Sequence record: OP114734.1 | From: Escherichia phage vB_ESM-pEJ01 | Strand: one strand, 5' to 3' | DNA length: 64,000 nucleotides | In this document: piece after piece, positions 1-64,000 of the stretch | How the letters are laid out: each line of letters starts with the position of its first letter | How positions within the stretch are numbered: position 1 is the first letter of the stretch | Notes under the pieces: generated by a model | Databases searched by the model: none | The model's input: only the letters and a program-made list of their open reading frames with translations | Told to the model about the DNA's origin: nothing | Made by a program: the position numbers and the translations under genes

Positions 1-467
1 TGCACCATTTTAGGCATAGAGTTTTGCACAAATGCCGTAAAGCCATAAGCGCGACCATTGTAATAGTTTACGATTGTAAAGGTGTCAGTGTAGCTATAAG
101 CAGATTTCGCACCTAAACCAAAAGATCCGATATAATCATTAGTCTGGTCTTTGGTTGATTCAAAGTAAACCGTAAACAGTTGTTCTAATTCTTTCTTAGA
201 CGGAATACCAGTACCATAATCACGCACAGAAAAATACGGTTCGATTGCAGTCGGTAAATGAATATCAAACGGACGATCTAAGGTTCCTGCTTCTTTGTGA
301 GTGTCGGTAGCATTACATGAATACTCACGGACGCAAGCACGCTCACAATATTGATAAGTGTTCTTAGAAAGCACCATAAAAGCCTTGCTACTTGCTTTCA
401 GAGAAAAATCAACCGCACCGCTCAAGTCACTGCCAAATACTTCCTCATTATCGATATGCATTTTCAT
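1..467 (-). CDS. rIIA: rIIA protein, N-terminal fragment (gene continues past window start)
   Basis: Minus-strand translation from ATG at 465-467 (MKMHIDNEEVF...) matches remembered T4 rIIA N-terminus incl. GHKL-ATPase-like motifs VRDYGTGIP and GSFGLGAKSAYSYTDTF; SD GAGGA upstream. Confidence 0.8.
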   Translation of the reverse strand, partial: MKMHIDNEEVFGSDLSGAVDFSLKASSKAFMVLSKNTYQYCERACVREYSCNATDTHKEAGTLDRPFDIHLPTAIEPYFSVRDYGTGIPSKKELEQLFTVYFESTKDQTNDYIGSFGLGAKSAYSYTDTFTIVNYYNGRAYGFTAFVQNSMPKMV

Positions 468-481
468 AATATAATCCTCAC

Positions 482-739
482 TTAATTAAAATCTTCTTCG
501 TCCATCTCTGCGTAGATTACATCCCACGCCCATAAATCAATAAACGCATTATATGTCACGGTGCAATCGTTGTCAATCACTTCTTTCGCATATTTCTTGA
601 TGTTTTCGTAGGAAACTTGCGGATCAATTTTGTGTTTACGAAGGTGTGCATATTCATACCTCAAACATTTCATAAACAGGTTCATCGATTTCTTTTCTCG
701 ATGACACTTGGCGATCAGAAAATCAAAACTTCGACTCAT
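482..739 (-). CDS. hypothetical protein (85 aa)
   Basis: ORF track; AAGGAG SD 8 nt upstream of ATG at 739; no recognisable motif. Confidence 0.5.
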   Translation of the reverse strand: MSRSFDFLIAKCHREKKSMNLFMKCLRYEYAHLRKHKIDPQVSYENIKKYAKEVIDNDCTVTYNAFIDLWAWDVIYAEMDEEDFN

Positions 740-749
740 TTTCTACTCC

Positions 750-944
750 TTATACATTTTCAATCACCCATTGCAGATGGGCTTCTGCGTCAACCAGTTC
801 AGCGCGGCTTTTCTCTAAGCACTTGCTGTATTCTTTACGTTCCCAATCAGCAATTTCGTTTTTCAGGACTTCTTCATAGTAAGCAATTACGCCTTTCAGG
901 TCTGAAACTTTACGGCTTGCCAGTTCGATGTAATGGTTACGCAT
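750..944 (-). CDS. hypothetical protein (64 aa)
   Basis: ORF track; AAGGAGAATCAAAATG initiation region; no recognisable motif. Confidence 0.5.
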   Translation of the reverse strand: MRNHYIELASRKVSDLKGVIAYYEEVLKNEIADWERKEYSKCLEKSRAELVDAEAHLQWVIENV

Positions 945-1195
945 TTTGATTCTCCTTTGTTACTAGATAACGAATTTGGTCTTGCATTGCGATCAGTTCC
1001 CAGCGTGCTACTTTCATCATGGAAACCGACTCTTTGAACATAATATTAGCCTTTTCCTTATTCCCTGTCAAGTAGATTTCTGCAATTTTCACAAAATTTT
1101 TGAGTTTCTTCATTCTTAAACGGTTTCATATAAGTCAACCTTTTGTTTTCGATGGGGACATTATGATATATCCCCGATCCAATGTCAACAGATTT

Positions 1196-1495
1196 TTAAT
1201 CTTTTTTCAGTGCATCCATTACTCGCTCTGCGATCAGTTCTCGTAAGCACTGATAACCATGATATTTGATGGCAATGTCACGCAGATCATTAACCAGTTC
1301 CCGTACTTCATGGTCTTTCAGATCGTCTCTGTATTTCGATTTAACCGTGTCTTTAGGTGGATTGTGGATAACCTGAAAACCTTGTTCTGCAATCACTGCG
1401 GCTTCGCGCTGGCGTTCATGTTGTACTGTATTTTTGATCAGGTCTGCTTCCATGAACTTTGCCATACTCATCATCATGTTATTCTTTTTGCTCAT
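1196..1495 (-). CDS. hypothetical protein (about 99 aa)
   Basis: ORF track 1196..1531; start moved to internal ATG at 1495 (MSKKNN...) which has GAGGA SD, whereas the 1531 ATG lies inside promoter hairpin. Confidence 0.5.
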   Translation of the reverse strand: MSKKNNMMMSMAKFMEADLIKNTVQHERQREAAVIAEQGFQVIHNPPKDTVKSKYRDDLKDHEVRELVNDLRDIAIKYHGYQCLRELIAERVMDALKKD

Positions 1496-1518
1496 TATTA
1501 AATCCTCATAAAAGAAAA

Positions 1519-1557
1519 GGGAGACTCCCATTATAGAGAATCTCCCTTGTATGTCAA
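1519..1557 (-). promoter_or_regulatory. sigma70-type early promoter cassette (-35 TTGACA, inverted repeat gggaga/tctccc over -10 region)
   Basis: rc of tgtcaa at 1552-1557; inverted repeat 1519-1546; followed by SD and ATG of downstream gene. Confidence 0.4.
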
Positions 1558-2117
1558 CTAAAATTTAAAGATGCAAACTCCCCGTGATGAATTTTTGCAT
1601 ATTCATCATATGCTCTAGCGGCTTCCTCCTGAGTAGCAAACGATCCTATGTATTTTCTGTATCCGTTTATCCTTATTTGTGCTTGCCACGGTCTTTTGCT
1701 AGATCCTTTGCGATGAGTAACACCATTATATATGCTCGTGCACCCGTCCATTTTCTTTTTATTGTACATGTTTTGTTGTTGTGTTGCCTCCCGTAAATTT
1801 GGTGGATTGTTGTTTTCTGGATTCCCGTCTATGTGGTCTATTACCTTAACCTGTGTTCCATATTCAAGAAACCAGACAATTCTATGTACAAGATATGTAG
1901 ATGTTCTCTTTTTAACCTTATTGTAAACATCTATTGCCAAATGACCGTAATTTAACTTTTTTGTTTTTACTTTATCACCGACTCGGTAGAAATATCCCTC
2001 TGGTAGACCATTAAAAGACGGACTATTTGTTTTGTGATATAGAACACCTTCCGTGTGTTCAAATCTGCGTTTTAATTCCTCTTGAATTTCAGTATTCCAA
2101 AATTTCGCACTTTTCAT
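1554..2117 (-). CDS. HNH homing endonuclease with C-terminal AP2 DNA-binding domain
   Basis: HNH motif LVHRIVWFLEYGTQVKVIDHIDGNPENNNPPNLREATQQQN; AP2-like YNGVTHRKGSSKRPWQAQIRINGYRKYIGSFATQEEAARAYDEYA; start codon directly abuts stop of topoisomerase gene. Confidence 0.8.
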   Translation of the reverse strand: MKSAKFWNTEIQEELKRRFEHTEGVLYHKTNSPSFNGLPEGYFYRVGDKVKTKKLNYGHLAIDVYNKVKKRTSTYLVHRIVWFLEYGTQVKVIDHIDGNPENNNPPNLREATQQQNMYNKKKMDGCTSIYNGVTHRKGSSKRPWQAQIRINGYRKYIGSFATQEEAARAYDEYAKIHHGEFASLNFS

Positions 2118-2118
2118 A

Positions 2119-3942
2119 TTATGACGCCATCCATGCCTTCCTCATGTCTGAATCTTCGCTATAGAGCAAATCGAATAGCTCTTTATAGTTTTCCGGTAAC
2201 GTGATGATCTCCATGACAGGATCGTTGATCACGCGATGATAGTCTGATTCTGTGAGCGATGCTAAACCTTTGATATATCGAATGTTGTAACCTTTGATAT
2301 TATCTCGGTCGTTCTCGAAATCTTCTAGGTCATAATACCATCGAACATCATCACCTTTCTTTGGTTCAGCAATGATAATAGGTGTTTTGATAAACCGGAT
2401 TCGTCCATCTTCGAACAATTCAGGCCAACGTGCAAAGAAAGAGATCAGACTAGGTTTAATAGACCCGATCCCGTCGGTATCAGCGTCTGTCATAATCGCA
2501 ATATTTTTGTATTGCATAACTTCCAATGCATCAACACCAAATTGCAAGCCAGTGATCGCCATGATGTTAAAAATTTCGGCGTTATTAACGATCTTTGCCT
2601 CCGGTTGTTCCCACGTTGTAAGAGTTTTGCCTCGCAACGGGAAACCTCCATGTAAATCTTGATCGCGTACAGAGATCAGATAGTTGATCGCGGAATCACC
2701 TTCCGTCAAAAACAGGGTAGTTTCTGCGTCAGTTCCAATAAGGTTAGCTTTAACGTGTTTTGCCACCTTAGCCCGTTTCGCTGCCTTTGCTGCCTTAGTC
2801 GCTGCCGCTTTATCTGCTGCCTCTTTGCGTGCCAAGACTACAGCAATAATAGGCATGATAATGTTTTCTTTCTTCGCAATGACTTTAGCCAGCTTTTTAA
2901 AATCAAGATCAATATGACGCTTGATATCACCAGTCGGGTTAGTCAAGCGTTCTTTTGTCTGTGAATCAAAACGAAGGTTAGGCAATTCACGAACAATAAG
3001 AATACAGGTCAATCCAGATTTAACCGCAGCTTTAGTAACATCAACCTTATATTCTTTCTTGATTCGTTTTACAATCTCTTCACAAAGATCATCTGTCACA
3101 TAATCAACGTGTGTTCCCCCGTTTTTGGTAAACAGACCGTTAGCAAAGGATACTGATTTAAAACCTTCTCCCTCGACCGCCGGAACTAGGGCAAGTGAAA
3201 AGTTTTTATCTTCAATGACAAACGGATCATCATTGTATAGTTTAGCATAATCCTTGAACTTACTAACAATACGTTTACCATTAAACTTAAACGTGATCTT
3301 AGGAAATATTACGCTCAATGATTGCAGACGATCATGAACAATATCTAAAACAGAGTTGTCCATCATATAACCTTCGAAGTGGTCGAAGTCTGGACAAAAT
3401 GTAACCTTCGTTCCCTTCAATTTTGATGGTTTTGATGACCATGTGACATTTTCAGCACCGTTTGTGCATTGAACGGTCATTTCTGTTTCGCCGTCACAGG
3501 TCACACCAGTAAACCAATCGCTAAAGAAATTTGATAACGACGACCCAACACCGTTCATCCCTTGCGTTAATCGATTGGTATCATCAAAGTTAGACCCTGC
3601 TTTTGTTCGTGTCCATGCGGCTACAGGTTGCGGAATCTGCGTACCCTCTGGGGTAGTAACCATATGTTGAGGAATACCGCGACCATTGTCTGTTACCGTA
3701 ACAATATTGTTTTGGATATCGACGCTAATCACATTGGCAAATTCAAAGTTAGTGCGGATCGCCTCGTCTACAGAGTTGTCGATGATCTCATCAATGATTT
3801 TAACCAGTCCAGGAACGTATGAAATTTTTGTCCATTTACCGAACAGGAAACGTTGATGTTCTTCGTAAGTTGTTGATCCTATATACATTCCTGCACGCTT
3901 AAGGACATGTTCACGATCAGATAAAATGCGAAACTCACTCAT
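2119..3942 (-). CDS. 39: DNA topoisomerase II large subunit, uninterrupted (T4 gp39 plus gp60-equivalent in one 607-aa ORF)
   Basis: N-terminus MSEFRILSDREHVLKRAGMYIGS and GHKL ATPase motifs match T4 gp39; C-terminus NIAIMTDADTDGIGSI...RYIKGLASL matches T4 gp60. Confidence 0.9.
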   Translation of the reverse strand: MSEFRILSDREHVLKRAGMYIGSTTYEEHQRFLFGKWTKISYVPGLVKIIDEIIDNSVDEAIRTNFEFANVISVDIQNNIVTVTDNGRGIPQHMVTTPEGTQIPQPVAAWTRTKAGSNFDDTNRLTQGMNGVGSSLSNFFSDWFTGVTCDGETEMTVQCTNGAENVTWSSKPSKLKGTKVTFCPDFDHFEGYMMDNSVLDIVHDRLQSLSVIFPKITFKFNGKRIVSKFKDYAKLYNDDPFVIEDKNFSLALVPAVEGEGFKSVSFANGLFTKNGGTHVDYVTDDLCEEIVKRIKKEYKVDVTKAAVKSGLTCILIVRELPNLRFDSQTKERLTNPTGDIKRHIDLDFKKLAKVIAKKENIIMPIIAVVLARKEAADKAAATKAAKAAKRAKVAKHVKANLIGTDAETTLFLTEGDSAINYLISVRDQDLHGGFPLRGKTLTTWEQPEAKIVNNAEIFNIMAITGLQFGVDALEVMQYKNIAIMTDADTDGIGSIKPSLISFFARWPELFEDGRIRFIKTPIIIAEPKKGDDVRWYYDLEDFENDRDNIKGYNIRYIKGLASLTESDYHRVINDPVMEIITLPENYKELFDLLYSEDSDMRKAWMAS

Positions 3943-4041
3943 TATTAAACCTCTTCATAACATAACCATAACTTACTGCAACCGCCACAAAGACGGCTGC
4001 AACAATCATATTAAAAATTGAGTGATTGTCAAGTATATGAC

Positions 4042-4215
4042 TCATGACACGCGCACATTTTTATCATAGTACCCGCCATTAATCCCGCGCGGGGCAGTTA
4101 ATCCCTGTTTGCATTCTTTACCACATTCAGGGCATTCTGCCTTTTCACGCTCGGAAATTTTGCGGATTTTCTGAAATTGACCGTGTTCTTCACAAGAATA
4201 ATCATATAATGGCAT
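4042..4215 (-). CDS. small zinc-ribbon protein (FmdB-like CxxC...CxxC)
   Basis: MPLYDYSCEEHGQFQKIRKISEREKAECPECGK; start moved to ATG at 4215 with AAAGGGGA SD (track ORF 4042..4296). Confidence 0.5.
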   Translation of the reverse strand: MPLYDYSCEEHGQFQKIRKISEREKAECPECGKECKQGLTAPRGINGGYYDKNVRVS

Positions 4216-4216
4216 A

Positions 4217-4885
4217 TTATCCCCTTTGTTTCTTAACTGAATTTGGATCTGGATTTTCTGGTAGGTCTTCCAGACCCATAGCATAACGTTGTGCATAGAT
4301 TAGCATAAGAATATCGCGAGCGCAATCATGAATTGCATCATGTGCGATAAAACCATCTAGCGTACCCATTGGTAACGGGCATTCACACATACCACGATGC
4401 ATCAATGTACGCTCAATGGCGGTGCGAACATCTCGGATGTTCCAGAATCGCACAGGTTCAAGATTGAACGTCTCACGGGTATTGTGTGCACGGCGGATCA
4501 TATCAACCAGTAACGGAATATCAAACGCATTACCGCGTGACCACATTACGGATTTAACCGGATCTACTCCTACAGATTCACAGAATGCGTTAAAACGCGC
4601 TAAACCTTCTTTAGTTGATACTTCCGTACCATTTGTGATTAATTGCTTTCTCATGCCTTCTGAGGCGGTATTCTTCCACCATTCAACCACACCATGATCA
4701 AACACCCTTACACCTTTCTGGGAAGGAATATCAAATTTTACCAGAAAGGAATTGTCAACCAGTTCTTTAAATGTAGGTGGGTTGTGCGGATCTTCTTTAA
4801 ATCCGATTGCCGCCATATTGATCACCGCCCCATCAGGCGGATAACCTAAACTTTCAAAGTCAATCATTAAATCCACTGGAAGCAT
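4217..4885 (-). CDS. dexA: DexA-like 3'-5' exonuclease
   Basis: 222-aa ORF in the T4 dexA position between gene 39 and dda; sequence resembles remembered DexA but was not aligned. Confidence 0.65.
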   Translation of the reverse strand: MLPVDLMIDFESLGYPPDGAVINMAAIGFKEDPHNPPTFKELVDNSFLVKFDIPSQKGVRVFDHGVVEWWKNTASEGMRKQLITNGTEVSTKEGLARFNAFCESVGVDPVKSVMWSRGNAFDIPLLVDMIRRAHNTRETFNLEPVRFWNIRDVRTAIERTLMHRGMCECPLPMGTLDGFIAHDAIHDCARDILMLIYAQRYAMGLEDLPENPDPNSVKKQRG

Positions 4886-4886
4886 T

Positions 4887-5192
4887 TTAAATATCCTCCG
4901 CTATATGCCGGAACAACTCCAGATCGTTTTTATCTAGAATGAAACCGCTACAATCAATAATCCCTTTACCGTAATTATCAGTTAACAGTCGGTCCGTTGC
5001 CATGTATGCGCGTACTTTGTTGTTAAAATTAATTACATGTTGTGCATAATCACAATGAATCTTTTGACGGTTCCACGCGACAATTGATTGTAGATGTATT
5101 ACATTAGCCACATTATTAATAACAACCATATCAAAACCCTCGCTTAGTGGAATGTTCTGGCATTTTATTGATACATTCAGCTTGGTAGTCAC
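4887..5192 (-). CDS. hypothetical protein
   Basis: ORF track (GTG start at 5192); alternative ATG at 5129 with GAGGG SD would give about 80 aa. Confidence 0.45.
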   Translation of the reverse strand: MTTKLNVSIKCQNIPLSEGFDMVVINNVANVIHLQSIVAWNRQKIHCDYAQHVINFNNKVRAYMATDRLLTDNYGKGIIDCSGFILDKNDLELFRHIAEDI

Positions 5193-5196
5193 GAGA
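5126..5196 (-). repeat. direct repeat copy 1 (about 70 bp, roughly 80 percent identical to 5302-5372)
   Basis: accatatcaaaaccctcgcttagtggaatgttctggcattttattgatacattcagc... repeated with substitutions at 5302-5372. Confidence 0.6.
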
Positions 5197-5301
5197 TTTT
5201 TTTGACGAATTAAGAGCTACAGCCAAAAATCCTGTAACTGTTCGTTTGTCATTTTTGGCTTACACCGCGTATCTAAACCCTTCGTTCTTCTAGCTTCATT
5301 A

Positions 5302-5372
5302 GCCATATCAAAAACCTCTCTTAGTGAAATGCTCGATCATTTTATTGATACATGCAGCCTCACTATCGCCGG
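5302..5372 (-). repeat. direct repeat copy 2 (partial duplicate of gene start region at 5126-5196)
   Basis: gccatatcaaaaacctctcttagtgaaatgctcgatcattttattgatacatgcagc...; retains SD plus ATG but reading frame closes after 29 codons. Confidence 0.6.
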
Positions 5373-5475
5373 ACACGTTCCAGCCGTATAGACCCCATCT
5401 AAAGCACATGGTAACAGTTCCATTGTGACGGCTTACCGTCACATCATTAAATTCTGGGATACTTCGCATAATCAT
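5308..5475 (-). CDS. small hypothetical protein (55 aa), not in ORF track
   Basis: ATG at 5473-5475 preceded by GAGGAAATTATT SD; MIMRSIPEFNDVTVSRHNGTVTMCFRWGLYGWNVSGDSEAACINKMIEHFTKRGF. Confidence 0.3.
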   Translation of the reverse strand: MIMRSIPEFNDVTVSRHNGTVTMCFRWGLYGWNVSGDSEAACINKMIEHFTKRGF

Positions 5476-5485
5476 AATAATTTCC

Positions 5486-6877
5486 TCAAATATAGTCTAC
5501 TCGATACCTCGCACGGGTAACACCCACATATAATAACTGCATTGCCAATTCAAAGTCAACATTGTCTGTACACATGCAAGGAGTATACAGGAACACGCGG
5601 TCTACGCTGATCCCTTGTGACTTATGAATGGTGCAAGCTGGTAATGCTTTTACATTCAAGAACATACGCTTCATCGTCCAGAATGAATCCCAATCTGGTT
5701 TAAATTTTGGATTCTCTTTCTTCATTTCGCGATATTGTCCGGCGACCGTATTCAGATAGATAGAGAAAATGTTCTTCTGACGTTGTTCTGTCAGAATGTT
5801 GATTTCTACTAAATCTGGTTTATCTGTAGTGATTCCGACTGCATCTAAACCTACTTTCTGATTTAGGATTTCTTTGTCTTCGTCATCATCGACGCTTTCC
5901 ACTTTCAGAGTATATCCTAAAACTGGTTGCGGATCTACCCCCGTGCAACGTAATGTAAATTCACGCGGGATGACCTCTTTAACTCGGATCATCTCACCAT
6001 TGTTAAAAATAACATTGGGAATCTTCTTCCCGCGTTCATCTCGCAGATATTCGATCAATGGTTCCTGAGTAACCAGAATTTCATCTACAATCACTGGTTC
6101 ATCGGTGTTATAAACGCGCTTACGTACAATTTCATTGAGTTTTTCGACGCTCTTGTTAGTGTAGGCCAGAATACGGTTTTCTAGAAGGTCTTCCGGCGTT
6201 TTAACGGTTTCGAAATAATGCTTCATAAACTCCGGCAGAGTTGAGCTATGGAATACACCCTCGTTGCCGCACTGCTTTTCGAATACCCATTTACCATTAC
6301 GGACAGCGGTCGCCACATCAATTATTGGCGCATTAGATCGTTTAATCTCTGTAAGTTCTACATTCTGAAACCTTTCATCGGTGAAGAAAGGAGAGATCGA
6401 CGTTGCACCGCTCGGATCAACTGGTCGTAACTGGTACAGATCACCCACGGCAATAATAACAATTCGACCGTTGATACTCTTCATGAGAATATCAAATAGT
6501 TTCTTATCGACCATACTCGCTTCATCAACAATGATGATCTGAACATCATCTAGCTTAGGAGTATCTTTTTGCTCAAATACTTGAGTATCTTCATAGTTGG
6601 TCGGGTTTAGTCGCAGTAGTGCATGTAAAGTAAATGCTTGACGACCTACCGCTTTACTCAAAACTTTTTTAGCCTGGTGGGTAGGCGTTGCCAAAACCAC
6701 ACCAGTTACACCACGACGGACCATTTCCTGAACAATGAATTTCATCATTGCGGTTTTACCAGTACCCGCCGCACCACGGACAGTTGTATGCTTCTTTTGT
6801 TCAATGCGTTTCATTAGAACATCAAAAGCATGTTTTTGCCCGTCTGTTAACATATCGAAAGTTAATACTCTGCTCAT
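5486..6877 (-). CDS. dda: Dda DNA helicase (SF1)
   Basis: Walker A GAAGTGKT; FTEIKRSNAPIIDVATAVRNGKW and C-terminal LLYVGVTRARYRV match remembered T4 Dda; GAGGA SD. Confidence 0.92.
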   Translation of the reverse strand: MSRVLTFDMLTDGQKHAFDVLMKRIEQKKHTTVRGAAGTGKTAMMKFIVQEMVRRGVTGVVLATPTHQAKKVLSKAVGRQAFTLHALLRLNPTNYEDTQVFEQKDTPKLDDVQIIIVDEASMVDKKLFDILMKSINGRIVIIAVGDLYQLRPVDPSGATSISPFFTDERFQNVELTEIKRSNAPIIDVATAVRNGKWVFEKQCGNEGVFHSSTLPEFMKHYFETVKTPEDLLENRILAYTNKSVEKLNEIVRKRVYNTDEPVIVDEILVTQEPLIEYLRDERGKKIPNVIFNNGEMIRVKEVIPREFTLRCTGVDPQPVLGYTLKVESVDDDEDKEILNQKVGLDAVGITTDKPDLVEINILTEQRQKNIFSIYLNTVAGQYREMKKENPKFKPDWDSFWTMKRMFLNVKALPACTIHKSQGISVDRVFLYTPCMCTDNVDFELAMQLLYVGVTRARYRVDYI

Positions 6878-7191
6878 TATCCTAAAATCCTCACCTTGCG
6901 AACACAGATAGTATTGAGTTCTCGCCGTACCCGTTCTTTTTCATATTCAGGAATTTTATATTCGATACCATCCCGAACAATTTCAGAAGACCGGATTATG
7001 CCAAATTTTCGTTTAGGTACAACCTTGTATTTCGGTTCACCCGCCAATAGACTCTCACAATAATCTATCTGATCACACATTGACGCTAACGCAGCATCAT
7101 GTGTTTCGCAAGTTAGGACGCGACCTTTCGCGTCCACTGAGTATTGAAAGAATCCGTCTTTATCACGATAACATACAGCAAATACATGCAT
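6877..7191 (-). CDS. hypothetical protein (104 aa)
   Basis: ORF track; start overlaps stop of next gene; no recognisable motif. Confidence 0.5.
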   Translation of the reverse strand: MHVFAVCYRDKDGFFQYSVDAKGRVLTCETHDAALASMCDQIDYCESLLAGEPKYKVVPKRKFGIIRSSEIVRDGIEYKIPEYEKERVRRELNTICVRKVRILG

Positions 7192-7946
7192 TATAAACCT
7201 ACCTTCGCTTTCATCAATTCAATCCACGACGCATCAATCGGAAGCCCGTATTTCACGCGTTCTTTTTGTGCTGGCGTTAAGTTCTCATACTTAGAAAGAG
7301 ATTCAATCAAAACGCTGGTATATTTTAGCACGACTTCGGTATTGTTTGCAATAGCCTTAAGTTTTTCTTCTTTCTTGTTGATTTCGCTAAGGGCTTGCTT
7401 GAGATCTGCAATTTTCTGATAACGTTCTTCCATACGGAAGAGAGTATTTTTAATCGCTCGCTCGGCTGCCTCTGCTTTCTCCGGTTCGTTGTGCTTTTTG
7501 TGGCGCTCGATTGCTAACTTCTTTTCTTCGATTGCCATTTCCTGATTTTTGATGCGATTCTCGTTAAGTTCGATCCACTCGATGTACTTCGCACGTAGGG
7601 CAATTTCATCATCAGAAAGTTTACCGTTAGTTCCTAGTTCCTGGATCTCTTTAAGAGATTCGATAGTGTGATTGCCACGGAAAGAATTGTATTTCAGTTT
7701 AACCGGAATTACACTGCCATCAACATATCCTAGATTGCAATCAATGCGCTCTAAGGAGAGTCCATCATCACCTTCACCGAACGCTTCACCGGAATAGGCG
7801 CAATGAGTCTGACGGTAAATGTTGCGCACAGTGACTAAGCTCATAGAGAAGTCTTTGTTGCGACGTGAAGCGCCAGCCATGATAGAGTTCAGACGGAAAA
7901 CAACCAGCGCCAATTCTTCGTTAGATTTAAAAGCAAACAGTTTCAT
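7191..7946 (-). CDS. hypothetical protein with Lys/Glu-rich coiled-coil C-terminal half
   Basis: ORF track 251 aa; AGGAG SD; N-terminal segment HCAYSGEAF...ERIDCNLGYVDGSVIPV weakly HNH-like (uncertain). Confidence 0.5.
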   Translation of the reverse strand: MKLFAFKSNEELALVVFRLNSIMAGASRRNKDFSMSLVTVRNIYRQTHCAYSGEAFGEGDDGLSLERIDCNLGYVDGSVIPVKLKYNSFRGNHTIESLKEIQELGTNGKLSDDEIALRAKYIEWIELNENRIKNQEMAIEEKKLAIERHKKHNEPEKAEAAERAIKNTLFRMEERYQKIADLKQALSEINKKEEKLKAIANNTEVVLKYTSVLIESLSKYENLTPAQKERVKYGLPIDASWIELMKAKVGL

Positions 7947-7975
7947 AATTGATTCTCCTTAGTTGGCATGTGTGT

Positions 7976-8004
7976 ATTATTGTCTATCTGGTTTGTGCTG
8001 TCAA
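7976..8004 (-). promoter_or_regulatory. sigma70-type early promoter (-35 TTGACA at rc 7999-8004)
   Basis: rc of tgtcaa 7999-8004; A/T-rich -10 candidate 17-18 nt downstream; 25 nt before AGGAG SD of gene starting 7946. Confidence 0.35.
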
Positions 8005-8007
8005 CAC

Positions 8008-8511
8008 TTAAATTAAAGAAAATTTGTAAATCTCTATCAGATCGCCATTACACGCGTAAACTTCCTCGATCTCATCAAGGATCATGGTCGTCCCTGTCTT
8101 GTATATGCACTCGCGCTCATCTGCCAACATAGCATACAAAGACAGTCGAGTAGTCGGATTGTCATACTCTTTAGACACCACTCGGTCAATAGCATGTTCG
8201 TAATAATTCATGCAAGGCTTGGTAGGTTTTATTGCAATAATCTTTCCTGTTGCATAAACATCGGTTGCAAAGTCCTCTGCTGTTGATTGCAGTGGCGTAA
8301 AGCTCATAGGACGCTCTACAACGAAAGAATCGCCTACAATTAAGGTATCCAGCTTACGGCCTTCTCTTTTGCTCACACCGCGATACAAGGCTTCATGATG
8401 CACTAACCGCTCAGTCTTTTCAATCAATCCATTAAGGATCGACATATCGATATTTTCTTTAGAGTTCATCACCTCATCAATGATGTTAAGTTCTTCTGGT
8501 GTAAATTGCAT
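8008..8511 (-). CDS. putative mono-ADP-ribosyltransferase (ModA/ModB-like)
   Basis: 167 aa with candidate R-S-E triad: LYRGVS, LQSTAEDF, ADERECIY; syntenic with T4 modA/modB region; start codon uncertain. Confidence 0.4.
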   Translation of the reverse strand: MQFTPEELNIIDEVMNSKENIDMSILNGLIEKTERLVHHEALYRGVSKREGRKLDTLIVGDSFVVERPMSFTPLQSTAEDFATDVYATGKIIAIKPTKPCMNYYEHAIDRVVSKEYDNPTTRLSLYAMLADERECIYKTGTTMILDEIEEVYACNGDLIEIYKFSLI

Positions 8512-8520
8512 AATAAAAAA

Positions 8521-8544
8521 GCCTCCAATCTTTCGACGGGAGGC
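8521..8544 (-). terminator. rho-independent terminator hairpin (gcctcc/gggaggc) followed by U-run on minus transcript
   Basis: rc gives gcctcccgtcgaaagattggaggc then UUUUUUAUUA (8511-8520); lies just 5' of the 8511 start codon. Confidence 0.45.
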
Positions 8545-8574
8545 ATAATAAAACCATGATAGAGTAGTGTCAAC
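8545..8574 (-). promoter_or_regulatory. sigma70-type promoter (-35 TTGACA rc 8569-8574; -10 TATTAT rc 8545-8550)
   Basis: Predicted start falls inside terminator hairpin 8521-8544. Confidence 0.35.
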
Positions 8575-8580
8575 TAATTT

Positions 8581-9105
8581 TTAGTAGCCTCGTTCTTGAC
8601 GGGCGAAGTTTTCAGCATTTTTCAGATAGTACAGAATAAAGAGTTCTTGAGCGTCAATACCCAGCGGGATCATCTTTGACAGAATGAAGTGGATCGCGTC
8701 CACAAATTCAAATTTCACTTCAAGCTGATCTTCCGGTGACAGTTCAGAGAATTTACGCGCTCGCGCTTCTCCGTGGTTCTTTTTCCACATTTTCCAGATT
8801 GCACTTGCATCTTTACCATTGGACATTCCACCCAGCGATGTGTAAAGCTCTCGTGTTTCGTCTGCGATAGCGTCATCCATCCGCTGCATCCAATCCAGCA
8901 TTTCACCGCAAGTCTCTAGCTTAGTTGGATTTGGGACCCAATCAAATTTTTCGGATAATGCAACCTGCAAACCAGTTTGCATTTCGAGCATCACCTGAAA
9001 CGGATCTTTACCTTCTGCAATAGCGTGATGATATGCGGCGATAGCCGCGTTAATATCTTTTTCGTTAACCAGACCAGCACAAGAATTAAATTCTGACATA
9101 TTCAC
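8581..9105 (-). CDS. 56: dCTP pyrophosphatase (dCTPase-dUTPase) gp56
   Basis: DETRELYTSLGGMS, LSPEDQLEVKFE, LYYLKNAENFARQERGY match remembered T4 gp56. Confidence 0.9.
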   Translation of the reverse strand: MNMSEFNSCAGLVNEKDINAAIAAYHHAIAEGKDPFQVMLEMQTGLQVALSEKFDWVPNPTKLETCGEMLDWMQRMDDAIADETRELYTSLGGMSNGKDASAIWKMWKKNHGEARARKFSELSPEDQLEVKFEFVDAIHFILSKMIPLGIDAQELFILYYLKNAENFARQERGY

Positions 9106-9113
9106 CTCATTAA

Positions 9114-10142
9114 TTAAAATTTACAATATTTCATAAACCGCATTTTAGCCATCAGACCTTGTACGGTGTTCTCTTTGATATATTCCATGATCTGGTCGCG
9201 TGTAGCGCCCTCGTCCTGAATCATGGCGTTGACGTCTTTAGAATGCCACGGGCAACGATCCCACAATACAATCTTTTCCCCTGCATTGATAAACTTTTCC
9301 AGTCGGTGCATTGTATCGGCAGACCGTGGTTCCGCATCAAGTACAAACACTCGCTGATCAGGGAAAGGAATTTCATCTAATCCCAAAGTACCGCCAGTAA
9401 TTGCACACCCGTTATCAATAAACAATGAATCGATCGGACCTTCTAAGAAATACACTGGCCTACTCGGATCGGCGCGTTCAAGACCATAGACCTTACTCGC
9501 TAACTCATGAGTTTTAATCGTCATATATTTGGTCTTTCCGTAATCCTTTCTCAATGCTCGCCCCTGAATGGATTCTATCTTGTTCTCGCGGTTAAAGATA
9601 GGAATCACTAAACGCGGTTCAGGTTGTGGATTCTTGAAAGTATCAGCCTTAATGTGATTTGCTACCTTTTGCCATTCTCTCGTGAAATACAGAAGATCCC
9701 ATTTATCGTGGGGAATGCAACGATCACTGACATACTTTATTATAGGATGATTAGCCGGAAGAGTATCTAACCTCTCGCAGAAAGGCAATGTTTGCACTTT
9801 CTTAATCTCCGGCTTTTCTACCTTTTTCAGTGGCTTGAACGTGGTGTTCTTGTGGTCGCCTTGTTCCTTCCGTCGTTCCATAAGCCATTCCCTGAATAGG
9901 TCCGGCTTATATTGTTTAAGAAATTCACCTAACGGCTGATTATAGTTACAGTTGAAGCAACCACAACGCAAACTATCTTTATAGGTATAGATACGGAATC
10001 GCGCTTGAGTATGATTTTTCTTTGAGTCACCGCAGATCGGACAACTACACACCAGCGTAAATGAGCTAGTATGCAACCGTTTAAAATTTCGTTCGCCGTA
10101 TATGGCTTTTTCCGCTATTTCATAATCTGCGTAGTAAATCAT
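9114..10142 (-). CDS. 61: DNA primase gp61
   Basis: 342 aa (same length as T4 gp61); N-terminal zinc-binding cysteines CSCPICGD...CGCFNC; position next to gene 56. Confidence 0.85.
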   Translation of the reverse strand: MIYYADYEIAEKAIYGERNFKRLHTSSFTLVCSCPICGDSKKNHTQARFRIYTYKDSLRCGCFNCNYNQPLGEFLKQYKPDLFREWLMERRKEQGDHKNTTFKPLKKVEKPEIKKVQTLPFCERLDTLPANHPIIKYVSDRCIPHDKWDLLYFTREWQKVANHIKADTFKNPQPEPRLVIPIFNRENKIESIQGRALRKDYGKTKYMTIKTHELASKVYGLERADPSRPVYFLEGPIDSLFIDNGCAITGGTLGLDEIPFPDQRVFVLDAEPRSADTMHRLEKFINAGEKIVLWDRCPWHSKDVNAMIQDEGATRDQIMEYIKENTVQGLMAKMRFMKYCKF

Positions 10143-10151
10143 AATAACCTC

Positions 10152-10355
10152 TTATAGCTCAAATTTCATGAAAGTTCCCACACTTTCATTTTCATTCTCT
10201 CCGTTTTCATCTAAGCCAAATTTGTAGACACTACCATCTGGCGATGTGTAAGAGAATACACGAAAACGGCCTACCGGATCAAGTTCTGTAAATTCATATT
10301 CTTTTCCGGCTTCAAAAAGTGAATATGTGCTTTTAAGACATTTCATCGTGATCAT
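10152..10355 (-). CDS. hypothetical protein (67 aa)
   Basis: ORF track; co-oriented; no motif. Confidence 0.45.
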   Translation of the reverse strand: MITMKCLKSTYSLFEAGKEYEFTELDPVGRFRVFSYTSPDGSVYKFGLDENGENENESVGTFMKFEL

Positions 10356-10618
10356 TTAAGCGCCACCGACAACAGAATGAGAACTACACCAACATACATT
10401 GTGATCTCGGATAACTTTTCTGTTTTTGTTTTGTGTCCAGATAATCCGAAAACAACAACACCGACAATAGCGGACAGCAAGCCAACGATAAACATGATGA
10501 TACTAAGCACCGTCTTTCTCCTTTTTGCGTTTTTCTTTACCCGATATACTAGGTCCACGATTGGTAATAGATCCGCTCGTTTCACCTGCTGCGATCTTCT
10601 CAGGATTGCCGCCAGCAT
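10352..10618 (-). CDS. small membrane protein
   Basis: Two hydrophobic segments (SIIMFIVGLLSAIVGVVVFGL; MYVGVVLILLSVAL); start codon uncertain. Confidence 0.45.
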   Translation of the reverse strand: MLAAILRRSQQVKRADLLPIVDLVYRVKKNAKRRKTVLSIIMFIVGLLSAIVGVVVFGLSGHKTKTEKLSEITMYVGVVLILLSVALK

Positions 10619-10675
10619 CGCCAGCGGTCATATCTTCTTTGAGTTTATTTTCTTCAACAAACTGTTTAAAGCCAA

Positions 10676-11050
10676 TCATAGAATAATCTCTTTCAGTAAG
10701 TCAACAATCTGGTCTTTCGTCAGTTTATCCTGATTCTCTACAATCTTGATAACACAAGCGTTAACATCTTTTCGAGTAACGCGGGAGATCGTTTTAATAC
10801 GATGAAACGGTTCGTAGAAATATACTGCTTCATTATAGAGCGCAGCAATTTTTCGACGCATTTGATCTTTATCAGCCAGAAAAACAATTGCAGTTTTCGG
10901 ATCTACACCAGCCACATCATAAAGTTCGGCGACTCCCCAGCGTCCTTCCGGTTCAACCATCCCAGCGTGTTTACCGTTAATAAAGATAAGAACGTCTCCG
11001 TTATTTGCGGTTTTAAATGCTACATCTTCCGGTGTAATCATATTTTTCAT
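10676..11050 (-). CDS. hypothetical protein (124 aa)
   Basis: ORF track; AGGAG-like SD (aaggagactatattATG). Confidence 0.5.
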   Translation of the reverse strand: MKNMITPEDVAFKTANNGDVLIFINGKHAGMVEPEGRWGVAELYDVAGVDPKTAIVFLADKDQMRRKIAALYNEAVYFYEPFHRIKTISRVTRKDVNACVIKIVENQDKLTKDQIVDLLKEIIL

Positions 11051-11080
11051 AATATAGTCTCCTTAGAGTTTCATTATAGG

Positions 11081-11716
11081 TCAAGCGAACGTAGAAAGCA
11101 AATGTTTTGTTTCTTTCAGTTGTCTTTCAAGATCTTTGCGTTTCTCTTTAAGTTGCATTTTAGCATTATTTCGCTCTCTTGAAACCTCTCTATCAATGCT
11201 CTTAGTCCAATTATCAATATCAGAATAAGTTGGCATACCCAATTCTAAGCCTAATGCGGTTGGATACAGGGTAACAGTCCATAAACCGCTAATCTTCTTA
11301 AATAGGTCGGGGTGTAGTGTACTATCTACATCTTCCGGTGTCAACTCTTTTTCTTCTTTCAGTGGTGGGATCTCGTCATATGGTTCCAGTGCATTTACTT
11401 TAATATCAGATACCTCATCAAAGAATCCGCGTACATCCGCAGGAAATACACAAGCAATTTCCCAACCGTGGTCACGCAGAGAAGTAATATTTTTCACTCC
11501 CCCACCATGTGTGATGATTGATGTGACATTGCCATCAAGGTCCACCGAATTTACGAGAAATGGCTTATCGTCTGTCAGATCATTATAAAACTGTGCTTCG
11601 GCTGTAGTCATCTCCAGAAACAGATCTCGGATCGGACGACCATCAGGTGCGTTACCTTCCTTGAGAGTATAAAAACGACTTACGATCCATTTTGGCGGTA
11701 AAGCATTAGCGATCAT
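11081..11716 (-). CDS. hypothetical protein (211 aa), basic coiled-coil C-terminus
   Basis: ORF track; no confident motif. Confidence 0.5.
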   Translation of the reverse strand: MIANALPPKWIVSRFYTLKEGNAPDGRPIRDLFLEMTTAEAQFYNDLTDDKPFLVNSVDLDGNVTSIITHGGGVKNITSLRDHGWEIACVFPADVRGFFDEVSDIKVNALEPYDEIPPLKEEKELTPEDVDSTLHPDLFKKISGLWTVTLYPTALGLELGMPTYSDIDNWTKSIDREVSRERNNAKMQLKEKRKDLERQLKETKHLLSTFA

Positions 11717-11766
11717 GTTATATCTCCTATCAAATCATTCACCAGCGCCCCGCAGGGCGCATTTTA

Positions 11767-13179
11767 TTAGAAAGTCATGTTATTTGCTAGCTCGTCGAGT
11801 TTTTCTCGTTTCTCGGCTTGCTGTGCGCTTTGTGGTTTAACTTGTGCATTCTCCTGATCTGCGATCTGGTTTGGTACTTCATACCAACGCTGATTGCCTT
11901 TTTTCACACCAACGTTAAACCGTGAATAATAGTTCTTATCACCGTAACGAGACTTGATCTGCTTCATGAGTTGGACGCCCATTTTAGCCAGGTCTTCGGT
12001 TTCGATAACACCCAACATAAAGTCGGCAGTAGCCGGAAGACCTGCCGATTCAGCGGTATCACTCATGTTAAGGTCGGAAGCATCCCAACCCGCGCGGGTA
12101 GTCTGTGCCGCAGTCCAACCAACAACATCCCACTTAACAAAAAATCCTCGCAGTTCTTCCGCAATCGCCTTAACTAGTGTGTAACTATTTTCAGAGTATA
12201 CACGCAAGCGAGACGATGCGCAAATCCCAAGATAGTCAACAATCACAACATCAGGTTTAAACTGTTTCTTGAGTCGCAATTCATTCATTAACGCCTCAAA
12301 GTGATTGGAGTTCGCGCCACCAGTCGGATACTGCTTGATCATCAATTTTCCAACCGGACGATCTCCGATCTTCTTATTCTTAACACGCTTCATACGTGCG
12401 GAATATTCCGCAAAAGAAACATTACCATTATCCAATTCATCTAATGTAATGTCAAGCAAGTTTGCGTCAATACGTTTGGCTACGACATGCTCTGCCATCT
12501 CCATTGAGATATACAATACATCATAACCACATTCCATATAATCCGCAGCAAGAGAACACAGTCCAAGCGATTTGCCAACGTTTACACCAGCAAGCAACAC
12601 GTTTAGCGTTTTTCTTTCCGCCCCTCCTTTCGTGATTTTATTCAACATCGGCAGCTTAAATGGGATCTTATTCGCCTTAGTCTGATATAACAGGAATCGT
12701 TTTTCAAAGTCATTAAACCAGTCATGACCTACATCAGAATCAAACGTAATGGATAGTGCTTCCTGCATAATTTCAGGAATAGCGCCCTCACTAGGCAATT
12801 TCTTATTCTGTTTCTCTTTTGGTAGTTGTGCGTTCGCCTGAATCTCTAGCGCCCGTGACATTGCATTGTACATAGCACGGTCACGAATAAATTTTTCGGT
12901 TTCCTTCATTAACCAATCAAGGTCTTCCGGTGTATTCTCCAGCGAATCGAGAAGAGTTTTAGCCCCTTCATATGTTGTCTGATTGCCTCTCTCCTTGTCT
13001 AAAGCAATCTGTAATGCAGTTGGCGTAGGAATATTGGAATATTCGTCTACGTGCTTTTTAATCAGCTTATAAATCAGTTTTTCTTCGTCTTCGGTGAAGT
13101 AGTCCGCTTTAAGGTGAGGCCATACATTCGTAAAGAATGCGCCATTGTAAATCAACTGTGAAAAGATAGTTTTAATCAT
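11767..13179 (-). CDS. 41: replicative DNA helicase gp41 (DnaB-like)
   Basis: Near-colinear with remembered T4 gp41: LNVLLAGVNVGKSLGLCSLAADY, YISMEMAE, IKSRYGDKN. Confidence 0.93.
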   Translation of the reverse strand: MIKTIFSQLIYNGAFFTNVWPHLKADYFTEDEEKLIYKLIKKHVDEYSNIPTPTALQIALDKERGNQTTYEGAKTLLDSLENTPEDLDWLMKETEKFIRDRAMYNAMSRALEIQANAQLPKEKQNKKLPSEGAIPEIMQEALSITFDSDVGHDWFNDFEKRFLLYQTKANKIPFKLPMLNKITKGGAERKTLNVLLAGVNVGKSLGLCSLAADYMECGYDVLYISMEMAEHVVAKRIDANLLDITLDELDNGNVSFAEYSARMKRVKNKKIGDRPVGKLMIKQYPTGGANSNHFEALMNELRLKKQFKPDVVIVDYLGICASSRLRVYSENSYTLVKAIAEELRGFFVKWDVVGWTAAQTTRAGWDASDLNMSDTAESAGLPATADFMLGVIETEDLAKMGVQLMKQIKSRYGDKNYYSRFNVGVKKGNQRWYEVPNQIADQENAQVKPQSAQQAEKREKLDELANNMTF

Positions 13180-13493
13180 ACGTAGCCCCCAACTACACGC
13201 ATAACAAAGGTCTTGAGTTTATACCAGAAAGTTTCTTTTTTCAACTTTTCTTCTGCTTCTTTGATCTGCGCGGTTAACGCCTTAATGACGTGTGGATATA
13301 CCACATCACGATCTGACGGCGTGGAGTAGTCGACCACAATACCTTTAGTGTCTGGATCGTATTCAACATTATGAATATAGACAATATGATGTTCTCCCTC
13401 TTCATCAACAATTATCAGTTCCTGAATAACTGTCTTCATTGCTTCTTGAATCAAGCTGTGTGCTTCTTCTAAACTTGTTGGTTTCTTATCCAT
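13176..13493 (-). CDS. small acidic protein at the T4 gene-40 position
   Basis: 105-aa ORF between gene 41 and uvsX as in T4; sequence identity not verified. Confidence 0.5.
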   Translation of the reverse strand: MDKKPTSLEEAHSLIQEAMKTVIQELIIVDEEGEHHIVYIHNVEYDPDTKGIVVDYSTPSDRDVVYPHVIKALTAQIKEAEEKLKKETFWYKLKTFVMRVVGGYV

Positions 13494-13534
13494 AATATAA
13501 TCCTCTCAGTCAAAATATCATTTTACTACTTTAA

Positions 13535-14311
13535 TTATTCTATGTCAACAAATTTCCAATTTGGAAAGTCTGGACTCATACAACGACGCCGAACGGTTCC
13601 GCGCTCGTTTCCTAGTACCTTAGATACTTCCGATACAGATTTATAAATCACACCATCAACAAATACAGCCTTTCGGTCTTTCCTGTTTTGGTTTTTGCTC
13701 TTTTCTCTTCTGGCTTCTACGTTATCCGAATCATTCCATTGTCTCTTTGCTGTCTCTCTGGAAGATATTGCCTTTTGTTCTTTAACAATATCTTTAACGA
13801 GTTGTTCTTGTCCTGTTATCTTCGCCCACACATTAACAGACTGGATAGCATTAGCCTCACTCATTCCCCAGCGTTTGCCGGATATATTCTTACGACGCAC
13901 GCGTAGAAATTCGTTAAAGACTTCTTCGCATTGGTGCATATAATCACGAAATCCATATTTCTTAGCCCATGCCTCTTTAATTGCATCAGACATATTTTCG
14001 GCAATACGTCTACGCATCCATGCATACTCCTTATTATTGCGACCGTGACTGGTCATGCACATCATACGCGAAGCCATAATAAGACCCACATGTTTAGGAT
14101 ACATTTTAGCTAAAAGTAGATGTGCTGTAAAGTGTTCCTCTGGAGTCAATGGAACGAGATTTTCGTGGTCATCGGTTCCACCCATACAACGTGGTTTAAC
14201 GTGATGGATCTCTACATATCCGGTCGGCTTCTCGCGGGTTCTTGCTCGTTCAATCAATTTTTTGTAATGTGCTTTGTAGTTCATGTGATCCTCCATATGA
14301 AAAAGGGGCAT
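13535..14311 (-). CDS. HNH homing endonuclease
   Basis: HNH motif GYVEIHHVKPRCMGGTDDHENLVPLTPEEH; basic C-terminal putative DNA-binding region; inserted between gene-40-position ORF and uvsX. Confidence 0.75.
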   Translation of the reverse strand: MPLFHMEDHMNYKAHYKKLIERARTREKPTGYVEIHHVKPRCMGGTDDHENLVPLTPEEHFTAHLLLAKMYPKHVGLIMASRMMCMTSHGRNNKEYAWMRRRIAENMSDAIKEAWAKKYGFRDYMHQCEEVFNEFLRVRRKNISGKRWGMSEANAIQSVNVWAKITGQEQLVKDIVKEQKAISSRETAKRQWNDSDNVEARREKSKNQNRKDRKAVFVDGVIYKSVSEVSKVLGNERGTVRRRCMSPDFPNWKFVDIE

Positions 14312-14335
14312 AACGCCCCTTAACTGTCACTGATA

Positions 14336-15406
14336 TTATGCTAACATATCTTCGATTTCTTTGTCAACTGCTTCGTCGCTGATAATCTGGCCTAACTGAT
14401 AATGATCGTTGATTGCTTTCTGGAAGTGCTCATTGGTCAGTAGAGGTTTCCAGAACTCCACACTGTCAGTGTCTTTTGCACGCACCTTGCGGTCTTCAAC
14501 TTCCATTTCTCCGGTCTCCTCGTTAAGAATAGCGCGAGAATACCAGCCATTTGATGGTTTAACTACCCAACCCAACTCCACCGCAAGATCCAGCAATCCA
14601 GAATAAGGATCGATGCCACCACTAAACGTTACGCTAATCGGGAACTTTGATCCCTCTCTAACCGTTCGTGATTTCTCGGCTTTCAGAATAAAGTCATAAC
14701 CCGTAACCTCGGTTCCTTCTTTCTGCTGGCGACGCCCAATGATGAAAATTTCATTGGAAGAGTAAACGCCACCAGTACCGCCACCCATGATATCTTTCGG
14801 GTAAAGATCCATTGAGCTATAAACGTGGTTAATCGCAATGCACGGAATATCATTCATGGTCAGATACGGCGTAATCATACGGAACAAGCCTTTAAGTGCT
14901 TTAGCTCTCGTCATATCCTGTGCCGATTTCTCATTAATCGCGTCTTCAACTTCTTTTTTACTTGCCAAGTTACCGATTGAGTCAATAAAGATGATCACTT
15001 TATCTTCACGGGTAATTTGCTCAAGCTGGTTCATGATCTCAAATTTAAGTTCTTCGATGTTCTTGATTGGAACGTGCACCACTCGATCAGGATCTACACC
15101 CATAGATGACAGATACGCGGAAGTAATGCCAAATTCTGAATCAAAGAACAAACAAGCCGCATCTGGATTCTGTTTCATGTATGCACTAACACAAGTTAAT
15201 CCCATGTTTGATTTAAAGTGCTTAGACGGACCAGCAAAGAAAATCAGACCAGATTGAAAGCCTTTTTTAAGATCACCAGAAAACGCAATATTCAGCATCG
15301 GGATCTTAGTGCGAGTATTTGTTTTTTCGTTAAAGAAGCTGGATTTAGACAGTACCGCAGTAGTTTTCAGGGTAGAGTTCTTTTTCAGTTTTTCCAGTAC
15401 AGACAT
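14336..15406 (-). CDS. uvsX: UvsX recombinase (RecA-like)
   Basis: KIPMLNIAFSG, GPSKHFKSN (Walker A), FIDSIGNLASKKE match remembered T4 UvsX. Confidence 0.93.
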   Translation of the reverse strand: MSVLEKLKKNSTLKTTAVLSKSSFFNEKTNTRTKIPMLNIAFSGDLKKGFQSGLIFFAGPSKHFKSNMGLTCVSAYMKQNPDAACLFFDSEFGITSAYLSSMGVDPDRVVHVPIKNIEELKFEIMNQLEQITREDKVIIFIDSIGNLASKKEVEDAINEKSAQDMTRAKALKGLFRMITPYLTMNDIPCIAINHVYSSMDLYPKDIMGGGTGGVYSSNEIFIIGRRQQKEGTEVTGYDFILKAEKSRTVREGSKFPISVTFSGGIDPYSGLLDLAVELGWVVKPSNGWYSRAILNEETGEMEVEDRKVRAKDTDSVEFWKPLLTNEHFQKAINDHYQLGQIISDEAVDKEIEDMLA

Positions 15407-15417
15407 TATTAATACCT

Positions 15418-15645
15418 CTATTCAGTTAATCCGTAATACTTTAATTGCTTCATTGTTATTCGATCTTTGTAGTGCTCTTGAATTAACTTTTTCATCACAT
15501 CAACATCGATCGTCACAAATACTTCGTTGCTGTGATTTCCGTGAACTTTCTTGAAATGCTCTATGCCTTCCTCACGTTCACGTTTAATCTTTTCAATGTC
15601 TCTCATAATATATTTCTCACATTGGCGGGTATCGTAACCCAACAC
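15418..15645 (-). CDS. hypothetical protein (75 aa)
   Basis: Only ORF between uvsX and gene 43. Confidence 0.5.
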   Translation of the reverse strand: MLGYDTRQCEKYIMRDIEKIKREREEGIEHFKKVHGNHSNEVFVTIDVDVMKKLIQEHYKDRITMKQLKYYGLTE

Positions 15646-15667
15646 CCGCCATTATACACACTTTATC

Positions 15668-18346
15668 TTAAATGTCAAACAGGTCCGTAAGCGATGCCAC
15701 CTTTTCATATTGCAGCTTTGCAGCCGTGGTAATGTTCTCCAGTGGTTTGACGAAAGTCTTATTAAACAACAAAGGCCAGTCCAACCACTTCAACACCTCT
15801 GATTCAATTTCTGGAGGAATACGAGTACCAGACAACCAACCAAAACAGATTTCTCCAAACGGATTTCGATCTTTAAGCGGTACAATCATAACCTTCTCGC
15901 CTTCACGAATCGGATCTAGTCCGAATTTTCGAGCATTACGATTATAACACAATACACTCTTAACCGCATACGGACAACCCTTAATCGGATACCCGTTTGA
16001 ATCGCTGTATTTCTGTAGGTTGTTTGCAGATGATACCGCAGCAACATCAAGATAGTCAAGTTTTCTAAATTCTTGCTCAAAAATACCGTAGTATTCCTGC
16101 AATGACTCTTCACCTTCCTGCAACATACGGCGAATACATTCTTTCAGTGATTTCTGACATGCTTTAGGGGTGGAGCTACGTTGCGTTTCCAAGCCCATGA
16201 TTTTTAGCTTAGGTTCAGCAAAGCGCGTTCCTTCCATATCCCAAACATTAAGAGCATAACGCTTTTTGCCAGTCCAGAATCCACCGATACCCGCAGATTT
16301 CAACGGAGGACCAGCAATTGCCTCACGGTCCATAAACATCAAGTGCTCATAGTTGTTCATGTACTCGCATAACTCGCGATATCCCTTGTCGATAATAGGT
16401 TCCATTCGATGTTTACCGAAATTATCAAGGAAGTCAACAAGTTTTTCGGTATCGTCGAAACGATCTTCCCCGCCAACCTTATCAACAACATTGTTAACCA
16501 GCACATAAACGGAGTCAGTATCACAATAACGAACATATGCAAAATCGGTTGTTCCGCAAAGCTCGTTTAAGTATTCGTTAATCTTACGCTCAATCCACTG
16601 AATTGCAAGCTGACCGAACAGTGTGATCGCACTAGCGTTACGGAGATCATAAAAACGGAATTTAGGATTCCCCAACGCACCATAAAGTGAGTTGATCAAA
16701 ACTTTTCGAGAAAGCTGGTTTGTATTGCACAAGATCGACTCGTCTTTACATTCTTCCAGCAATTTCTCTAAGGTATCTTTGCTTAATTCAGAAAGCATCG
16801 ATTTAAACGCTTCATCGAAGTCGTGACGCACTTCAACGCTATAGCTAATGGTTCCCCCATAAACATGATTTTCATCGTGTAGAATCGCTTTACATAGTTC
16901 AGCATTGCGATCACATGCCAACATCATGTTTTTGTACTGCTTACGCTGATCGAATACCTTTTTAATCTCAATCGGTACGATACCATGAATATCTTTTCTA
17001 TACATCCATCCGTTAGGCGAGCAAGAATACTCATCACTCGGACGTGGTGCAGTTTTATTGATATACTCGTGCATCGGTGCAGCATCAAAAGATCCAGCGA
17101 TTGTTTCAGGAGAAATATTAACCTGTCGAATAATAGATGGGTACAGACTTGTTAAGTCAAAGCTCATCATCCAACGGTAAGCATTTGGCACAGGTTCTTT
17201 TACAAATGCGCCTGGATACGTCTGCTTAGGCTGTATCTTATTTTCCGGTACTACTTTACCCTCAGCTTTCAGAGATCCGAAGATAATAGCATCCCATACT
17301 TTCATCGGGTTATAAACATGGTTAAATTTAATCTTTGCATAGAAACATAGACTATACACAAGATCGATAAATCCACGCTTTTTATCAATCGCCAGCACAC
17401 GATCAACGTCGCCGATGTTATAATCGATGTAAAGTTGATGGTTGTCATCACGCAATTTCTTTAACGGACCATCATAATCAACCTTACCGATTCCTGTCTC
17501 ATATTCAGCAACATAATCTAACGCATATGTTGGTTGAGTCGTAAAGCTAAATTTCTTGTACAGGTCAATATAATCAAGGCTTTCGATCCCCATGATCGTA
17601 AATGCTTCACGCTCGTTGCCAAAATCATCCTGTGAGATTCTGGATTTAATCTTACCGCACGGGCTTAGACGGTTAGCGGTTCTACTTCCGAACTTATTAC
17701 TGATACGTTTAATGATATATGGAATATCGAATGTTTCTGTGTTCCAGCCAGTGAAACCAACGGGTCGGTTTTCCTCAAAGAATCGGATGTATTCTAACAG
17801 CAATTCATCTTCTGTGTCATAGACGTTATAAACAACGCGCTCTACAATATCAGGTCGAAGAATAGACTTGCTTGCTTCCCAGATTTCACCGTTTTTTCCT
17901 TTCAAATCAAATACAAAGAAACGATCATGTACGGAATCATAATGCGTAATTGCATCGATAGGATATTTCGCTTCTTCTGGTTTAGGAAATTCTGGGGCAG
18001 TGACCTCAATATCAACCCATGCTACACGGATTTTATTTCGGTCATATCGAATCTCGCCTTTATACGTATCAGACAGATAGGAGATGATAAAATCATCCAT
18101 CCCTAGTGCCTCCTGCCCCATTTCTCCCATCTTTTTACGCCATTTGTTGGCCTCGTTCATAGATGGGAATTTTTTAGCAATGCAAGGCTTGCCATAGATA
18201 TCTTTATAATTCGTAACCATACCAGGCGCGGCATGATGAAATAATGTTGGCGTATATTCAACGTAACGCTCTTGTTCTTGTCCAGCATCATCAATATAAC
18301 GCTCGTAGATCTTATCACCTACTCGCTCACATGACAGAAAATACAT
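15668..18346 (-). CDS. 43: DNA polymerase gp43 (family B)
   Basis: Colinear with remembered T4 gp43 (YGKPC, SFDLTSLYPSIIRQVNISPET, YCDTDS); start set to ATG at 18344-18346 with AAGGAG SD (track starts at upstream GTG 18376). Confidence 0.95.
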   Translation of the reverse strand: MYFLSCERVGDKIYERYIDDAGQEQERYVEYTPTLFHHAAPGMVTNYKDIYGKPCIAKKFPSMNEANKWRKKMGEMGQEALGMDDFIISYLSDTYKGEIRYDRNKIRVAWVDIEVTAPEFPKPEEAKYPIDAITHYDSVHDRFFVFDLKGKNGEIWEASKSILRPDIVERVVYNVYDTEDELLLEYIRFFEENRPVGFTGWNTETFDIPYIIKRISNKFGSRTANRLSPCGKIKSRISQDDFGNEREAFTIMGIESLDYIDLYKKFSFTTQPTYALDYVAEYETGIGKVDYDGPLKKLRDDNHQLYIDYNIGDVDRVLAIDKKRGFIDLVYSLCFYAKIKFNHVYNPMKVWDAIIFGSLKAEGKVVPENKIQPKQTYPGAFVKEPVPNAYRWMMSFDLTSLYPSIIRQVNISPETIAGSFDAAPMHEYINKTAPRPSDEYSCSPNGWMYRKDIHGIVPIEIKKVFDQRKQYKNMMLACDRNAELCKAILHDENHVYGGTISYSVEVRHDFDEAFKSMLSELSKDTLEKLLEECKDESILCNTNQLSRKVLINSLYGALGNPKFRFYDLRNASAITLFGQLAIQWIERKINEYLNELCGTTDFAYVRYCDTDSVYVLVNNVVDKVGGEDRFDDTEKLVDFLDNFGKHRMEPIIDKGYRELCEYMNNYEHLMFMDREAIAGPPLKSAGIGGFWTGKKRYALNVWDMEGTRFAEPKLKIMGLETQRSSTPKACQKSLKECIRRMLQEGEESLQEYYGIFEQEFRKLDYLDVAAVSSANNLQKYSDSNGYPIKGCPYAVKSVLCYNRNARKFGLDPIREGEKVMIVPLKDRNPFGEICFGWLSGTRIPPEIESEVLKWLDWPLLFNKTFVKPLENITTAAKLQYEKVASLTDLFDI

Positions 18347-18428
18347 AATATAAACTCCTTCATTTACGAAAGACACTCATTATAGGGGAATCGACCTAGT
18401 TTGTCAATACCCCTATCCCATCAGTATC

Positions 18429-18791
18429 TTAGCGTCCGATCTGATATTTCTCGATCAGCGTCCACTCTTCTTTCTGTTTGAAAGACAGTACACGGAAATT
18501 ATTAACTTCGGTAGTTTCAAAATCACTATCAATCAGGGTACACAGATTCCACTGCGCCAGAAGTTTTGCAATGTTATTACGGCGTAATTCATCTTCCCAC
18601 GTCATTTTAACACTACGACCATCTAATTTCAACAACTCCTTGAAATGAACGATGTAATAGCGCCCCTTCTTCTGGAGAATATGACAAGACTGATACAGTG
18701 TCTTGTCTCGATTGTTGGCAATGCCGCAGCGGGTTAAAGTCTCCTTAATTTTAAGGAAGTTTTCAGGACTAATCAAATTAATTTCAATCAT
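18429..18791 (-). CDS. regA: RegA translational repressor
   Basis: MIEINL...KETLTRCGIANNRDKTLYQSCHILQKKGRYYIVHFKE matches remembered T4 RegA. Confidence 0.9.
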   Translation of the reverse strand: MIEINLISPENFLKIKETLTRCGIANNRDKTLYQSCHILQKKGRYYIVHFKELLKLDGRSVKMTWEDELRRNNIAKLLAQWNLCTLIDSDFETTEVNNFRVLSFKQKEEWTLIEKYQIGR

Positions 18792-18792
18792 T

Positions 18793-19371
18793 TTACCACC
18801 TTTCTATAATCTTTTTAAGTCGTTTCCTTTCTGTCTGATTCTTAGTAACACCCGCCAAAAGTTCATCGGTCGCATACGGTTTAATGTGCTTCAATAACTT
18901 GTCCATATATCCCTTTTCATTAGCCAAATCGAGATAAAACCGGGCGTCATCCATATTTACACAATATGCTTTCGCCACTGCCATTAAAACCAATTTTTGG
19001 TCCAATTCTTCTGTTAGTTTAGCCCATTTACCGTATCGTTTCCCCTTAGAAATACTCTGTAAGAGATAATCAAAATGCATTTGATCTGGGAGGCCATGAC
19101 CGATTAAATTCATCACATACGCGCTATATAGGCAATCTGCGTGCTGGGAAAGAGCGGTGTTAATCCATCTCTGGTTATATGCAGAATTGTTTCCCACATT
19201 AACGCGCTGTTTATCTAAGGTGATATGATCCATCAGAGCAAATAATGCATTGTCGGTTTTCTCGGTGAATGTATCCGCTAATTCAGACACCTTTTCCCAA
19301 TCACGAGAACGCCATGCAATTTCATGCTCGTTTAATTGTGTATCATCTTCACCGAAAAATTGACCTAACAT
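18793..19371 (-). CDS. 62: clamp-loader subunit gp62
   Basis: QLNEHEIAW...RYGKWAKL match remembered T4 gp62; start overlaps gene 44 stop (TAATG). Confidence 0.85.
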   Translation of the reverse strand: MLGQFFGEDDTQLNEHEIAWRSRDWEKVSELADTFTEKTDNALFALMDHITLDKQRVNVGNNSAYNQRWINTALSQHADCLYSAYVMNLIGHGLPDQMHFDYLLQSISKGKRYGKWAKLTEELDQKLVLMAVAKAYCVNMDDARFYLDLANEKGYMDKLLKHIKPYATDELLAGVTKNQTERKRLKKIIERW

Positions 19372-20345
19372 TATACGAACTCCAATTCAACCATTAATTG
19401 CATTAACAAAAAGACAATGTGAATCTCTTTATCAGCCGCGTGCGCAAACATCTGATTATTTTCACCGATAATCTCGGTCAGACGAATAATAGAAGCTGGC
19501 TTAACTTGAGTATACAACTCATTATAAAGTTTCTTGACAAATTGAGCGTATGTATTGGTATAGCGTGGTGCGAGTTTACGCACATTAGCAAACTGTTTAG
19601 TTTTAAGTGCTTCCACCACATCGGTTACTTCGGTATTGCTACTTTCGATAACCATGCTCAATACGCCAGCATCAATTTTACCATGTTTAGCGTAGCGGTC
19701 CAAAAGTTTCATTACGCGTCGGAAGTCTGGGAAGTTCTGCTTAACCAATTCCGCTAATACGCGCATTTCTTCTACTGGCACACCTTCTTTATCAAGAATT
19801 GCTTTACACCGGACGATCATTTCTTTCATCATGCGAAGCTGATCATCTTTAGTCGGAGATCCAAACGTGATGGGGTCAAATCGAGATCGTAACGCTGGGA
19901 TAATACCTTCTAGATCGTTTGCTGTGATAATGAATGTCACGTTGTTTGAGTATGCCTCAGAGAAACTACGCAAGTGTCTTTGAGCATCAGCTAGCCCCGC
20001 TCGGTCATACTCATCGATAATAACAACTTTGCCTTTTTCTCGTTTTTCTTCATCGAGTGATACACTCTGCGCAAAGCGTGTAATCTCATCGCGGATAAAA
20101 TCAATCTTACAATCTGCGCCGTTAACAAACAGATAATCAACACCCACATCTTCGCAAAGCGCCTTAGCAACGGTTGTTTTACCAGTACCCGGCGATGGGC
20201 TATGCAGTATCATAGAAGGGATTCGGCCTTGCTTAACAATCTGCGCGAAGATCTTTTTATCTGCTTCCGGCAGAATACATTCAGAAATTGATTTCGGACG
20301 GTATTTCTGTTCCCACTGAAACTCATTTTCATTAACACTCAGCAT
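19371..20345 (-). CDS. 44: clamp-loader ATPase gp44 (AAA+)
   Basis: LHSPSPGTGKTTVAKAL, IIDEYDR, NFPDFRR match remembered T4 gp44; start set to ATG at 20345 (MLSVNE...), track begins at upstream GTG. Confidence 0.93.
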   Translation of the reverse strand: MLSVNENEFQWEQKYRPKSISECILPEADKKIFAQIVKQGRIPSMILHSPSPGTGKTTVAKALCEDVGVDYLFVNGADCKIDFIRDEITRFAQSVSLDEEKREKGKVVIIDEYDRAGLADAQRHLRSFSEAYSNNVTFIITANDLEGIIPALRSRFDPITFGSPTKDDQLRMMKEMIVRCKAILDKEGVPVEEMRVLAELVKQNFPDFRRVMKLLDRYAKHGKIDAGVLSMVIESSNTEVTDVVEALKTKQFANVRKLAPRYTNTYAQFVKKLYNELYTQVKPASIIRLTEIIGENNQMFAHAADKEIHIVFLLMQLMVELEFV

Positions 20346-20410
20346 ATAATCACCTCTCACAAATTACATCATTAAAACGGGGAGTATTTACACTCCCCAC
20401 AAACATTATA

Positions 20411-21097
20411 TTAGTCGGTGTAGCTGGAGTCAAGGTCACACGCGATCATATAAGATACGGTTTCACTTGCCAGCCATACAGCCTTACGGCGAGTGAAGCT
20501 CAGTTTGTAATCGCCGAAGTCAGTAGCAACCAGTTTCATGTTATCTTTACGAATAAAGAAATGGAAGTCTGCGGTTCCGGTATATTCGCCCATATCAAGA
20601 CAAAACATCTCATTCGGATTATTTTTGTCAATCTCTTCCCAGCCTTTGATCATCAGACGACCATCAATCGGAAGAAATTCAAGGCGATCCACTTTAAGCT
20701 GATTGCTCATTTTCATAAGCTGTTTCAGATCGTCGTTGCTCAGTTCGTAATCTACATCGCTTGCAGGTGGAGTAACTCGGCCTTTCGGTGATACGATAGC
20801 AGCAGCACTAGCACCAGGATAATTAATTTTCAGACGATCATTAGACACACGAATGTTTCCGGTGCGGTCATCAACCGTAATATCTGCTTCATCGCCTACC
20901 AGATTCAGAATACCCAGGAAAGAGTTAAGATCATAGATCCCAATTTCGTGTTCCAGTTCTTGATTCAGAGTCGCTTCACCATATACAACGTTTGTCATGT
21001 TTTTGGTGATCAGGACGTTTCCTTTTTTCAGGATGATACCTGGGTTAATAGCGGAAAAGTTTTTCAGGGTAGCAATGGTTTCTTTAGTCAGTTTCAT
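20411..21097 (-). CDS. 45: sliding clamp gp45
   Basis: MKLTKETIATLKNF...IYDLNSFLGIL resembles T4 gp45 N-terminus; rest divergent; start at ATG 21097 with AAGGTGA SD. Confidence 0.8.
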   Translation of the reverse strand: MKLTKETIATLKNFSAINPGIILKKGNVLITKNMTNVVYGEATLNQELEHEIGIYDLNSFLGILNLVGDEADITVDDRTGNIRVSNDRLKINYPGASAAAIVSPKGRVTPPASDVDYELSNDDLKQLMKMSNQLKVDRLEFLPIDGRLMIKGWEEIDKNNPNEMFCLDMGEYTGTADFHFFIRKDNMKLVATDFGDYKLSFTRRKAVWLASETVSYMIACDLDSSYTD

Positions 21098-21127
21098 CAA
21101 ATCACCTTTATCATGTTAATCAATTAA

Positions 21128-21526
21128 TTACGGGTTTACTGCGTGTTCGTTACGAATCTTGAGCATTTTGTTTTGAAAGTTTTCCGCAGCTTGCTCATCA
21201 ATAGCATGAGTATACTTAAATCCAATGTATGCTGTCAAGTATTGTTGCAGAGCATAGACAGTAACAGGATTCTTTGCGGTCTTCTTGCCTTCGAGATATA
21301 TCAGATCACCACGAACATCAAACGCAAGTTTACGACGAATCACATTATCAACAAACTCATCAACAACAAAATGCCAAATGTTGCTATCGGTTCCAATATC
21401 AAAATTAATCACAAATCCTTGTTTGACATAATCAAACGGTATCGGGAATAGTTTATAGTCAAGTTCGATAAACATTAATTGTTCTTTTAGGCTCATACGT
21501 TTCATTCTATCACTTCCCATCAGCAA
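21128..21526 (-). CDS. hypothetical protein at the T4 rpbA position
   Basis: 132-aa ORF immediately downstream of gene 45 as rpbA in T4; identity not verified. Confidence 0.5.
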   Translation of the reverse strand: MLMGSDRMKRMSLKEQLMFIELDYKLFPIPFDYVKQGFVINFDIGTDSNIWHFVVDEFVDNVIRRKLAFDVRGDLIYLEGKKTAKNPVTVYALQQYLTAYIGFKYTHAIDEQAAENFQNKMLKIRNEHAVNP

Positions 21527-21902
21527 TTGCGATCAGACGAGTTACTACTACGCTAGCGGCTTCAATCAGCAGTTCATCAGTGTCAATCTGATAACCTTTT
21601 TCGAGAATATCTTTACCTCGAATAGTTTTAGCGCCTTTAGCAATTGAATCATCGTAATACTTGCGCATTGCAGCGATCCATTCTTTTTGCACCATATCAT
21701 CAATATGCGCGTACAGTTCAAAGCGTGCTTGCTGCGGGATAACCTTCATTTTAGCTTTCTCGCTTTCTGGCATTTGTAGTACCCACGCTTTACGGATCTT
21801 GTTCATTGCTCGGTCAAATTCGAGGCTGGTTTTCTTGTTCTGAATGTCTGCTACAGTAATTTTAGCCAGGTTTGCGGAAGTAGTCATAATATTAATCTCC
21901 AA
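21510..21902 (-). CDS. hypothetical protein (130 aa)
   Basis: ORF track. Confidence 0.5.
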   Translation of the reverse strand: MEINIMTTSANLAKITVADIQNKKTSLEFDRAMNKIRKAWVLQMPESEKAKMKVIPQQARFELYAHIDDMVQKEWIAAMRKYYDDSIAKGAKTIRGKDILEKGYQIDTDELLIEAASVVVTRLIAIADGK

Positions 21903-21917
21903 AATAAAATCAGTATA

Positions 21918-22148
21918 TCACGTTCTAAAGTTTGTTGCAACCCCAGCATCAGGGTAATCAAGTTTATCAAAGTTGGGGACCAGCATAAACTCATGATGAC
22001 GACAAGACAACATTTTTGTTATGTCTGCATCGCTGTATATGCTGTTTTTCATATCCCCCATACTAACTACATATTCTTCACCGGAATATAGATTGATTAA
22101 GGTATACAATTCTAACTCCGGCTGCGTTACTCTGTCAAATGTTAACAT
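21918..22148 (-). CDS. hypothetical protein (76 aa)
   Basis: ORF track. Confidence 0.45.
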   Translation of the reverse strand: MLTFDRVTQPELELYTLINLYSGEEYVVSMGDMKNSIYSDADITKMLSCRHHEFMLVPNFDKLDYPDAGVATNFRT

Positions 22149-23817
22149 TCATTTCAGTGAATCGCCCACGTTTAACCATCTTGAGATGACGGCTAAAATC
22201 ATCAGGGTTATGGTCACGATGGCTGATAATATACACGTTATCATCTAACTTGTCAATGATGGAATCAAGTGCTTTTACGCCTTGAACGTCCGTAGCCCCA
22301 TCATAAATTTCGTCGAGTACCAACAAAGAAATATTAGTACCAGATACTTTACCAGCAACATCACGCCATGTAAAGAGCATCGCAAGGTCAATACGTGCCT
22401 TTTCGCCTTGACTGAACGATGTATACGAAAACGATTCACGCCCCCGTGATTTGATTGTTTCGTTAAACTCTTCATCTAGCGTAAAGATATAATCCGCTTC
22501 CATGATATCAAGATAATACGCAATCCGATCATTGAAATATGGAATATATTTCTTGACGATAGACGCCTTAACACCGGAATCCTTCAACATTTCTGTTACA
22601 AATCCACGGTGATATTTTTCAAGAACTAGCTTTGATTTTTCATTAGTAATCTCTACCAGTTCGTGTTCCAGTTTAGCAAGTTCTTCGGAATTGTCAACCC
22701 TTTCTTTTTGTAATTCCTGAATTGCTTTCTGGATCTGTTTAGCCCGACCTACAGATGCCGTTAAATTCGCTCTCTGTGACTCTATAGCGCGTTTAATTTC
22801 CAAGACCTTAGTTTGTGCTGTCTGGAAAGAATTGGCTTTCTCTGCGTATTCTACGCGTTTCTCGTCAATCAGAGACAGTTTATGTTCCGCTTGTGCTTTT
22901 TGTTCGCGTACAGCCTGATCATTACCCTGAATGATCGGTTGTGTGCACGTAGGACAGATCCCGCCTTTCTCATGCATATGAATAACACGGTCAAAGTTCT
23001 GGATCTGCGCACCAATCTGTGCGATAGCCGTATTAATTTTAGCCAATGCCGCGCTAGGATCTTCCGGCATAACAACAGCCAATAGCTCATCGGTCAAGCG
23101 CGTTTCTTCGGCTTTAAACGCTTTAGCTGATTCTACTTCTTTCTCGTACATATTCTGCAAACGCTGTAGATTCTCGGCACTCGCCTTGCTAGCGTCTTCT
23201 ATGTACTTTTTATGAGTGTTGATTTGTTGCTGAACGTGATTAGCTTTCATTTCCTGCATTTGGATATTCTGGGTAATCTCGCGCACATACGCTTTATTCA
23301 GTTTATCCATTTCGCCTAGCGTAGCAATATCAAGCAAATCCTCAACCAGTTTACGGCGACCCGCTGCCGGAAGACTCATAAACGGAACATAACCAGCAGT
23401 ACCTAAAACAACGATCTGTTTAAAGCTGGCTAGGTTCATGCCTATGATACCTTCAAAATATTCCTGAAAGTCTTTGGTGCTTGCGCTCTCGTCGATCTTT
23501 TGACCGTCGCGATGCACTTCGAATACTTCCGGTTTTTGACCACGTTTGATATAAAACTCTTTCCCGTCCAGTTCAAACCAGACTTCGACTAACAGTTTCT
23601 TTTTGTTGACGCTGTTAATCAATTGGCCTTTCTTGATACTACGAAACGGTTTACCGAACAACACAAAGCAAAGCGCCTCGATCATTGTTGATTTACCAGC
23701 ACCGTTAACACCAGTGATTAGTGTCTTTTTGAATCCGTCTAGCTGAATCTCAACAGGTTCAGCACCCACGCTCATTATATTTTGATAGCGCAAGGTTTTA
23801 AAATTTAACTTTGCCAT
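22135..23817 (-). CDS. 46: recombination endonuclease subunit gp46 (Rad50/SbcC-like ATPase)
   Basis: KTLITGVNGAGKSTMIEAL, GGICPTC zinc hook, C-terminal LLVLDEIYDG match remembered T4 gp46; start at ATG 23817 with GGAG SD (track starts at TTG 23832). Confidence 0.92.
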   Translation of the reverse strand: MAKLNFKTLRYQNIMSVGAEPVEIQLDGFKKTLITGVNGAGKSTMIEALCFVLFGKPFRSIKKGQLINSVNKKKLLVEVWFELDGKEFYIKRGQKPEVFEVHRDGQKIDESASTKDFQEYFEGIIGMNLASFKQIVVLGTAGYVPFMSLPAAGRRKLVEDLLDIATLGEMDKLNKAYVREITQNIQMQEMKANHVQQQINTHKKYIEDASKASAENLQRLQNMYEKEVESAKAFKAEETRLTDELLAVVMPEDPSAALAKINTAIAQIGAQIQNFDRVIHMHEKGGICPTCTQPIIQGNDQAVREQKAQAEHKLSLIDEKRVEYAEKANSFQTAQTKVLEIKRAIESQRANLTASVGRAKQIQKAIQELQKERVDNSEELAKLEHELVEITNEKSKLVLEKYHRGFVTEMLKDSGVKASIVKKYIPYFNDRIAYYLDIMEADYIFTLDEEFNETIKSRGRESFSYTSFSQGEKARIDLAMLFTWRDVAGKVSGTNISLLVLDEIYDGATDVQGVKALDSIIDKLDDNVYIISHRDHNPDDFSRHLKMVKRGRFTEMNVNI

Positions 23818-24061
23818 TAATCCACTCCGCAATCACACATTCCATAATATTAAATGCTAACACATCTTCATCAATATTGTAAACACTTGCCGCCTTCACT
23901 TTAACTAATGTGTCTCTGCGATCTGGCAACATGATCACATAATCCAGTGTCGCAGGATCATATGTCATAAAGGGATCAACATAAATCCCTTTATTCAATG
24001 CCAGATATTCGCGAAGACCTTCTATAACCCTGTGTCTAAGGTAGGTCATCGATAGAATCAT
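23798..24061 (-). CDS. hypothetical protein (87 aa)
   Basis: ORF track. Confidence 0.45.
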   Translation of the reverse strand: MILSMTYLRHRVIEGLREYLALNKGIYVDPFMTYDPATLDYVIMLPDRRDTLVKVKAASVYNIDEDVLAFNIMECVIAEWINGKVKF

Positions 24062-24654
24062 TTTAGTTTATGTTCCTCTAAAAATTCTTCAATTTCACCT
24101 TGCAGGTCTTCCGCTTGTTGTTCCAGAATATCGCGAAATTCACCTACAGTCAAGCGATAATCACACTTCACCAGTCGATGTGGGAGAATATACCCTTTAT
24201 ACATCGTCTCTGACGCTTCCAGGAATACCCCACTATGCATGACAGAGATCCAACCTGTTAGCGTCAATGGAGTATTCGGAAAATAATACTTGCTGGATTG
24301 TTTCCACTGGACGAAAGCACCATATACAATCGGATTATATTCACCAACCACACTCTTAATAATGGATTCTACTTTGTCTTTTACAAAGTCGCCAATGCCC
24401 ATAGTCACCATCAACTCTTGTGGGTGAATCACTTTAAGGTAACGACGGTAGCCGTCATCATACCACAGCTTAACCACTGGATGGCCCCACATTTTAGCAA
24501 TACGCGCTTTCAGATAACCATAGATCGGATTCTTGTAATATGATTGTTTTATTGTGTATGCGTGCACCAATTCAATAAAATATTCCATTGCTATCGAATC
24601 AGGATCAGCCGCGACCATAGTCGTATTCATAATATGTTCCTCGTTCAATTTCAT
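24058..24654 (-). CDS. hypothetical protein (198 aa or shorter)
   Basis: ORF track; overlaps upstream ORF by 50 nt so true start may be an internal ATG (24630 or 24618). Confidence 0.5.
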   Translation of the reverse strand: MKLNEEHIMNTTMVAADPDSIAMEYFIELVHAYTIKQSYYKNPIYGYLKARIAKMWGHPVVKLWYDDGYRRYLKVIHPQELMVTMGIGDFVKDKVESIIKSVVGEYNPIVYGAFVQWKQSSKYYFPNTPLTLTGWISVMHSGVFLEASETMYKGYILPHRLVKCDYRLTVGEFRDILEQQAEDLQGEIEEFLEEHKLK

Positions 24655-24925
24655 ATTGTTTCAGGTCTTCTAAAAGTTCATCCACTGCTTGTTTCAGCAC
24701 ATGACGCAGCGTAAAGTAATAGCTTTCATCAAATTCTATTTCCGCGCGAGGAATAGAGCGAAACTTACACTTAACAGTAGTATCGGTGAGTCGCTTTTCG
24801 ACCATCATCCGAACTTCTTCATGCTCTTTGGAATACCATACATCAACGGAGATTCCCTTACGGCGAGCGAACATAGGCAACGCTGCATTAAATTCCATTA
24901 CTTTTTGTGTAAGTGTTTTCATCAT
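24605..24925 (-). CDS. hypothetical protein (106 aa)
   Basis: ORF track. Confidence 0.45.
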   Translation of the reverse strand: MMKTLTQKVMEFNAALPMFARRKGISVDVWYSKEHEEVRMMVEKRLTDTTVKCKFRSIPRAEIEFDESYYFTLRHVLKQAVDELLEDLKQYEIERGTYYEYDYGRG

Positions 24926-25182
24926 ACAGACCCCATAGATCCACGCGCAATAACATTCTGGGTAATATCAGCAACCTTACGGGATACGATGTTTGTTAGC
25001 CCCTCTTTGGTGATATTTTCACGATCAAATGGGATTTCGTCATGAGTCCACAAACCATAGTTAGACCGAAATGATAGCATATACTGACCATCTCGCACAA
25101 CCTCAAATACATGGATCTTAGTGAATTTCGATAAACCTTCGTTGATTTCTTTCAGTGCATTAGTAATCATAACAACCTCCAA
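24922..25182 (-). CDS. hypothetical protein (86 aa)
   Basis: ORF track. Confidence 0.45.
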   Translation of the reverse strand: MEVVMITNALKEINEGLSKFTKIHVFEVVRDGQYMLSFRSNYGLWTHDEIPFDRENITKEGLTNIVSRKVADITQNVIARGSMGSV

Positions 25183-25224
25183 TCAATTTTTAGAGAGTAT
25201 AACGGGGATTTCTCCCCGCGTCAA

Positions 25225-26250
25225 CTAACTTTTTGCGTTATTTACTTCGGCTAAAAGTTCATCAGAAATACGCTTGACCGCCGCAAGTTCTTCCGGTTCT
25301 AGGTTTTGTTCTTCCAGATATTCATAGACCATCTGAATAGTGCTTTTAACTTCAATAACACCTGTTTCCTGTGATGCGCTACTCTCCAGTTTATGGACCA
25401 CCTTTAGCTTGTGTACAACGGCCTCTAACGCGCTTTCTAACTTAGTTAACCCATTATCAGCGACCGTTGCGATAAGACGCACACTAAGCCCTTTAAAGCG
25501 TTCGACATCGATTTTATCGTCTGACGGGTAAGTGATACGCACATGATAAGTTTTGTCATTCTGAATAAACTCTTTTTTGTGTGTATCGGTATCGAATACC
25601 CAAAAACCACGCGGATCGTTTTCGTCACCCGCCGTTAGTGTGTATGGTGTACCAATATACGTTACGTTACCGCCATCACTGATAGTATGAAAGTGACCCG
25701 AAAACACTTCACGGTATTTCTTGAGGAAGTCCGCGCTATAACCTTCGGATTTTAGCCCTTTATAGAAATAGTAACCGGACAATTCCCAATGGCCTACACA
25801 ATATTCGCTGAATGAGTTTTGAATAAACTCTAAAATCTCTGATTTATTGTCATCACAAAACCACGGGAACAGATCAAATGATACACCATCAAAGGTAACT
25901 GTTTCCGGTTTATCGATAACCTTAATGCAATCATACTGGCTTAACACTTCACGCGGTGCGTTAGGCTGGATCTTGTTTCGTTTAAACATATCATGATTCC
26001 CGACCGTGGTATAACAAGTAATATCAGCCTCTTCCAGTAACGGGATGACCTTAGTACGGTTAAATTTCATGGTTTCATGGGTAATTGCTTTTCGGCAATC
26101 AAACCAATCCCCTGTTTGAATCCATGTCTTAATATTATGCTCTTTGGAGTATTCAACCGCTTTCTTGATGGTATCAAGAATATACTCATGCACCCACGGA
26201 TCATCGCCACCGATACCAGTATGCAGATCACCTAAAAGCAAAATTTTCAT
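25225..26250 (-). CDS. 47: recombination endonuclease subunit gp47 (Mre11/SbcD-like)
   Basis: MKILLLGDLHTG, GNHDM, GHFH phosphoesterase motifs; GAGGAAG SD. Confidence 0.92.
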   Translation of the reverse strand: MKILLLGDLHTGIGGDDPWVHEYILDTIKKAVEYSKEHNIKTWIQTGDWFDCRKAITHETMKFNRTKVIPLLEEADITCYTTVGNHDMFKRNKIQPNAPREVLSQYDCIKVIDKPETVTFDGVSFDLFPWFCDDNKSEILEFIQNSFSEYCVGHWELSGYYFYKGLKSEGYSADFLKKYREVFSGHFHTISDGGNVTYIGTPYTLTAGDENDPRGFWVFDTDTHKKEFIQNDKTYHVRITYPSDDKIDVERFKGLSVRLIATVADNGLTKLESALEAVVHKLKVVHKLESSASQETGVIEVKSTIQMVYEYLEEQNLEPEELAAVKRISDELLAEVNNAKS

Positions 26251-26302
26251 AGTCTCTTCCTCTCTTCGTTTTCGATGCTCTCACTATATCACAGAAAAAT
26301 AA

Positions 26303-26318
26303 AAAGGGAAACCCCTTT
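26303..26318 (-). terminator. putative rho-independent terminator (aaaggg/cccttt hairpin plus U-run)
   Basis: Hairpin followed on minus transcript by UUAUUUUUC; just 3' of ORF 26341..26628. Confidence 0.35.
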
Positions 26319-26340
26319 CAGAGTCTCCCTTATAAAGCCA

Positions 26341-26628
26341 TTACAGCATACTTAATACCGTTTGCCGTGTACTAATCCACATAGCAGAAAGCAGTTCTGG
26401 CGTGTGTGGCTGTTTGTAGATATCACGTAATTTTCCGATAGCGTAGATATACGCATCACGATTATCATCGATGATAGCTTGTTCAGCCCACCGCTTAAGG
26501 CGTGCAATCTCTCGCGAGTTCTTACGCAAGATCTTTTCCGCTTTCTTAGCGGCTTTAGCCTCTAGTTCTGCTTGTACTTTGTCTACTTCATTCACTGCAA
26601 TCTGGTCATGCTGTTCATCGTAAGTCAT
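26341..26628 (-). CDS. hypothetical protein (95 aa)
   Basis: ORF track. Confidence 0.5.
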   Translation of the reverse strand: MTYDEQHDQIAVNEVDKVQAELEAKAAKKAEKILRKNSREIARLKRWAEQAIIDDNRDAYIYAIGKLRDIYKQPHTPELLSAMWISTRQTVLSML

Positions 26629-26629
26629 G

Positions 26630-26863
26630 TTATTTTCCTTCTGGGATATAGTCGATGATTAAAGAAAATTCATCTTCTGATACATTATAGCTATGTGAGA
26701 TTGTACCCGTAAAGACCTCAAGATCCGGTGATTTGATATTGCACGGATCGATAATCACCGGAACGCCGCAATCTCTCAAAAATAATTTGGCGAAATACGG
26801 CACGAGGTCAGTTTCAAACTCTGCTTCTTCCAGCAAACGGGAAATGTTAATTTTCAATCTCAT
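26630..26863 (-). CDS. hypothetical protein (77 aa)
   Basis: ORF track. Confidence 0.45.
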
Positions 26864-27380
26864 AAAATTGGTCCAGGCTAGGCAATTCCTCGGTCAATAC
26901 ATCTTCAACCTTTGGCGCTTTCGGTTTATTGACCGATTCCTCGTAGTTGTTGATTTTATCGTAAATGTCCTGTATGAATGCCTCATCAGCAATCTGGCAC
27001 ATATCAGCGTCGCGTTCGTCATATACATGATGCACAAAATATTTGTATTTTGCGGCTGTCGCTGTTCTCTCTTTTTTAATGCGCTGTACAAAAGCATTAA
27101 AGCACGCTTGCGTGATGTAAGCATGAGGATTTTTATACTTTGTCTCGTCAAAATTAATCAAACCCTTGACCGCCGCTTCGATTCCGTCGTCGATCATTTC
27201 TTCGCGCCATGTTTGACTATAACCAGAAAAGTTAAAACGACGTGATAGATTTTTAGAGATTTGCATAATTGCTAGGCCGATTTGATCGCTCATTGGAACT
27301 TGCCGACCTTCTGCTGCAATTTGTTGTTTCCAACGGCAAATTTCTTCGTAAAGCTCTTTATTGTTTACATAATCAGACAC
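26847..27380 (-). CDS. 55: late-transcription sigma factor gp55
   Basis: [50 protein letters not shown] match remembered T4 gp55. Confidence 0.9.
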
Positions 27381-27420
27381 TTCGCACCCTCGCTATTATT
27401 TAGGAAATAACCCTTTCGGG

Positions 27421-28890
27421 CTATTCCCCATTGCCATTATACTTTCTTTGCTTAGTTATCCACACTCTAACCATCTCTACTGATTCACCGTCAGACGGAT
27501 CAAGAGTTTTTCCTTTTTTCTTCATGCGGTACTTAAATCCGTTAAATCTTGCATTCTCTTGCTCGTTAAAGTCGAACATCTTTTTAAATGATTTTCGCCC
27601 TTTACGCTCACCACATTCTAGCGGAATCATTCGGTCTGTTATTACATTGGCATTAGGTAGAAACGTTTTTAGATAATCCACCAACGCCCAATCAGGAACA
27701 TATAGATTAACATTCTCCTTGCTCTCGTTGTCTCTCAGGTTACAACGCAAACATAATTGAAATGCTGGTTCCAGATAATCAGACACATGACGCGCTTTCA
27801 AAAACTCATTTGTCGGGAGATCACAACTATTAGCAAGACCTTTTAAAATATCAATCTCCCATCGTTGAGGGTTAAAGCTGAACATCACAGCAACATTTTT
27901 ATGATGAATGTAAGAGTTAAGACCATAAGATCCGTAAGGTATCCGCTCACCAATACCATTTGTACACGCTTCACGGTCCCGATTCACGGTATAAATGAAG
28001 TCATCACCACATTCATTTTTAACCATATCAACAAGACGTTCAAAGGTATTGTTTGTTTCTGACTGGTGACGCGACCATCGTTCGGAGTCCGTCATGAGGA
28101 TGATATTAACTCTATCTGTATTTTTATACTCTTTGAAATATAGTCGGGATTCTAGCGCACTCGGAACAAAATCGCAATTTTCATAGTATCGTAGATACTT
28201 CCCGCTATATGTATCAAAGAGATTTGCACATGCTATCGTAACCTTTTTAAAGTCTCCCCACGTACCGTGTTTGTTATCGTTCAAGAAAACAATTTTCGAC
28301 CCGTTCTTCCGGTGTCCTTCGTTATGTTTTACCATAACGTTGATTTTCTTCTCTAATAACGCCTCATAAAGCCCTCTAAGAGAAGAATCGATCATATCAG
28401 TACCATCCTTTGCACTTTCTATCTTTTCTTTGATAGCGGCCTTCTCAGAGTCTTTTAGAACTAAGTTCTGTAGGCATTCCGATTCGTCGGCGATTGGTTC
28501 GCAATGCTTCGTGATAAGTTCAAGATTAGACTTAAACGGATACTCATTAAATTCAACCAGTTGAGGAACTTCATCAATGTAAAGAGCATATTCACCAAAC
28601 ATTTTTGAACGTTCCATATTAGATAACGCTGTATGTGTAATGAATATCACATCAGCACCATCTTTAACTGATTGCATTATCGACGCTTGCACTGTCTTAA
28701 GGCTTCTTAGTCTTGTGCTATCAATCAAGACAGCACGACCGCCCATTCTTTTAAACTTATTGTAAGATTGTTCACTTAAAACACGAGATGGCGAAGCAAT
28801 AACCGCTTTTTCTTTTGTCTCTAGGACGTGGGAAAGTATAGCATCAGTTTTCCCCGCCGCTGGCAATGCGATTAATGTTTCAATCTTCAT
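27421..28890 (-). CDS. P-loop NTPase of unknown function (489 aa)
   Basis: Walker A LPAAGKT near N-terminus; candidate Walker B ALYIDEV about 95 aa later; large unassigned C-terminal region; sits where T4 carries alpha-gt. Confidence 0.6.
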   Translation of the reverse strand: MKIETLIALPAAGKTDAILSHVLETKEKAVIASPSRVLSEQSYNKFKRMGGRAVLIDSTRLRSLKTVQASIMQSVKDGADVIFITHTALSNMERSKMFGEYALYIDEVPQLVEFNEYPFKSNLELITKHCEPIADESECLQNLVLKDSEKAAIKEKIESAKDGTDMIDSSLRGLYEALLEKKINVMVKHNEGHRKNGSKIVFLNDNKHGTWGDFKKVTIACANLFDTYSGKYLRYYENCDFVPSALESRLYFKEYKNTDRVNIILMTDSERWSRHQSETNNTFERLVDMVKNECGDDFIYTVNRDREACTNGIGERIPYGSYGLNSYIHHKNVAVMFSFNPQRWEIDILKGLANSCDLPTNEFLKARHVSDYLEPAFQLCLRCNLRDNESKENVNLYVPDWALVDYLKTFLPNANVITDRMIPLECGERKGRKSFKKMFDFNEQENARFNGFKYRMKKKGKTLDPSDGESVEMVRVWITKQRKYNGNGE

Positions 28891-29177
28891 TAGAAACCCT
28901 TACGTCGTGCTTTCTGGCATTTCTTGATCATTTTATCAGAAATTTCGCGCTTAGGTGCAATCTCTTTCACACCGAAAGCACTAATGCCAAATTCAGAGAG
29001 AATATATTCAACTAACAATTCACGCACACGCGCTTTACCGATATTCACGCCGTTATTTTTCAGATATGTCTGACCTTCGACTTGCATCAGATCTAAATCT
29101 GCGTCGGTAATATTGATTTCTTCCATGCGCCCAAATCGAGAATAAACCATGTGTGCGATTGCATTGTGTACTAACAT
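28890..29177 (-). CDS. hypothetical protein (about 95 aa)
   Basis: Track ORF 28890..29195 begins at TTG; ATG at 29177 has GAGGA SD. Confidence 0.5.
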   Translation of the reverse strand: MLVHNAIAHMVYSRFGRMEEINITDADLDLMQVEGQTYLKNNGVNIGKARVRELLVEYILSEFGISAFGVKEIAPKREISDKMIKKCQKARRKGF

Positions 29178-29198
29178 AATATATTCCTCACTCAAGAA

Positions 29199-29357
29199 TT
29201 ACTTAATGATACTTACTTTACCAGATCCGTGACAATGAGCGCAACACCCATCACCACGCAATCCTGTTCCGTTACAGTGTTTACACTTCTTCAACGGTAA
29301 AGCCATTATAGCAAATAAAGCAATAATGAATACCGAAACTAAATTCTCAATAATCAT
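29199..29357 (-). CDS. small membrane-anchored protein with DnaJ-type zinc finger (52 aa), not in ORF track
   Basis: MIIENLVSVFIIALFAIMALPLKKCKHCNGTGLRGDGCCAHCHGSGKVSIIK: one hydrophobic helix then two CxxCxGxG repeats; GAGGG SD. Confidence 0.4.
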   Translation of the reverse strand: MIIENLVSVFIIALFAIMALPLKKCKHCNGTGLRGDGCCAHCHGSGKVSIIK

Positions 29358-29616
29358 AAATCGCCCTCAGTTCTTTATAGCCTCCAATGTGCTCGTTGTC
29401 AATGAATATCTGGGGGTATACAAACCGGAGGCTCTTTGAGTTTAGCCTCCCCGCCAGTTCTTCAATCATATCACGGTCGGGAATAATGTCAACCCCGACC
29501 TGCTTGAATACTGGTTTAAGTGTATACGGAATACCCAGATCATCCAGTAGCTTCATTGCACTAATACAACCATAACAATGATAAGCCTCTTTCGGTATAC
29601 CGTATATCTCGATCAT
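29347..29616 (-). CDS. glutaredoxin/NrdH-like redoxin
   Basis: CxxC active site YHCYGC near N-terminus, 89 aa. Confidence 0.7.
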   Translation of the reverse strand: MIEIYGIPKEAYHCYGCISAMKLLDDLGIPYTLKPVFKQVGVDIIPDRDMIEELAGRLNSKSLRFVYPQIFIDNEHIGGYKELRAIYDY

Positions 29617-30089
29617 TTCTCAGCCTTTAATCTTTCTAGTTCTTCTTCCAGTTCCTTGATCCGTTGGTCGCGTTCAAAGTCACGCTGTAACTTAGTGGCG
29701 AATACTCGTTTAAACTGATTGTAATCATCGATTTTAAACACTTCTTCTTCGCCATAGCGACGCACAGAAACTTCGTAGTTATTGAAGAATTGTTGCATCA
29801 TTGCTTCGGATGATAGTTCTGCTGATACTACTTTAAAATATTGATCTTCTGTAGGCGAAAACCAATTACAAGCATAAAGATAAACCTTTTCATTGTCTGG
29901 ACACTGGTAAGCCTTACCATCGATTTCAATCACAGAAACATATTCAGGTATACTAGATGAATCAATAGCTAAGACTTTAAACGCACGGTCCCCGATAAAC
30001 TCGGAGATCACACGATTCGCATCACTGGTTGCAAATGCTTTACGCGCTTGTTCGTTTTTCCACTGATAGGTCATACCAACAACAAACAT
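29613..30089 (-). CDS. modular paralog family member (one N-terminal beta-domain plus conserved C-terminal helical module)
   Basis: VGMTYQWKNEQARKAF...FKVLAID...IEIDGKAY...WF; start set to ATG 30089 (GAGGA SD); paralogous to neighbours. Confidence 0.55.
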   Translation of the reverse strand: MFVVGMTYQWKNEQARKAFATSDANRVISEFIGDRAFKVLAIDSSSIPEYVSVIEIDGKAYQCPDNEKVYLYACNWFSPTEDQYFKVVSAELSSEAMMQQFFNNYEVSVRRYGEEEVFKIDDYNQFKRVFATKLQRDFERDQRIKELEEELERLKAEK

Positions 30090-30090
30090 A

Positions 30091-30915
30091 TTACCATCCT
30101 CGCTCTTTACCAATCAAAAATTCAACTTCACGACGTTTAATGTCTTCTTGAAGGTCTTTAATCTTCTGGCGATCTTGCATGATTTCATCCATCTTGTCAA
30201 GTGCCGCAATGAAATCATCGAAACGTTCAAAGGTTTTACCTTCATTTGCTTCGCCAAATTTAACCATTGTCAGGCCGTAACGACTACTAAACAGACGTTT
30301 CAACTGTCCAACGATTTTAGAATCAGTGGTTATAACTTCCAATTCTTCTACTTCACGAAAGAATTTTCTATCAGAATCAATAAACCAGCTAGTTCCTTTA
30401 TGGTCTCTATCTTCGGTTGCGCTCATTAGAGTATGGTCTTTACCATCAATTTCAATTACATCAATTTGCCCACATGGACTAACATTTTTAACAGTAAAAG
30501 GTCTATAATTTATTGCTCGTGCAATAACATAATTAAGGTTAGATACGTTTTCAGCATAATGGCAGAAGTCGGTCATAGCATTCGCATCTTTCCAAGTATA
30601 AGTTTTACCAACTTCCCATTTCTGGGGAACTTCTTCAACTTCACGAAAGAATTTTCTATCGAATGGACTAAAGAAATATGTTGCCGTCCAAATGTCTTTT
30701 CCTGTAGCAGTTTTCGCCGTATGATAAACACCGTCTAGCTCTATTGCATAAATCCAACCGTTACCATCGATCTCGATGATGGTAAATGGCTTGTCACCAA
30801 TAGCTGCACTAATATCGCTGTTAAGTGGAGAAAGAACACCTTCTCCGTTAGTAATAAACTCAGTTTTAGCGTTTTCGTCTTTCCAGGTGTAAGTTTTACC
30901 AATTTCCCATTTCAT
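30091..30915 (-). CDS. modular paralog family member with two tandem N-terminal domains
   Basis: MKWEIGKTYTWKDENAKTEF... and QKWEVGKTYTWKDANAMTDF..., both ending DRKFFREVEE; DNA repeat cttcacgaaagaattttctatc at 30351 and 30639. Confidence 0.6.
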   Translation of the reverse strand: MKWEIGKTYTWKDENAKTEFITNGEGVLSPLNSDISAAIGDKPFTIIEIDGNGWIYAIELDGVYHTAKTATGKDIWTATYFFSPFDRKFFREVEEVPQKWEVGKTYTWKDANAMTDFCHYAENVSNLNYVIARAINYRPFTVKNVSPCGQIDVIEIDGKDHTLMSATEDRDHKGTSWFIDSDRKFFREVEELEVITTDSKIVGQLKRLFSSRYGLTMVKFGEANEGKTFERFDDFIAALDKMDEIMQDRQKIKDLQEDIKRREVEFLIGKERGW

Positions 30916-30927
30916 AATATATTCCCC

Positions 30928-31395
30928 TTAACCGATTTTATCAAGTTCGTTTAATGCTTTCTCTGCTTCCTGTATAGCTTGCACCCTTTCCGGCATTTTG
31001 TCAAGAAAATCTTTCAACTCTTCAAAACTGGAGATATGACGCAAGGCGTTAGCACCGATAGCCGCATGTGATTTGCATTCAAAGCGGATTTTATAATTAT
31101 CCATCGCCAACTTGAGAAGATCAATTAATTTAGATTCTTCTGGAATAATAATAATTTCTTCAAATCTGCTACGGTCATGATCCAGAAACCAACAAGATAG
31201 ACCTACATCGGTTGAACTCATATAAGTTCCATCATGAAGATAAACAGATCGCACGTATCCTTTTTTCGCATCAACCGACGCAACTTTAAACGGTAATCGC
31301 AGATATTTCAAATAATCAACATCATACCATTTAAAAAATTGGTTTGCATCTTTTACATCTTTCCACGCATAGGTCTTACCAACTTCCCATTTCAT
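30928..31395 (-). CDS. modular paralog family member
   Basis: MKWEVGKTYAWKD...FKVASVD; start set to ATG 31395. Confidence 0.55.
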   Translation of the reverse strand: MKWEVGKTYAWKDVKDANQFFKWYDVDYLKYLRLPFKVASVDAKKGYVRSVYLHDGTYMSSTDVGLSCWFLDHDRSRFEEIIIIPEESKLIDLLKLAMDNYKIRFECKSHAAIGANALRHISSFEELKDFLDKMPERVQAIQEAEKALNELDKIG

Positions 31396-31399
31396 AATA

Positions 31400-31927
31400 T
31401 CATCTCTCATTTTTGATACGTGATTCTAATTGGATCATACGGTCGCGCGTTTGTTTGTATTCTCGGATAGCACCGATCCGGCTAGGCATACCATCCAGTA
31501 CGCTCTTAATACCTTCTAGGGTAGTAATTTTGGCAATGCTATTATGTAACCCCATCTTATCGATCAACTGAATGTCGTAGGCTTCCATAAGCAGACCCAG
31601 ACGTTCTAAAGTTAGGTCTTCTTCTTTTTCTTTCGATTCTGGAATCTTAGGTTCAATAGTAACTTCGGTAAAGAAACGACGCTCACCAGCCCAAAACCAC
31701 ACACCATAACAATTGATAGAAGATTCTTTTAACGTCATCGGCTCGGTATCTTCACCGATAATGGTAATTTCACTAACATCACCATCAGCATCAAGTGCTT
31801 CTACCTTAAACGAACGACCGTTCAACAGGTCAATAATCATACTGTTAATGGATGACGAAAATTTAGTCAGTTCAGCTTTTGATATTTCACACTTAATGTT
31901 GTAGATCTTACCTACTTCCCATTCCAT
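31400..31927 (-). CDS. modular paralog family member
   Basis: MEWEVGKIYNIK...FKVEALD...RRFFTEV; start set to ATG 31927 (GAGGTGA SD). Confidence 0.55.
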   Translation of the reverse strand: MEWEVGKIYNIKCEISKAELTKFSSSINSMIIDLLNGRSFKVEALDADGDVSEITIIGEDTEPMTLKESSINCYGVWFWAGERRFFTEVTIEPKIPESKEKEEDLTLERLGLLMEAYDIQLIDKMGLHNSIAKITTLEGIKSVLDGMPSRIGAIREYKQTRDRMIQLESRIKNER

Positions 31928-31937
31928 AATAATCACC

Positions 31938-32447
31938 TCAAATAATTTTCACTGGAATACTATTAACAATCTTGTATTGTACTTGATTGTCAGACCCCCG
32001 CCACGGCTTCTTCGTTGGCATATCTTTAATATAACGCCCATCGATGAACATGTCAACTGATTCTACAATTTTTCTTTGCTCATCATTCAATTGGTCAAGG
32101 GTATAACCAGACCATAGCCAAATATCTTTATTTGGCATCCATGATTTTACTTCATCGATGATCCGCTGTACACCCTTTAAATTGCGTTTATACAGTGGAT
32201 CGCCACCTAAGAATGTTAGCCCCTGAATAAAATCAGGTCTAAGCAGGTCCAGAATCAATCCCATTGTATCATCGGTGAATGGTTCCCCGTTCTTAGGATT
32301 GAGTAGGCTAGCATTAAAGCAACCATCACATGCGTGTGAACATCCGGTAACGTAAAGGGAGACTCTCACTCCCTCACCGTTAACCATATCACAATCTTTA
32401 ATATCGGCATAGCGTAGTTTGCCGTATGTATCAGAACTCATATTCAA
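31938..32447 (-). CDS. nrdG: anaerobic ribonucleotide reductase activating protein NrdG (radical SAM)
   Basis: CSHACDGC radical-SAM cysteine cluster; about 160 aa. Confidence 0.88.
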   Translation of the reverse strand: MNMSSDTYGKLRYADIKDCDMVNGEGVRVSLYVTGCSHACDGCFNASLLNPKNGEPFTDDTMGLILDLLRPDFIQGLTFLGGDPLYKRNLKGVQRIIDEVKSWMPNKDIWLWSGYTLDQLNDEQRKIVESVDMFIDGRYIKDMPTKKPWRGSDNQVQYKIVNSIPVKII

Positions 32448-32658
32448 TTACCCCGAACTCGTTTACAATCTGCGCTTTATAGTAACCACCGCGAGATGCT
32501 AATAGATAAGCTGGGCTTAGGTATTCGTATTCACGGATTTCTACTTGTGCGTTTTCAGTTTCCCAAATCAGTAAAGTCCACATATTTGATTCTCCTGTAA
32601 AGTTGTATCTCGTCTTGATGAATATAGTATAGGGGATCTCGCGATCCCCGTCAAGCAT
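32431..32658 (-). CDS. hypothetical protein (75 aa)
   Basis: ORF track. Confidence 0.4.
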   Translation of the reverse strand: MLDGDREIPYTIFIKTRYNFTGESNMWTLLIWETENAQVEIREYEYLSPAYLLASRGGYYKAQIVNEFGVIEYEF

Positions 32659-33207
32659 TTATTTTAAATTTTTTCGAATGTATTCAGACCATTCCTTCCC
32701 TGTCATTTCGGACCCGTTCTGGAAACTGAAATATTCATACGGCATCGAGTCAAGATAAAACAGGATCATACATCGCGCCATATAATACCAATCACGATTA
32801 AAGTAAACTACGTTATCACCAGTACCATCAACCCCTTTATCATAACCATCGCGGGTACGGGCGACCCATTGAATAGTATCATTTTTCTCGCGGATCGTAA
32901 CAGGTTCCCAATATCCAGCACATCCAGCATGACCACACGAACAAGTCAGGAAATATTGACCTTTTGCTTTGTTGTCATCCCATTCACGATGGATTGGTTC
33001 GATCTCGTGAAACAGTGCTAAGCAATCATGATTATGCAACACTGGCTTACCATCAATCAATGCATGGAATGTATACAAACGACCAGTAGACAAATAGCTA
33101 TCCTCACGCTCAACCAGTTCAATAGCAATCTTTTTAGCTCGTTCTTTGTGTCGTTGTGCTTTACGCTTACGGTTTAATGATTTCATATTCACCTCACACA
33201 TTATCAA
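32659..33207 (-). CDS. hypothetical protein (182 aa), Cys/His-rich
   Basis: ORF track; LTCSCGHAGCAGYW. Confidence 0.5.
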   Translation of the reverse strand: MIMCEVNMKSLNRKRKAQRHKERAKKIAIELVEREDSYLSTGRLYTFHALIDGKPVLHNHDCLALFHEIEPIHREWDDNKAKGQYFLTCSCGHAGCAGYWEPVTIREKNDTIQWVARTRDGYDKGVDGTGDNVVYFNRDWYYMARCMILFYLDSMPYEYFSFQNGSEMTGKEWSEYIRKNLK

Positions 33208-33614
33208 AGGTCGCGATATAGTACATTATGAAAATGAGAACTTGCATTACCAATATTGTAGATAATAAATTCTTCATCCGGCGCTTGCGCTACAAATTGA
33301 GTATGAGCAACCGCCACAACCTTAAAAATACGATCCGTGATCTTGTGTTTAATTTCGGCTCCTACTTCCATAGGAACATATTCATGTGTTTCTGTTTCAG
33401 TCGCAAAACAGCCATCTTCTTCATAAGCACGAACAAATCGATCGCAATCAGTACGCTTAACAAATTCAAGAGTATACAATTCTCGTGAATTGTCGGTATA
33501 GACTAATACAGAATTATTCTGATAGCGAATCACATACAGGTTATTATCATCGTCAATTACGCAAAAGCTACGGATTTGTGTTCCTTCGCCTTTACTCCAG
33601 CAGATATTAACCAC
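33204..33614 (-). CDS. hypothetical protein (136 aa)
   Basis: ORF track; overlaps 33557..33751 ORF, start uncertain. Confidence 0.45.
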   Translation of the reverse strand: MVNICWSKGEGTQIRSFCVIDDDNNLYVIRYQNNSVLVYTDNSRELYTLEFVKRTDCDRFVRAYEEDGCFATETETHEYVPMEVGAEIKHKITDRIFKVVAVAHTQFVAQAPDEEFIIYNIGNASSHFHNVLYRDL

Positions 33615-33751
33615 AGTTCCTCTAATAAAAAACTTTCCTTTAAATTAAAACTAGCCAATGTGCTAGCGTGCATTTTAACAACAACACCATCGCCAATTTC
33701 CAGTTTACGAAGTTTAACTTCTTTGCTCAGTACACAAAACATCATCATCAT
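33557..33751 (-). CDS. small hypothetical protein (64 aa)
   Basis: ATG run at 33740-33751 with GAGAGGA SD directly downstream of promoter 33781-33808; overlaps next ORF (possible frameshift or alternative start). Confidence 0.35.
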   Translation of the reverse strand: MMMMFCVLSKEVKLRKLEIGDGVVVKMHASTLASFNLKESFLLEELWLISAGVKAKEHKSVAFA

Positions 33752-33780
33752 GTTGTCCTCTCGTTGTTTTCGATGTGAGC

Positions 33781-33808
33781 ATTATACATTAGCTAATCAT
33801 GTTGTCAA
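33781..33808 (-). promoter_or_regulatory. sigma70-type early promoter (-35 TTGACA rc 33803-33808; -10 TATAAT rc 33781-33786; 16-nt spacer)
   Basis: Perfect consensus hexamers on minus strand. Confidence 0.5.
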
Positions 33809-33824
33809 CACCCCAAAACGAAAA

Positions 33825-33846
33825 AGCCGACCCTTTCGGATCGGCT
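33825..33846 (-). terminator. rho-independent terminator 3' of nrdD
   Basis: rc hairpin agccgatccgaaagggtcggct followed by UUUUCGUUUU. Confidence 0.5.
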
Positions 33847-33851
33847 GAAAT

Positions 33852-35714
33852 TTACATGTGCTTAACGCGGTTTACCATCTCGGAGTGTTTCCCGTGGTTA
33901 AATGGACGCAGATCAACAGATCCAAGATATCCACTAACGCGACGGATAACATTCATCTTTTCCAGATTGTCATTGCCGCAATCAGGACAAACAAAACCAG
34001 ACTCGGTTGCTCTCATTTCCTTAGTAGATCCGCATACATGACATACATCAGAAGGAGTATTAACACCGAAGTAGTGCAATTTATCCATTGCATAGTCTAC
34101 TACAGTTTCAAGACCTTTCAGGTTGTTTTTCATGTCTGGGAACTCAACATAAGAGATCATGCCACCGGACGCCAGCCAGTGATAATCTTTCTCAAAGTCG
34201 ATTTTCTCAAATGGAGTGACTTTCCGGTCTACGTCAAGGTGGAATGAGTTGGTGTACCAGTCTTTATCGGTAGCACCCTTAACAATACCAAATTTCTCTC
34301 TGTCCAGTCGATTAAATCGATAGCAAAGACTCTCGGCTGGCGTACCGTAAAGACTAAACCCAAGTCCGGTTTCGTCCTTCCATTTTTCAGTATAATGACG
34401 CAAGATCTTAAGAATATGTTTACCGTATCGCTGCGCATCTTCCGAATCAAACGGATGAACACCAAACAGGACGCTCAATACCTCATGTAAACCAATATAT
34501 CCAAGAGAGATACTAGCGCGACCATCTTTCAACACTTCCAAAATTTCATCGTTTTGATGAATACGGAAAAATGCACCTTCGGTATACAGTACAGGAGCAA
34601 CATTGGCTTTAGCCCCTTTTAAAGCGTCTACGCGACTCATAAGCGCATCAAAACAAATAGGCAGACGATTCGCTAGCTCTTGTTCGAATAGCTCAATTCT
34701 GCGCATTACAGACTCTTTACCAGCACGACGCGCGGCAATAAGGGCAATACGCGGAAGATTCAGAGTCACAACACCTAAGTTATTACGTCCGTCTAATACT
34801 TCTTCGCCTTTCTCATTATGCCACACACCCAGGAAGCTACGACAACCCATCGGGCTAACCGGAACACTAGATCCAGTGATGCTACGGTTATTCTTCGCAG
34901 AGATATAATCAGGGTAAAGACGCTTACTCGAACATTCCAATGCAAGTTGCTTAATGTCGTAGTTCGGATCTTCCGGTTTAAGGTTTAATCCTTCTTCTAA
35001 GAACATCACCAGCTTAGGAAACACCGGAGTTATACCGTCTTTACCTAAACCTTTAGTTCGAACTTTCAGGATCGCTTTCTGAATCAGTTTTTCTTCCCAG
35101 CTAGTACCCATACCAAAGGTTAAAGTCACAAAAGGCGTTTGACCGTTGGTGGAGAACAAAGTGTTGATTTCATATTCCAACGCTTGATACCCGTCTAAAG
35201 TTTCTTTTTCTGTCTTCTCTTGTGCATAGAGAGTATCAGCTTTGATTCCGTAGGTTTCGGCATCAGCAAGGTGTTTATGATATGTTTTCTCAACGTATGG
35301 CGCTAAAACCTGATCGATGTTTGCGATTGTGGTCCCGCCATATTGATGACTTGCCACCTGTGCGATAATTTGAGCGGTTACAGCACAAGCAACGCCGATT
35401 GATTTCGGACTTTCGATTTGTGCGCTACCCAATTTAAAACCATTCTCTAACATGTCTTTGAGATTAACAAGACAGCAGTTAGTAAACGGCATAGCGGGTG
35501 CATAATCCATATCATGATAATGAATGTCACCGTCTACATGCGCTTTATAGATGTGCTCAGGTAACACGGTTTTAGCAATCTGTTTAGACACAGCACCAGC
35601 AATCAGATCTCGACGTGTCGGGAATGTTCGCGCGTCTTTGTTCGCGTTCTCTTTGCTTACTTCGTTTTCTTTACCCGTTGCGATCTCTGTAATGTCTTTG
35701 ATTAGTTTTTCCAT
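33852..35714 (-). CDS. nrdD: anaerobic ribonucleoside-triphosphate reductase NrdD (glycyl radical enzyme), uninterrupted
   Basis: 620 aa; C-terminal glycyl-radical motif RRVSGYLGS and Zn-ribbon CHVCG...CPDCG. Confidence 0.93.
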   Translation of the reverse strand: MEKLIKDITEIATGKENEVSKENANKDARTFPTRRDLIAGAVSKQIAKTVLPEHIYKAHVDGDIHYHDMDYAPAMPFTNCCLVNLKDMLENGFKLGSAQIESPKSIGVACAVTAQIIAQVASHQYGGTTIANIDQVLAPYVEKTYHKHLADAETYGIKADTLYAQEKTEKETLDGYQALEYEINTLFSTNGQTPFVTLTFGMGTSWEEKLIQKAILKVRTKGLGKDGITPVFPKLVMFLEEGLNLKPEDPNYDIKQLALECSSKRLYPDYISAKNNRSITGSSVPVSPMGCRSFLGVWHNEKGEEVLDGRNNLGVVTLNLPRIALIAARRAGKESVMRRIELFEQELANRLPICFDALMSRVDALKGAKANVAPVLYTEGAFFRIHQNDEILEVLKDGRASISLGYIGLHEVLSVLFGVHPFDSEDAQRYGKHILKILRHYTEKWKDETGLGFSLYGTPAESLCYRFNRLDREKFGIVKGATDKDWYTNSFHLDVDRKVTPFEKIDFEKDYHWLASGGMISYVEFPDMKNNLKGLETVVDYAMDKLHYFGVNTPSDVCHVCGSTKEMRATESGFVCPDCGNDNLEKMNVIRRVSGYLGSVDLRPFNHGKHSEMVNRVKHM

Positions 35715-35758
35715 TGTATCACCTATGAAAAAGCGGGATTTCTCCCGCTCGTTGATAG

Positions 35759-36253
35759 TTATTTTACCAGTTCTGCTAATTCTTTTTCTTTAGCTTCTAG
35801 TTCAGCTTTAAGCTGTTTAATCTCTTGTCGCTTCTTATTAGCGGCTTCTTGCTTACTATTTCGGATAACCTGATCTAGATACAACTCCCAATCCTGAATA
35901 TTTTTGATAATGTAACCGTCAACATTAATTGGTCGGAGATTCAGTACAGCTTCCAGTTTAGTTGCAAAAACTTTAATTGCTGGTGTGAAGTATTCATACT
36001 CGTTATCTTCAAACCAATAACCTAGACTTGCATTCTCAATACGAAGATGAAGTTTAAGATCAAGGTCTTTATCTTCGGTGTAAAGATCTTTCACCTGACC
36101 CAGCGAACTAACAACAACTTTAAAACGAATTTTATCTACACCACCAAACACATCAGTAAGTATACCAGCAATTGAGCTATTAGCGCAAGATTGGTCGCTG
36201 AATGCGTCAAGGTTTTCTTTAGTTACAGTATACCAAACATCTTGTACCCACAT
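35759..36253 (-). CDS. hypothetical protein (164 aa), coiled-coil C-terminus
   Basis: ORF track. Confidence 0.5.
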   Translation of the reverse strand: MWVQDVWYTVTKENLDAFSDQSCANSSIAGILTDVFGGVDKIRFKVVVSSLGQVKDLYTEDKDLDLKLHLRIENASLGYWFEDNEYEYFTPAIKVFATKLEAVLNLRPINVDGYIIKNIQDWELYLDQVIRNSKQEAANKKRQEIKQLKAELEAKEKELAELVK

Positions 36254-36307
36254 AATATAATCCTCTCATTGTTAAGTGGGAGTATTATAGCATACTCCCT
36301 TCGCATG

Positions 36308-37486
36308 TCAAGCACTAACTTTTTTCTTTACTGCTTTCACCTTCTGGCGAATTGCTCGAATCTCTTCGATCTCTTTTTCAGTCTCTTTAACAATTTCTTT
36401 GCGATTCTGAATATCTGTATCTAGATTATCATCAAGTTTAGGCAGCATGTCAATCAAGAACTTTTTAAAGTCTTTCAGGTTTCGGATAACAGCACCTTCA
36501 CCCATTACCGCCACGCCTACACCATCCGGCAGATCACCAAACAGCTTAACCAGTTCAGACAGATGATCATGATCTTCTAGTGCTTCTTCCGGTTCAGATG
36601 GCAGTTCAACAAAGTTATAACGTTCATCATTGCTGATCAAGTGATACCAGCAAAGCCCGAAAGATTTCGGTGTATATTCTACACCATCAATTTCAACCGC
36701 GTCAACACTTCCATAATCATCTACTTTAGTTACCTTAAATCCTTGTCCCAGCTTTTGAACAATTTCAACAACATGACTTGATACAGTTTCAGCGGTAAAC
36801 CAATATGGCAAATTATGCTGATTTGGTTTGTAGCGTTCACCTACTTTAAATCTCTGACCATCCGCTTGCATAGAATGAAATTGTTGTTTCGTGATTTCCG
36901 CGAAGTATTCAAATTCGCTACCGTCAAACAAGCAATTCCATTGATCACAAAAACGATCTGCCTTAACAGTTTCACCTTTCGCGGTGATCATGGTAGCTGA
37001 TCCGTGCAATTCTTCTTCAACTAAAAAGCCATATTCGACAAAATCAACAAGTTTCATAGCTTCTTTGTGATCTGGATCATGCTCTCCCCAGAATCGCTTA
37101 AATTCTTGCAAACCTTCTGGGGTAAACGAATAACATTTACCTTTTTCAAAGTAAGTCGGCATTGCATCCTCTTTCTTGTTCATCGCTTCGTATGCCTCTT
37201 TTGAGATACGTTTAAAGAATTTACGCTCATCGTGCATAATCATAGTAGCCCAATAATAAACGATATCCTCAGCGGAATAAACTACATCTCCAGCTTCAAT
37301 AGTAATAACATGACCGTGGTCATCTTTTTCTAATACTTTAAAGCCCTTTTCTACGATTTCAGCAACCCGAATATGACCACGGCGCGAAGCATCGGTCAGA
37401 ATAATTGAATAGCGAGAAAAGTCTAGAAACTCATCTTTACCGCCTTCACGGAATGCATAGTAATGACCTTCAAAGAATTTAGCCAT
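36308..37486 (-). CDS. modular paralog family member with three tandem N-terminal domains
   Basis: Three repeats (...GFKVLEKDDHGHVITIE...; ...GFLVEEELHG...; ...GFKVTKVDDYGSVDAVEIDG...) plus C-terminal LSELVKLFGDLP helical module; GAGGATTATATTATG start. Confidence 0.6.
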   Translation of the reverse strand: MAKFFEGHYYAFREGGKDEFLDFSRYSIILTDASRRGHIRVAEIVEKGFKVLEKDDHGHVITIEAGDVVYSAEDIVYYWATMIMHDERKFFKRISKEAYEAMNKKEDAMPTYFEKGKCYSFTPEGLQEFKRFWGEHDPDHKEAMKLVDFVEYGFLVEEELHGSATMITAKGETVKADRFCDQWNCLFDGSEFEYFAEITKQQFHSMQADGQRFKVGERYKPNQHNLPYWFTAETVSSHVVEIVQKLGQGFKVTKVDDYGSVDAVEIDGVEYTPKSFGLCWYHLISNDERYNFVELPSEPEEALEDHDHLSELVKLFGDLPDGVGVAVMGEGAVIRNLKDFKKFLIDMLPKLDDNLDTDIQNRKEIVKETEKEIEEIRAIRQKVKAVKKKVSA

Positions 37487-37542
37487 AATATAATCCTCTC
37501 GTTGTTTAGACGGGAGTATCTTACTACTCCCGTTTCATCATG

Positions 37543-38109
37543 TCAAGCGTTAAATGACTTTTGGATCTCTTTCAGTTCAGCTACTTTATCGGCGCTGAAT
37601 TTAGCGTAGGTATCATGTCGAATAATTTCACTTTCAAGAAAGGTTTCCAGCCGAGATCTATTTTCAATAAGGAACTCTTTCAGGTCTTCTGCGTTCTTGA
37701 TAAAGATTTTATTGTCGGTAATGTCATCTTCAATCGCAAAGGAGATAGAGCGAACTTTACCAAACAAGTTAATCAAATCTTCCAGTGATTCTTCTTTCTT
37801 AACTGGTTTCATTTCTTCAAACTGCTTTTTAGTGATGCGTTTAAAGTATTTGCGCTCGCTTGCGTCAATCATGATTGACGCGCCCTCATAATCATGAGTT
37901 TCTACCAAATATACTTTACCCATAACATTAACCGTAAGAACTTTAAAGCCCTTGTGAAGCACACCATACAGGAACGTGTTATGTTGTGGATAGCGTTTAA
38001 CAAATTCCTCTGCGGACTCAGCATTACGGAAAGTGTAATAACGACCTCGTTCAAAAACAGCATCATTTGAAGACTTAGCCGGATACAATTTATACGTTTT
38101 CTGTACCAT
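37543..38109 (-). CDS. modular paralog family member
   Basis: MVQKTYKLY...GFKVLTVNVMGKVYLVE...RKYFKRI; C-terminal LEDLINLFGKV module; start at ATG 38109. Confidence 0.55.
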   Translation of the reverse strand: MVQKTYKLYPAKSSNDAVFERGRYYTFRNAESAEEFVKRYPQHNTFLYGVLHKGFKVLTVNVMGKVYLVETHDYEGASIMIDASERKYFKRITKKQFEEMKPVKKEESLEDLINLFGKVRSISFAIEDDITDNKIFIKNAEDLKEFLIENRSRLETFLESEIIRHDTYAKFSADKVAELKEIQKSFNA

Positions 38110-38123
38110 AATATAATCCTCTA

Positions 38124-38396
38124 TCATTTCACTAATTGAACAGCACGGAACAGAATGCGCTCACACGGAAGCAGCATAAATTCCCAACGCGGATCAAAGT
38201 CTTTAGCGGTGTATGTTTTCCCATCAACCGAGATTTCACTTACATAACCAACAGGTGACACTTTAAGAACAGTAAACCCATTCTTGATGACTTCGTAGGT
38301 ATCTTTCACCCCTTCGTATTCATCATCTAAGAAGTCTTTATGTGCTTGCTCAGATTTAAAAACATAGGCAACACCGGATTTAAACATCTTACGCAT
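38124..38396 (-). CDS. modular paralog family member (single N-domain, no C-terminal module)
   Basis: MRKMFKSGVAYVFKSEQAHKDF...GFTVLKVSPVGYVSEISVDGKTY; start at ATG 38396 with AGGAGAATC SD. Confidence 0.5.
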   Translation of the reverse strand: MRKMFKSGVAYVFKSEQAHKDFLDDEYEGVKDTYEVIKNGFTVLKVSPVGYVSEISVDGKTYTAKDFDPRWEFMLLPCERILFRAVQLVK

Positions 38397-38427
38397 TGTT
38401 GATTCTCCTTCTTGATTAGATGGGAGT

Positions 38428-38456
38428 ATTTTACTACTCCCATTTCTTATTGTCAA
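38428..38456 (-). promoter_or_regulatory. sigma70-type early promoter (-35 TTGACA rc 38451-38456; -10 TAAAAT; inverted repeat gggagta/tactccc)
   Basis: 17-nt spacer; IR 38422-38441 overlaps -10. Confidence 0.45.
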
Positions 38457-38459
38457 CTA

Positions 38460-38933
38460 CTATCTTAATCTTTGTATAAATTGTTTCTTATACTTCTTCG
38501 TGATCTCTTCTCTTGTATCAGCGTCACAATAATCGAAACCTTCTGCGTCCATAATAGCAACCATCTCCGCGCGTGTCAAGCGTGAAAATCGTTTTACTTT
38601 ATCAACAGCATATTGAGGATGTAAATGATTGTTGGTGTAGTCTCCTTTGATGTAATTAACATAGTTTGTAGCCCAAACAACGAAATCAGCACCTAAAGCA
38701 CCAACACCAAACCGTTTAAAGTCTCCGGTCAACGATCCTTCTAGGCGGTTGCAACACGAATGAAGCAATCCCCTTACGCGGCCTTGCCCTTTCCCATCTA
38801 GATCGTGGTCGTGGTCAAGATGGTTTTTGCTCATATCCTCAAAAAGTGGCAATTGACAAAGGGGGCAAATGCCCCCCTGTTTTTCGAATAGTTCTTGTTT
38901 GTACTCTTTAGCACTCTTAGCAGTCAGTAACAT
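38460..38933 (-). CDS. 49: endonuclease VII (Holliday junction resolvase) gp49
   Basis: GGICPLCQ...NHLDHDHDLDG...VRGLLHSCCN...NHLHPQY match remembered T4 EndoVII; start at ATG 38933 (GGAGGG SD). Confidence 0.88.
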   Translation of the reverse strand: MLLTAKSAKEYKQELFEKQGGICPLCQLPLFEDMSKNHLDHDHDLDGKGQGRVRGLLHSCCNRLEGSLTGDFKRFGVGALGADFVVWATNYVNYIKGDYTNNHLHPQYAVDKVKRFSRLTRAEMVAIMDAEGFDYCDADTREEITKKYKKQFIQRLR

Positions 38934-38957
38934 AAATTCACCCTCCAAAGAAGGTAT

Positions 38958-39239
38958 TTAACCATTAATCTTGTTTTTGACTACAAAGGATCTGAACTCA
39001 TCAAAACCACCTATATAATCACCATTATAGAAAATCTGCGGCATGGTGGCAATAACTTCTACCCCTGCGCGATCCTGAATGTCGGCAATGATAGAATCAA
39101 TCTTTACCGGACGACCGTTTTCGTCTACACCATCATTAACCGGAATGTAGATGTAAGGGATCTTACGCGATTCACAAAGGCGCTTTGCATTCTGGCAATA
39201 CTTACAGTTGTAACCTTCAAAACCAAAAATTTCTACCAT
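38958..39239 (-). CDS. nrdC: NrdC-like glutaredoxin/thioredoxin
   Basis: CKYCQNAKRL CxxC site and C-terminal TMPQIFYNGDYIGGFDEF resemble T4 NrdC; start at ATG 39239. Confidence 0.8.
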   Translation of the reverse strand: MVEIFGFEGYNCKYCQNAKRLCESRKIPYIYIPVNDGVDENGRPVKIDSIIADIQDRAGVEVIATMPQIFYNGDYIGGFDEFRSFVVKNKING

Positions 39240-39240
39240 G

Positions 39241-39996
39241 TTATACCTCATTCAGTTCTATATCAAGTTCATTTTCAATAATATAGGCATTAACTGCCCG
39301 TGCCGCATCATCTTCTGTGTCAAATCTTCCTATATACACACCGCGAACTTTAGCACCGTAATTACCTTGTTTTGGTACTTTGTAAACGTATCTATGACGG
39401 GAACTTGCTGCTTTTTGGAGCTTCTTGCCATATTCAGACTTTGCATATTCTATATCATCAATCTCGTTTATACAAGACCTATCACCAAAATGTTTCAACG
39501 CTGCAAGATTATATGCATAAGCCGCACCGATCTCGGAGGGAAAATATCCTAAATGTATAGACTTCCCATCCAACATTATTGCACCAGTCCAATAACCTTT
39601 ATTCTTATTAAACGACACACCTTTATACTTCGAATATGTTTTGCATTTGGTCTTGCTCATATTCATATTATTTTGTTTGCTTGTCGTCTCTCTAAGGTTT
39701 TCAATGCGGCTATTATAACGATCTCGGTCTTTATGATCTATATACTTAGGACAATGACCATGAAACATATGATAGATAACACGGTGCATACGTTCGTATC
39801 GCTCGCCAGTCCATACAATACGATACCCATCGGGGGTATCACTTCCAGCTAATCCGTTTATAACACCTTTTCGGTGCGGGTGAATCTTCCACCTAAGAAA
39901 ACCATCATCATAATAAAACCGTGAATGATATAAATCATACAAACGTTTATCTTCTGGAGTCTTGTGTATAACCTCATATTTTAACATTGGTGACAT
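39241..39996 (-). CDS. HNH homing endonuclease with two AP2-type DNA-binding domains
   Basis: HNH HRVIYHMFHGHCPKYIDHKDRDRYNSRIENLRETTSKQN; AP2-like YKGVSFNKNKGYWTGAIM...AAYAYN and YGAKVRGVYIGRFDTEDDAARAVN. Confidence 0.8.
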   Translation of the reverse strand: MSPMLKYEVIHKTPEDKRLYDLYHSRFYYDDGFLRWKIHPHRKGVINGLAGSDTPDGYRIVWTGERYERMHRVIYHMFHGHCPKYIDHKDRDRYNSRIENLRETTSKQNNMNMSKTKCKTYSKYKGVSFNKNKGYWTGAIMLDGKSIHLGYFPSEIGAAYAYNLAALKHFGDRSCINEIDDIEYAKSEYGKKLQKAASSRHRYVYKVPKQGNYGAKVRGVYIGRFDTEDDAARAVNAYIIENELDIELNEV

Positions 39997-40789
39997 AAAC
40001 TTCCTTAGTATCGGATTTTTTACCCCCGCTACGGTCTAAACAATATGTTTTATCCAGTTCAACAACAGAAATATCATTACGTTCGATAAAATCAAGCAAA
40101 TGGTTGTTAACTTTCCCTTTGTGGTGAGTAACATTGCTTAATCCAAACTTAGTACCGCTAGACATTAATGATTCTATCCACATGTAGAATTTAATCTCTT
40201 CTTCTTCACTCCAGAACTTATTATATTCTGCCGACGTGATCCAATATGGCGGATCAAGGAAAACGAAATCACCTGGCAAGATCTCGATCTCATCATAACG
40301 ACCAGACGTAAAACTGATTCGACCGTCTTTGTTTTCTTCCTTAAAATTCAGGACACGCTCTACCGCGTTTTCGTTAAAAGTCCGTCGGCCAAAATTAGCA
40401 TTAAATTCGCCCTTCCGGTTGTGGCGGTTAATGTTGCTAAAACTATGCTGAATCAACACAAACAGCGATAACGGATCTGGATTCTCGTTATACTTCTTAC
40501 GGAATGTCATGTAAGCGTCTTTATCTTCGCGAGACAAACCATTTTCGGCAATAATACGCTTGATCGTAGAAACCGGATCAGGACACTCGTCAATCGCTTT
40601 GTACGCGTCAATTAAGCGGTGATCATAGTCATTAGCCAGCACATCCCCTTCGACGTACAGAGACACGCTCAAGCCGCCACAGAAGGCATCAACAAAGCGG
40701 TTATAGTGCTTAGGGAAATACTTACTAACACTTGGCAATAACTTTTCCTTATTCCCAGTATAGGGAATTAAACCTAATGCTTTCTTCAT
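39974..40789 (-). CDS. dam: DNA adenine methyltransferase (Dam)
   Basis: FVDAFCGGLSVSL (SAM binding) and FVFLDPPYWIT (DPPY catalytic motif); resembles remembered T4 Dam. Confidence 0.88.
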   Translation of the reverse strand: MKKALGLIPYTGNKEKLLPSVSKYFPKHYNRFVDAFCGGLSVSLYVEGDVLANDYDHRLIDAYKAIDECPDPVSTIKRIIAENGLSREDKDAYMTFRKKYNENPDPLSLFVLIQHSFSNINRHNRKGEFNANFGRRTFNENAVERVLNFKEENKDGRISFTSGRYDEIEILPGDFVFLDPPYWITSAEYNKFWSEEEEIKFYMWIESLMSSGTKFGLSNVTHHKGKVNNHLLDFIERNDISVVELDKTYCLDRSGGKKSDTKEVYVTNVKI

Positions 40790-41220
40790 TATCCCTTCCT
40801 CAAATAAGTTCGCTCAATCTCTACCAGTTCGAAAAATTCTTGCCAATCACACGGAAAATTGCAGTTTCCGAAATGATCCTCTTTGTAAAGTTCTTTACCG
40901 GATGGCAGCTTAATATCTGTTACGCTGTAGTATCCACAACAATCGCAATCACCCTCTGTATATTCTGTTTTAGTCGGAATATCCATCATTGCCAGATACA
41001 AAGGTACATCGTCTTGCTCAAAGTTCATGTAACCTTCATGGTCGAATGAAACAAAGTTATCATCACCACCGAAAGGGATATAATGGTCATAATCTGTTAC
41101 AGGTTGACCGTGTAATTCCCATTCTACAATTTTAACATTACCGCTAAACTTGATACCCATAATGTCAACAAGAAAATGAGTATCGTCAATGTAAATCTTA
41201 CTAGGAGTTGGATAAACCAT
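40789..41220 (-). CDS. hypothetical protein (143 aa)
   Basis: ORF track. Confidence 0.5.
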   Translation of the reverse strand: MVYPTPSKIYIDDTHFLVDIMGIKFSGNVKIVEWELHGQPVTDYDHYIPFGGDDNFVSFDHEGYMNFEQDDVPLYLAMMDIPTKTEYTEGDCDCCGYYSVTDIKLPSGKELYKEDHFGNCNFPCDWQEFFELVEIERTYLRKG

Positions 41221-41230
41221 TATATAATCC

Positions 41231-41527
41231 TCATATCTCAGAGAATAGAATCTCTGTTAATCGCACTGACTGCTCTCTGAATGTTAGCGTATACTCGAAA
41301 GGAAAGTCAACACCTAATTTCAAAAGAGAATAGCCTACCGCCTCTTTATGCTTATCAGTTAGGGCGATCCTAACCAATTCCCGTTGAATCTCTTTAGGCG
41401 GTGAATGGATAGTAACACGGGTATCATGTAATGTCCAGTCACCATTTCGAATTAAGATTAACGGTTTATCGTCATTGAAGATCACCGACCCCTTTCCGGT
41501 CGGTGAGTGTTTTATACTAATCATCAA
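41231..41527 (-). CDS. hypothetical protein (98 aa)
   Basis: ORF track. Confidence 0.45.
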   Translation of the reverse strand: MMISIKHSPTGKGSVIFNDDKPLILIRNGDWTLHDTRVTIHSPPKEIQRELVRIALTDKHKEAVGYSLLKLGVDFPFEYTLTFREQSVRLTEILFSEI

Positions 41528-41738
41528 ATTCTAAGAAATATTCTGGAACGATATACCCGTTAAAGTCATTGCACTTATAAAAATGTGGTGCATTTAATGC
41601 TGGATGAGCATTAGTAAAGAGTTTACCCTCTAGAAACAGAATGTAATTAATAGGTCTAATACCTACAGAATCAGGGTCTAAACCTTTTTCTTTCAGTTCA
41701 GCCAGCGTTAAAACTCGTCCAGATCGTAACTTAGCCAT
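41517..41738 (-). CDS. hypothetical protein (73 aa)
   Basis: ORF track. Confidence 0.45.
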   Translation of the reverse strand: MAKLRSGRVLTLAELKEKGLDPDSVGIRPINYILFLEGKLFTNAHPALNAPHFYKCNDFNGYIVPEYFLEFDD

Positions 41739-42024
41739 GATTTACCCCTAATTCATCAAGATTATGTCGCAGCATTTCAGAGTATTTTTCTACTTCCTTG
41801 ATCTTAGTGTGGATCTCCACGATCTCATCTTCACTATCAGATAGTTTAATGGCAATCGCGAGCGTGCTTTTACCAGCTTTCATAGTCTCTTTCCGTTCAA
41901 CCAATAGATCCGCGTGTTTCAATAGCAATTCCTCACGTCGAACATAAGCGACGGTCAAAGCCTCATCAGCGATTTCTAAAGCATTTTCAGCGACACCAAC
42001 AACCATTTTACGAGTAGACAGCAT
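41731..42024 (-). CDS. hypothetical protein (97 aa)
   Basis: ORF track. Confidence 0.45.
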   Translation of the reverse strand: MLSTRKMVVGVAENALEIADEALTVAYVRREELLLKHADLLVERKETMKAGKSTLAIAIKLSDSEDEIVEIHTKIKEVEKYSEMLRHNLDELGVNHG

Positions 42025-42038
42025 AAATTCACCTCACA

Positions 42039-42383
42039 TTATTTCACGTTAACGCCGTTATCAATCCAGCCGACGCTATTTGGTTTAACAGTTTTACCAT
42101 AGGATGCATACTTAATCAAGCATGGTTTAACATTGTTATCAAATCTTCCTAAGCGTACTCCCAAATCAGGAATATCCATGTATGCGGCTTTATATCCCCA
42201 TGTACCGTATTCAGAATCAATCTCAACCGGACGGCCTTTAAAAGCATACACTACACCGTGACGGTCAACGATAACATAGCGATAGCCAGCCGGAAGATAC
42301 ACAGTTTCGCCGTAAACTTTAACTGGAGTAGCAGAAGAGATAAACATAATATAATCCTCACATCGTTCATTTGATGCGGTCAT
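42039..42383 (-). CDS. hypothetical protein (114 aa or shorter)
   Basis: ORF track. Confidence 0.45.
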   Translation of the reverse strand: MTASNERCEDYIMFISSATPVKVYGETVYLPAGYRYVIVDRHGVVYAFKGRPVEIDSEYGTWGYKAAYMDIPDLGVRLGRFDNNVKPCLIKYASYGKTVKPNSVGWIDNGVNVK

Positions 42384-42417
42384 TATATGATAACCGCATT
42401 TTCATGTCAACAGTTTT

Positions 42418-42840
42418 TTAAAAATCTTCTTCCGGTTTATATCGACCGTCATCGACTGGTTTTGGACTGAATCCTTTATGCGTGCGCGGCTTCGCTTCCG
42501 GTTTACCAGCAATCATCAAACCAAAACATTTCATTCCCTTATAACACATAACAATATCAACCACGGTCCACGTTATAGGCCATACGATTGCAGCAATACA
42601 AAATGCTCCTGTATCGACCTCTTTGGTGTCCTTGTCGAATCTGGCGTACAAGCAGAATACTAGATACGAGATCATTGCACCAGTAGTCCAGATATAAAGC
42701 ACATTAACAATATCTTGTGTTGTCACATTATCCTCCTTACATGTCTTGCAGTGCATAAAAGCATTTTTCTTCATAGTCATAGAAAATGTCAAAGTATGCT
42801 TTTTCCACATACTCGCCATTAATCCAAGCGGCAGTAACAA
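42418..42840 (-). CDS. membrane protein (140 aa)
   Basis: Hydrophobic segments (YIWTTGAMISYLVFCLY; FCIAAIVWPITWTVVDIVM); start uncertain. Confidence 0.45.
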   Translation of the reverse strand: MLLPLGLMASMWKKHTLTFSMTMKKNAFMHCKTCKEDNVTTQDIVNVLYIWTTGAMISYLVFCLYARFDKDTKEVDTGAFCIAAIVWPITWTVVDIVMCYKGMKCFGLMIAGKPEAKPRTHKGFSPKPVDDGRYKPEEDF

Positions 42841-43015
42841 TCAGAGTGGTCCAGGTAGATCCGCTCTCAACGGTAAAGGTTTTAATACCCAGCTTCGCTG
42901 CCAAGTCGAACGCAAACCGGACGCAACCACGACAGGAAGTGATGTTGGAAGTTTTGATTTTAAAGCCACCGCGAGTTTTAGAAATTTCTACTTTAGCGAA
43001 AGACAGGTTGCTCAT
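42737..43015 (-). CDS. hypothetical protein (92 aa)
   Basis: ORF track; AGGAGAATCAAAATG initiation region. Confidence 0.5.
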   Translation of the reverse strand: MSNLSFAKVEISKTRGGFKIKTSNITSCRGCVRFAFDLAAKLGIKTFTVESGSTWTTLIVTAAWINGEYVEKAYFDIFYDYEEKCFYALQDM

Positions 43016-43094
43016 TTTGATTCTCCTTAAGAAAGTGTGTTTCGTTTTGATGTGTGTAGTATAGGGGATACGTGATCCCCTGTCAACAATTTTT

Positions 43095-43424
43095 TTATGA
43101 TTTTAGTGAATTAACCACTACATCAAAATGATGTACAGAGCACACCTTACGAAACACATATTCATCATGTTTCGGAATCGCCCCCAACCGCTTTATTTCG
43201 CTCGCTGACACGATAAACCGTTTATCAGGTGCATTTACCTTATATGCTTCAACAACGCACGGAAAACGCGTTTTAGAGAGTTCGGGATAGTTTTCTGACT
43301 CCATCAGGACAATGAATACCCTATTACATTGATTGTAGAATCCGGTTTTTGATTTCATCAAGTTTTCTTCTCTGTGAAATTCGTGCAATCTTCCTTTCAT
43401 GATTTCGTTGGTTCCTGTCTTCAT
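43095..43424 (-). CDS. hypothetical protein (start uncertain)
   Basis: ORF track; overlaps next ORF by about 100 nt so an internal start is likely. Confidence 0.35.
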   Translation of the reverse strand: MKTGTNEIMKGRLHEFHREENLMKSKTGFYNQCNRVFIVLMESENYPELSKTRFPCVVEAYKVNAPDKRFIVSASEIKRLGAIPKHDEYVFRKVCSVHHFDVVVNSLKS

Positions 43425-43665
43425 AGTCTACCCACTCAACAAGATCTTTACCTAACTCGAAAGCCCATTCTCGGTCCTGCTTTACGTTTTGTAGGTATGG
43501 ACTTTCCGACACTCGACGAAGTGATCCTGTCGTAACAAGAATGATCCCAGGAATGTTCGGATGTTCCTTTCCATATACAATGGGACGCGAGTCACTATCA
43601 ATACCCTGTAAGAAGGTGTATCCTGAATCACTTAGGATCATATACATTTTCATTTCATCCATCAC
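43324..43665 (-). CDS. hypothetical protein (113 aa)
   Basis: ORF track. Confidence 0.45.
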   Translation of the reverse strand: MMDEMKMYMILSDSGYTFLQGIDSDSRPIVYGKEHPNIPGIILVTTGSLRRVSESPYLQNVKQDREWAFELGKDLVEWVDYEDRNQRNHERKIARISQRRKLDEIKNRILQSM

Positions 43666-43922
43666 AGTTTCCTCAACCAGTTATTAAAGCGAGTAAACCA
43701 TGATGCTTTTCGTGCTTCTTTTACTTTATATGCACGCAAACCACTGAAACACCATTCATAATCATCACTGAAACATGATTCAACAGGAACACCCGCATTT
43801 CGTAGTTCTCTGGTCTTTATCATAAAAAATCCTTGACATAAGGGGCGACCTTCAACAATGATAGGAAGTTTAACTTTTTCCATGAAAGTATACCCAGCAC
43901 GGTCAATAATTTCAATCTTCAT
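43662..43922 (-). CDS. hypothetical protein (86 aa)
   Basis: ORF track. Confidence 0.45.
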   Translation of the reverse strand: MKIEIIDRAGYTFMEKVKLPIIVEGRPLCQGFFMIKTRELRNAGVPVESCFSDDYEWCFSGLRAYKVKEARKASWFTRFNNWLRKL

Positions 43923-44166
43923 TTACATTATCTCCATAGATCTTTCCAGCAATATCAATTTCACCAGCGCGAACATCTAGGATAAGATGCGGTAGGTGTA
44001 TGCAGTTTTCCCACCCCACTCGCTTCATTTCTGAAACAGTGACGTAAGCCCATCCGTTCGCTGTAATAAAGTCTACTTCAACCTTGAGAGGAAAGCAAGA
44101 CTTTTCTATGTCTTCAAATCCGATAATGTGTTTTGTCGTTGAATATGGAATATATCCGGTGATCAT
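43912..44166 (-). CDS. hypothetical protein (84 aa)
   Basis: ORF track. Confidence 0.45.
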   Translation of the reverse strand: MITGYIPYSTTKHIIGFEDIEKSCFPLKVEVDFITANGWAYVTVSEMKRVGWENCIHLPHLILDVRAGEIDIAGKIYGDNVNED

Positions 44167-44624
44167 TTTGTGATCTCCTTATACTCAACACACCATAAGC
44201 AGGTAGCCCATGATAAACGCTCATAACGCTGGCAGAAATCGGACCATAGATATTGTGCACCGTTCGGCATAGTTGAAATATGCGTTTTCTCTCCAACTTT
44301 CACGAAAGAAGTATTCGATTTTGTGATCTCGACCGGAGTATATCCGAAAGCGGGTTCCAACTCAACATCTGAACTAAATGCCAATTTAACAGAATTTGTT
44401 TTTCTGACCGCTGTCCGGTTTCCTTCTGGGTACAGCACAGCAGGTTTAGCGCCTAAGCGGATAAACTCAGTATTTTTAATGAACAGAATATCATGATAAC
44501 CGTCATATTCCGACACTTCCATAGTAACAGGAAAATCGATATGTGCTAAACCTGGTAGATCTCGCATATCATGAAATGTAGCCATAATCTTTTTCATTCT
44601 ATATTCCTCACTCTTCTGTTTCAT
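44163..44624 (-). CDS. hypothetical protein (153 aa)
   Basis: ORF track. Confidence 0.5.
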   Translation of the reverse strand: MKQKSEEYRMKKIMATFHDMRDLPGLAHIDFPVTMEVSEYDGYHDILFIKNTEFIRLGAKPAVLYPEGNRTAVRKTNSVKLAFSSDVELEPAFGYTPVEITKSNTSFVKVGEKTHISTMPNGAQYLWSDFCQRYERLSWATCLWCVEYKEITK

Positions 44625-44844
44625 TTCTTTTATATGGTACTATAACAGGATTAATACAGCAAGCACCAATTACGTTATGAGCACCACAATTTAAACATTT
44701 ATAGTCATGGAACTTATTAAGGAATCGACCAAACTCATAGCCGACTAACGCCGCATGTACTTGAGTCTCGATCTCATCCATATCAGCCAATGTTTTAACC
44801 TTCATAATATAATCCTCAAATTGTAGTTTTGCGAAGATGGTCAT
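44608..44844 (-). CDS. hypothetical protein (78 aa), Cys-containing
   Basis: ORF track; CLNCGAHNVIGACC. Confidence 0.45.
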   Translation of the reverse strand: MTIFAKLQFEDYIMKVKTLADMDEIETQVHAALVGYEFGRFLNKFHDYKCLNCGAHNVIGACCINPVIVPYKRNETEE

Positions 44845-45106
44845 TACATGCTTTTAATGCATCGGTCGCGGTGTCATAGCGAGTATTATCATAGCACCAA
44901 TAACCATCTGTCAACTGATAAATTAATCCATCCTTTTTAGCTTCGATGAAAGACAATTCTTTGAAAGTTTCTACTTTCTTTGCTGATACTCCACGGTCAC
45001 GGCGCTTATAGAGTTTAGCCAAAATGCGTTCAGCTTGTTCCTCTTTATCGCCAGACAGATCCCAGATGATGTTTCTGATATGCTTGATTAATTGTTCAGT
45101 GGTCAT
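44816..45106 (-). CDS. hypothetical protein (96 aa)
   Basis: ORF track. Confidence 0.45.
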   Translation of the reverse strand: MTTEQLIKHIRNIIWDLSGDKEEQAERILAKLYKRRDRGVSAKKVETFKELSFIEAKKDGLIYQLTDGYWCYDNTRYDTATDALKACNDHLRKTTI

Positions 45107-45135
45107 ATTTGATTATCCTTAGTTGGTATGCGTGC

Positions 45136-45163
45136 ATTATAGCATTGTGATTATCTTTGTCAA
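45136..45163 (-). promoter_or_regulatory. sigma70-type early promoter (-35 TTGACA rc 45158-45163; -10 TATAAT rc 45136-45141)
   Basis: Consensus hexamers, 16-nt spacer, followed by SD and ATG at 45106. Confidence 0.5.
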
Positions 45164-45180
45164 CACCCAAAAACAAAAAA

Positions 45181-45200
45181 GGCTACCCCGAAGGATAGCC
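45181..45200 (-). terminator. rho-independent terminator 3' of glycine-rich gene
   Basis: Hairpin ggctaccccgaaggatagcc followed on minus transcript by UUUUUUGUUUUU. Confidence 0.45.
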
Positions 45201-45207
45201 CATAAAA

Positions 45208-45984
45208 TTACACGCGAGCACCGTAGATCGTGCCTACTTTATCCCAGCGTGGAGCATTACCAGTAACAGCCTTACCAGCAGCACCGCCGTTATATTCTGT
45301 ACCGTTACCTTGAGTATTACATCTTCCTCCAGCAGCACCGACATTACCACCCGAACCGCCTGTATATGCACTAAGAGACCCCTCACCAACAGATCCTTTA
45401 CCAGGAGCGGAAATAGTACCAGCAGTTGCACCGGAACTCATATGAGAGGAAGACCCACCAGCACCGAATGGGCGACCACCGCCGCCGCCAAATACTAGTC
45501 GACCCCTGTTACCGCCGCCACCGCCGCCACCGCCGCCAGCGATAGCACCGTTATTTGTAATTCGTAGACGTGTACCGATAGCGTTATTGATTGCGTTTCC
45601 ACCAGCAGCGCCAGCAGCGTTACTACCACCATTACCCCCACGTCCGTAGACAGTCACATCGGAGTTGATGATCAGTGTTACATACTCGTTTGTTAACGAG
45701 CTAGGGAAGTCAAGACAAGGAACGCCAGTAGATTGGGAAACAATATTACCTGTGATAGTAATTACTACAGGAGTAGATCCTTGTGCTTTCATCCAGTTAA
45801 TAAGAGTGTCTTTATTGTAAGAGTTACTAGCACCAATGCTATAATGAATCTCTTTAGAGCGTCCGACCATTGCCGACATATACGCCGGACGACCTAAGCG
45901 TACAGCTTGCATTGCGGCGCTCATCCACCGTTGACCAGTCTCGGACACAGCAGATGATCCTACCCATCCAGAAGATATTGCCAT
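45208..45984 (-). CDS. glycine-rich protein (258 aa) with poly-Gly tracts
   Basis: C-terminal half about 45 percent Gly incl. GGGGGGGGG and GGGGG runs (ccg/cca triplet repeat 45511-45537); ordered N-terminal domain. Confidence 0.55.
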   Translation of the reverse strand: MAISSGWVGSSAVSETGQRWMSAAMQAVRLGRPAYMSAMVGRSKEIHYSIGASNSYNKDTLINWMKAQGSTPVVITITGNIVSQSTGVPCLDFPSSLTNEYVTLIINSDVTVYGRGGNGGSNAAGAAGGNAINNAIGTRLRITNNGAIAGGGGGGGGGNRGRLVFGGGGGRPFGAGGSSSHMSSGATAGTISAPGKGSVGEGSLSAYTGGSGGNVGAAGGRCNTQGNGTEYNGGAAGKAVTGNAPRWDKVGTIYGARV

Positions 45985-46038
45985 AAAATTTCCTCACAAG
46001 AAAAGCCCCATTTAAGGGGCATTGATTGATAATATTAC

Positions 46039-46260
46039 TTAGATGATCTCTGCTTCACCATTCAGGAAGAAAGACCATGTTTTGTTAGGATAGCGAAGCG
46101 CCCATGATTCAGCGGTTTTAACACCAGCTTCGAACAATTGACGGCTGGTTACTTTCGCCATACCATCTTCAATGTCAACGTTTTCAATAATCATCGGGTA
46201 CTTAGCGCCACGCATGAAACCGAAGCCAGCGGAAGATTTGATAATTTTAACAGTTGCCAT
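46039..46260 (-). CDS. hypothetical protein (about 73 aa)
   Basis: Track ORF 46039..46332; ATG at 46260 (MATVKIIK...) has AGGAGAATCAAAATG initiation region and promoter upstream. Confidence 0.5.
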   Translation of the reverse strand: MATVKIIKSSAGFGFMRGAKYPMIIENVDIEDGMAKVTSRQLFEAGVKTAESWALRYPNKTWSFFLNGEAEII

Positions 46261-46300
46261 TTTGATTCTCCTAGAAAGTGTATCTCGTTTCGATGGGTAT

Positions 46301-46329
46301 ATTATGCAATAACACCGGATCGCTGTCAA
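46301..46329 (-). promoter_or_regulatory. sigma70-type early promoter (-35 TTGACA rc 46324-46329; -10 CATAAT; 17-nt spacer)
   Basis: Part of recurring promoter-leader cassette. Confidence 0.45.
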
Positions 46330-46349
46330 CACTTTCTAAGAAAAAATTT

Positions 46350-46634
46350 TTAAACTAATCGAATATAGCCCAGAATTTCAGCACCTTTAGCCAAACCTAA
46401 AACTTCCCATTCAAGGTCGCCGTATTCGTAATTTGCAACCATCAACTGACCATTTTTCATGCAGCATTCATGAGAGAAAATTTGCCCCGCATAAACCACG
46501 ATAGTAATAAACTTTCCTGATTCTGGAGGTATGGAAGACAAAGCGACCATATGACCATTCAGCTTAGTCACCAGTGATGGAACAATAAAATTCGGGCTTA
46601 CCTGAATACCTTTAAATTCGTTTGTGTCTTTCAT
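46350..46634 (-). CDS. hypothetical protein (94 aa)
   Basis: ORF track. Confidence 0.45.
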   Translation of the reverse strand: MKDTNEFKGIQVSPNFIVPSLVTKLNGHMVALSSIPPESGKFITIVVYAGQIFSHECCMKNGQLMVANYEYGDLEWEVLGLAKGAEILGYIRLV

Positions 46635-46981
46635 GCCAGACCTCGCAAAACACTAATAGCATAATCATGCTGGTTATTCATAATATCAATTGCATTGTGA
46701 TAACGAGCTAAACCATCAAGGATAAATTCTTGTTTATCCTGTTTCAGTTTGGTATCACGCGCAGCCATAAGAGCATCAAGAACAGGTCCAAAGTGATTAT
46801 CTAATTCATCTTCGGTTGCAATGTTTCCTATTGCCTCGTCGATCCGTGATTCTAATGCTTGCTTTTCGTTGATCACTTGCTGGGTATATTCCAACACATC
46901 AAGAATATCGCGGGTAACGTCGCCATGATAAGGTATTCCCGCATGAAGATGATCAATTAATCGCTGAATATCAATGTTCAT
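46631..46981 (-). CDS. hypothetical protein (116 aa)
   Basis: ORF track. Confidence 0.45.
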   Translation of the reverse strand: MNIDIQRLIDHLHAGIPYHGDVTRDILDVLEYTQQVINEKQALESRIDEAIGNIATEDELDNHFGPVLDALMAARDTKLKQDKQEFILDGLARYHNAIDIMNNQHDYAISVLRGLA

Positions 46982-47316
46982 TTGTAACCCTCCTCTGAAA
47001 GCACATCCCAGATCGTTGAGTCAAGGTGCATTAAATTCCACATAATAGAGTCATAACTACCGAAGCCAGAAGTAAAAATTACATCACACTGGCGATAGGT
47101 CTTATGAAAATCGGTGGCTGTCTCTGCATCAATCGGCATATCGTCACCTGAAAGCACCAGACATTTAAGAATCATAACTCTGTTAGCCGTTGGCGCTTGC
47201 TTAGTCTTTTCAGCATATTTTTCGATGATCTGTTTTGCCTTTTCTTCTTTGATACGTCCAGACCAAATCCGGTTTCGGTATTGATTCATAATAATTTCAA
47301 TCACATCATTTTGCAT
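46978..47316 (-). CDS. hypothetical protein (112 aa)
   Basis: ORF track. Confidence 0.45.
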   Translation of the reverse strand: MQNDVIEIIMNQYRNRIWSGRIKEEKAKQIIEKYAEKTKQAPTANRVMILKCLVLSGDDMPIDAETATDFHKTYRQCDVIFTSGFGSYDSIMWNLMHLDSTIWDVLSEEGYK

Positions 47317-47515
47317 TCTTCACGGTCTCCATAATTGTTTTGTAAGCCAGCTTAAGATGATCACCGAAAAACTTTGCAGTGTTACCCTTCGGATCGCGGA
47401 GCATGGTTTCTACGATCTCATCGGCAGTAACAATTTCTCCTTTCTTTGCTGCATGTTCTACCATATACTTCAAAGTTTCTTCGGAGGCAAGTGCTGCGGC
47501 CACTGGATTAATCAT
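47306..47515 (-). CDS. hypothetical protein (69 aa)
   Basis: ORF track; AGGAGAATCAAAATG initiation region. Confidence 0.5.
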   Translation of the reverse strand: MINPVAAALASEETLKYMVEHAAKKGEIVTADEIVETMLRDPKGNTAKFFGDHLKLAYKTIMETVKNAK

Positions 47516-47542
47516 TTTGATTCTCCTTTGTTGTCGATGTGT

Positions 47543-47571
47543 GCATTATGCTATACCCTATTCCGGTTGTC
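47543..47571 (-). promoter_or_regulatory. sigma70-type early promoter (-35 TTGACA rc 47566-47571; -10 CATAAT)
   Basis: 17-nt spacer; recurring cassette. Confidence 0.45.
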
Positions 47572-47588
47572 AACACCTAAAAACGAAA

Positions 47589-47608
47589 AAGCCACCCTTT
47601 CGGATGGC
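47589..47608 (-). terminator. rho-independent terminator
   Basis: rc hairpin agccatccgaaagggtggct followed by UUUUCGUUUU. Confidence 0.5.
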
Positions 47609-47842
47609 TTTTGATTATATTTTATTCACGTCCATTTGTATAGTAGTGTTTGAATCGACCTTTGCTAAACTAGTTAAACATAGTAACCAATTCACCATCC
47701 CTTTCCAATGATAACCCTTCCTCGTCTTAGACGGGTCTTCCGATTCGGCAGTAATTGAACACGCGAAAGTATGAGGAAGCCAAATAGTTGTGTTAATGCT
47801 AGTATTCTTTTACTTCTGGTATGCATCCCACGGTGACTAACA

Positions 47843-48241
47843 TTAAGACAGTCGAGTGAGTTTATAAATTGTTTTAAAACATAGAGCTTTGATATCGTCT
47901 AAAACGCTCTGTAACGAGCTATCAACATCATTATAAATCTCACTAGCCATTTGCGTTAACTCTTGCAAATAGGCAATTTCGCTAATCTCCTTGCGGACGA
48001 CCAACGTTGGCTGATAACGACCAGTGATCCCAATATTGGTTTCAGTGAAATCATCAACCAATTCTTGCATTTCAAGATAGAACTCTTCTAGAGCCTTATG
48101 TTTTGCATAAGATCCAGGACCAGTTACCCCAAAATGCGCAGAATGCATATAAGTAACACTCATCAGACATTCACCGATAAAGCGGTCAACTTTATTATCT
48201 TTTCCCTCTTCGGACGTCTTTCGAAAATCACTGAATTTCAT
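47843..48241 (-). CDS. possible ferritin/Dps-like four-helix-bundle protein (about 132 aa)
   Basis: MSVTYMHSAHFGVTGPGSYAKHKALEEFYLEMQELVDDFTE loosely resembles Dps HWNVxG...HE motif; start at ATG 48241 (track ORF begins 48340). Confidence 0.35.
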   Translation of the reverse strand: MKFSDFRKTSEEGKDNKVDRFIGECLMSVTYMHSAHFGVTGPGSYAKHKALEEFYLEMQELVDDFTETNIGITGRYQPTLVVRKEISEIAYLQELTQMASEIYNDVDSSLQSVLDDIKALCFKTIYKLTRLS

Positions 48242-48530
48242 GTTCTCGATTCTCCATATTATGCAACATAACAAACTGTTGTGCGGCATATTCCCCCATA
48301 ATAAAACACTGCTTAGAATCCATACATTTACTACGAGCATACATCTTCATAATATGGGCATGAAATTTCTGGCTGGTTTCAATGGAAGGAGATATTTTGT
48401 TTACATATACTATCATTGCACCGTCGAAATAATCAGTAAAGTCACCAGTTGGATCATATTGATCAGCACTGACACTTCCGACCGCAGTCAAGCATATTGC
48501 CGCTGTTAGAGTTTTACGAATAAATGACAT
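48228..48530 (-). CDS. secreted/periplasmic protein with signal peptide
   Basis: N-terminal MSFIRKTLTAAICLTAVGSVSA signal-peptide-like; TATAAATA late-promoter-like motif (rc about 48568-48577) 40 nt upstream. Confidence 0.5.
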   Translation of the reverse strand: MSFIRKTLTAAICLTAVGSVSADQYDPTGDFTDYFDGAMIVYVNKISPSIETSQKFHAHIMKMYARSKCMDSKQCFIMGEYAAQQFVMLHNMENREHEIQ

Positions 48531-48598
48531 AAGTCATTCCCCCAGATTAAAAATATTCAGTTATATTTATAATCTGGGGCTTTATTTATGATTAACTC

Positions 48599-49195
48599 TT
48601 ATTTGGTAGTACCGTCAATAAAATGTTTACGGCACACAGAGACATATTTATCCTCTGCACCAACTTCTATTTGAGCACCATCGCGAATAACATTACCCTC
48701 TTTATCTACACGAAGGACCATTGTTGCTTTCTTGCCACAATGACAAATACCCTTCATTTCGACCAGTTTATCAGCAAATGCCATTAATGCCGCAGATCCT
48801 TCAAATAGATTGCCCTGAAAGTCGGTGCGAAGGCCATAGCACAGTACAGGGATATTTGCATCATCGACAAGCGCACACAAGCCTAAAACATGCTCTTTAG
48901 TCATAAATTGGGCTTCATCTACAAATACAGCATCAGGACGCCATCGATCCGGTCTACGCTTACCTAACGATTCACGATAAACCAAATCGAAAAGATCATC
49001 CGATTCAGTGAAGGTGATCGCTGGAGCACTTAGGCCAATTCGGGAAACAACTTCACTTTCTGAATCTCGATTATCAATCGCTGGCTTAAGAATTAATACT
49101 CGCATATCACGTTCGGTATAGTTATAAGCACTTTGTAACAGAGAAGTTGATTTGCCAGCGTTCATAGATGCATAGTAGAAATATAGTTGCGCCAT
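48599..49195 (-). CDS. tk: thymidine kinase
   Basis: Walker A YASMNAGKS, VDEAQF, C-terminal zinc ribbon CHCGKKAT...VCRKH. Confidence 0.9.
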   Translation of the reverse strand: MAQLYFYYASMNAGKSTSLLQSAYNYTERDMRVLILKPAIDNRDSESEVVSRIGLSAPAITFTESDDLFDLVYRESLGKRRPDRWRPDAVFVDEAQFMTKEHVLGLCALVDDANIPVLCYGLRTDFQGNLFEGSAALMAFADKLVEMKGICHCGKKATMVLRVDKEGNVIRDGAQIEVGAEDKYVSVCRKHFIDGTTK

Positions 49196-49488
49196 TAATT
49201 AATCTCCAAAAATCCAGCAAGACCTAAACCGATATAAGTCCAGATACAAAGGAAAAAGAAGCAAACACCCATAGCAAAGATAAATCCGCGTAGTGTCTTT
49301 GGATAACCTACCCAATATTCCCGACCATCTTCTAACCGGATCAGCTTATTTCCTTGAGAGTCCATATCAATTACAACATGTTTATTTCTGGATTGTAACA
49401 GATATTGCTTGACAATCTCAATACCCGCCACAATAACAATAACGAAATTGAAAGTCCACATAACAAGATTAATGATAGTCTCAAGCAT
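49195..49488 (-). CDS. small membrane protein (97 aa)
   Basis: Two hydrophobic helices. Confidence 0.45.
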   Translation of the reverse strand: MLETIINLVMWTFNFVIVIVAGIEIVKQYLLQSRNKHVVIDMDSQGNKLIRLEDGREYWVGYPKTLRGFIFAMGVCFFFLCIWTYIGLGLAGFLEIN

Positions 49489-49723
49489 TTTCTATCACCT
49501 CCACCCAATCAGGTGTTTCCTGAAAGACTCCTTCGCCTTCATGATGGTCGCAACCTTTATTGCTACAATACATCCACCAATCCCACATTCCCCACGGTAA
49601 ACGCTGCATATCGTCGTTACAGCAAGTGAAGATGATAGGCCAACCACATCTAACACATCGGCAGTTTTCTTTCATGTGAGCGGTATTAGGCTTCTTCATA
49701 GATGACTCCAATATAATCGACAT
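49481..49723 (-). CDS. Cys-rich small protein (80 aa)
   Basis: CRCVRCGWPIIFTCCN...CSNKGCDHH. Confidence 0.45.
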   Translation of the reverse strand: MSIILESSMKKPNTAHMKENCRCVRCGWPIIFTCCNDDMQRLPWGMWDWWMYCSNKGCDHHEGEGVFQETPDWVEVIENA

Positions 49724-49926
49724 TTACATTTAGGGCAATGCGGTTCTTTAATATAATACCCGTCTGTCTTTGGAACACTAACAGGAGCGGTTTTTATATT
49801 GTATTCGGTGAAACAACGAAAACAAGTTACGTTTTCTACAGACTGACGTTTCACCCAATAACCGGAATAGAGGTCATTTTTATTTGTCATATTCCACCAC
49901 CACAATGTTAATGTCTGGAGTAGCAA
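49696..49926 (-). CDS. zinc-ribbon small protein (76 aa)
   Basis: CFRCF...CPKCKC. Confidence 0.45.
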   Translation of the reverse strand: MLLQTLTLWWWNMTNKNDLYSGYWVKRQSVENVTCFRCFTEYNIKTAPVSVPKTDGYYIKEPHCPKCKCRLYWSHL

Positions 49927-50335
49927 TATTAATGATTTCTTCTACACATTCCAACTCAAGGCCACCGATACCGCAACCGATTTTAGGGATATAGAAAGGC
50001 TGTATAGCACCTTCAAAAACATCATTGAGAGTCTCAAATCCTTTCAGGATAGCACCATATTCAGCATTTGGACCCGGTCGGAATTGGGTATAGAGATTCA
50101 CCCCGCACCAGTTATAACCATTAACTTGATGCGTCCAGACACTAAACCCACCCAACTTTTCTACCTTACCGCGAGAAGTTTGCTTGTCAATCTCTAACGC
50201 TTGCGGGAACTCTTTCGCGATATCCGCAGCAATACCAGCGCCCATAGTATGAAAACAATTACAACCATGAATTAAATGACCGTTTCCTTGTTTAAACAGG
50301 GCGATGAGATCGCCCTTTACAGTATCAATAATCAT
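49880..50335 (-). CDS. Macro domain protein (ADP-ribose binding / ADP-ribosyl hydrolase-like)
   Basis: IHGCNCFHTMGAGIAADIAKEF and IPKIGCGIGGLELECV match the two conserved glycine-rich macrodomain motifs; 151 aa. Confidence 0.6.
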   Translation of the reverse strand: MIIDTVKGDLIALFKQGNGHLIHGCNCFHTMGAGIAADIAKEFPQALEIDKQTSRGKVEKLGGFSVWTHQVNGYNWCGVNLYTQFRPGPNAEYGAILKGFETLNDVFEGAIQPFYIPKIGCGIGGLELECVEEIINIATPDINIVVVEYDK

Positions 50336-50350
50336 AATATAAACCTCTCA

Positions 50351-50710
50351 TTAGTCACGGGAAGACAACCCAGCCATAAAACGGCTTAACAGTGTGTCGC
50401 GATAAGCAAAGCATAATTGCTTATCAGGGGCAGTATCACACAGGTTACGTTTTGTTTTAGCAAAGCTGGCAATACTCAGATCCCACGCTCGATTTTTTCG
50501 TTTTTCGTCTCGACCTTGTTTGTATGCTTCATCAAGTTCGAGCGCGATAAAATCACTACACATGTTATCATCATCACAGAAAGTTTTAATGATCTTTTTG
50601 TTGATCTCAAATCCTTTGTATTCGAACTTTGGATAAGGGCGCTCATTACTAGCAAGCGAACCAGCAGAGAACATCATAACAATCATAGCAATTATTGTCA
50701 ACTTTTTCAT
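50351..50710 (-). CDS. secreted protein with signal peptide (119 aa)
   Basis: MKKLTIIAMIVMMFSAGSLASN signal-peptide-like; 4 Cys. Confidence 0.5.
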   Translation of the reverse strand: MKKLTIIAMIVMMFSAGSLASNERPYPKFEYKGFEINKKIIKTFCDDDNMCSDFIALELDEAYKQGRDEKRKNRAWDLSIASFAKTKRNLCDTAPDKQLCFAYRDTLLSRFMAGLSSRD

Positions 50711-50717
50711 ATATTCC

Positions 50718-51308
50718 TCAATAGCGTTTAGTCTTAAGAATGCCTTTACTCTTTAGATGGTTAGCCTTTTTTAGTACGTCATCAGCATAACCTAATCCGG
50801 CTTTATAGTTCCATCCAGCATTGTAAGAAGCTAGCGCGAGTCGGATATTACCGTTTCGAACATCCAGCCAGTATGCTAACTCATCCATCGCGTAGAATGC
50901 AGAAACCTCGCGATTCATGATAAAGTTGATAGTCTGGCGATCACTCATTTTAACACCGAGCTTTGCATTTTTCGCTTTCACCGTTTTAAGGTAATTTTGA
51001 AACAATCCATAAGCATGATGATTTTTCTTTGGTGCTAAGTTTGCACCCGCGCTTGATTCTTGCCATGCGATACCCGCCAGGATGTGGCCTAAACCCTTTC
51101 CGTTATAGCGAATATTCGGATGGTCCTTTTTCAACTTACCGCTTTTCTCGAATTGCTCGCCGTATTGATAGGCGAAATGTAAATTATCTAGTTGGTGTGC
51201 TGTAAAGTTGTCTATCGGCGCTTTTTTGATCGGTGCGCTAGTCGATGCGTGTGTAGCACCAACGGCTAGTGACAGACTCAATACTATCGCTTTTAGAACT
51301 TTTAACAT
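50718..51308 (-). CDS. secreted lytic transglycosylase (SLT domain) with signal peptide
   Basis: Signal peptide MLKVLKAIVLSLSLAVGATHA; SLT catalytic region GIAWQESSAG...YGLFQ. Confidence 0.5.
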   Translation of the reverse strand: MLKVLKAIVLSLSLAVGATHASTSAPIKKAPIDNFTAHQLDNLHFAYQYGEQFEKSGKLKKDHPNIRYNGKGLGHILAGIAWQESSAGANLAPKKNHHAYGLFQNYLKTVKAKNAKLGVKMSDRQTINFIMNREVSAFYAMDELAYWLDVRNGNIRLALASYNAGWNYKAGLGYADDVLKKANHLKSKGILKTKRY

Positions 51309-51393
51309 TAATTTCTCCTGTTTGGCTTAACTTTCTGATTCCATAATATAGCCCTATCACCAGAAAGTCAAGCATTAATTTAACCAATTTCCA

Positions 51394-51816
51394 TTATTGG
51401 TCTACCTTCAAAACAACCGCCGACATTTTACCCGCCAGTCGTTTTGGATTCTCTATAATCATTCGGCAGCATAGACCGTGATATGGCTTACCCTCTTCGA
51501 TTAGATCTACTGTCATCCCGATCCACATGTTACCATCAGTAATTTCTAATCGATTAGGTCGGTCTTCCATTTTCAGGAAGTCGAAGATCTCCGGCAAACG
51601 AGTTTCTATCTTATTGAATAGTTCCATTGTCTTATGTTCATCGATATGACGATCGGTTAGACGGTCGATCATATGCGGACTAAAGCGAATGAAAATATAC
51701 TCACCGTAACCATCATTCAAGCACTTTTCTTTGATCTGCGCATTGGTTTTGCGCATTTCGGTTTCGAAGAATCTACGCAGCTTACTACGGCGAACATGTA
51801 CGTTAATTGTTTCCAT
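51394..51816 (-). CDS. regB: RegB endoribonuclease
   Basis: INVHVRRSKLRRFFE...NRLEITDGNMWIGMTV...CRMII resembles remembered T4 RegB; start at ATG 51816 (AAGGA SD). Confidence 0.8.
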   Translation of the reverse strand: METINVHVRRSKLRRFFETEMRKTNAQIKEKCLNDGYGEYIFIRFSPHMIDRLTDRHIDEHKTMELFNKIETRLPEIFDFLKMEDRPNRLEITDGNMWIGMTVDLIEEGKPYHGLCCRMIIENPKRLAGKMSAVVLKVDQ

Positions 51817-51820
51817 TTTA

Positions 51821-52156
51821 TTATCCTTTCTTAAACAAATTGCGAAGCCAGTATACAAACGGGATTTCTTTAAACTTGAATTTCTCTATAGTTAATTCTT
51901 TAGTAGCAAGATGAATACCATAAGCATCATGTGTCACGATATGCCATTTTCTATAGTCCAAATGTGAACAACCGTCTGGATCTAGGTTAATAAGAGTTTC
52001 TCGCTCACTAGGATTATTTTTCCACAATTTTGTAATAGGATCGCACATAATTCGACCTAGCGTACCATGAATAATCTCACAACGGTAAAGTTTTCCAGCA
52101 GTGAGATAGGCGCACCCGTCATAGTCGGTATAAACAAACACTTCTTTAACACTCAT
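51821..52156 (-). CDS. small paralog family protein (member 1 of 3)
   Basis: DPDGCSHLDYRKWHIV motif shared with next two ORFs; start at ATG 52156 (AAGGAG SD, promoter upstream). Confidence 0.5.
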   Translation of the reverse strand: MSVKEVFVYTDYDGCAYLTAGKLYRCEIIHGTLGRIMCDPITKLWKNNPSERETLINLDPDGCSHLDYRKWHIVTHDAYGIHLATKELTIEKFKFKEIPFVYWLRNLFKKG

Positions 52157-52184
52157 TTTAATACTCCTTTGTTTCGATGGGGGT

Positions 52185-52213
52185 ATATTACTACCCCCGT
52201 TTTGTTGTGTCAA
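52185..52213 (-). promoter_or_regulatory. sigma70-type early promoter (-35 TTGACA rc 52208-52213; -10 TAATAT; IR gggggta/taccccc)
   Basis: 17-nt spacer; IR 52180-52199. Confidence 0.45.
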
Positions 52214-52474
52214 CTACTTTTTCAAGATTTTTTTAATTGCGTTCCAAAGACCTTTATTCTCAGGTTGTTTTGGTTCTTCGATTAGTGTCCATGTTCGACC
52301 GTCTAAGTGTGCACAATTTTTAAGACAAATAAAAATCTGGTGTCCCTTATCATCACGGATATAACCACTATTCGCAAATCTTTCATGTGGTGTATATTCA
52401 TACAGTGTATTTGGTGTAATATACTTGCGGTTACTATAAGGTGTCATCACATACATCATGGTACTAACTCCCAT
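52214..52474 (-). CDS. small paralog family protein (member 2 of 3)
   Basis: YEYTPHERFANSGYIRDDKGHQIFICLKNCAHLDGRTWTL; start uncertain. Confidence 0.45.
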   Translation of the reverse strand: MGVSTMMYVMTPYSNRKYITPNTLYEYTPHERFANSGYIRDDKGHQIFICLKNCAHLDGRTWTLIEEPKQPENKGLWNAIKKILKK

Positions 52475-52650
52475 TTATCACCGCGAAGATGAGAACATCC
52501 ACCATCAAGAAGTATCGTAATACGATAACCTATATCATCTTTGATGTAACCGATTGTCGGTGGATTTTCGTCGTCTCGTGTCGGGGTAAAATCATACATC
52601 TTTCCGGGCGTAATATCTTGTCCTTTATTGCTATTGGTATAAACTTTCAT
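52456..52650 (-). CDS. small paralog family protein (member 3 of 3)
   Basis: YDFTPTRDDENPPTIGYIKDDIGYRITILLDGGCSHLRGDKWEL. Confidence 0.45.
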   Translation of the reverse strand: MKVYTNSNKGQDITPGKMYDFTPTRDDENPPTIGYIKDDIGYRITILLDGGCSHLRGDKWELVP

Positions 52651-52671
52651 TTTCTTAATCTCCTATATTAA

Positions 52672-53370
52672 CTAACCACGGGTATAGTGTTCCAGAACAA
52701 CTGTCAGATGAATATATTCTAATAGATCTTTCCAAAAGTCAACATCTGGTTCTTCCGGCATACCGTTTTTCTTTGCCTCTTCACGCGCGAGTTTAACACG
52801 TTCGTAGAGATCTTTCAATTCTTCCCGCACATTATCAAAGGTTCTTTCTCCTAACTTACACGCTAAAATAGAAGAACGTCGCGCGAGCGGGAATTGTAGA
52901 TCACCTGTCTGATAGATTTCAAGTAGCTGATAACCAACACGCAGAGCATGAGAAAGATCTTTCCAGTTACTGAAATACTTTTCAGATTTGGCTACCTGTT
53001 TCTTGAGATAACCAGACAAACCCCACATCCCAACATGATAGAATTTATCGCGATGTGTTCGGATGTATTCCCATTCTCTGGAGGATTCAATCAACATGTT
53101 ACTAGGCGCGTGCACCATGTCAATAGCGCCGATATCACCTTTACATGCCAGATTGATAAACCGTTTTAGACTAAACATATTAACGTCAATATCGTCTTTG
53201 GTGTTCTTGATACCTTGACCGCTAGTGCTTTGGTCATAGTGTTCTTTCATCGATCCTAAGATAATTTCTTTCGCAGTCGGAACAAAGATACCACGATAAT
53301 CTTTATCTGAATTTTCAGTATCAAGGCCGTATAAGTGAGATCCGAAGACCATTTTAACCATTGTATGCAT
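52672..53370 (-). CDS. minimal nucleotidyltransferase (Pol-beta superfamily fold)
   Basis: hG[GS]-x(n)-DhD signature FGSHLYGLDTENSDKDY near N-terminus; 232 aa with helical C-terminal half. Confidence 0.5.
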   Translation of the reverse strand: MHTMVKMVFGSHLYGLDTENSDKDYRGIFVPTAKEIILGSMKEHYDQSTSGQGIKNTKDDIDVNMFSLKRFINLACKGDIGAIDMVHAPSNMLIESSREWEYIRTHRDKFYHVGMWGLSGYLKKQVAKSEKYFSNWKDLSHALRVGYQLLEIYQTGDLQFPLARRSSILACKLGERTFDNVREELKDLYERVKLAREEAKKNGMPEEPDVDFWKDLLEYIHLTVVLEHYTRG

Positions 53371-53388
53371 AATTAAACCCTCAGTTGA

Positions 53389-53982
53389 TTAAACGTATTC
53401 AGCAACAACATTATGTTTAAAATTACCGCTCCTTTTTGGATTTGGATTTTTCAATCGACTATGTATTAAATTTTTGTTGTATCCGGTTGCTTTAGACGCT
53501 TCGCCAATACTTTGATAAACAACACCATTAACACGAATCGGACGAGACTTATTAAACAGTTTATTCAATCCGGCATCATATGCATGGTTTTGGTTTTCTT
53601 GCCTCGTTGCGATCTCAAGATTCCAAACACAATTACAAGATTTTACCCCACTTTTATGATTAATTTCAAGACCTTCACAATCACCTATAAAGTGTTCAGC
53701 AACTAGTCTATGAATATAGCGATATTTCTTACTTTCCCCATCATGCAAGCATACATTATAATAACCATCACCAGCGCGTTTAGGTCGGAGTAGTTTACCT
53801 TTAACACGTTTTATAGTAGGGAACTCACCAAATTGATTTCTCTGGATAAACGGAATCTCGCGGTCTAATGAACGGATTCGACCATAGTTAGACACTTGAT
53901 AAAAACTTTCATATCCTTTAATTGGCTTCCATATCTCAGGGATTTCTACACCATCAATAACAACAAGTTTAAATTCTTCCAT
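53389..53982 (-). CDS. HNH homing endonuclease (NUMOD4-like N-terminus plus HNH)
   Basis: IKGYESFYQVSNYGRIRS (NUMOD4-like); YIHRLVAEHFIG...INHKSGVKSCNCVWNLEIATRQENQNH (HNH). Confidence 0.75.
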   Translation of the reverse strand: MEEFKLVVIDGVEIPEIWKPIKGYESFYQVSNYGRIRSLDREIPFIQRNQFGEFPTIKRVKGKLLRPKRAGDGYYNVCLHDGESKKYRYIHRLVAEHFIGDCEGLEINHKSGVKSCNCVWNLEIATRQENQNHAYDAGLNKLFNKSRPIRVNGVVYQSIGEASKATGYNKNLIHSRLKNPNPKRSGNFKHNVVAEYV

Positions 53983-54001
53983 ATTTCACCTCATAAAAAT
54001 A

Positions 54002-54025
54002 AAGCCAACCCTTTCGGATTGGCTT
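54002..54025 (-). terminator. rho-independent terminator 3' of GrcA-like gene
   Basis: rc hairpin aagccaatccgaaagggttggctt followed by UAUUUUUAU. Confidence 0.45.
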
Positions 54026-54030
54026 GTTGA

Positions 54031-54444
54031 TTACATAGATTCCGTAAAGGTACGGGTGATAATATCAAGTTGTTGTTCGCGTGTCAAGGCGTTGAAGCGG
54101 GTAGCATAACCACTGATTCGAATTGTAAGCTGCGGGTACTTCTCAGGATGTTCAACCGCATCAAGAAGAGTCTCCCGACGCAGTACATTCGCGTTGAGAT
54201 GATGACCCGCGTTACTATTTACCCCGTTATCAATTGCTAAAGGACGGAAGCTAGTTGTGTGCAGTTCCAGCGAATCGACGTCTTCTGCGGTGATCACATG
54301 ATCTTCTGCGAAAGTTTTACTAACAATTACTTTAGCGCCGATCAGTGCTTTCGGTTCGGATACCAGAATCATAGGCGCGAAATGTCCACCGATAATAGTA
54401 CCTTTATGCTCACCTTTCATGATTTGAATTGCTTTAAATTCCAT
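54031..54444 (-). CDS. GrcA/YfiD-like autonomous glycyl radical cofactor protein
   Basis: C-terminal [58 protein letters not shown] closely matches remembered E. coli GrcA incl. glycyl-radical RxSGY motif. Confidence 0.7.
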
Positions 54445-54579
54445 AATTCACCTCTTATAGATCAGGACGTTCGTCATTAATTTTACCAACCAAAACCCCA
54501 TAGAGTTTATCAGGTTGGACTTTACGATTCTTATTGATTGTAGCACGGAATCGACGAGCCACGCTATCTTTATTTTTCA

Positions 54580-55071
54580 TTAGTTGATACCTAAGCCAAT
54601 GAAAATAGGTTGGTCTTCTACATTACCCATCCCAACACTAAGTCGATTCAATTCTAAAAACTGCAATACGCTGTCAGTAAATCCGCGCATGGTAGTATCT
54701 AGGATAAAAATTGTTTTGTCAAGACTACGACCTCGCCATGTGATCGGATTCAGGAAAGTTCGGATAGACGTACAATCTACATTTGAAATATTTACATTTT
54801 CACCGCGACCGCGATCTCGGATCGTTTTGGCATGTTCTCGCGTCGTTGAAACGATAAAGACACTATAGCCCTTTCGCGTATAATGGTCATATAACTTGAT
54901 TGTAGCGTCTGTATGCCCTGTCTGACGGCCTAAATTGATTGAGACAATGGAATCTAGGTCATCAGCAAAATTGCGTCGCTTACGGCGTTCTATGATGCCA
55001 TTTACGGCAGAAATACACGCAGCATAAATCAAATCTTTACTTTCTAATTCTAAATCAATGTCAATATTCAT
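54580..55071 (-). CDS. hypothetical protein (163 aa)
   Basis: ORF track. Confidence 0.5.
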   Translation of the reverse strand: MNIDIDLELESKDLIYAACISAVNGIIERRKRRNFADDLDSIVSINLGRQTGHTDATIKLYDHYTRKGYSVFIVSTTREHAKTIRDRGRGENVNISNVDCTSIRTFLNPITWRGRSLDKTIFILDTTMRGFTDSVLQFLELNRLSVGMGNVEDQPIFIGLGIN

Positions 55072-55133
55072 GGTAAAGTCTCCAGTGAACGGGGAGAGAT
55101 CCTTAGATTGTCTCCCCGTTGATGGTTAATATT

Positions 55134-55708
55134 TTATTTTGGATCTGGGAAATTCAATAGAGCATATTCTCCATAAAATTTCCTAGCTGCATTATCATAA
55201 GCGATTGCAGCTTCGATTTCTGTGTCATATTGTCCAAGAACATGTCTTTGTAGGTTGACCATTATACTAGCTCTCCATTTCTTACGCAAATCCTTCCTGT
55301 TACACTTACTAACACCCTTATACACACTAGAAAACTTTTAGACTTCTTCTTTCTATTATGTTGATTTTGCGCGTCGGTTGCCTCCATAAGATTTGGAGGA
55401 TTGTTATTAGCAGGATTACCGTCAATATGATCAATTAATCTAACTTGCGTCCCATGTTCTAGAAACCAAACAACCCTATGCACGAATAGATGAACTCTAG
55501 GAAGACCGTCATCTCTACTATGCCAAAATCTAAGATGACCATCTTTATTTGTTCTGACTTTAACTAAATCGCCGTGTTTATATCTACTCCCTAATGGTCG
55601 TCCTTTGATAGCTTTACTATCGACTCTATAATATAAGATACCCTCTATATGAGCATATCTAAGTTTTATCTCGTTTTGTAGGGATTCATCCCAATATTTA
55701 AAAGCCAT
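55134..55708 (-). pseudogene. HNH-AP2 homing endonuclease split by a frameshift at an A-run (or sequencing error)
   Basis: 55262..55708 carries HNH (LFVHRVVWFLEHGTQVRLIDHIDGNPANNNPPNL); AP2 domain (YKGVSKCNRKD...AAIAYDNAARKFYGEYA) continues in -1 frame as ORF 55134..55325; shift near aaaag at about 55318-55326. Confidence 0.55.
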
Positions 55709-55753
55709 TTTATAATCCTCACAAAGCCAGCGATTAAGCTGGCTTTATTTTAG

Positions 55754-56143
55754 TTATACCGGGTCTGGATATACCTTTTTATCGAGTTCCATATGCGGTC
55801 CGTCTTTAAAAGTAACCCAATCAACACCGCAGATAACAGGAACACCCAATTCTCGACCAGCTTGTTTAAATGCATCAGCGATCATGCGGTAATATTTCAT
55901 GTTCCATGTATCCTTATCTTTCGGATACGCTACAACGTCAACCGCGAAACCGTGAAGATGACGAGATTTCATAGTCTTAGATTTACCTTCCGCAACATAT
56001 TTCTTTTGCGTTTCTAGACTACGCACACCTTCCGTAATACCAAAATCGACCGGAGTCAGTTCTAATGCACGATGAACGACTTTTACCAGGTCTGGATGTA
56101 CACCAACAAGCCGATCTTTGCTTCTTTGAGATAATTTAAACAT
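55754..56143 (-). CDS. peptidase M15-like cell-wall hydrolase (candidate endolysin)
   Basis: Zn-binding signature SRHLHGFAVDV and later GPHMELD; 129 aa, no signal peptide. Confidence 0.5.
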   Translation of the reverse strand: MFKLSQRSKDRLVGVHPDLVKVVHRALELTPVDFGITEGVRSLETQKKYVAEGKSKTMKSRHLHGFAVDVVAYPKDKDTWNMKYYRMIADAFKQAGRELGVPVICGVDWVTFKDGPHMELDKKVYPDPV

Positions 56144-56171
56144 TATTCACCCCCTTTGTGAGTGATAATAT

Positions 56172-56363
56172 TTAGATTCCTGTGATCCTGCATAGAGTTC
56201 TTGTATTAGCACCAATCAGGATCGCATTAACAGCAACCATTCCCCAATCAACCCACGGATCATTATAAATGCTAAATCCGTTTGCAAGACCAAATACAAG
56301 CATTCCGGTACACATACTCAGAGCAATAATCAACATCACGGTAAAACCAAATGCAAATCTCAT
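56172..56363 (-). CDS. small membrane protein (63 aa)
   Basis: Two hydrophobic helices. Confidence 0.45.
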   Translation of the reverse strand: MRFAFGFTVMLIIALSMCTGMLVFGLANGFSIYNDPWVDWGMVAVNAILIGANTRTLCRITGI

Positions 56364-56364
56364 A

Positions 56365-56631
56365 TTATTTTCCTTTTCTCTGTTTACGTTTATAAAAGTA
56401 ATACATTACCTCATCTCGTCCGGTGACCCAACATGCTAGGGCGGTAAACAGGTTTACAATTCCCAACACACCTACGGATGCGGCGCTATCAACAGACATA
56501 GGAACAGTAAAGGCCATAGCTAACATAGCAACGCCACAAATGACATTAAGCACCATTATAATAAGACCGAAGAAAACCATTGTCAATCCTCCCAAATAAG
56601 AAAACCAACAATCACGCCAGTGATAAGACAT
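56365..56631 (-). CDS. small membrane protein (88 aa)
   Basis: Hydrophobic helices; basic C-terminus. Confidence 0.45.
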   Translation of the reverse strand: MSYHWRDCWFSYLGGLTMVFFGLIIMVLNVICGVAMLAMAFTVPMSVDSAASVGVLGIVNLFTALACWVTGRDEVMYYFYKRKQRKGK

Positions 56632-56774
56632 GATGCGCCGCTAATAAGACAACCCGCGCCAAGTGATTCCCACCAGATCAGAGAAGCGACAATAACACAG
56701 AATCCCCATACTACCGCAATCACAACATAGGCAAGGGTCGCCCAAAACATATATTTGTTCATAATAAATCCCAT
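56583..56774 (-). CDS. small membrane protein (63 aa)
   Basis: Two hydrophobic helices. Confidence 0.45.
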   Translation of the reverse strand: MGFIMNKYMFWATLAYVVIAVVWGFCVIVASLIWWESLGAGCLISGASCLITGVIVGFLIWED

Positions 56775-56947
56775 TCACCAAACAAATAAGAAAAAAGCCA
56801 TATCAACAGAAACGAGGCAATTGATCCGGCAAGCAAAATGATATTAGAGAATCCGCCGTCTATCCAGGCGACAAAACAGAATACGCCAGTATAGAAGCAT
56901 AAACCCAGTACAAAGCATACTATAAGCAACCATAGACAAAACGCCAT
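56759..56947 (-). CDS. small membrane protein (62 aa)
   Basis: Two hydrophobic helices. Confidence 0.45.
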   Translation of the reverse strand: MAFCLWLLIVCFVLGLCFYTGVFCFVAWIDGGFSNIILLAGSIASFLLIWLFSYLFGEWDLL

Positions 56948-57171
56948 AGAAAGCCCTCCAGTGAGCTAATTTAGTGCGGGTAGTACATTACCCTACCCGT
57001 ATTGTTAATCATCGCAGAGCTTCTTCTAGCGCGATCCAAAACCATCCACAAACAACGCCCATACAGACAGCTACAAGAAGATTCATTCTCTCTTTAGGGA
57101 TCATTGCAATCATAACAACAACCATACAGAAAGCCACATTACCATTGAAGTTAACATTTGTTCAACCATTA

Positions 57172-57510
57172 TCACACCTTTAAAGTCATAGACGCATAAA
57201 CATTAATGCCAGGCCAGTTAGGATCGCAATTATACTCAACATCCCACAAATAAAGCGGTTTAGATGTATCAGCCAAGTTTTTAAAATCTTCTACCCACAT
57301 TTCAAGGCTATATGATGGATAAACTAGGCTATCATATCCGCCGTAACGTTGGCCTACTGGTCGGTCAGTAAAAACTACCTCAAGATCCGGTAATTCTTTT
57401 TCAAGGATAACCGCCAGCGCATAAATCAGACGGTCTTCCTTGTTACGCTGCCGAAGGACCGTTGTCAGTTGGTTTTTCTGGTTCACTAGCAAGCACCTCC
57501 ACATTTTCAC
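57172..57510 (-). CDS. hypothetical protein (possibly 3' part of a frameshifted gene)
   Basis: Overlaps upstream ORF by 68 nt; no ATG after the overlap until residue 71. Confidence 0.35.
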   Translation of the reverse strand: MKMWRCLLVNQKNQLTTVLRQRNKEDRLIYALAVILEKELPDLEVVFTDRPVGQRYGGYDSLVYPSYSLEMWVEDFKNLADTSKPLYLWDVEYNCDPNWPGINVYASMTLKV

Positions 57511-57763
57511 AGAATGAAATTTTCACAGACACAATTTTACCATAAGTGAAGAATGAATATACATTATCGAGATATTCAACGTCACCTACAATCACATCAA
57601 ACTGCGGATCAGCAACCGCCGCAACATATTCTACCAGTTCATCAAGAGAATGCAACTTAATTTCATCAATTCGGCTGTATTTGGTTGCATCTTTAATTTT
57701 AAAACCACGTTCTTTCAGTTTGTCAATCAGAATTTCACGCGGAGTTTCAAACAGTTTGCTCAT
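57443..57763 (-). CDS. hypothetical protein (106 aa)
   Basis: GAGGATTATATTATG initiation region. Confidence 0.5.
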   Translation of the reverse strand: MSKLFETPREILIDKLKERGFKIKDATKYSRIDEIKLHSLDELVEYVAAVADPQFDVIVGDVEYLDNVYSFFTYGKIVSVKISFCENVEVLASEPEKPTDNGPSAA

Positions 57764-57784
57764 AATATAATCCTCACATTAAAT

Positions 57785-57985
57785 CTAAAATTTGTTAACG
57801 ACGAATTGCATAATTAGACTAATCACAAACATTGCAAACCAAGTATAAATGCAACAGATAAAAGCTACATACAATTCAATCTGGTCAGAGAATACACCGG
57901 GTAAAAGCATTAGCAAAATAACAACAGTAAAGACGCTAGCGATACCCGCAACAAAACCAATATCATTTTTACTAATCGTCATCAA
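57785..57985 (-). CDS. small membrane protein (66 aa)
   Basis: Two hydrophobic helices. Confidence 0.45.
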   Translation of the reverse strand: MMTISKNDIGFVAGIASVFTVVILLMLLPGVFSDQIELYVAFICCIYTWFAMFVISLIMQFVVNKF

Positions 57986-58191
57986 GTCACCGTTTTGTAA
58001 AGAAACACAATAAAATCCAAGACAAGAAAGACAGTGTAAATGATCATCGTCAAGACAGTAAACACTGTCAAATTTTCATCGTTAGTTAATTCATAGTCGC
58101 CCATCCATACAATCACAAGATATAGCATTGAAAGAATGGAAGCACCTACGAAGTTAAAAAACATATTCTTGAGCGTCATATTAACAACCAT
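57982..58191 (-). CDS. small membrane protein (69 aa)
   Basis: Two hydrophobic helices. Confidence 0.45.
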   Translation of the reverse strand: MVVNMTLKNMFFNFVGASILSMLYLVIVWMGDYELTNDENLTVFTVLTMIIYTVFLVLDFIVFLYKTVT

Positions 58192-58363
58192 CGCGGCTTA
58201 AGTCAACAGCAATTGCATACAGCATAATGAATATGCTAGCAGATCCGAGAATCAATACACCCTCACATTTTGAAACTCGCTCATCAAAATGTAACATTAT
58301 CCATCCGAGGATGTTAAAGGCGCAGACCGCGCCTATGTTCGCTAACCAATTAATCTTTTTCAT
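58181..58363 (-). CDS. small membrane protein (60 aa)
   Basis: Hydrophobic helices. Confidence 0.45.
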   Translation of the reverse strand: MKKINWLANIGAVCAFNILGWIMLHFDERVSKCEGVLILGSASIFIMLYAIAVDLSRDGC

Positions 58364-58371
58364 AATATACC

Positions 58372-58698
58372 TTAGAAAGAAACAGTTTTCAAGAAATCCA
58401 GATTTTCAGTACCGAAAAAGGAAAAGTAGTGTTTTCCTTTTTCGGTTTTAGAGAAAGCGATTGTCTTCTCTACATGGTGACGGAAGCCAGACAGACGATC
58501 ACCCAGGTCAAGGCGGCAAGCGTAAGTAGTGCCGTTTTCGAAAGTAACCTCGATTTGAGTTTTGTCATATTCGCTTTCATAGGCTTTTGCTGCCGCGTCC
58601 TGTGCTTTACGCTCGAAGTCTTCGAAGTGGAATACTTCGTTTGCGTTAGCGAATACAGAAGATTCAGAGAAGATAACTTTAACAGATACTGGTTTCAT
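58372..58698 (-). CDS. hypothetical protein (108 aa)
   Basis: Promoter-leader cassette upstream; AGGAGTATCAAAATG. Confidence 0.5.
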   Translation of the reverse strand: MKPVSVKVIFSESSVFANANEVFHFEDFERKAQDAAAKAYESEYDKTQIEVTFENGTTYACRLDLGDRLSGFRHHVEKTIAFSKTEKGKHYFSFFGTENLDFLKTVSF

Positions 58699-58740
58699 TT
58701 TGATACTCCTTAGTAGTTCGTGTTTCGTTTCGATGGGTGT

Positions 58741-58769
58741 ATTATGCTATACACCCTCTCGCGTGTCAA
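58741..58769 (-). promoter_or_regulatory. sigma70-type early promoter (-35 TTGACA rc 58764-58769; -10 CATAAT; IR gggtgtat/atacaccc)
   Basis: 17-nt spacer; recurring cassette. Confidence 0.5.
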
Positions 58770-58777
58770 CAACTTTT

Positions 58778-58966
58778 TTAGTCTTTTTTCATAATTTCTA
58801 GAGCAGTTTCTACAGCACCTTTCCAACCTTCCCACATAATGGACATAGTAAGGAAGTTAAAGCACCCGCAGGAATCAACCTTTTTAGAGATAAACCATTC
58901 TACAAACGCTTCGCTCATACCATGCTCTTTAGCGGATTCGCGTAATTGTTCAATTTGGTCTTCCAT
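58778..58966 (-). CDS. hypothetical protein (62 aa)
   Basis: ORF track. Confidence 0.45.
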   Translation of the reverse strand: MEDQIEQLRESAKEHGMSEAFVEWFISKKVDSCGCFNFLTMSIMWEGWKGAVETALEIMKKD

Positions 58967-58975
58967 AGTATCACC

Positions 58976-59176
58976 TCAACACTTAACATTATTCAAACGA
59001 TTTTGAAAGTACATATAGCAAGCATAATTTTGTTTTGGCTGTACCGTATCAGATAAGCACGCTTTTACAGCCTCGCGGTCCGATGGATCTACGCCCTCAG
59101 CGTTAAGCAATGCTAAGATCTGATAATAGCGTACTCTCAGTTGCGTTAATGGTTTCTCTCCCATAAAACCCTCCAA
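58976..59176 (-). CDS. hypothetical protein (66 aa)
   Basis: ORF track. Confidence 0.45.
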   Translation of the reverse strand: MEGFMGEKPLTQLRVRYYQILALLNAEGVDPSDREAVKACLSDTVQPKQNYACYMYFQNRLNNVKC

Positions 59177-59404
59177 TTAAAGTTGTTCTGCAATGTATGC
59201 GGTGCATTTACGGAGTTTAGCCATAGCACTACCTTTCATGTCGCTTGCGCCTACAATGTTCATGATCTCTAAGCGATCAGCCGGATTCAGTCTAGTAGCC
59301 CAGATCTGGTTAGCCAGTTCCATTTTACCCATCTGCGGTTCCATCTCAAACATTTCACGCTCAAAGTCGATAATTTCTTTTGCTGCGTCTTTAAAGTTAA
59401 TCAT
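59177..59404 (-). CDS. hypothetical protein (75 aa)
   Basis: ORF track; SD GGGAGGACCAAAATG. Confidence 0.45.
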   Translation of the reverse strand: MINFKDAAKEIIDFEREMFEMEPQMGKMELANQIWATRLNPADRLEIMNIVGASDMKGSAMAKLRKCTAYIAEQL

Positions 59405-59470
59405 TTTGGTCCTCCCGTTTCGTTGATGGTTGTATTGTAGGGGAGTTATCCTCCCCTGTCAACAATTTTA

Positions 59471-59656
59471 TCAGAAATATGCAATATAGTTTGCCAGTCC
59501 TACAGAGTCATCATTCGGCATTGCTTTTACCGCCAGTTCAAACCCTTCTTCAACTTTCTGTTTAGCGGATTCTTCGTTATAACCCCAGATGACCAGAATA
59601 GCTACTACGTTTTCTTTGCTTACTGCTTTCAGTGCTTTAGTGATGCGACGTGCCAT
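59471..59656 (-). CDS. hypothetical protein (61 aa)
   Basis: Promoter-leader cassette upstream. Confidence 0.45.
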   Translation of the reverse strand: MARRITKALKAVSKENVVAILVIWGYNEESAKQKVEEGFELAVKAMPNDDSVGLANYIAYF

Positions 59657-59702
59657 AATTTGATTCTCCGTTTAAGAAAGTGTGTTTCGTTTCGATGGGT
59701 GT

Positions 59703-59731
59703 ATTATGCTATAGGCGTGATCTGGTGTCAA
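59703..59731 (-). promoter_or_regulatory. sigma70-type early promoter (-35 TTGACA rc 59726-59731; -10 CATAAT)
   Basis: 17-nt spacer; recurring cassette. Confidence 0.5.
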
Positions 59732-59763
59732 CAACTTTTTTAAAAAATTTTAGGCAATAAAAA

Positions 59764-59785
59764 AGCCACTCCGAAGAGTGGCTTA
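59764..59785 (-). terminator. rho-independent terminator
   Basis: Hairpin agccactc-cgaa-gagtggct followed on minus transcript by UUUUUUAUU. Confidence 0.5.
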
Positions 59786-59786
59786 T

Positions 59787-59932
59787 AGGGAAGGTAGCGA
59801 ATCTTCCTTGTCTCCAACCTGCTAGCGGCCTAGCAAGTGAATGCTTTAGCGTACCGGATCACCCCATACGCTGTAATAAATGCGGCTAGGTGACGTCCAA
59901 ATCATTCTAACCGCGCTGTCTTTAGTTCACTA
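59787..59932 (-). ncRNA. candidate structured non-coding RNA / long 3' UTR (about 145 nt between stop codon and terminator)
   Basis: Several short hairpins (ggaag/cttcc, gctag/ctagc, gcgta/tacgc, gcggctag/ctaaccgc); no ORF; no tRNA cloverleaf found. Confidence 0.25.
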
Positions 59933-60151
59933 TTATTTATATCGCTTTCTCTCGCGACGTTTTTGATCTTCTTCCTTGATAGAGTTAAACGCATCAAAAA
60001 GACACATGACACTGATAATGAACATAACCGTATTTTCTACGATATCCCACGGCTTCGCATCAGTACAGATCCCCCAAACGGTAAGAAATGCAAATAGTGC
60101 AGAAGAGATCACAAGCATGATACTTGCTAAGATATAAAAAGTCATTTTCAT
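59933..60151 (-). CDS. small membrane protein (72 aa)
   Basis: Hydrophobic helices; basic C-terminus. Confidence 0.45.
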   Translation of the reverse strand: MKMTFYILASIMLVISSALFAFLTVWGICTDAKPWDIVENTVMFIISVMCLFDAFNSIKEEDQKRRERKRYK

Positions 60152-60342
60152 GGTTTTACCTCAATTCTTCGATATTCATCACACATCCACGCAGTAAGCA
60201 AGAATCCCAGCACATAAGCAACAAAATACGTTAATGCTTCTTCTGGTTTCGTGCTATGTATCATCAGTAAACCAGCGAGAACGGTCTTAACAATTACATT
60301 TAAAATAACTAGCCACGCAAATAATTTCATCGTTTGCCCCAT
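60148..60342 (-). CDS. small membrane protein (64 aa)
   Basis: Hydrophobic helices. Confidence 0.45.
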   Translation of the reverse strand: MGQTMKLFAWLVILNVIVKTVLAGLLMIHSTKPEEALTYFVAYVLGFLLTAWMCDEYRRIEVKP

Positions 60343-60566
60343 TTCGGTCGAGTCTTTTCAAACTTATACATTCCGTAACAATCTCGAATCATCCACGTAA
60401 CAAGAGCACCAGTCAACACAGACAATACACAGAAGAAGTAAAACGGTCCGGTTGCATTATCAACATGAGCAAGCCATGTAAAGAAAACACATGCAAGGAA
60501 CGTGAAGAACATCATAAAGCACAAGAAAGCAAAATATTTTATACTACTCATAGCGCCACCATACAA
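60327..60566 (-). CDS. small membrane protein (79 aa)
   Basis: Hydrophobic helices. Confidence 0.45.
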   Translation of the reverse strand: MYGGAMSSIKYFAFLCFMMFFTFLACVFFTWLAHVDNATGPFYFFCVLSVLTGALVTWMIRDCYGMYKFEKTRPKWGKR

Positions 60567-60654
60567 CAGATCATAAGAAACCCCAACGCAATAAGAATTG
60601 CGTCAAATTTAGTGAACTCAGGTCCACCTATCAACATCATTCGTTCTATTTCGT

Positions 60655-60897
60655 TCATAGCGTACAAAGCCATTTAAAAGCACCACATAAAGCGAGCAGA
60701 ATACTAGGTATAAACGAGATCATAACAAGTTTGCAAAAATCATCTAAGGTAACGCCGGAATAGCTACCTACTGTAACAACACCGATCATCAGACACAGAA
60801 AGAAAACAAATGCAACCAGAAACAAAGTATTGCTAAACAGTTTAGTGATCATTAGACACCCCACGACGATCAATTTCAAAAACTTTTTTACCATCAA
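60655..60897 (-). CDS. small membrane protein (start uncertain)
   Basis: Hydrophobic helices; overlaps upstream ORF by 56 nt. Confidence 0.4.
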   Translation of the reverse strand: MMVKKFLKLIVVGCLMITKLFSNTLFLVAFVFFLCLMIGVVTVGSYSGVTLDDFCKLVMISFIPSILLALCGAFKWLCTL

Positions 60898-61045
60898 CGA
60901 AGCATGTCACAACTGCCTCGTTGACTTCCGCAAATTGTTGTGTTACCCACTTAAGGTCAGAGCGAAACAATGTTCTATTAATAACAAATGTTTTACCGCT
61001 CTTATCCTTACCCATAAATTTTGCTTTAACCATATCCAATTCCAT
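60842..61045 (-). CDS. possible Dmd-like antitoxin (67 aa)
   Basis: MELDMVKAKFMG...QQFAEVNEAVVTCFVDGKKVFEIDRRG resembles my recollection of T4 Dmd (not verifiable here); not in the T4 dmd position. Confidence 0.35.
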   Translation of the reverse strand: MELDMVKAKFMGKDKSGKTFVINRTLFRSDLKWVTQQFAEVNEAVVTCFVDGKKVFEIDRRGVSNDH

Positions 61046-61054
61046 ATTATCACC

Positions 61055-61213
61055 TTATTTGCTAATCGCTAAACCCAATCCGAAGAGAGCACCCGATGCT
61101 ACAGTATACCCGAAAGTTTCAAATGCAGTAAAGATATCTAAGCCACCAGCTAACAGAGTTGCAGTAAACAGAGTACCAGCTACGAACATAAAAGTTTTAC
61201 CGATGAATTTCAT
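61055..61213 (-). CDS. small membrane protein (52 aa), not in ORF track
   Basis: MKFIGKTFMFVAGTLFTATLLAGGLDIFTAFETFGYTVASGALFGLGLAISK; AGGAGAATCAAAATG initiation region and promoter directly upstream. Confidence 0.5.
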   Translation of the reverse strand: MKFIGKTFMFVAGTLFTATLLAGGLDIFTAFETFGYTVASGALFGLGLAISK

Positions 61214-61244
61214 TTTGATTCTCCTTTCGTTTGTTTGTGGGGGT

Positions 61245-61273
61245 ATCTTACTACCCCCGTTTCATGTTGTCAA
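61245..61273 (-). promoter_or_regulatory. sigma70-type early promoter (-35 TTGACA rc 61268-61273; -10 TAAGAT; IR gggggta/taccccc)
   Basis: 17-nt spacer; IR 61240-61259. Confidence 0.45.
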
Positions 61274-61279
61274 CTATTT

Positions 61280-61654
61280 TTAAGAATATTTTACTTCGTC
61301 TACAATGTCTTTCATGACATTGATTTCCATTCCGGTCAGAACACGTTGGAACATGTGCTGCACATACGCTTTCAGGTATTCATTTGATGGCTTACTATCG
61401 AAAGTCTTTTTAGTGTAGTAGTCATCACCGAAAGCTACTGTAATTACATTTTCGTCGTCGCTCCAAGCGATATAAGCAAATTTGCCGTTATCCCAGAAGC
61501 GAGCACTAATTGCTACTTTTGTTGAATCGAATCCTACTTCGCTGTGAGATTCAAGAACTACTTGTGTGCCAGTTTCTTTATGAATGTAGTAGCGGGATAC
61601 TAAGTCAAAGTTACGGGTGTAGTGACATTCGAATTTATCTTTAAACATCATCAT
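61280..61654 (-). CDS. hypothetical protein (124 aa)
   Basis: Promoter-leader cassette upstream. Confidence 0.5.
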   Translation of the reverse strand: MMMFKDKFECHYTRNFDLVSRYYIHKETGTQVVLESHSEVGFDSTKVAISARFWDNGKFAYIAWSDDENVITVAFGDDYYTKKTFDSKPSNEYLKAYVQHMFQRVLTGMEINVMKDIVDEVKYS

Positions 61655-61692
61655 TTTTGATTCTCCTAAGTGTGTTTCGTTTCGATGTGTGC

Positions 61693-61721
61693 ATTATGCT
61701 ATAGTCGTTTATGGTTGTCAA
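61693..61721 (-). promoter_or_regulatory. sigma70-type early promoter (-35 TTGACA rc 61716-61721; -10 CATAAT)
   Basis: 17-nt spacer; recurring cassette. Confidence 0.5.
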
Positions 61722-61738
61722 CACATAAAAACAAAAAA

Positions 61739-61757
61739 CCCCGAAAAATTTTCGGGG
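61739..61757 (-). terminator. rho-independent terminator 3' of the 2H phosphoesterase gene
   Basis: Hairpin ccccgaaaa/ttttcgggg followed on minus transcript by UUUUUUGUUUUU. Confidence 0.5.
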
Positions 61758-61764
61758 TATAAAA

Positions 61765-62235
61765 TTACAGTTTGGACGTCCACTCCAGGTCTAGATCTTC
61801 GACATACTCATGAGATCGGACAATCTCTAAATCGAACTCTAGGTCAGTGCCAAATTTACGCGCACCAACATCATAAGAAAGCGTGATATGCGGTACATAT
61901 TCAGGATAATCCCACGTCGCGCCTAAAGCAGTGCCTATATCGTGTCTGAATTGCATGTAGTCGCTTTCAAATGCCAACACAAGCGCATTAGTACCGGATT
62001 GAGTTTCAAACACTTTAAGATGGCATAGAGAGCCTAAGAACTTTTCACCCTCTTCTGGTATAAACGGAACATAGACACGAGAATATAAGATAGTGCTATG
62101 CAGTTTATCACGAGGAACGGCATTAGGCAGATCGTAGAACTCCTGCAATTTTTCAATGCGGTCTAGTGTATCCTCAGTGAATTTAACCGCCGCATATGTA
62201 CCTTTAACGGATTCTCTAAACGGGGTCATAATCAA
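61765..62235 (-). CDS. 2H phosphoesterase, Acb1-like (T4 57B position; candidate anti-CBASS cyclic-nucleotide phosphodiesterase)
   Basis: Two H-x-T/S motifs (HSTILYS and HITLSYD) about 90 aa apart; about 155 aa; adjacent to 57A-like gene. Confidence 0.55.
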   Translation of the reverse strand: MIMTPFRESVKGTYAAVKFTEDTLDRIEKLQEFYDLPNAVPRDKLHSTILYSRVYVPFIPEEGEKFLGSLCHLKVFETQSGTNALVLAFESDYMQFRHDIGTALGATWDYPEYVPHITLSYDVGARKFGTDLEFDLEIVRSHEYVEDLDLEWTSKL

Positions 62236-62558
62236 GCCTCCGTGATCAGTTCTACTTCCTCTTCTGCGTCTTCCTCTTCTGCGTCTTCCTCTTCTGCGTC
62301 TTCCTCTTCTGCGTCTTCCTCTTCTGCGTCTTCCGCTGCTTCGTCTTTAGGGAGAAGTGCTTTCACTTCTTCGACAATAGCATCAAGGGAAACAGTGCCG
62401 TTTTCGTCTGGCTGAATACCAAGAATGCGTACCAGTTCCATCAATACACGCTCACGATCTTTCAGTTGGCCTTCTAAGAATGCGGCCTTTTCTTGAGTGT
62501 CAAACAGACGTACTTTCAGGACATTAATCATTTGTTCATGCTGATTGGACATATTCAC
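62232..62558 (-). CDS. 57A: gp57A-like tail-fibre assembly chaperone with acidic repeat tail
   Basis: N-terminal coiled-coil; position upstream of gene 1 as in T4; C-terminal (DAEEE)n encoded by 15-nt tandem repeat. Confidence 0.55.
   Translation of the reverse strand: MNMSNQHEQMINVLKVRLFDTQEKAAFLEGQLKDRERVLMELVRILGIQPDENGTVSLDAIVEEVKALLPKDEAAEDAEEEDAEEEDAEEEDAEEEDAEEEVELITEA
62261..62335 (-). repeat. 15-nt tandem repeat cttctgcgtcttcct x about 5 (codes EDAEE repeats)
   Basis: Direct tandem copies at 62261, 62276, 62291, 62306, 62321. Confidence 0.85.
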
Positions 62559-62584
62559 ATCTCCTACTTGTTGATAACTTTTTA

Positions 62585-63241
62585 TTAAATGTTCGCGAGA
62601 ATCGCGCTTTCAAATTCTTCTAATGTACCATTATTTATGATGATGGTTTCACCGTCAATAGGCAAAATTCCTTTTTCGGTGGAGTGAGTCGATACAATAC
62701 CAGTATCACGCTGAATATGCAACACCTTAGCACCCATAGCACGCATGAGAGCAATTTCAATAGGCTGACGCACATCAACCACTACAAAATACCCTTCTTC
62801 ATTTTTGCGCTTCATAAACTCATCCACAAAGAGATTACACCAATAAAGCGGATTGATCAAGTTAACCATTATATCAGTACCGAGAGTGGTTAACATGAGA
62901 CGAATAGACCAGACGTTATTATGTTTTTCGCCGATCTCATTAACGACCTTGTAAATCTCAGCCAGACGATCACAAGTAAAGGAACTACCGCCATACTTCG
63001 AATCTAGCATAAGCAGACACTGAATAAACCACTTATGCGCGGTATAGGTATCAATACCTAGATCGGCTTCTCTGTCACGCCCTAACCCGTCAAAGTCAAG
63101 ATAAGTCAGACCTAAGTCTGGTTGACATTCGCATAAGATTTCTTTGATCGGTGCTGCCAGTTGATAACTATGTCCATCAATGATTAACGCGGCAGTGTCT
63201 TTTCCTACTCGCTTTTTACCACAAAGTGCAATCAATTTCAT
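62585..63241 (-). CDS. 1: deoxynucleoside monophosphate kinase gp1
   Basis: MKLIALCGKKRVGKDT P-loop; YQLAAPIK, TTLGTDIMVN, VVVDVRQ resemble remembered T4 gp1. Confidence 0.88.
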   Translation of the reverse strand: MKLIALCGKKRVGKDTAALIIDGHSYQLAAPIKEILCECQPDLGLTYLDFDGLGRDREADLGIDTYTAHKWFIQCLLMLDSKYGGSSFTCDRLAEIYKVVNEIGEKHNNVWSIRLMLTTLGTDIMVNLINPLYWCNLFVDEFMKRKNEEGYFVVVDVRQPIEIALMRAMGAKVLHIQRDTGIVSTHSTEKGILPIDGETIIINNGTLEEFESAILANI

Positions 63242-63256
63242 TATATAAGCCTCTTA

Positions 63257-63847
63257 TTACTTTCTAAAAGCAGGGTGCATAGCTTTAATACCTTCCACCC
63301 GCTGACGATCCGCCGCCTGAATTGCTGGGCGAGGAACGATCAGTTGACCATCACGTTCAATGCTCATTGTTTTAAAGGGAAGAATTGCAGTACACACCAG
63401 AGATTCATGCATATCATCGGTGTATGTTAACTCAAGTTCCCCCAATTGTGAACACCAACAACCATAAAAGTTAAAAGTGCACACAATGTTACGTCGTTCG
63501 TTGTCCATCATGTGAACTTGAACGGCTTCCGGCATTGAATCCTTCCACGCAGTGGAGTTACCGTTATTGTAGTCTACTATAGAAAGCATCCATGTGTAAA
63601 GGTTTAGATAGCTTTCCAAATGCTCATCGACAATAAACCGGACTACCAACGGGTCAAACTCCACATGACTAGACGGATAATCAGCGACCGCCAAACCATA
63701 TTGACCAGCAACTTGCTTAGTCGGTGGAATGGTTATAGCAGGAAGTGTAACACCTTGAGCATTTAAAGTAAAGCCTTTTGTTAGTTGTCCATCTGGAATA
63801 TTGATCTGCCAGTTGCTAGGGTTAGCATAGTTAAAGAGATTAGACAT
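63257..63847 (-). CDS. 3: probable tail completion/sheath stabiliser protein (T4 gp3 position)
   Basis: 196-aa ORF immediately upstream of gene 1 as gene 3 in T4; sequence not verified. Confidence 0.5.
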   Translation of the reverse strand: MSNLFNYANPSNWQINIPDGQLTKGFTLNAQGVTLPAITIPPTKQVAGQYGLAVADYPSSHVEFDPLVVRFIVDEHLESYLNLYTWMLSIVDYNNGNSTAWKDSMPEAVQVHMMDNERRNIVCTFNFYGCWCSQLGELELTYTDDMHESLVCTAILPFKTMSIERDGQLIVPRPAIQAADRQRVEGIKAMHPAFRK

Positions 63848-64000
63848 TACTGATTCCTCAAATGAAAATATTTATTAACAATTGTCGCTTTGCGACGTGC
63901 CTACGGCACTGACTACTTTTTAACCGAAACAAATTTTTATTATTCTAAAGATCTTTCTTCGTTTTGGTTATGTTTTAACCAATAACTATATTTTTATACA

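Follow-up and report, generated by a model that had tools for sequence, protein, structure and literature searches.

[quoted passage not shown] Their products are both arginine-specific ADP-ribosyltransferases (ARTs) that share the R-S-EXE motif, and the R73A variant of ModB is catalytically dead (PMC10468400). ModB acts on S1, EF-Tu, and trigger factor and also accepts NAD-capped RNA, and what determines RNAylation and the choice of target in ModA versus ModB is not understood in T4 (PMC10468400). The T4 Mod targets in host transcription and translation have been reviewed (PMC3014915). In the T4 genome, the two genes stand in the order dda - dda.1 - srd - modA - modB ... 56. Also pertinent are the promoter-early stem-loop (PeSL) elements of phages RB49 and phi1, for which a modular shuffling of ORFs between conserved promoter-bearing intergenic elements has been described (PMC2839356).

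Against this background, we analyzed a window of 64,000 nucleotides (the whole stretch of DNA considered here) from the sequence record of Escherichia phage vB_ESM-pEJ01 (OP114734.1), which is of the RB49-like Krischvirus type, and within it an ORF, hereafter mod, that lies between srd and gene 56 (Table 1). In a gene-order comparison with T4, this is the position of modA and modB, and all the neighbors of mod are encoded on the minus strand in the order dda - Y01A/dda.1 - srd - mod - 56 - 61, which bears out the synteny proposed in the initial annotation. mod is confirmed as a genuine, intact gene; the 167-aa ORF listed in that annotation lies on the minus strand and has an ATG start, a stop codon, and a Shine-Dalgarno sequence. 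There is no upstream in-frame start codon within the open frame 8011-8580. An upstream extension of the ORF, by which the N-terminus of ModA and ModB might have been regained, was considered and rejected; the stretch in question is made up of a promoter and a hairpin and is devoid of an in-frame start. Gene order and the consensus sigma-70 promoter directly upstream mark mod as an early-type gene, placed as in T4-like genomes within the dda-srd-mod region. Taking together the findings detailed below, we consider it highly probable that the product of mod is a cytoplasmic mono-ADP-ribosyltransferase, small and with a single domain, that belongs to the phage Mod family (PF26816, PHROG 832) and to the R-S-E clade of ARTs.

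Table 1. Features of the mod locus and its neighborhood, with positions in the window
Feature	Position	Strand	Remarks
Dda-type helicase	5486-6877	-	AAA_30 and Dda SH3 domain
T4 Y01A/Dda.1-like protein	6877-7191	-	
Srd	7191-7946	-	phrog_1400, E 3e-72
Second early-type promoter, for srd	7976..8004	-	TTGACA, 17-nt spacer, AATAAT; 11/12 consensus
mod, Mod-family ADP-ribosyltransferase CDS, 167 aa	8008..8511	-	100% identical to RB49 RB49p014 'modB'
Stop codon of mod	8008-8010	-	
E132-R133-E134, GAG CGC GAG	8110..8118	-	Predicted catalytic ExE, within D131-E132-R133-E134
S70-F71-T72, AGC TTT ACG	8296..8304	-	S-x-S/T (STS-equivalent) on second strand
Y43-R44-G45, TAT CGC GGT	8377..8385	-	'R' of R-S-ExE, predicted NAD-binding arginine on strand beta1
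Terminator-like stem-loop	8512..8544	-	GCCTCC-C-GTC-GAAA-GAT-T-GGAGGC (8544-8521), then TTTTTTATT (8520-8512)
Shine-Dalgarno sequence of mod, GGAGG	8526-8522	-	10 nt between its end and the ATG
Sigma-70-type early promoter of mod	8545..8573	-	TTGACA (8573-8568), 17-nt spacer, TATTAT (8550-8545); 11/12 consensus
Gene 56, gp56-type dCTP/dUTP pyrophosphatase	8581-9105	-	
gp61 primase	9114-10142	-	
470-aa ORF	11767-13179	-	Counterpart of RB49 gene annotated gp41 helicase

The 3.2-kb region around mod shares 98.5 to 98.9% identity with the genomes of Krischviruses such as FL15, kaaroe, RB49, and GEC-3S. The RB49 protein with the same sequence (RB49p014; NP_891585.1) carries the label "modB, RNA polymerase ADP-ribosylase," and versions with at least 99% identity are found in 56 phage records, where the GenBank labels for identical or near-identical Krischvirus proteins range over ModB, modA, 'ModA or ModB', 'ADP ribosylate ribosomal protein', and hypothetical protein. 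The ADP-ribosylase reading of mod is hence already known, given that the identical protein is annotated as ModB in RB49 and in dozens of Krischvirus genomes. This existing Krischvirus annotation is a matter of annotation transfer only; we found no experimental paper, and no enzymatic data, on the Krischvirus Mod proteins or the short Mod clade described below. Our result confirms the routine annotation, namely, a single Mod-family ADP-ribosyltransferase for host takeover in RB49-type coliphages, and nothing in it should surprise a T4 specialist.

Some observations pertain to the neighboring genes. The mechanical ORF of gene 56 has a GTG start and codes for 174 aa, and the RB49 annotation starts two codons downstream (172 aa; CDS of 519 nt), which leaves a minor ambiguity as to the start codon. 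At the 3' end of this gene (8581-8664), a stretch of about 54 to 165 nt shows 77 to 91% DNA identity in Klebsiella T4-like phages that are otherwise unalignable. Since SegF is encoded beside gene 56 in T4, this conserved end might serve for recombination or as the target of a homing endonuclease. In the Krischviruses ECD7, KFS-EC, ELT3, vB_Eco_SAP, and JSE, the match to positions 7000-10200 of the window is broken into two to three pieces, with an HNH or other homing endonuclease annotated inside the matching region; the window itself is free of the homing-endonuclease insertion of such relatives in this interval.

Membership of the mod protein in the Mod family (PF26816; PHROG 832) is indicated by significant full-length similarity to T4 ModA and ModB. 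The protein matches PHROG 832, "RNA polymerase ADP-ribosylase," with an E value of 1e-20, and BLASTP aligns it with T4 ModB at 33% identity over residues 2-113 (E 8e-11) and with T4 ModA at 23% identity over 159 aa, residues 3-155 (E 2e-6). The profile comparison recommended in the initial annotation, which we carried out with hhalign, gave concordant results: An alignment of the query clade matches that of the ModB/JS98-type clade with 99.7% probability (E 2.9e-25, 166 columns) and that of the ModA clade with 98.6% probability (E 1e-15, 162 columns), both matches spanning the full length of the mod protein. Further, the Mod_ADP_RT domain (PF26816) is precomputed on homologues that are 99%, 74%, and 63% identical to it (P0001-P0003). 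Direct scans of the protein gave only a subthreshold match to DUF5507 (E 0.13) in Pfam, where no Mod family was reported either for it or for the 51 family members, and nothing in NCBIfam, which likewise returned nothing for T4 ModA or ModB; as no usable Mod model is apparent in the scanned libraries, these negatives carry no weight.

The breadth of the family depended on the manner of searching. A word-indexed homologue search with the single mod protein found only three proteins, and the wider set came from an alignment query and an exhaustive HMMER search, in which a 13-sequence profile retrieved 222 cluster representatives at E <= 0.001 and the query's own cluster at E 1.3e-64. These representatives include both small phage proteins and ART modules embedded within proteins of 2,000 to 7,000 aa. 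Among 51 small family members, the Pfam DRAT model is matched by 10, and the ADPrib_exo_Tox and ART models by two each. When a family HMM was run on six-frame segments of the window, no second Mod paralogue was detected; mod is the only Mod-family gene found there, and the Krischvirus records show one matching place versus two in T4-type genomes.

The initial annotation had pointed to YRG, STx, and ExE-like DERE elements as candidates for the R-S-E triad. We read the motif positions from the sequence, checking them codon by codon, and counted the ModA and ModB residue numbers directly in the T4 sequences. A family alignment of 51 sequences shows no variation at G45, E132, or E134 and conservation of at least 90% at R44, S70, F71, A78, and F81. 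Judging by this conservation, the R-S-ExE motif of the mod protein is more than a chance resemblance. The YRG element is sustained, with R44 aligning with R73 of ModB and R72 of ModA. The DERE element likewise holds up, its ExE aligning with E163-Q-E165 of ModA, E171-Q-E173 of ModB, and the ExE of XopAI, Vis, and Lmo0066. As for the STx element, a serine motif does exist, but it is S70-F71-T72, which aligns with S99-F-T of ModB, S96-A-S of ModA, and S-T-S of the Vis toxin; the sole literal 'ST' in the right region, S76-T77, sits in the helix after the strand, is not homologous, and was rejected as the STS motif. A search of PDB sequences with the single mod sequence gave no match; with family profiles, the same search reached solved ARTs, if weakly, namely, the Vis toxin (E 0.0022), whose YRG, S-T-S, and E-x-E are aligned at the motif positions of the mod family, and XopAI (E 0.01), whose ExE strand, "EQEVLFPPGT," is aligned at the family ExE.

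No structure of ModA or ModB has been deposited, and a comparison of folds was hence needed. An AlphaFold2 model built on the 13-sequence alignment has a mean pLDDT of 90.7 and a pTM of 0.84, without any low-confidence segment. The ART fold, on which the initial annotation had made its reading depend, is what this model presents: Its 50 best Foldseek matches in PDB are all ART toxins (top E 2.6e-7). Among the entries of BFVD, predicted Mod proteins of other phages superpose on the model with TM scores of 0.85 to 0.93, and phage ARTs of the Alt and VIP2 types do so more weakly. The mod protein is thus confidently predicted to adopt the ART fold of the C3/VIP2/Vis type, a split beta-sandwich with an NAD cleft. 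In the model, R44 lies in strand 42-45, S70-T72 lie in strand 69-72, and the ExE immediately precedes strand 135-137. This predicted placement of the R, S-x-T, and ExE elements is canonical, reproducing the R-S-E order of an arginine on beta1, S-x-S/T on beta2, and (Q/E)-x-E before beta5. Homology, conserved R-S-ExE motif, and predicted fold together support the ModA/ModB-like ADP-ribosyltransferase of the initial annotation.

The composite promoter pattern of mod is unique in the window, with zero occurrences expected by chance, and the promoter is conserved in phage MIZ2 and in the contigs L004 and L005. Immediately 3' of it lies the terminator-like hairpin (8544-8521), which has a GNRA loop, is followed by a T-run, and contains in its 3' arm the Shine-Dalgarno sequence of mod. 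This hairpin is the main element in the RNA fold of the 86-nt stretch 8500-8585 (-17.1 kcal/mol, z -2.28), and the 45 nt downstream of the mod -10 element fold with -15.0 kcal/mol. The promoter-hairpin element is conserved in MIZ2 and L004; in the more distant L005, a compensatory change (GCCCCC...GGGGGC) preserves the stem, which is capped by a GAGA loop. On the other side of the gene, the mod cassette is bounded downstream by the srd promoter, which begins 4 nt past the stop codon; mod and srd are therefore each provided with an early promoter of their own. If transcription of mod starts 5 to 9 nt past the -10 element, the first nucleotide of the transcript would fall where the 5' arm of the hairpin ends or further downstream. 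Transcripts from the gene's own promoter would accordingly lack the hairpin, with the Shine-Dalgarno sequence in the 3' arm left free, and in read-through transcripts from gene 56 the hairpin would form and either bring about termination or occlude the Shine-Dalgarno sequence. To go by the sequence, such a layout would tie the expression of mod to its own early promoter.

On the minus strand of the window as a whole, there are 40 sites of the form TTGAC(A/T)-N16-18-TAnnnT, for example at 15678-15651, 4032-4005, 20433-20405, 14367-14338, and 29492-29465. Several of these other early promoters (at 15678, 4032, 20433, and 14367) are directly followed by strong hairpins of -13 to -21.5 kcal/mol, in the order of promoter and stem-loop that is also found ahead of mod.

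Comparison with related loci reveals a mosaic pattern around mod. Contig L004 (ENA ERZ27254725 k141_36743) matches the window with 95 to 98% identity across gene 56, srd, and the two intergenic regions (98.4% in that between mod and srd), and its mod ORF, of the same length and with the same borders, is only 70% identical in nucleotides and 74% in amino acids. Phage MIZ2 (L003) shows 97.6% identity in mod versus only 72% in gene 56, and the differences within mod comprise 12 synonymous and no nonsynonymous changes. Measured against two metagenomic alleles that have diverged to 74% and 63% amino acid identity, the dN/dS of mod is about 0.07 and 0.12, with dS saturated, and all the catalytic residues are retained in both. 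These comparisons indicate that mod is under purifying selection. Positive selection was rejected as the cause of the diverged L004 allele, for which dN/dS is about 0.07 with saturated dS; by the pattern of its flanks and substitutions, the L004 mod is rather an old allele brought in by recombination. Thus, as far as the alignments go, mod can be seen as a cassette open to exchange between intergenic regions that are conserved and carry early promoters, and the locus illustrates a clean swapping of single early genes across such regions, the modular shuffling reported for RB49 and phi1 in connection with PeSLs (PMC2839356).

Several alternatives to an active protein-modifying enzyme of the Mod family may be weighed against these data. 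That mod is a catalytically dead remnant (a pseudo-enzyme) or a chance ORF might be suspected from its protein being shorter than ModA and ModB and from the lack of a Pfam or NCBIfam match for the query itself; yet every catalytic residue is kept, selection on the gene is strongly purifying, it has its own promoter and Shine-Dalgarno sequence, the protein is at least 99% identical across 56 phage records, and the fold prediction is confident, all of which make this reading exceedingly improbable. A different alternative grants the ART fold and assigns it another job, such as that of a plain NAD+ glycohydrolase, a nucleic-acid ADP-ribosylase, or an anti-defense modifier of a host immunity protein. 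Phage ARTs are functionally diverse, as exemplified by AcrIF11 (PMC12421852), and fast-evolving (PMC9503650), and the occurrence of an allele with 74% identity in surroundings of 95-98% identity suggests an exchangeable adaptive module. We nevertheless regard such another job as quite improbable, for no characterized proteins are closer to that of mod than ModA and ModB, the combination of an ExE motif with a C3/VIP2-type fold argues for protein arginines as acceptors, and the low dN/dS values (0.07-0.12) give no sign of positive selection.

The remaining alternatives concern which of the two T4 enzymes, if either, the mod protein corresponds to. In a neighbor-joining tree of 34 sequences (BLOSUM62 distances, 100 bootstraps), it falls with 100% bootstrap support in a clade of proteins of 161 to 176 aa, apart from the T4 ModA clade (T4 ModA, P0005, and P0009) and from the T4 ModB clade, the deep nodes having 17% support. 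By this grouping, it belongs to the orthologous group of neither T4 ModB nor T4 ModA, and the segments that go with the size of ModB (about 207 aa), an N-terminal extension of about 30 residues and an insert before Arg161, are both absent. Hence, the likeness to ModA and ModB claimed in the initial annotation stands as family membership and falls as a specific grouping with either clade, and the separate short clade in the tree makes the "modB" label of the Krischvirus protein, in our reading of the sequences, an over-assignment, supported neither as ModA nor as ModB. A true functional orthologue of T4 ModB would ADP-ribosylate and RNAylate S1, L2, EF-Tu, and trigger factor, with NAD+ or NAD-capped RNA as its substrate. 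The RB49 label 'modB' speaks for this identity, as do the greater closeness of the N-terminal two-thirds of the protein to ModB (33%, E 8e-11) than to ModA and the higher hhalign score against the ModB-type clade; we hold it to be doubtful, given the placement in the short-form clade outside the ModB clade, a length 40 aa shorter, a BLASTP match to ModB that ends at residue 113 where that to ModA extends to 155, the inconsistent GenBank labels, and RNAylation determinants that are not understood even within T4 (PMC10468400). A protein acting in the manner of T4 ModA would instead modify both alpha subunits of RNA polymerase at Arg265 by ADP-ribosylation, and early and host promoters that rely on UP elements would be dampened. 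Here the alignment is near full length and includes the ExE region, mod directly adjoins srd as modA does in T4, and RB49 has early promoters with A-rich UP-like regions and a diverged alt in the phage (PMC1524935). With an identity to ModA of only 23%, a position outside the ModA clade, and a target assignment drawn by analogy, a ModA-like action is possible but on balance unlikely. Because mod groups with neither ModA nor ModB, the sequence does not assign it RNA polymerase as opposed to translation factors as a target, and any targets named for it are extrapolated from the T4 enzymes.

Returning to the Mod-family ART reading, the mod enzyme is, by analogy with T4, most likely an early-expressed, NAD+-dependent, arginine-specific mono-ADP-ribosyltransferase acting on host transcription or translation proteins, and from this precedent we infer its activity, arginine specificity, and targets as follows. 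Host RNA polymerase would transcribe mod within the first minutes of infection, and the enzyme would bind NAD+, release nicotinamide, and move the ADP-ribose onto arginine side chains of host proteins. Transfer to arginine is suggested by the ExE motif, a signature of arginine-specific ARTs; among R-S-E ARTs, E-x-E correlates with this specificity. On the T4 analogy, one would expect it to act on R265 of the RNA polymerase alpha subunit and/or on the translation proteins S1, EF-Tu, and trigger factor, and so to help turn host gene expression over to the phage. Since mod is the only Mod-family gene found in the window and in Krischvirus genomes, this single Mod may cover the roles that are split between ModA and ModB in T4.

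A more far-reaching possibility is that the Krischvirus short-form Mod proteins (161-176 aa) constitute a third, functionally distinct Mod lineage with its own target set, traded among near-identical phages as a promoter-flanked cassette, of which the L004 allele would be one instance. We offer this as a speculation that is more likely wrong than right by a wide measure. The short-clade relatives P0018 and P0029 have as their nearest isolates the Krischviruses themselves, at 40-47% identity, and the missing N-terminal segment of about 30 residues or the missing insert before R122 could affect target recognition. Were the lineage to be real, its sole Mod enzyme might target both RNA polymerase and the ribosome, possibly with RNAylation, or else a host-defense protein. 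In either event, a minimal Mod of 167 aa could be a convenient model for finding out what sets ModA and ModB apart in their choice of targets and in RNAylation.

In comparison with the known systems, T4 ModB (P39423), an NAD--protein ADP-ribosyltransferase and RNAylating enzyme, belongs to the same family as the mod protein (PF26816/phrog_832), retains the R-S-ExE motif as it does, and is likewise encoded by an early gene between srd and gene 56. The mod protein differs in having 167 rather than 207 aa, lacking the first roughly 30 residues and the 12-residue insert of ModB before the conserved arginine (R122 in mod, R161 in ModB), and in being more acidic (pI 4.7 and charge -11 versus pI 5.3 and charge -8). 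T4 ModA (P39421), which ADP-ribosylates Arg265 of the RNA polymerase alpha subunit, is of the same family too; its ExE region is alignable, and its N128-F129 align with N102-Y103 of mod. In contrast to ModA, which has 200 aa, the mod protein is without an N-terminal extension, and its clade is without the 8-12-residue insert found before the conserved R122 position in ModA/ModB. Further, the Krischviruses have one Mod gene as opposed to two in T4. The solved R-S-E ART toxins, VIP2 (1qs1), Vis (4xzj), Certhrax (4fxq), CPILE-a (5gtt), the C3 exoenzymes, and a Tre1-type toxin (6drh), share with mod the motif order of aromatic-R, S-x-S/T, and E-x-E at a sequence identity of only 8-21%. Unlike them, the mod model has two helices (103-113 and 119-132) between strand 100-102 and the ExE, and the protein, which would be made inside the infected cell, is without a secretion or translocation domain.

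Finally, the intergenic region of mod combines the components of a PeSL: a sigma-70 promoter, a stable stem-loop, a Shine-Dalgarno sequence, a start codon, and flanking exchangeable ORFs. In the published PeSL layout, the stem-loop is upstream of the promoter (PMC4122927), an arrangement that the mod element does not match, its stem-loop being downstream of the -10 element, between promoter and ATG. With its GCCTCC/GGAGGC stem, the mod element is thus best described as PeSL-like, with a layout differing from the published one.

Follow-up and report, generated by a model that had tools for sequence, protein, structure and literature searches.

Profile and homology searches confirm that five open reading frames in a 64,000-nucleotide stretch of the Escherichia phage vB_ESM-pEJ01 genome (OP114734.1; hereafter the window) are predicted free-standing HNH homing endonuclease genes (HEG1 to HEG5), one of which, HEG5, is frameshifted. 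The phage is a Krischvirus (an RB49-like coliphage) with ~97% identity to RB49, and an alignment of the whole window with RB49 contains no inserts longer than 150 bp other than these five genes. All five have previously been annotated at identical sites in sequenced relatives and are thus of a known kind in a known place. The genes are very probably Krischvirus free-standing HNH (His-Me finger) homing endonuclease genes that were gained by intronless homing, as suggested by their domains, their precise and polymorphic insertion sites, and the variant ends of the genes next to them. The features of the five loci are listed in Table 1.

Table 1. Predicted endonuclease genes and associated features of the window.
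Feature	Coordinates	Strand	Basis
HEG1, HNH_3 + AP2 endonuclease gene, 187 aa	1554..2117	-	Pfam, PHROG, junction
Variant 3' terminus of gene 39 (topoisomerase II large subunit), last ~28 nt, linked to HEG1	2119..2146	-	comparison with RB49
Sigma-70-type promoter TTGACA-17-TAAAAT at the 3' end of the HEG2 cassette, toward gene 40	13520..13548	-	sequence
HEG2, Mob-like HNH + C-terminal I-TevI-type helix-turn-helix, 249 aa from the ATG behind GGAGG	13535..14284	-	Pfam, PHROG, tblastn
Terminator-like hairpin 3' of uvsX	14303..14321	-	also in RB49
Divergent 3' half of uvsX	14336..14900	-	comparison with RB49, KFS-EC
HEG3, HNH_3 + AP2 + putative cryptic second AP2-like domain (about residues 197-246), 251 aa	39241..39996	-	Pfam, PDB, hhalign
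HEG3-linked divergent 3' end of dam	39974..40300	-	comparison with RB49
HEG4, NUMOD4 + HNH_3 + weak I-TevI-type HTH, 197 aa, I-HmuI homologue	53389..53982	-	Pfam, PDB
Terminator-like hairpin 3' of vs.6	54002..54025	-	also in RB49
HEG4-linked divergent 3' end of vs.6 (Gly_radical/GrcA-like)	54031..54290	-	comparison with RB49
HEG5, HNH_3 + AP2 endonuclease pseudogene	55134..55708	-	Pfam, comparison with KMB43, JSE
Remnant of the original endolysin 3' end (CCCAGATCCAAAATAA)	55134..55149	-	junction comparison
New hairpin carried by the HEG5 cassette	55723..55746	-	after the replaced endolysin end, ahead of the HEG5 ribosome-binding site
HEG5-linked replacement 3' end of the endolysin gene	55754..55845	-	comparison among genomes

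Domain composition of the five genes

The sequence-only reading of the window had listed five HNH genes within 64 kb, and Pfam, PHROG and PDB matches support this count; all five open reading frames are found on the minus strand where that reading had placed them, although its headline range (13535-55708) omits the first gene, at 1554. Its HNH, AP2 and NUMOD4 assignments are likewise borne out by Pfam, with the AP2 domains of HEG1 and HEG5 and the HNH domain of HEG2 scoring below the cut-offs. HNH_3 (PF13392) is recognized in HEG1 (E=6e-14), HEG3 (E=2e-13), HEG4 (E=2.5e-10) and HEG5 (E=2e-10, in 55262-55708), all four scoring 40.3-51.8 bits where the cut-off is 24.8. The residues corresponding to I-HmuI His75 and Asn96, which we take to be the catalytic histidine and the metal-binding asparagine of the beta-beta-alpha-Me site of that enzyme, are invariant in these four sequences, and HEG4 has an asparagine at the position of I-HmuI Asp74. 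HEG4 also matches NUMOD4 (E=2e-18) and the I-HmuI structure 1U3E (E=2.9e-12).

C-terminal to the HNH domain, HEG1, HEG3 and HEG5 are predicted to carry an AP2 domain (PF00847), which scores 35.6 bits in HEG3, above the cut-off of 33.3, and lies under this gathering score in HEG1 (25.7 bits, E=1.4e-5) and in HEG5 (25.2-27.7 bits, E=3e-6, in a separate frame at 55134-55325). HEG1 additionally matches PHROG 99 (E=5e-49), and both HEG1 and HEG5 are 42-46% identical over their full length to RB49p040, a published AP2-HNH protein whose gene is absent from the window. HEG3 matches the AP2 domains of WRI1 in the PDB (E=4.8e-10). No second AP2 domain is detected in the HEG3 C-terminus by Pfam or BLASTP, and a homologue search returns six proteins, none of which covers the C-terminal extension. 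Profile-profile comparison with hhalign gives a second AP2-like domain with a probability of 99.5% (E=1.5e-22), and the remote homologues found in a search of 1.84 billion representative proteins are multi-AP2 proteins. Together these results argue against a single AP2 domain, agree with the two that had been proposed for this gene, and suggest that the second is AP2-like and highly diverged.

HEG2 contains a classic HNH motif (EIHHV..GG..HENLV..H, also read as EIHHV..HENLV..EEH), which reaches 18.8 bits against the Pfam HNH cut-off of 21.4, and an I-TevI DNA-binding domain (I-TevI_DNA-bd) at 27.6 bits against a cut-off of 27. The protein matches PHROG 655 "homing endonuclease" (E=3e-49), and its N-terminal 44 aa, the only part aligned by tblastn, share 56% identity with the mobA region of T4 (E=1.4e-11); a PDB search yields only marginal motif matches to McrA and Cas8-HNH (E ~0.1-0.3). 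With its N-terminal HNH motif, separate C-terminal DNA-binding region and mob homology, HEG2 appears to belong to the Mob-like HNH class of T4. The longest open reading frame extends to 14311, which had been taken as the start of the gene; this position lies inside the terminator hairpin, and the ATG at 14284 behind GGAGG is the likelier start. The KFS-EC and Sf20 annotations are 750 nt in length.

The reading frames of HEG1, HEG3 and HEG4 are intact, and that of HEG5 is split by a 1-nt homopolymer deletion. Relative to KMB43 and JSE, in which the gene is intact (191 aa), one A has been lost at 55336-55339 (an A5 run reduced to A4) and an arginine has changed to methionine at 55386, which substantiates the frameshift already noted in this gene. 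Because the frame is broken, HEG5 cannot be active as written, and the deletion may be either real decay or a homopolymer sequencing error. Programmed frameshifting or transcriptional slippage at the A4 run appears unlikely, as the run is too short and is not part of a canonical slippery heptamer.

Insertion sites and variant ends of the neighboring genes

Occupancy of each site was counted over 58 Krischvirus records, which represent ~52 sequenced genomes. Each gene occurs in 4-13 of the 58 records (3-12 of the ~52 genomes), at the same junction each time, and the empty sites are precise in relatives without the gene; the presence/absence mapping that had been proposed as a check thus gives the pattern predicted for homing endonuclease genes. 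HEG1 is present in eight records (seven genomes), HEG2 in four (KFS-EC twice, Sf20 and JEP8), HEG3 in seven, HEG4 in eight and HEG5 in 13. All four combinations of presence and absence occur for pairs of sites, and no single relative among the 58 records holds more than two of the five genes. The closest copies are 98.8-99.9% identical in nucleotide sequence, flanks included, and are spread over five different genomes, the best match of each gene being in another phage (JSE, KFS-EC, ELT3, MIZ4 and KMB43). Copies in relatives, such as JSE EpJSE_00105, KFS-EC gp182, GEC-3S BN201_0063, the MIZ4 HNH endonuclease and the KMB43 homing endonuclease, share the insertion junctions of the window and are mostly labelled HNH or homing endonucleases. 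Unlike these relatives, the window joins all five genes, and its HEG5 has a private 1-nt deletion along with the arginine-to-methionine change. Overall, copy identity is 92.5-99.9% compared with ~97% for the backbone, so that the genes are not clearly better conserved and recent spread is not proven.

The conserved neighbors named from the sequence (topoisomerase gene 39, uvsX, dam/nrdC and the Gly_radical/GrcA-like vs.6) are all correct, and the genes are free-standing between them as described, except that HEG5 lies within the endolysin gene, at its 3' end, and is not strictly intergenic. HEG1 begins 1 nt past the stop codon of gene 39, and the TGA that ends HEG1 shares bases with the -35 TTGACA of the following promoter/stem-loop (PeSL). 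HEG3 overlaps dam by 23 nt at its start and ends 1 nt ahead of the nrdC ATG. HEG2 and HEG4 are inserted directly behind the terminator-like hairpins of uvsX and vs.6, respectively, and the promoter at the 3' end of the HEG2 cassette is missing from the empty site of RB49. HEG5 entered within the endolysin gene, where the remnant of the original end, CCCAGATCCAAAATAA, now provides its last five codons and stop. The cassettes are minimal, and none has its own promoter; HEG1 and HEG3 are coupled to the upstream gene and the other three genes lie behind a terminator-like hairpin, from which low expression is predicted. No T4-type late promoters (TATAAATA) are found near the five genes.

A comparison with RB49 reveals a one-sided divergence at each gene, in that the 3' end of the upstream gene is variant whereas the downstream genes retain 98-100% identity. 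Across the 64 kb, conservation is lowest in three 200-bp segments, which are located just upstream of HEG3, HEG4 and HEG2. At the end of gene 39, 11 of 33 nt and four amino acids are changed, compared with 98-100% identity in the remainder of the gene. The 3' end of dam is 69-86% identical over ~300 bp, and that of vs.6 is 63-77% identical, with the glycyl-radical motif lying within the tract. In the endolysin gene, the replacement end shows 100% identity among the HEG5-bearing window, KMB43 and JSE and is 53-72% identical to the HEG5-free RB49 and GEC-3S. In uvsX, the 3' half is 64-91% identical per 90-nt bin, compared with 96-100% in the 5' half.

Linkage of the flanking allele to the endonuclease gene is observed for endolysin, for vs.6 and, in KFS-EC, for uvsX, where the 3' allele is identical to that of the window. 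JSE carries a different NUMOD4-HNH gene at the HEG4 site, so that two different endonuclease genes occupy the vs.6/nrdC.11 site, each with its own vs.6 3' allele; 011D4, Whisky and phiS have an insert there of comparable size. The 3' half of uvsX also varies between the HEG2-free RB49 and PHB13 (73-89%), and part of the divergence there is therefore not tied to HEG2. A distant blastn search for a donor lineage of HEG2 and the uvsX tract finds none beyond the four HEG2-bearing records, the next best tract matches being 80% (Makalu_002) and then ~66%.

Probable intronless homing and alternative explanations

One-sided divergent tracts are expected where intronless homing co-converts the flank and the target allele resists cleavage, and the free-standing endonucleases of T4 cut hundreds of bp from their own genes and co-convert the flanks (PMC2988022). 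The five genes were probably gained singly, in mixed infections with related phages. Each predicted enzyme pairs a small HNH nuclease with DNA-binding modules (AP2, NUMOD4 or I-TevI-type HTH) and would nick or cut a relative without the gene in the conserved gene upstream of the empty site, that is, in gene 39, uvsX, dam, vs.6 or endolysin, these putative target sites being placed from divergence alone. The phage recombination machinery would then repair the break from the endonuclease-bearing genome and copy both the endonuclease gene and the diverged, presumably cleavage-resistant 3' end, which would confer immunity on the variant allele and super-Mendelian inheritance on the gene. HEG5 may later have lost its function through the 1-nt deletion, unless this deletion is a sequencing error.

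The same genes could instead be passive cargo, gained and lost by ordinary homologous recombination or PeSL shuffling with no nuclease driving their spread. Krischvirus genomes are mosaic in any case, PeSL-mediated insertion and deletion of single open reading frames is documented in RB49/phi1 (PMC2839356), and in the window a PeSL-like promoter and stem-loop directly follows HEG1, and HEG2, HEG4 and HEG5 each have a hairpin directly upstream. However, no insert has a PeSL on both sides, the junction on the upstream side being a stop codon or coding sequence, and a search for flanking PeSL pairs or repeats finds only short imperfect repeats from the displaced 3' ends at HEG3 and HEG5. PeSL exchange also does not predict that 28-600 bp of a neighboring coding 3' end are swapped in strict linkage with the insert, and the large indels of the window are all endonuclease genes, with no ORFan among them; we consider passive spread improbable.

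Still less probable is that the genes have been domesticated and would now benefit the phage, as weapons against related phages in the same cell (marker exclusion), as AP2-type DNA-binding regulators or as HNH accessory factors. T4 endonucleases are known to cause marker exclusion (PMC2988022), AP2 domains genuinely bind DNA in a sequence-specific manner, and the HEG2 cassette gives gene 40 a predicted promoter; against this, each gene is missing from 45-54 of the 58 records, HEG5 is decaying, no such gene lies near the terminase genes, and exclusion is a by-product of homing rather than an alternative to it. An assembly chimera of a mixed Krischvirus population, with the HEG5 frameshift as a homopolymer error, would account for the limit of two genes in other records, the best matches in different phages and a sole defect in an A run. 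Such mosaicism is nevertheless normal for the genus, the junctions are all clean and colinear with RB49 across 64 kb, and between the anchors at 1154 and 56108 the window has a syntenic span of 54,954 bp, shorter than those of JK32 (57,068) and JSE (55,316), which makes this the most remote of the three explanations. Intronless homing thus remains the preferred reading.

Relation to known endonucleases and significance

The AP2-bearing genes resemble the AP2-HNH homing endonucleases of T4-related phages (RB49 ORF040c and members in RB43, RB16 and JSE; Magnani et al. 2004, as cited in PMC1524935 and PMC2993671) in having an N-terminal HNH_3 and a C-terminal AP2 domain, and differ from them in their insertion sites and in the extra diverged AP2-like domain of HEG3. 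The view that AP2-HNH enzymes are comparatively rare does not hold for RB49-type phages, for which they have been described since 2004-2010, with one gene reported in RB49, three in RB43, six in RB16 and two in JSE (PMC2993671 Table 5; PMC1524935). Similarly, the supposedly high density, one gene per 12.8 kb, is no higher than that of T4 (15 in 169 kb, PMC2988022) but is at the rich end for Krischvirus.

HEG4 aligns with the nicking enzyme I-HmuI of Bacillus phage SPO1 (PDB 1U3E) in the N-terminal NUMOD4-like strand motif and the HNH core, whereas the I-HmuI gene resides in a group I intron and the genes of the window are free-standing. In T4, mobA lies directly 3' of gene 39 and targets it, SegA targets uvsX, and mobD abuts nrdC.11 (PMC2988022 Table 1). 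HEG1 occupies the mobA position, HEG2 adjoins uvsX, and HEG4 adjoins nrdC.11; SegA, however, is a GIY-YIG enzyme encoded on the opposite side of uvsX from HEG2. HEG1 and HEG4, unlike the T4 genes at the matching positions, are not Mob homologues, which suggests convergent use of the same conserved genes. Vibrio phage ICP1 gp115-gp116 resembles HEG5 in that an HNH open reading frame is followed by a separate AP2 one, read as a frameshift-inactivated homing endonuclease gene (Barth et al. 2023, PMC10448857), and in both phages nuclease genes lie at the edges of divergent sequence; the ICP1 pair differs in belonging to the IPA-HNH subfamily, which the HNH_3 model misses, and to another phage lineage.

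For annotation, all five can be labelled genes for free-standing HNH homing endonucleases, with HEG5 marked as a pseudogene, and the unusual 3' termini of gene 39, uvsX, dam, vs.6 and endolysin can be treated as endonuclease-linked alleles rather than errors. The finding of five such genes raises no new question in itself; the linked-allele pattern predicts the region that each enzyme may cut and could be used in work on AP2-HNH specificity. A bolder reading, which we offer tentatively and with some doubt, is that the phage may be an unusually loaded multi-drive donor, in which four intact HNH endonucleases would target the 3' ends of the topoisomerase, UvsX, Dam and vs.6 genes, the linked variants would be immunity alleles, the rival vs.6/nrdC.11 endonucleases would carry distinct ones, and HEG5 would have entered endolysin with a substitute C-terminus, borrowing the resident stop. 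If so, the Krischvirus population would constitute a natural allelic series for the target specificity of AP2-HNH and NUMOD4-HNH enzymes.

Domains and families of the endonuclease genes

The five free-standing HNH homing endonuclease genes (HEG1-HEG5) listed in the sequence-only reading all exist as it described them. The positions equivalent to His75 and Asn96 of I-HmuI are invariant across the four HNH_3 proteins, the former being the catalytic histidine, and HEG4 carries Asn in place of I-HmuI Asp74. By sequence comparison, the genes fall into three families: HNH-AP2, NUMOD4-HNH and Mob-like. HEG1, HEG5 and the HNH-AP2 gene of the reference phage RB49 (ORF040, RB49p040) are paralogues with 42-46% identity; HEG3 also belongs with HNH-AP2 but is more distantly related. 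HEG4 is 28% identical to JSE gene 00101, both being NUMOD4-HNH proteins. The Mob-like gene is HEG2, which over its first 44 residues shares 56% identity with the T4 mobA region (E=1.4e-11).

Positions, domains and upstream flanks of HEG1-HEG5 (flank identity read in 100-bp bins against RB49)
Gene	Position	Strand	Insertion relative to RB49	Domain evidence	3' end of preceding gene against RB49
HEG1	1554-2117	minus	1558-2146	HNH_3 51.8 bits; AP2 E=1.4e-5, below gathering score (Pfam)	gene 39: only last ~28 nt; 11/33 positions differ
HEG2	13535-14311	minus	13508-14294	HNH motif, Pfam weak (18.8 vs 21.4 bits); I-TevI-type DNA-binding domain 27.6 vs 27; PHROG 655 'homing endonuclease' E=3e-49	uvsX: 73-88%, ~600 bp
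HEG3	39241-39996	minus	39254-39983	HNH_3; AP2 35.6 bits, above gathering score; PDB match to plant WRI1 AP2 domains	dam: 69-86%, ~300 bp
HEG4	53389-53982	minus	53393-53990	NUMOD4 E=2e-18; HNH_3; I-HmuI (1U3E) match E=2.9e-12	vs.6: 73-83%, ~300 bp
HEG5	55134-55708	minus	55150-55792	HNH_3 in ORF 55262-55708; AP2 in second frame 55134-55325	endolysin: 81-90%, plus 39 unalignable nt

The claim that HEG3 contains two AP2 domains first seemed wrong, since residues 171-251 have no Pfam match and the protein has no internal repeat by BLASTP, which suggested a single AP2 domain. An exhaustive phmmer search with this segment returns 95 proteins, the majority of them matched in several places; Pfam AP2 domains occur in seven of the ten best matches and coincide with the matched stretch in two of the proteins. 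Additionally, the profile of these matches aligns with that of the first AP2 domain at an hhalign probability of 99.5% (E=1.5e-22). These results overturn the single-domain reading, and the claim stands. The frameshift noted in HEG5 is likewise borne out by alignment with KMB43 and JSE, in which the gene is intact (576 nt): one A missing from an A5 run (55336-55339) is its sole cause, and HEG5 also has one R-to-M substitution, in the NLREAT motif.

Insertions, junctions and flanks relative to RB49

The long ORFs of the window are all on the minus strand (G+C ~40%), and megablast places it in the genus Krischvirus, the RB49-like T4-type coliphages, with 58 records matching at 94-99% and none identical. 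It covers the early/replication region, from rIIA-proximal genes to gene 3, and is 97.0% identical to RB49 (NC_005066.1) across 60.5 kb of alignment. The insertions longer than 150 bp are exactly HEG1-HEG5, with no others. Their downstream sides are 97-100% identical to RB49, whereas identity falls sharply on the upstream side of all five, in the 3' end of the preceding gene, which alters the encoded C-termini. The three least conserved 200-bp windows in the whole 64 kb adjoin HEG3, HEG4 and HEG2. RB49p040, which lies between a-gt.4 and gene 47, is absent from the window (junction 26247-26251), and divergence at this empty site is also one-sided: the 5' end of gene 47 (26050-26246) is 80-87% identical to RB49 over 200 bp, and the a-gt.4 side 98-100%.

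All five inserts are compact and lack a promoter of their own. HEG1 starts 1 nt past the gene 39 stop and ends in a TGA that shares bases with the -35 TTGACA of the promoter/stem-loop ahead of the next gene. HEG2 follows the uvsX terminator-like hairpin with its own GGAGG, and its probable start is 14284, the one chosen in the KFS-EC and Sf20 annotations; a promoter facing gene 40 (TTGACA-17-TAAAAT) at the 3' end of the cassette overlaps its stop codon. The start of HEG3 overlaps the final 23 nt of dam, its end is 1 nt ahead of the nrdC ATG, and an imperfect 11-nt repeat, TGAGGT(T)ATA(A)C, is present at both junctions. HEG4 comes after the vs.6 hairpin, and its stop codon is supplied by the resident sequence. 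HEG5 is inserted within the endolysin gene; its ORF closes with the 16 nt that end the endolysin gene in RB49 (CCCAGATCCAAAATAA), which encode a PDPK tail absent from the paralogues HEG1 and RB49p040. In the window, the 3' end of the endolysin gene has been substituted, and a new hairpin comes after it.

Several smaller features were also observed. The longest ORF downstream of HEG1 (1196-1531) has its ATG within the promoter stem-loop; a start 12 codons later, as annotated for RB49p005, is more likely. Segments of ~100 nt at 33747-33846, 46255-46350, 47511-47609, 58672-58776 and 59651-59751 are 76-81% identical to non-syntenic RB49 positions and are probably dispersed PeSL (promoter/stem-loop) cassettes, as in RB49 and phi1. 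At 5184-5302, ~119 nt have no collinear RB49 counterpart, and the alignments on either side overlap by 58 nt when placed on RB49, a sign of a small duplication or replacement within the group of short ORFs that separates dexA from dda. Patches near 42500, 59100-59300, 21300-21500, 24400, 31700 and 43800 (all approximate) are only 62-80% identical to RB49, and none adjoins an endonuclease gene of the window; they may mark further recombination boundaries or the scars of elements since lost. Gene 43 (DNA polymerase) is annotated as two pieces with an extra insert in JEP8, G5211, ELT4, MIZ4/5 and G2494, the insert in MIZ4/5 including an HNH endonuclease; in the window it is uninterrupted (15668-18376).

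Distribution among Krischvirus genomes

Each gene with 400-bp flanks was searched against the 58 Krischvirus records, which include six GenBank/RefSeq duplicates. The presence/absence mapping proposed with the sequence-only reading reveals that every gene is polymorphic at a constant junction (HEG1 in 8 records, HEG2 in 4, HEG3 in 7, HEG4 in 8 and HEG5 in 13). The best copies come from five different genomes: JSE (HEG1, 99.3%), KFS-EC (HEG2, 99.9%), ELT3 (HEG3, 99.2%), MIZ4 (HEG4, 99.6%) and KMB43 (HEG5, 98.8%). All four presence/absence combinations are found for site pairs, and the most that any listed genome carries is two of the five, a tally biased to the window's own sites; the syntenic span (window 1154 to 56108) is 54,954 bp in the window, 55,316 in JSE and 57,068 in JK32. 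At the HEG4 site (vs.6/nrdC.11; window ~53390-53990), JSE has a different NUMOD4-HNH gene of ~500 bp (EpJSE_00101, 1783-2313 of the JSE locus sequence), and 011D4, Whisky and phiS have an insert known by its size alone, which is similar. As for the "high density" claimed, five genes in 64 kb are indeed present, and as a density this exceeds the published counts per genome for RB49 (2), phi1 (2) and JSE (7) (PMC2993671, Table 5), but it only equals that of T4, with 15 in 169 kb (PMC2988022).

The 3' variants of the preceding genes show linkage to the inserts. In the endolysin gene, identity over the final 90 nt is 100% among HEG5-bearing genomes (window, KMB43, JSE) and 98-100% between HEG5-free RB49 and GEC-3S, but only 53-72% across the two classes. 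The gene vs.6, encoding a Gly_radical/GrcA-like protein, has three 3' alleles, found with HEG4, with the JSE endonuclease and with the empty site. The uvsX allele of the window is identical to that of KFS-EC, which has HEG2; Sf20, which has HEG2, carries a different allele, as do the HEG-free RB49 and PHB13, each its own. At least four alleles of the final ~530 nt of uvsX (14336-14900) exist among Krischvirus genomes, 64-91% identical pairwise, with RB49 and PHB13 differing from each other; across the 5' half, all compared genomes are 93-100% identical. This 3' variability exceeds what HEG2 alone explains.

Mode of movement and precedents

The observation of five HNH genes is correct, well explained and already known. 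AP2-HNH genes of RB49 and relatives were reported in 2004-2010 (PMC1524935; PMC2993671), phage ICP1 provides a published precedent for a frameshifted HNH/AP2 pair (PMC10448857), and public records contain near-identical copies of all five genes at the corresponding loci, annotated as endonucleases in most cases. A search of full texts in the literature found no paper on homing endonuclease polymorphism in Krischvirus as such; as a phenomenon, such polymorphism is standard.

The main rival explanation for the movement of these genes is the shuffling of PeSL cassettes, as modelled for RB49 and phi1 (PMC2839356), but none of the five inserts lies between two such cassettes, and the replacement of coding 3' ends is not predicted by that model. 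The window is unlikely to be an assembly chimera, of which the sequence bears no sign. The pattern of inserts and flanks is the one that textbooks would lead one to expect from intronless homing by free-standing endonucleases (PMC2988022; compare PMC10448857). In this process, the endonuclease would cleave a conserved gene at some distance from its own, and repair of the double-strand break, templated by an endonuclease-bearing donor, would co-convert the flank along with the endonuclease gene, the donor's own target allele being resistant to cleavage. The insertion sites echo those of T4, in which mobA lies directly downstream of its target, gene 39, SegA targets uvsX, and mobD adjoins nrdC.11 (PMC2988022, Table 1). 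Given this footprint and the T4-like sites, the divergent tracts are taken as the predicted target regions of the enzymes.

Follow-up and report, generated by a model that had tools for sequence, protein, structure and literature searches.

In T4, the genes for dCMP hydroxymethylase (gene 42) and beta-glucosyltransferase lie between the recombinase gene uvsX and the DNA polymerase gene 43, in the order uvsX–segA–beta-gt–42–imm–imm.1–43, and alpha-glucosyltransferase lies between genes 47 and 55, in the order 47–47.1–alpha-gt–mobB–a-gt.2 to a-gt.5–55. The original prediction gave these positions for beta-gt, 42, imm and alpha-gt, in agreement with the T4 gene order, and it stated that the genes are missing from the same positions in Escherichia phage vB_ESM-pEJ01. 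We analysed a 64,000-nucleotide stretch of this phage (sequence record OP114734.1; hereafter, the window), asking what fills the two places instead, whether the genes lie elsewhere, and what their absence means for the cytosine of the phage.

The interval at the first place, 15407–15667, is exactly the gap between the start of uvsX (15406) and the stop of gene 43 (15668) on the minus strand, and measures 261 bp. Within it lie an early promoter, a hairpin and a single small ORF, arranged with their neighbours as follows:

15668–18376, minus strand: gene 43, DNA polymerase (Pfam DNA_pol_B and DNA_pol_B_exo1; KFS-EC and RB49 annotation)
15651–15678, minus strand: sigma-70 early promoter TTGACA-N16-TATAAT, matching 12 of 12 consensus positions and overlapping the end of gene 43
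15623–15651, minus strand: GC-rich stem-loop directly 3' of the -10 box, part of a promoter-early stem-loop (PeSL)
15418–15606 (62 aa, from ATG) or 15418–15645 (75 aa, from GTG), minus strand: the sole ORF in the gap
14336–15406, minus strand: uvsX, RecA-like recombinase, 356 aa (Pfam T4_UVSX_C, 4.6e-33, and RecA; KFS-EC and RB49 annotation)
13535–14311, minus strand: free-standing HNH homing endonuclease between gene 40 and uvsX (Pfam I-TevI_DNA-bd and HNH)

The two large genes are therefore separated only by the small ORF, as had been noted for its 75-aa form. The gene 43 ORF spans 902 aa from a GTG, while in relatives the annotation starts at a downstream ATG and gives 892 aa, and the UvsX product is 60% identical to T4 UvsX by tblastn.

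A megablast search with window positions 13000–19000 matched 64 phage records, 58 of which cover at least 80% of the query at 90–99% identity, and all of the records listed are RB49-like coliphages of the genus Krischvirus. The best match is KFS-EC (98.8%), with RB49 at ~96%; positions 40000–64000 are 96–97% identical to AV108, RB49, SAP, TB34 and JSE, and the uvsX–43 interval itself is 100% identical to KFS-EC and 97.7% to RB49. Across the genus (RB49, KFS-EC, phi1, JSE, TB34, SAP), nucleotide identity to the window is 96–99%. No identical record was found among the matches in the phage collection, indicating a further Krischvirus isolate. The window has a GC content of ~40%, carries nearly all of its genes on the minus strand and, when matched against the annotated genes of RB49 and KFS-EC, starts just past rIIA and reaches gene 3. 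Its ORFs correspond one-to-one with those annotated in both relatives, including the RB49-specific RB49p025, ORF044c and dc1/dc2, and the gene orders 41–40–uvsX–small ORF–43–regA–62–44–45 and 47–a-gt.4–a-gt.5–55–ORF044c are common to the window and Krischvirus. By identity and gene order, the window is the early/replication region of an RB49-like, 'pseudo-T-even' coliphage.

Differences from these relatives are found at homing endonuclease genes. The endonuclease between gene 40 and uvsX is present in KFS-EC (gp182, 'homing endonuclease') and absent from RB49, where the alignment shows a gap. The adjoining 3' part of uvsX (14336–14853, ~520 bp) is only 67–88% identical to RB49 per 60-nt block, while most of the rest is 95–100% identical; this divergent tract looks like homing-associated co-conversion or target divergence. 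A second such gene lies between nrdC and dam, which are directly adjacent, with no endonuclease between them, in both RB49 and KFS-EC:

39241–39996, minus strand: HNH_3 and AP2-domain homing endonuclease

Conversely, RB49 carries an HNH gene adjoining gene 47 that is lacking in the window isolate.

The small ORF between uvsX and gene 43 is annotated in its 62-aa form in relatives, as RB49p025 in RB49 and gp184 in KFS-EC. At 95% identity or more it is found in 58 phage records, and its position is the same in those relatives whose annotation was checked. Its product is soluble, highly charged and not membrane-like. It matches PHROG 12120 (E 3e-41), a family without assigned function; a Pfam search gave no match, and a search of a large protein database gave four near-identical clusters and nothing else. 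We also noticed a similarity, at 48% identity over 50 aa, between this product and the N-terminus of a 430-aa DUF2800/PD-(D/E)XK nuclease of Klebsiella phage BUCT791, whose gene is located near the DNA polymerase gene; in Salmonella phage Akira a relative stands alone as an ORF of 60 aa. The ORF appears to encode a small mobile domain; that this domain is associated with replication or recombination, as the BUCT791 fusion might suggest, is only a guess. We considered the ORF as a diverged Imm or Imm.1, or as a remnant of gene 42 or beta-gt, and rejected both, as no similarity was found and the product is charged and soluble; tblastn of T4 Imm and Imm.1 against the window gave no match.

The promoter upstream of the small ORF has an equivalent in RB49, where an early promoter is annotated at the corresponding place. 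A 76-nt stretch containing the stem-loop folds with a minimum free energy of -24.7 kcal/mol (z = -5.9), and none of 200 shuffled sequences folds as well. A terminator scan found no terminator-like site, and since no T-run follows the hairpin, the stem-loop is not a canonical intrinsic terminator. Such PeSL cassettes have been described in RB49 and phi1 (Comeau et al. 2014, PMC4122927). The promoter and hairpin at the uvsX–43 junction share with them a near-perfect TTGACA-N16/17-TATAAT, followed by a hairpin of G-run, loop and C-run, beside a small ORF annotated without function, and by this architecture they are a PeSL cassette of that kind; in contrast to the described cassettes, the copy at this junction is set within the conserved replication core and not in a hyperplastic region. 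Arbiol et al. in 2010 reportedly treated PeSL cassettes as well. Near-consensus sigma-70 promoters are strongly biased in the window, with 36 on the minus strand versus 1 on the plus strand, and only a few of the 36 carry a comparably strong hairpin. At this junction, the promoter would presumably drive the small ORF and then uvsX. Krischvirus relatives share this promoter and hairpin, along with the absence of 42, a-gt, b-gt, alc and denB.

We next consider whether the missing genes can be detected at all. By tblastn against the 64-kb window, the complete KFS-EC genome and RB49 positions 1912–164018, T4 gp42, alpha-gt, beta-gt, imm and imm.1 gave no significant match in any of the three, and no match to either glucosyltransferase in the window, RB49 or KFS-EC was better than E 0.5. 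The sole gp42 match was the thymidylate synthase gene td in RB49 and KFS-EC (E 2e-4 to 8e-3), with the same outcome when 44RR gp42 was the query; such a match is expected between distant paralogues of the ThyA superfamily. All controls were found, at 32–63% identity (uvsX 60–63%, gp47 56%, gp55 61%, a-gt.4 44%, a-gt.5 32%). Since gp42 of T4 and 44RR are 55% identical to each other and controls in this range of identities were detected, a gp42 orthologue would have been visible.

The td product keeps the catalytic Cys and a PFNVASY motif, indicating a true thymidylate synthase. The Asn of this motif specifies dUMP, and gp42 carries Asp in its place. We rejected RB49 td (410 aa) as a disguised hydroxymethylase, as it consists of ThyA with an insertion of ~130 aa and has the dUMP-specifying Asn. 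In the 410-aa Krischvirus td, this insertion is in frame and splits the ThyA domain at roughly residues 120–250.

The functions that accompany modified cytosine in T4 were sought in the same way. T4 alc, denB, arn and ndd gave no significant tblastn match in the window, RB49 (1912–164018) or the complete KFS-EC genome; in T4, alc, denB and arn lie outside the region that matches the window, and their absence rests on RB49 and KFS-EC, in which the controls denA, cd and pseT.3 were found. The curated RB49 annotation likewise lists no 42, a-gt, b-gt, alc or denB, and in RB49 pseT.3 abuts rnlA at the point where T4 has alc. Unannotated ORFs between nrdH and nrdD were checked as candidate modification enzymes, and five had no Pfam match and one was goF-like. 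Nothing resembling a hydroxymethylase or a glycosyltransferase was found in the window, RB49 or KFS-EC.

A separate observation concerns transcription and the host nucleoid. T4 motA, asiA and ndd have no homologue at E <= 0.5 in the RB49 and KFS-EC genomes, which appear to do without T4-type middle-mode transcription factors and the nucleoid-disruption protein.

The second place, between genes 47 and 55, is occupied as follows:

25225–26250, minus strand: gene 47, SbcD-like nuclease subunit (56% identical to T4 gp47; annotated in relatives)
26341–26628, minus strand: a-gt.4 homologue (DUF2654), 95 aa (Pfam 1.3e-22; tblastn with T4 a-gt.4, E 3e-12)
26630–26863, minus strand: a-gt.5 homologue (DUF5491), 77 aa (tblastn with T4 a-gt.5, E 2e-7; the Pfam DUF5491 match, 3.3e-4, is below the curated cut-off)
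26847–27380, minus strand: gene 55, late sigma factor (61% identical to T4 gp55; RB49 annotation)
27421–28890, minus strand: 489-aa P-loop/DEAD-like protein, homologue of RB49ORF044c (Pfam DEAD, 3.3e-6; PHROG 2467)

The 47–55 interval (26251–26846) thus contains only the a-gt.4 and a-gt.5 homologues and no alpha-gt. An unrelated P-loop NTPase had been placed in this slot, but the 489-aa ORF lies past gene 55, at the position of RB49ORF044c, which was flagged as DEAD/DEAH-like as early as 2006 (PMC1524935). Aligned along its full length with ORF048c of Aeromonas phage 44RR, the protein shows 38% identity, and a Walker A GKT and a Walker B DE are visible in the alignment; no solved structure matches its sequence. 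Because ORF048c likewise directly follows gene 55, and 44RR does carry gene 42, we consider the 489-aa protein to be the product of an accessory gene conserved among T4 relatives outside the T-evens. Its location beyond gene 55 and this homologue in a gene-42-bearing phage led us to reject it as a substitute for alpha-gt.

In contrast to the hydroxymethylcytosine genes, the nucleotide-metabolism and methylation genes reported as retained (gp56, Dam, NrdD/NrdG, tk and glutaredoxins) were all located in the window, together with gene 1:

8581–9105, minus strand: gene 56, dCTPase/dUTPase homologue (PHROG 173, 5e-37; Pfam dUTPase_2; RB49 orthologue annotated gene 56)
29347–29616 and 38958–39251: two glutaredoxins, confirmed in the window
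31938–32447: nrdG (Fer4_12, 2.4e-43)
33852–35714, minus strand: nrdD, anaerobic ribonucleotide reductase (Pfam NRDD, 1.9e-175)
39974–40789, minus strand: Dam, a D12-class N6-adenine methyltransferase (Pfam MethyltransfD12, 3e-30; DPPY at residue 179)
48599–49195: tk, confirmed in the window
62585–63241, minus strand: gene 1, dNMP kinase (Pfam DNMK, 4.5e-68)

The gp56 of the window is 51% identical to that of 44RR. Gene 56 is found in nearly all T4 relatives (Petrov 2010, Table 4, PMC2993671), and because nearly all of them carry genes 56 and 1 regardless, these two genes are not diagnostic of modification (PMC2993671). Genes 56, 1, tk, nrdD/G and the glutaredoxins serve general dNTP supply, with cd, td, frd and nrdA/B lying outside the window. 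In such a pathway gp56 would act as a dUTPase and as a supplier of dCMP and dUMP for dTMP synthesis via Cd and Td, with dCTP not depleted.

Site-specific adenine methylation by Dam is expected, and it is the sole DNA modification for which the window offers a clear genetic basis. Outside the window, relatives have two more putative DNA methyltransferases, RB49p143 and RB49p189, one with an NPPF motif and one with C5-like FxGxG/PPC/ENx motifs. RB49p189 (KFS-EC gp079; 238 aa; PHROG 757), annotated 'DNA methyltransferase', has the motifs FDGSG, FPPC and ENP. It combines this C5 motif resemblance with a sub-threshold Pfam DNA_methylase match (E 0.059), and has no sequence match in the PDB. Some site-specific cytosine methylation may thus occur through a putative methyltransferase of this type.

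Compared with T4, then, the phage shares the replication and nucleotide-metabolism backbone in T4 order, including 56, 1, tk, nrdD/G, dam and denA; it differs, together with its Krischvirus relatives, in lacking 42, both glucosyltransferases, alc, denB and arn, and imm, imm.1, ndd, motA and asiA are also missing on the Krischvirus side. The nearest complete relatives also have none of the functions useful only with modified DNA, namely Alc, DenB (endonuclease IV) and Arn. Judged by gene content, the entire network that makes and exploits modified cytosine is absent and the general nucleotide-supply genes remain.

While gene content, synteny and the absence of homologues were computed here, the chemical state of the DNA is drawn from the literature. 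RB49 has been described as 'missing hydroxymethylase and beta-glucosyltransferase' (Yaung et al. 2014, PMC4041780), and its DNA, in contrast to T4 DNA, is cut by HpaII and NheI, both of which are blocked by modified cytosine (PMC4041780). HPLC-MS of Krischvirus TB34 detected canonical nucleosides only, and the empty syntenic positions in the genus have been described explicitly (PMC13390438, 2026). Petrov et al. 2010 (Table 4, PMC2993671) list 42, denB and alc in T-even phages, JS98, RB69, CC31, Acinetobacter and some Aeromonas phages, and not in the RB49 type. RB49 is also capable of generalized transduction, and has retained denA and gene 56 (PMC8056088, PMC12115623).

Taken together, this Krischvirus very probably has ordinary cytosine DNA, without 42, alpha-gt or beta-gt, the isolate being like RB49 and TB34; for the ~100 kb of its genome outside the window, absence is inferred from relatives. 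The uvsX–43 junction is compact because the lineage has no genes for dCMP hydroxymethylase or glucosyltransferases. The missing genes are real but ordinary for RB49-like phages, in which the absence of the hydroxymethylcytosine module has long been known and features in reviews and comparative tables, the gene distribution having been tabulated in 2010 (PMC2993671). Of the three alternatives offered at the outset, a different cytosine modification, none, or genes outside the window, the RB49 digests and the TB34 HPLC-MS favour none; a different modification finds no genetic support and survives through a single report, on phage SAP.

SAP is 99.96% identical to TB34, and yet its DNA was reported to contain 5-hmdC together with alpha-glucosyl- and alpha-gentiobiosyl-methyl-dC, and the phage was restricted by the type IV enzyme BrxU (PMC13390438). 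Bulk cytosine hypermodification through a non-homologous pathway would account for these results, and the window does contain many unassigned ORFs that could host one, among them that of the 489-aa P-loop protein and several, 136–274 aa long, that lack a Pfam match. We nevertheless regard this explanation as very unlikely. TB34 is unmodified despite its near-identity to SAP, and the study identified no pathway for SAP, SNP mapping between the two phages giving no lead (PMC13390438). Seven Tequatrovirus phages that this study also handled have the same modification profile as SAP (PMC13390438). RB49, for its part, has DNA that is digested by modification-sensitive enzymes, transduces plasmids, consistent with the absence of host-DNA-specific nucleases, and, like KFS-EC, yielded neither a hydroxymethylase-type ThyA paralogue nor a glycosyltransferase. 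In our reading, contamination or a mix-up is a more likely source of the SAP result than a new pathway. A switchable pathway, encoded by genes without assigned function, would explain the difference between SAP and TB34, but that Krischvirus, possibly including this phage, makes hydroxymethylcytosine-derived bases without a ThyA-family hydroxymethylase or a known DNA glycosyltransferase seems to us highly improbable. Should the SAP report be genuine, gene content alone would not predict Krischvirus base composition, and reproducing modified cytosines in this genus would point to an entirely new route to hydroxymethylcytosine.

A second explanation, raised by the original prediction itself, is that the genes lie outside the 64-kb window at a position different from that in T4. 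Only ~39% of the roughly 164-kb genome is visible here, and T4-like genomes do rearrange, as illustrated by the inverted and relocated 46/47/55 block of RB43. However, taking the complete KFS-EC genome and RB49 (1912–164018) as proxies contradicts this possibility, as neither homologue nor annotation was found in them. Absence is moreover stated for the genus (PMC13390438, PMC2993671), and Alc, DenB and Arn, found together with 42 throughout the phages that Petrov 2010 lists, are absent too. We consider such displaced genes extremely unlikely.

Comparison with more distant phages bears on when the genes might have gone. The Pseudotevenvirus RB43 also lacks hydroxymethylcytosine genes and keeps gene 56; its uvsX abuts gene 43, and 47–a-gt.4–a-gt.5–55 are contiguous. 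RB43 differs from the window in having no small ORF between uvsX and 43, in the rearrangement of its 46/47/55 block, and in encoding a C5 cytosine methylase, RB43ORF127c (PMC1524935). In 44RR, gene 42 is present without glucosyltransferases and lies immediately downstream of 43, as in T4. Because T4 and 44RR both show it, the placement of 42 beside 43 is an old arrangement in the lineages that have the gene, making loss in some lineage conceivable; but recent loss by deletion at both junctions, in this isolate or its immediate ancestors, deserves almost no credence, as tblastn found no trace of beta-gt, 42 or imm within the 261 bp, 58 records share this compact interval and its small ORF, and the separate genus represented by RB43 is compact as well. 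On the same grounds, any loss would have been ancient and genus-wide rather than isolate-specific. By the gene orders compared here, the compact uvsX–43 junction is common to at least two genera without gene 42; it may reflect either ancient loss or genes that were never present.

Ordinary cytosine in this phage, as in RB49 and TB34, would have consequences for its encounters with bacterial defences and for its use. We predict that the phage is sensitive to classical restriction-modification and CRISPR systems, and that type IV enzymes, McrBC and GmrSD among them, leave it unaffected. Like RB49, it may perform generalized transduction, which is relevant to the choice of therapy phages.
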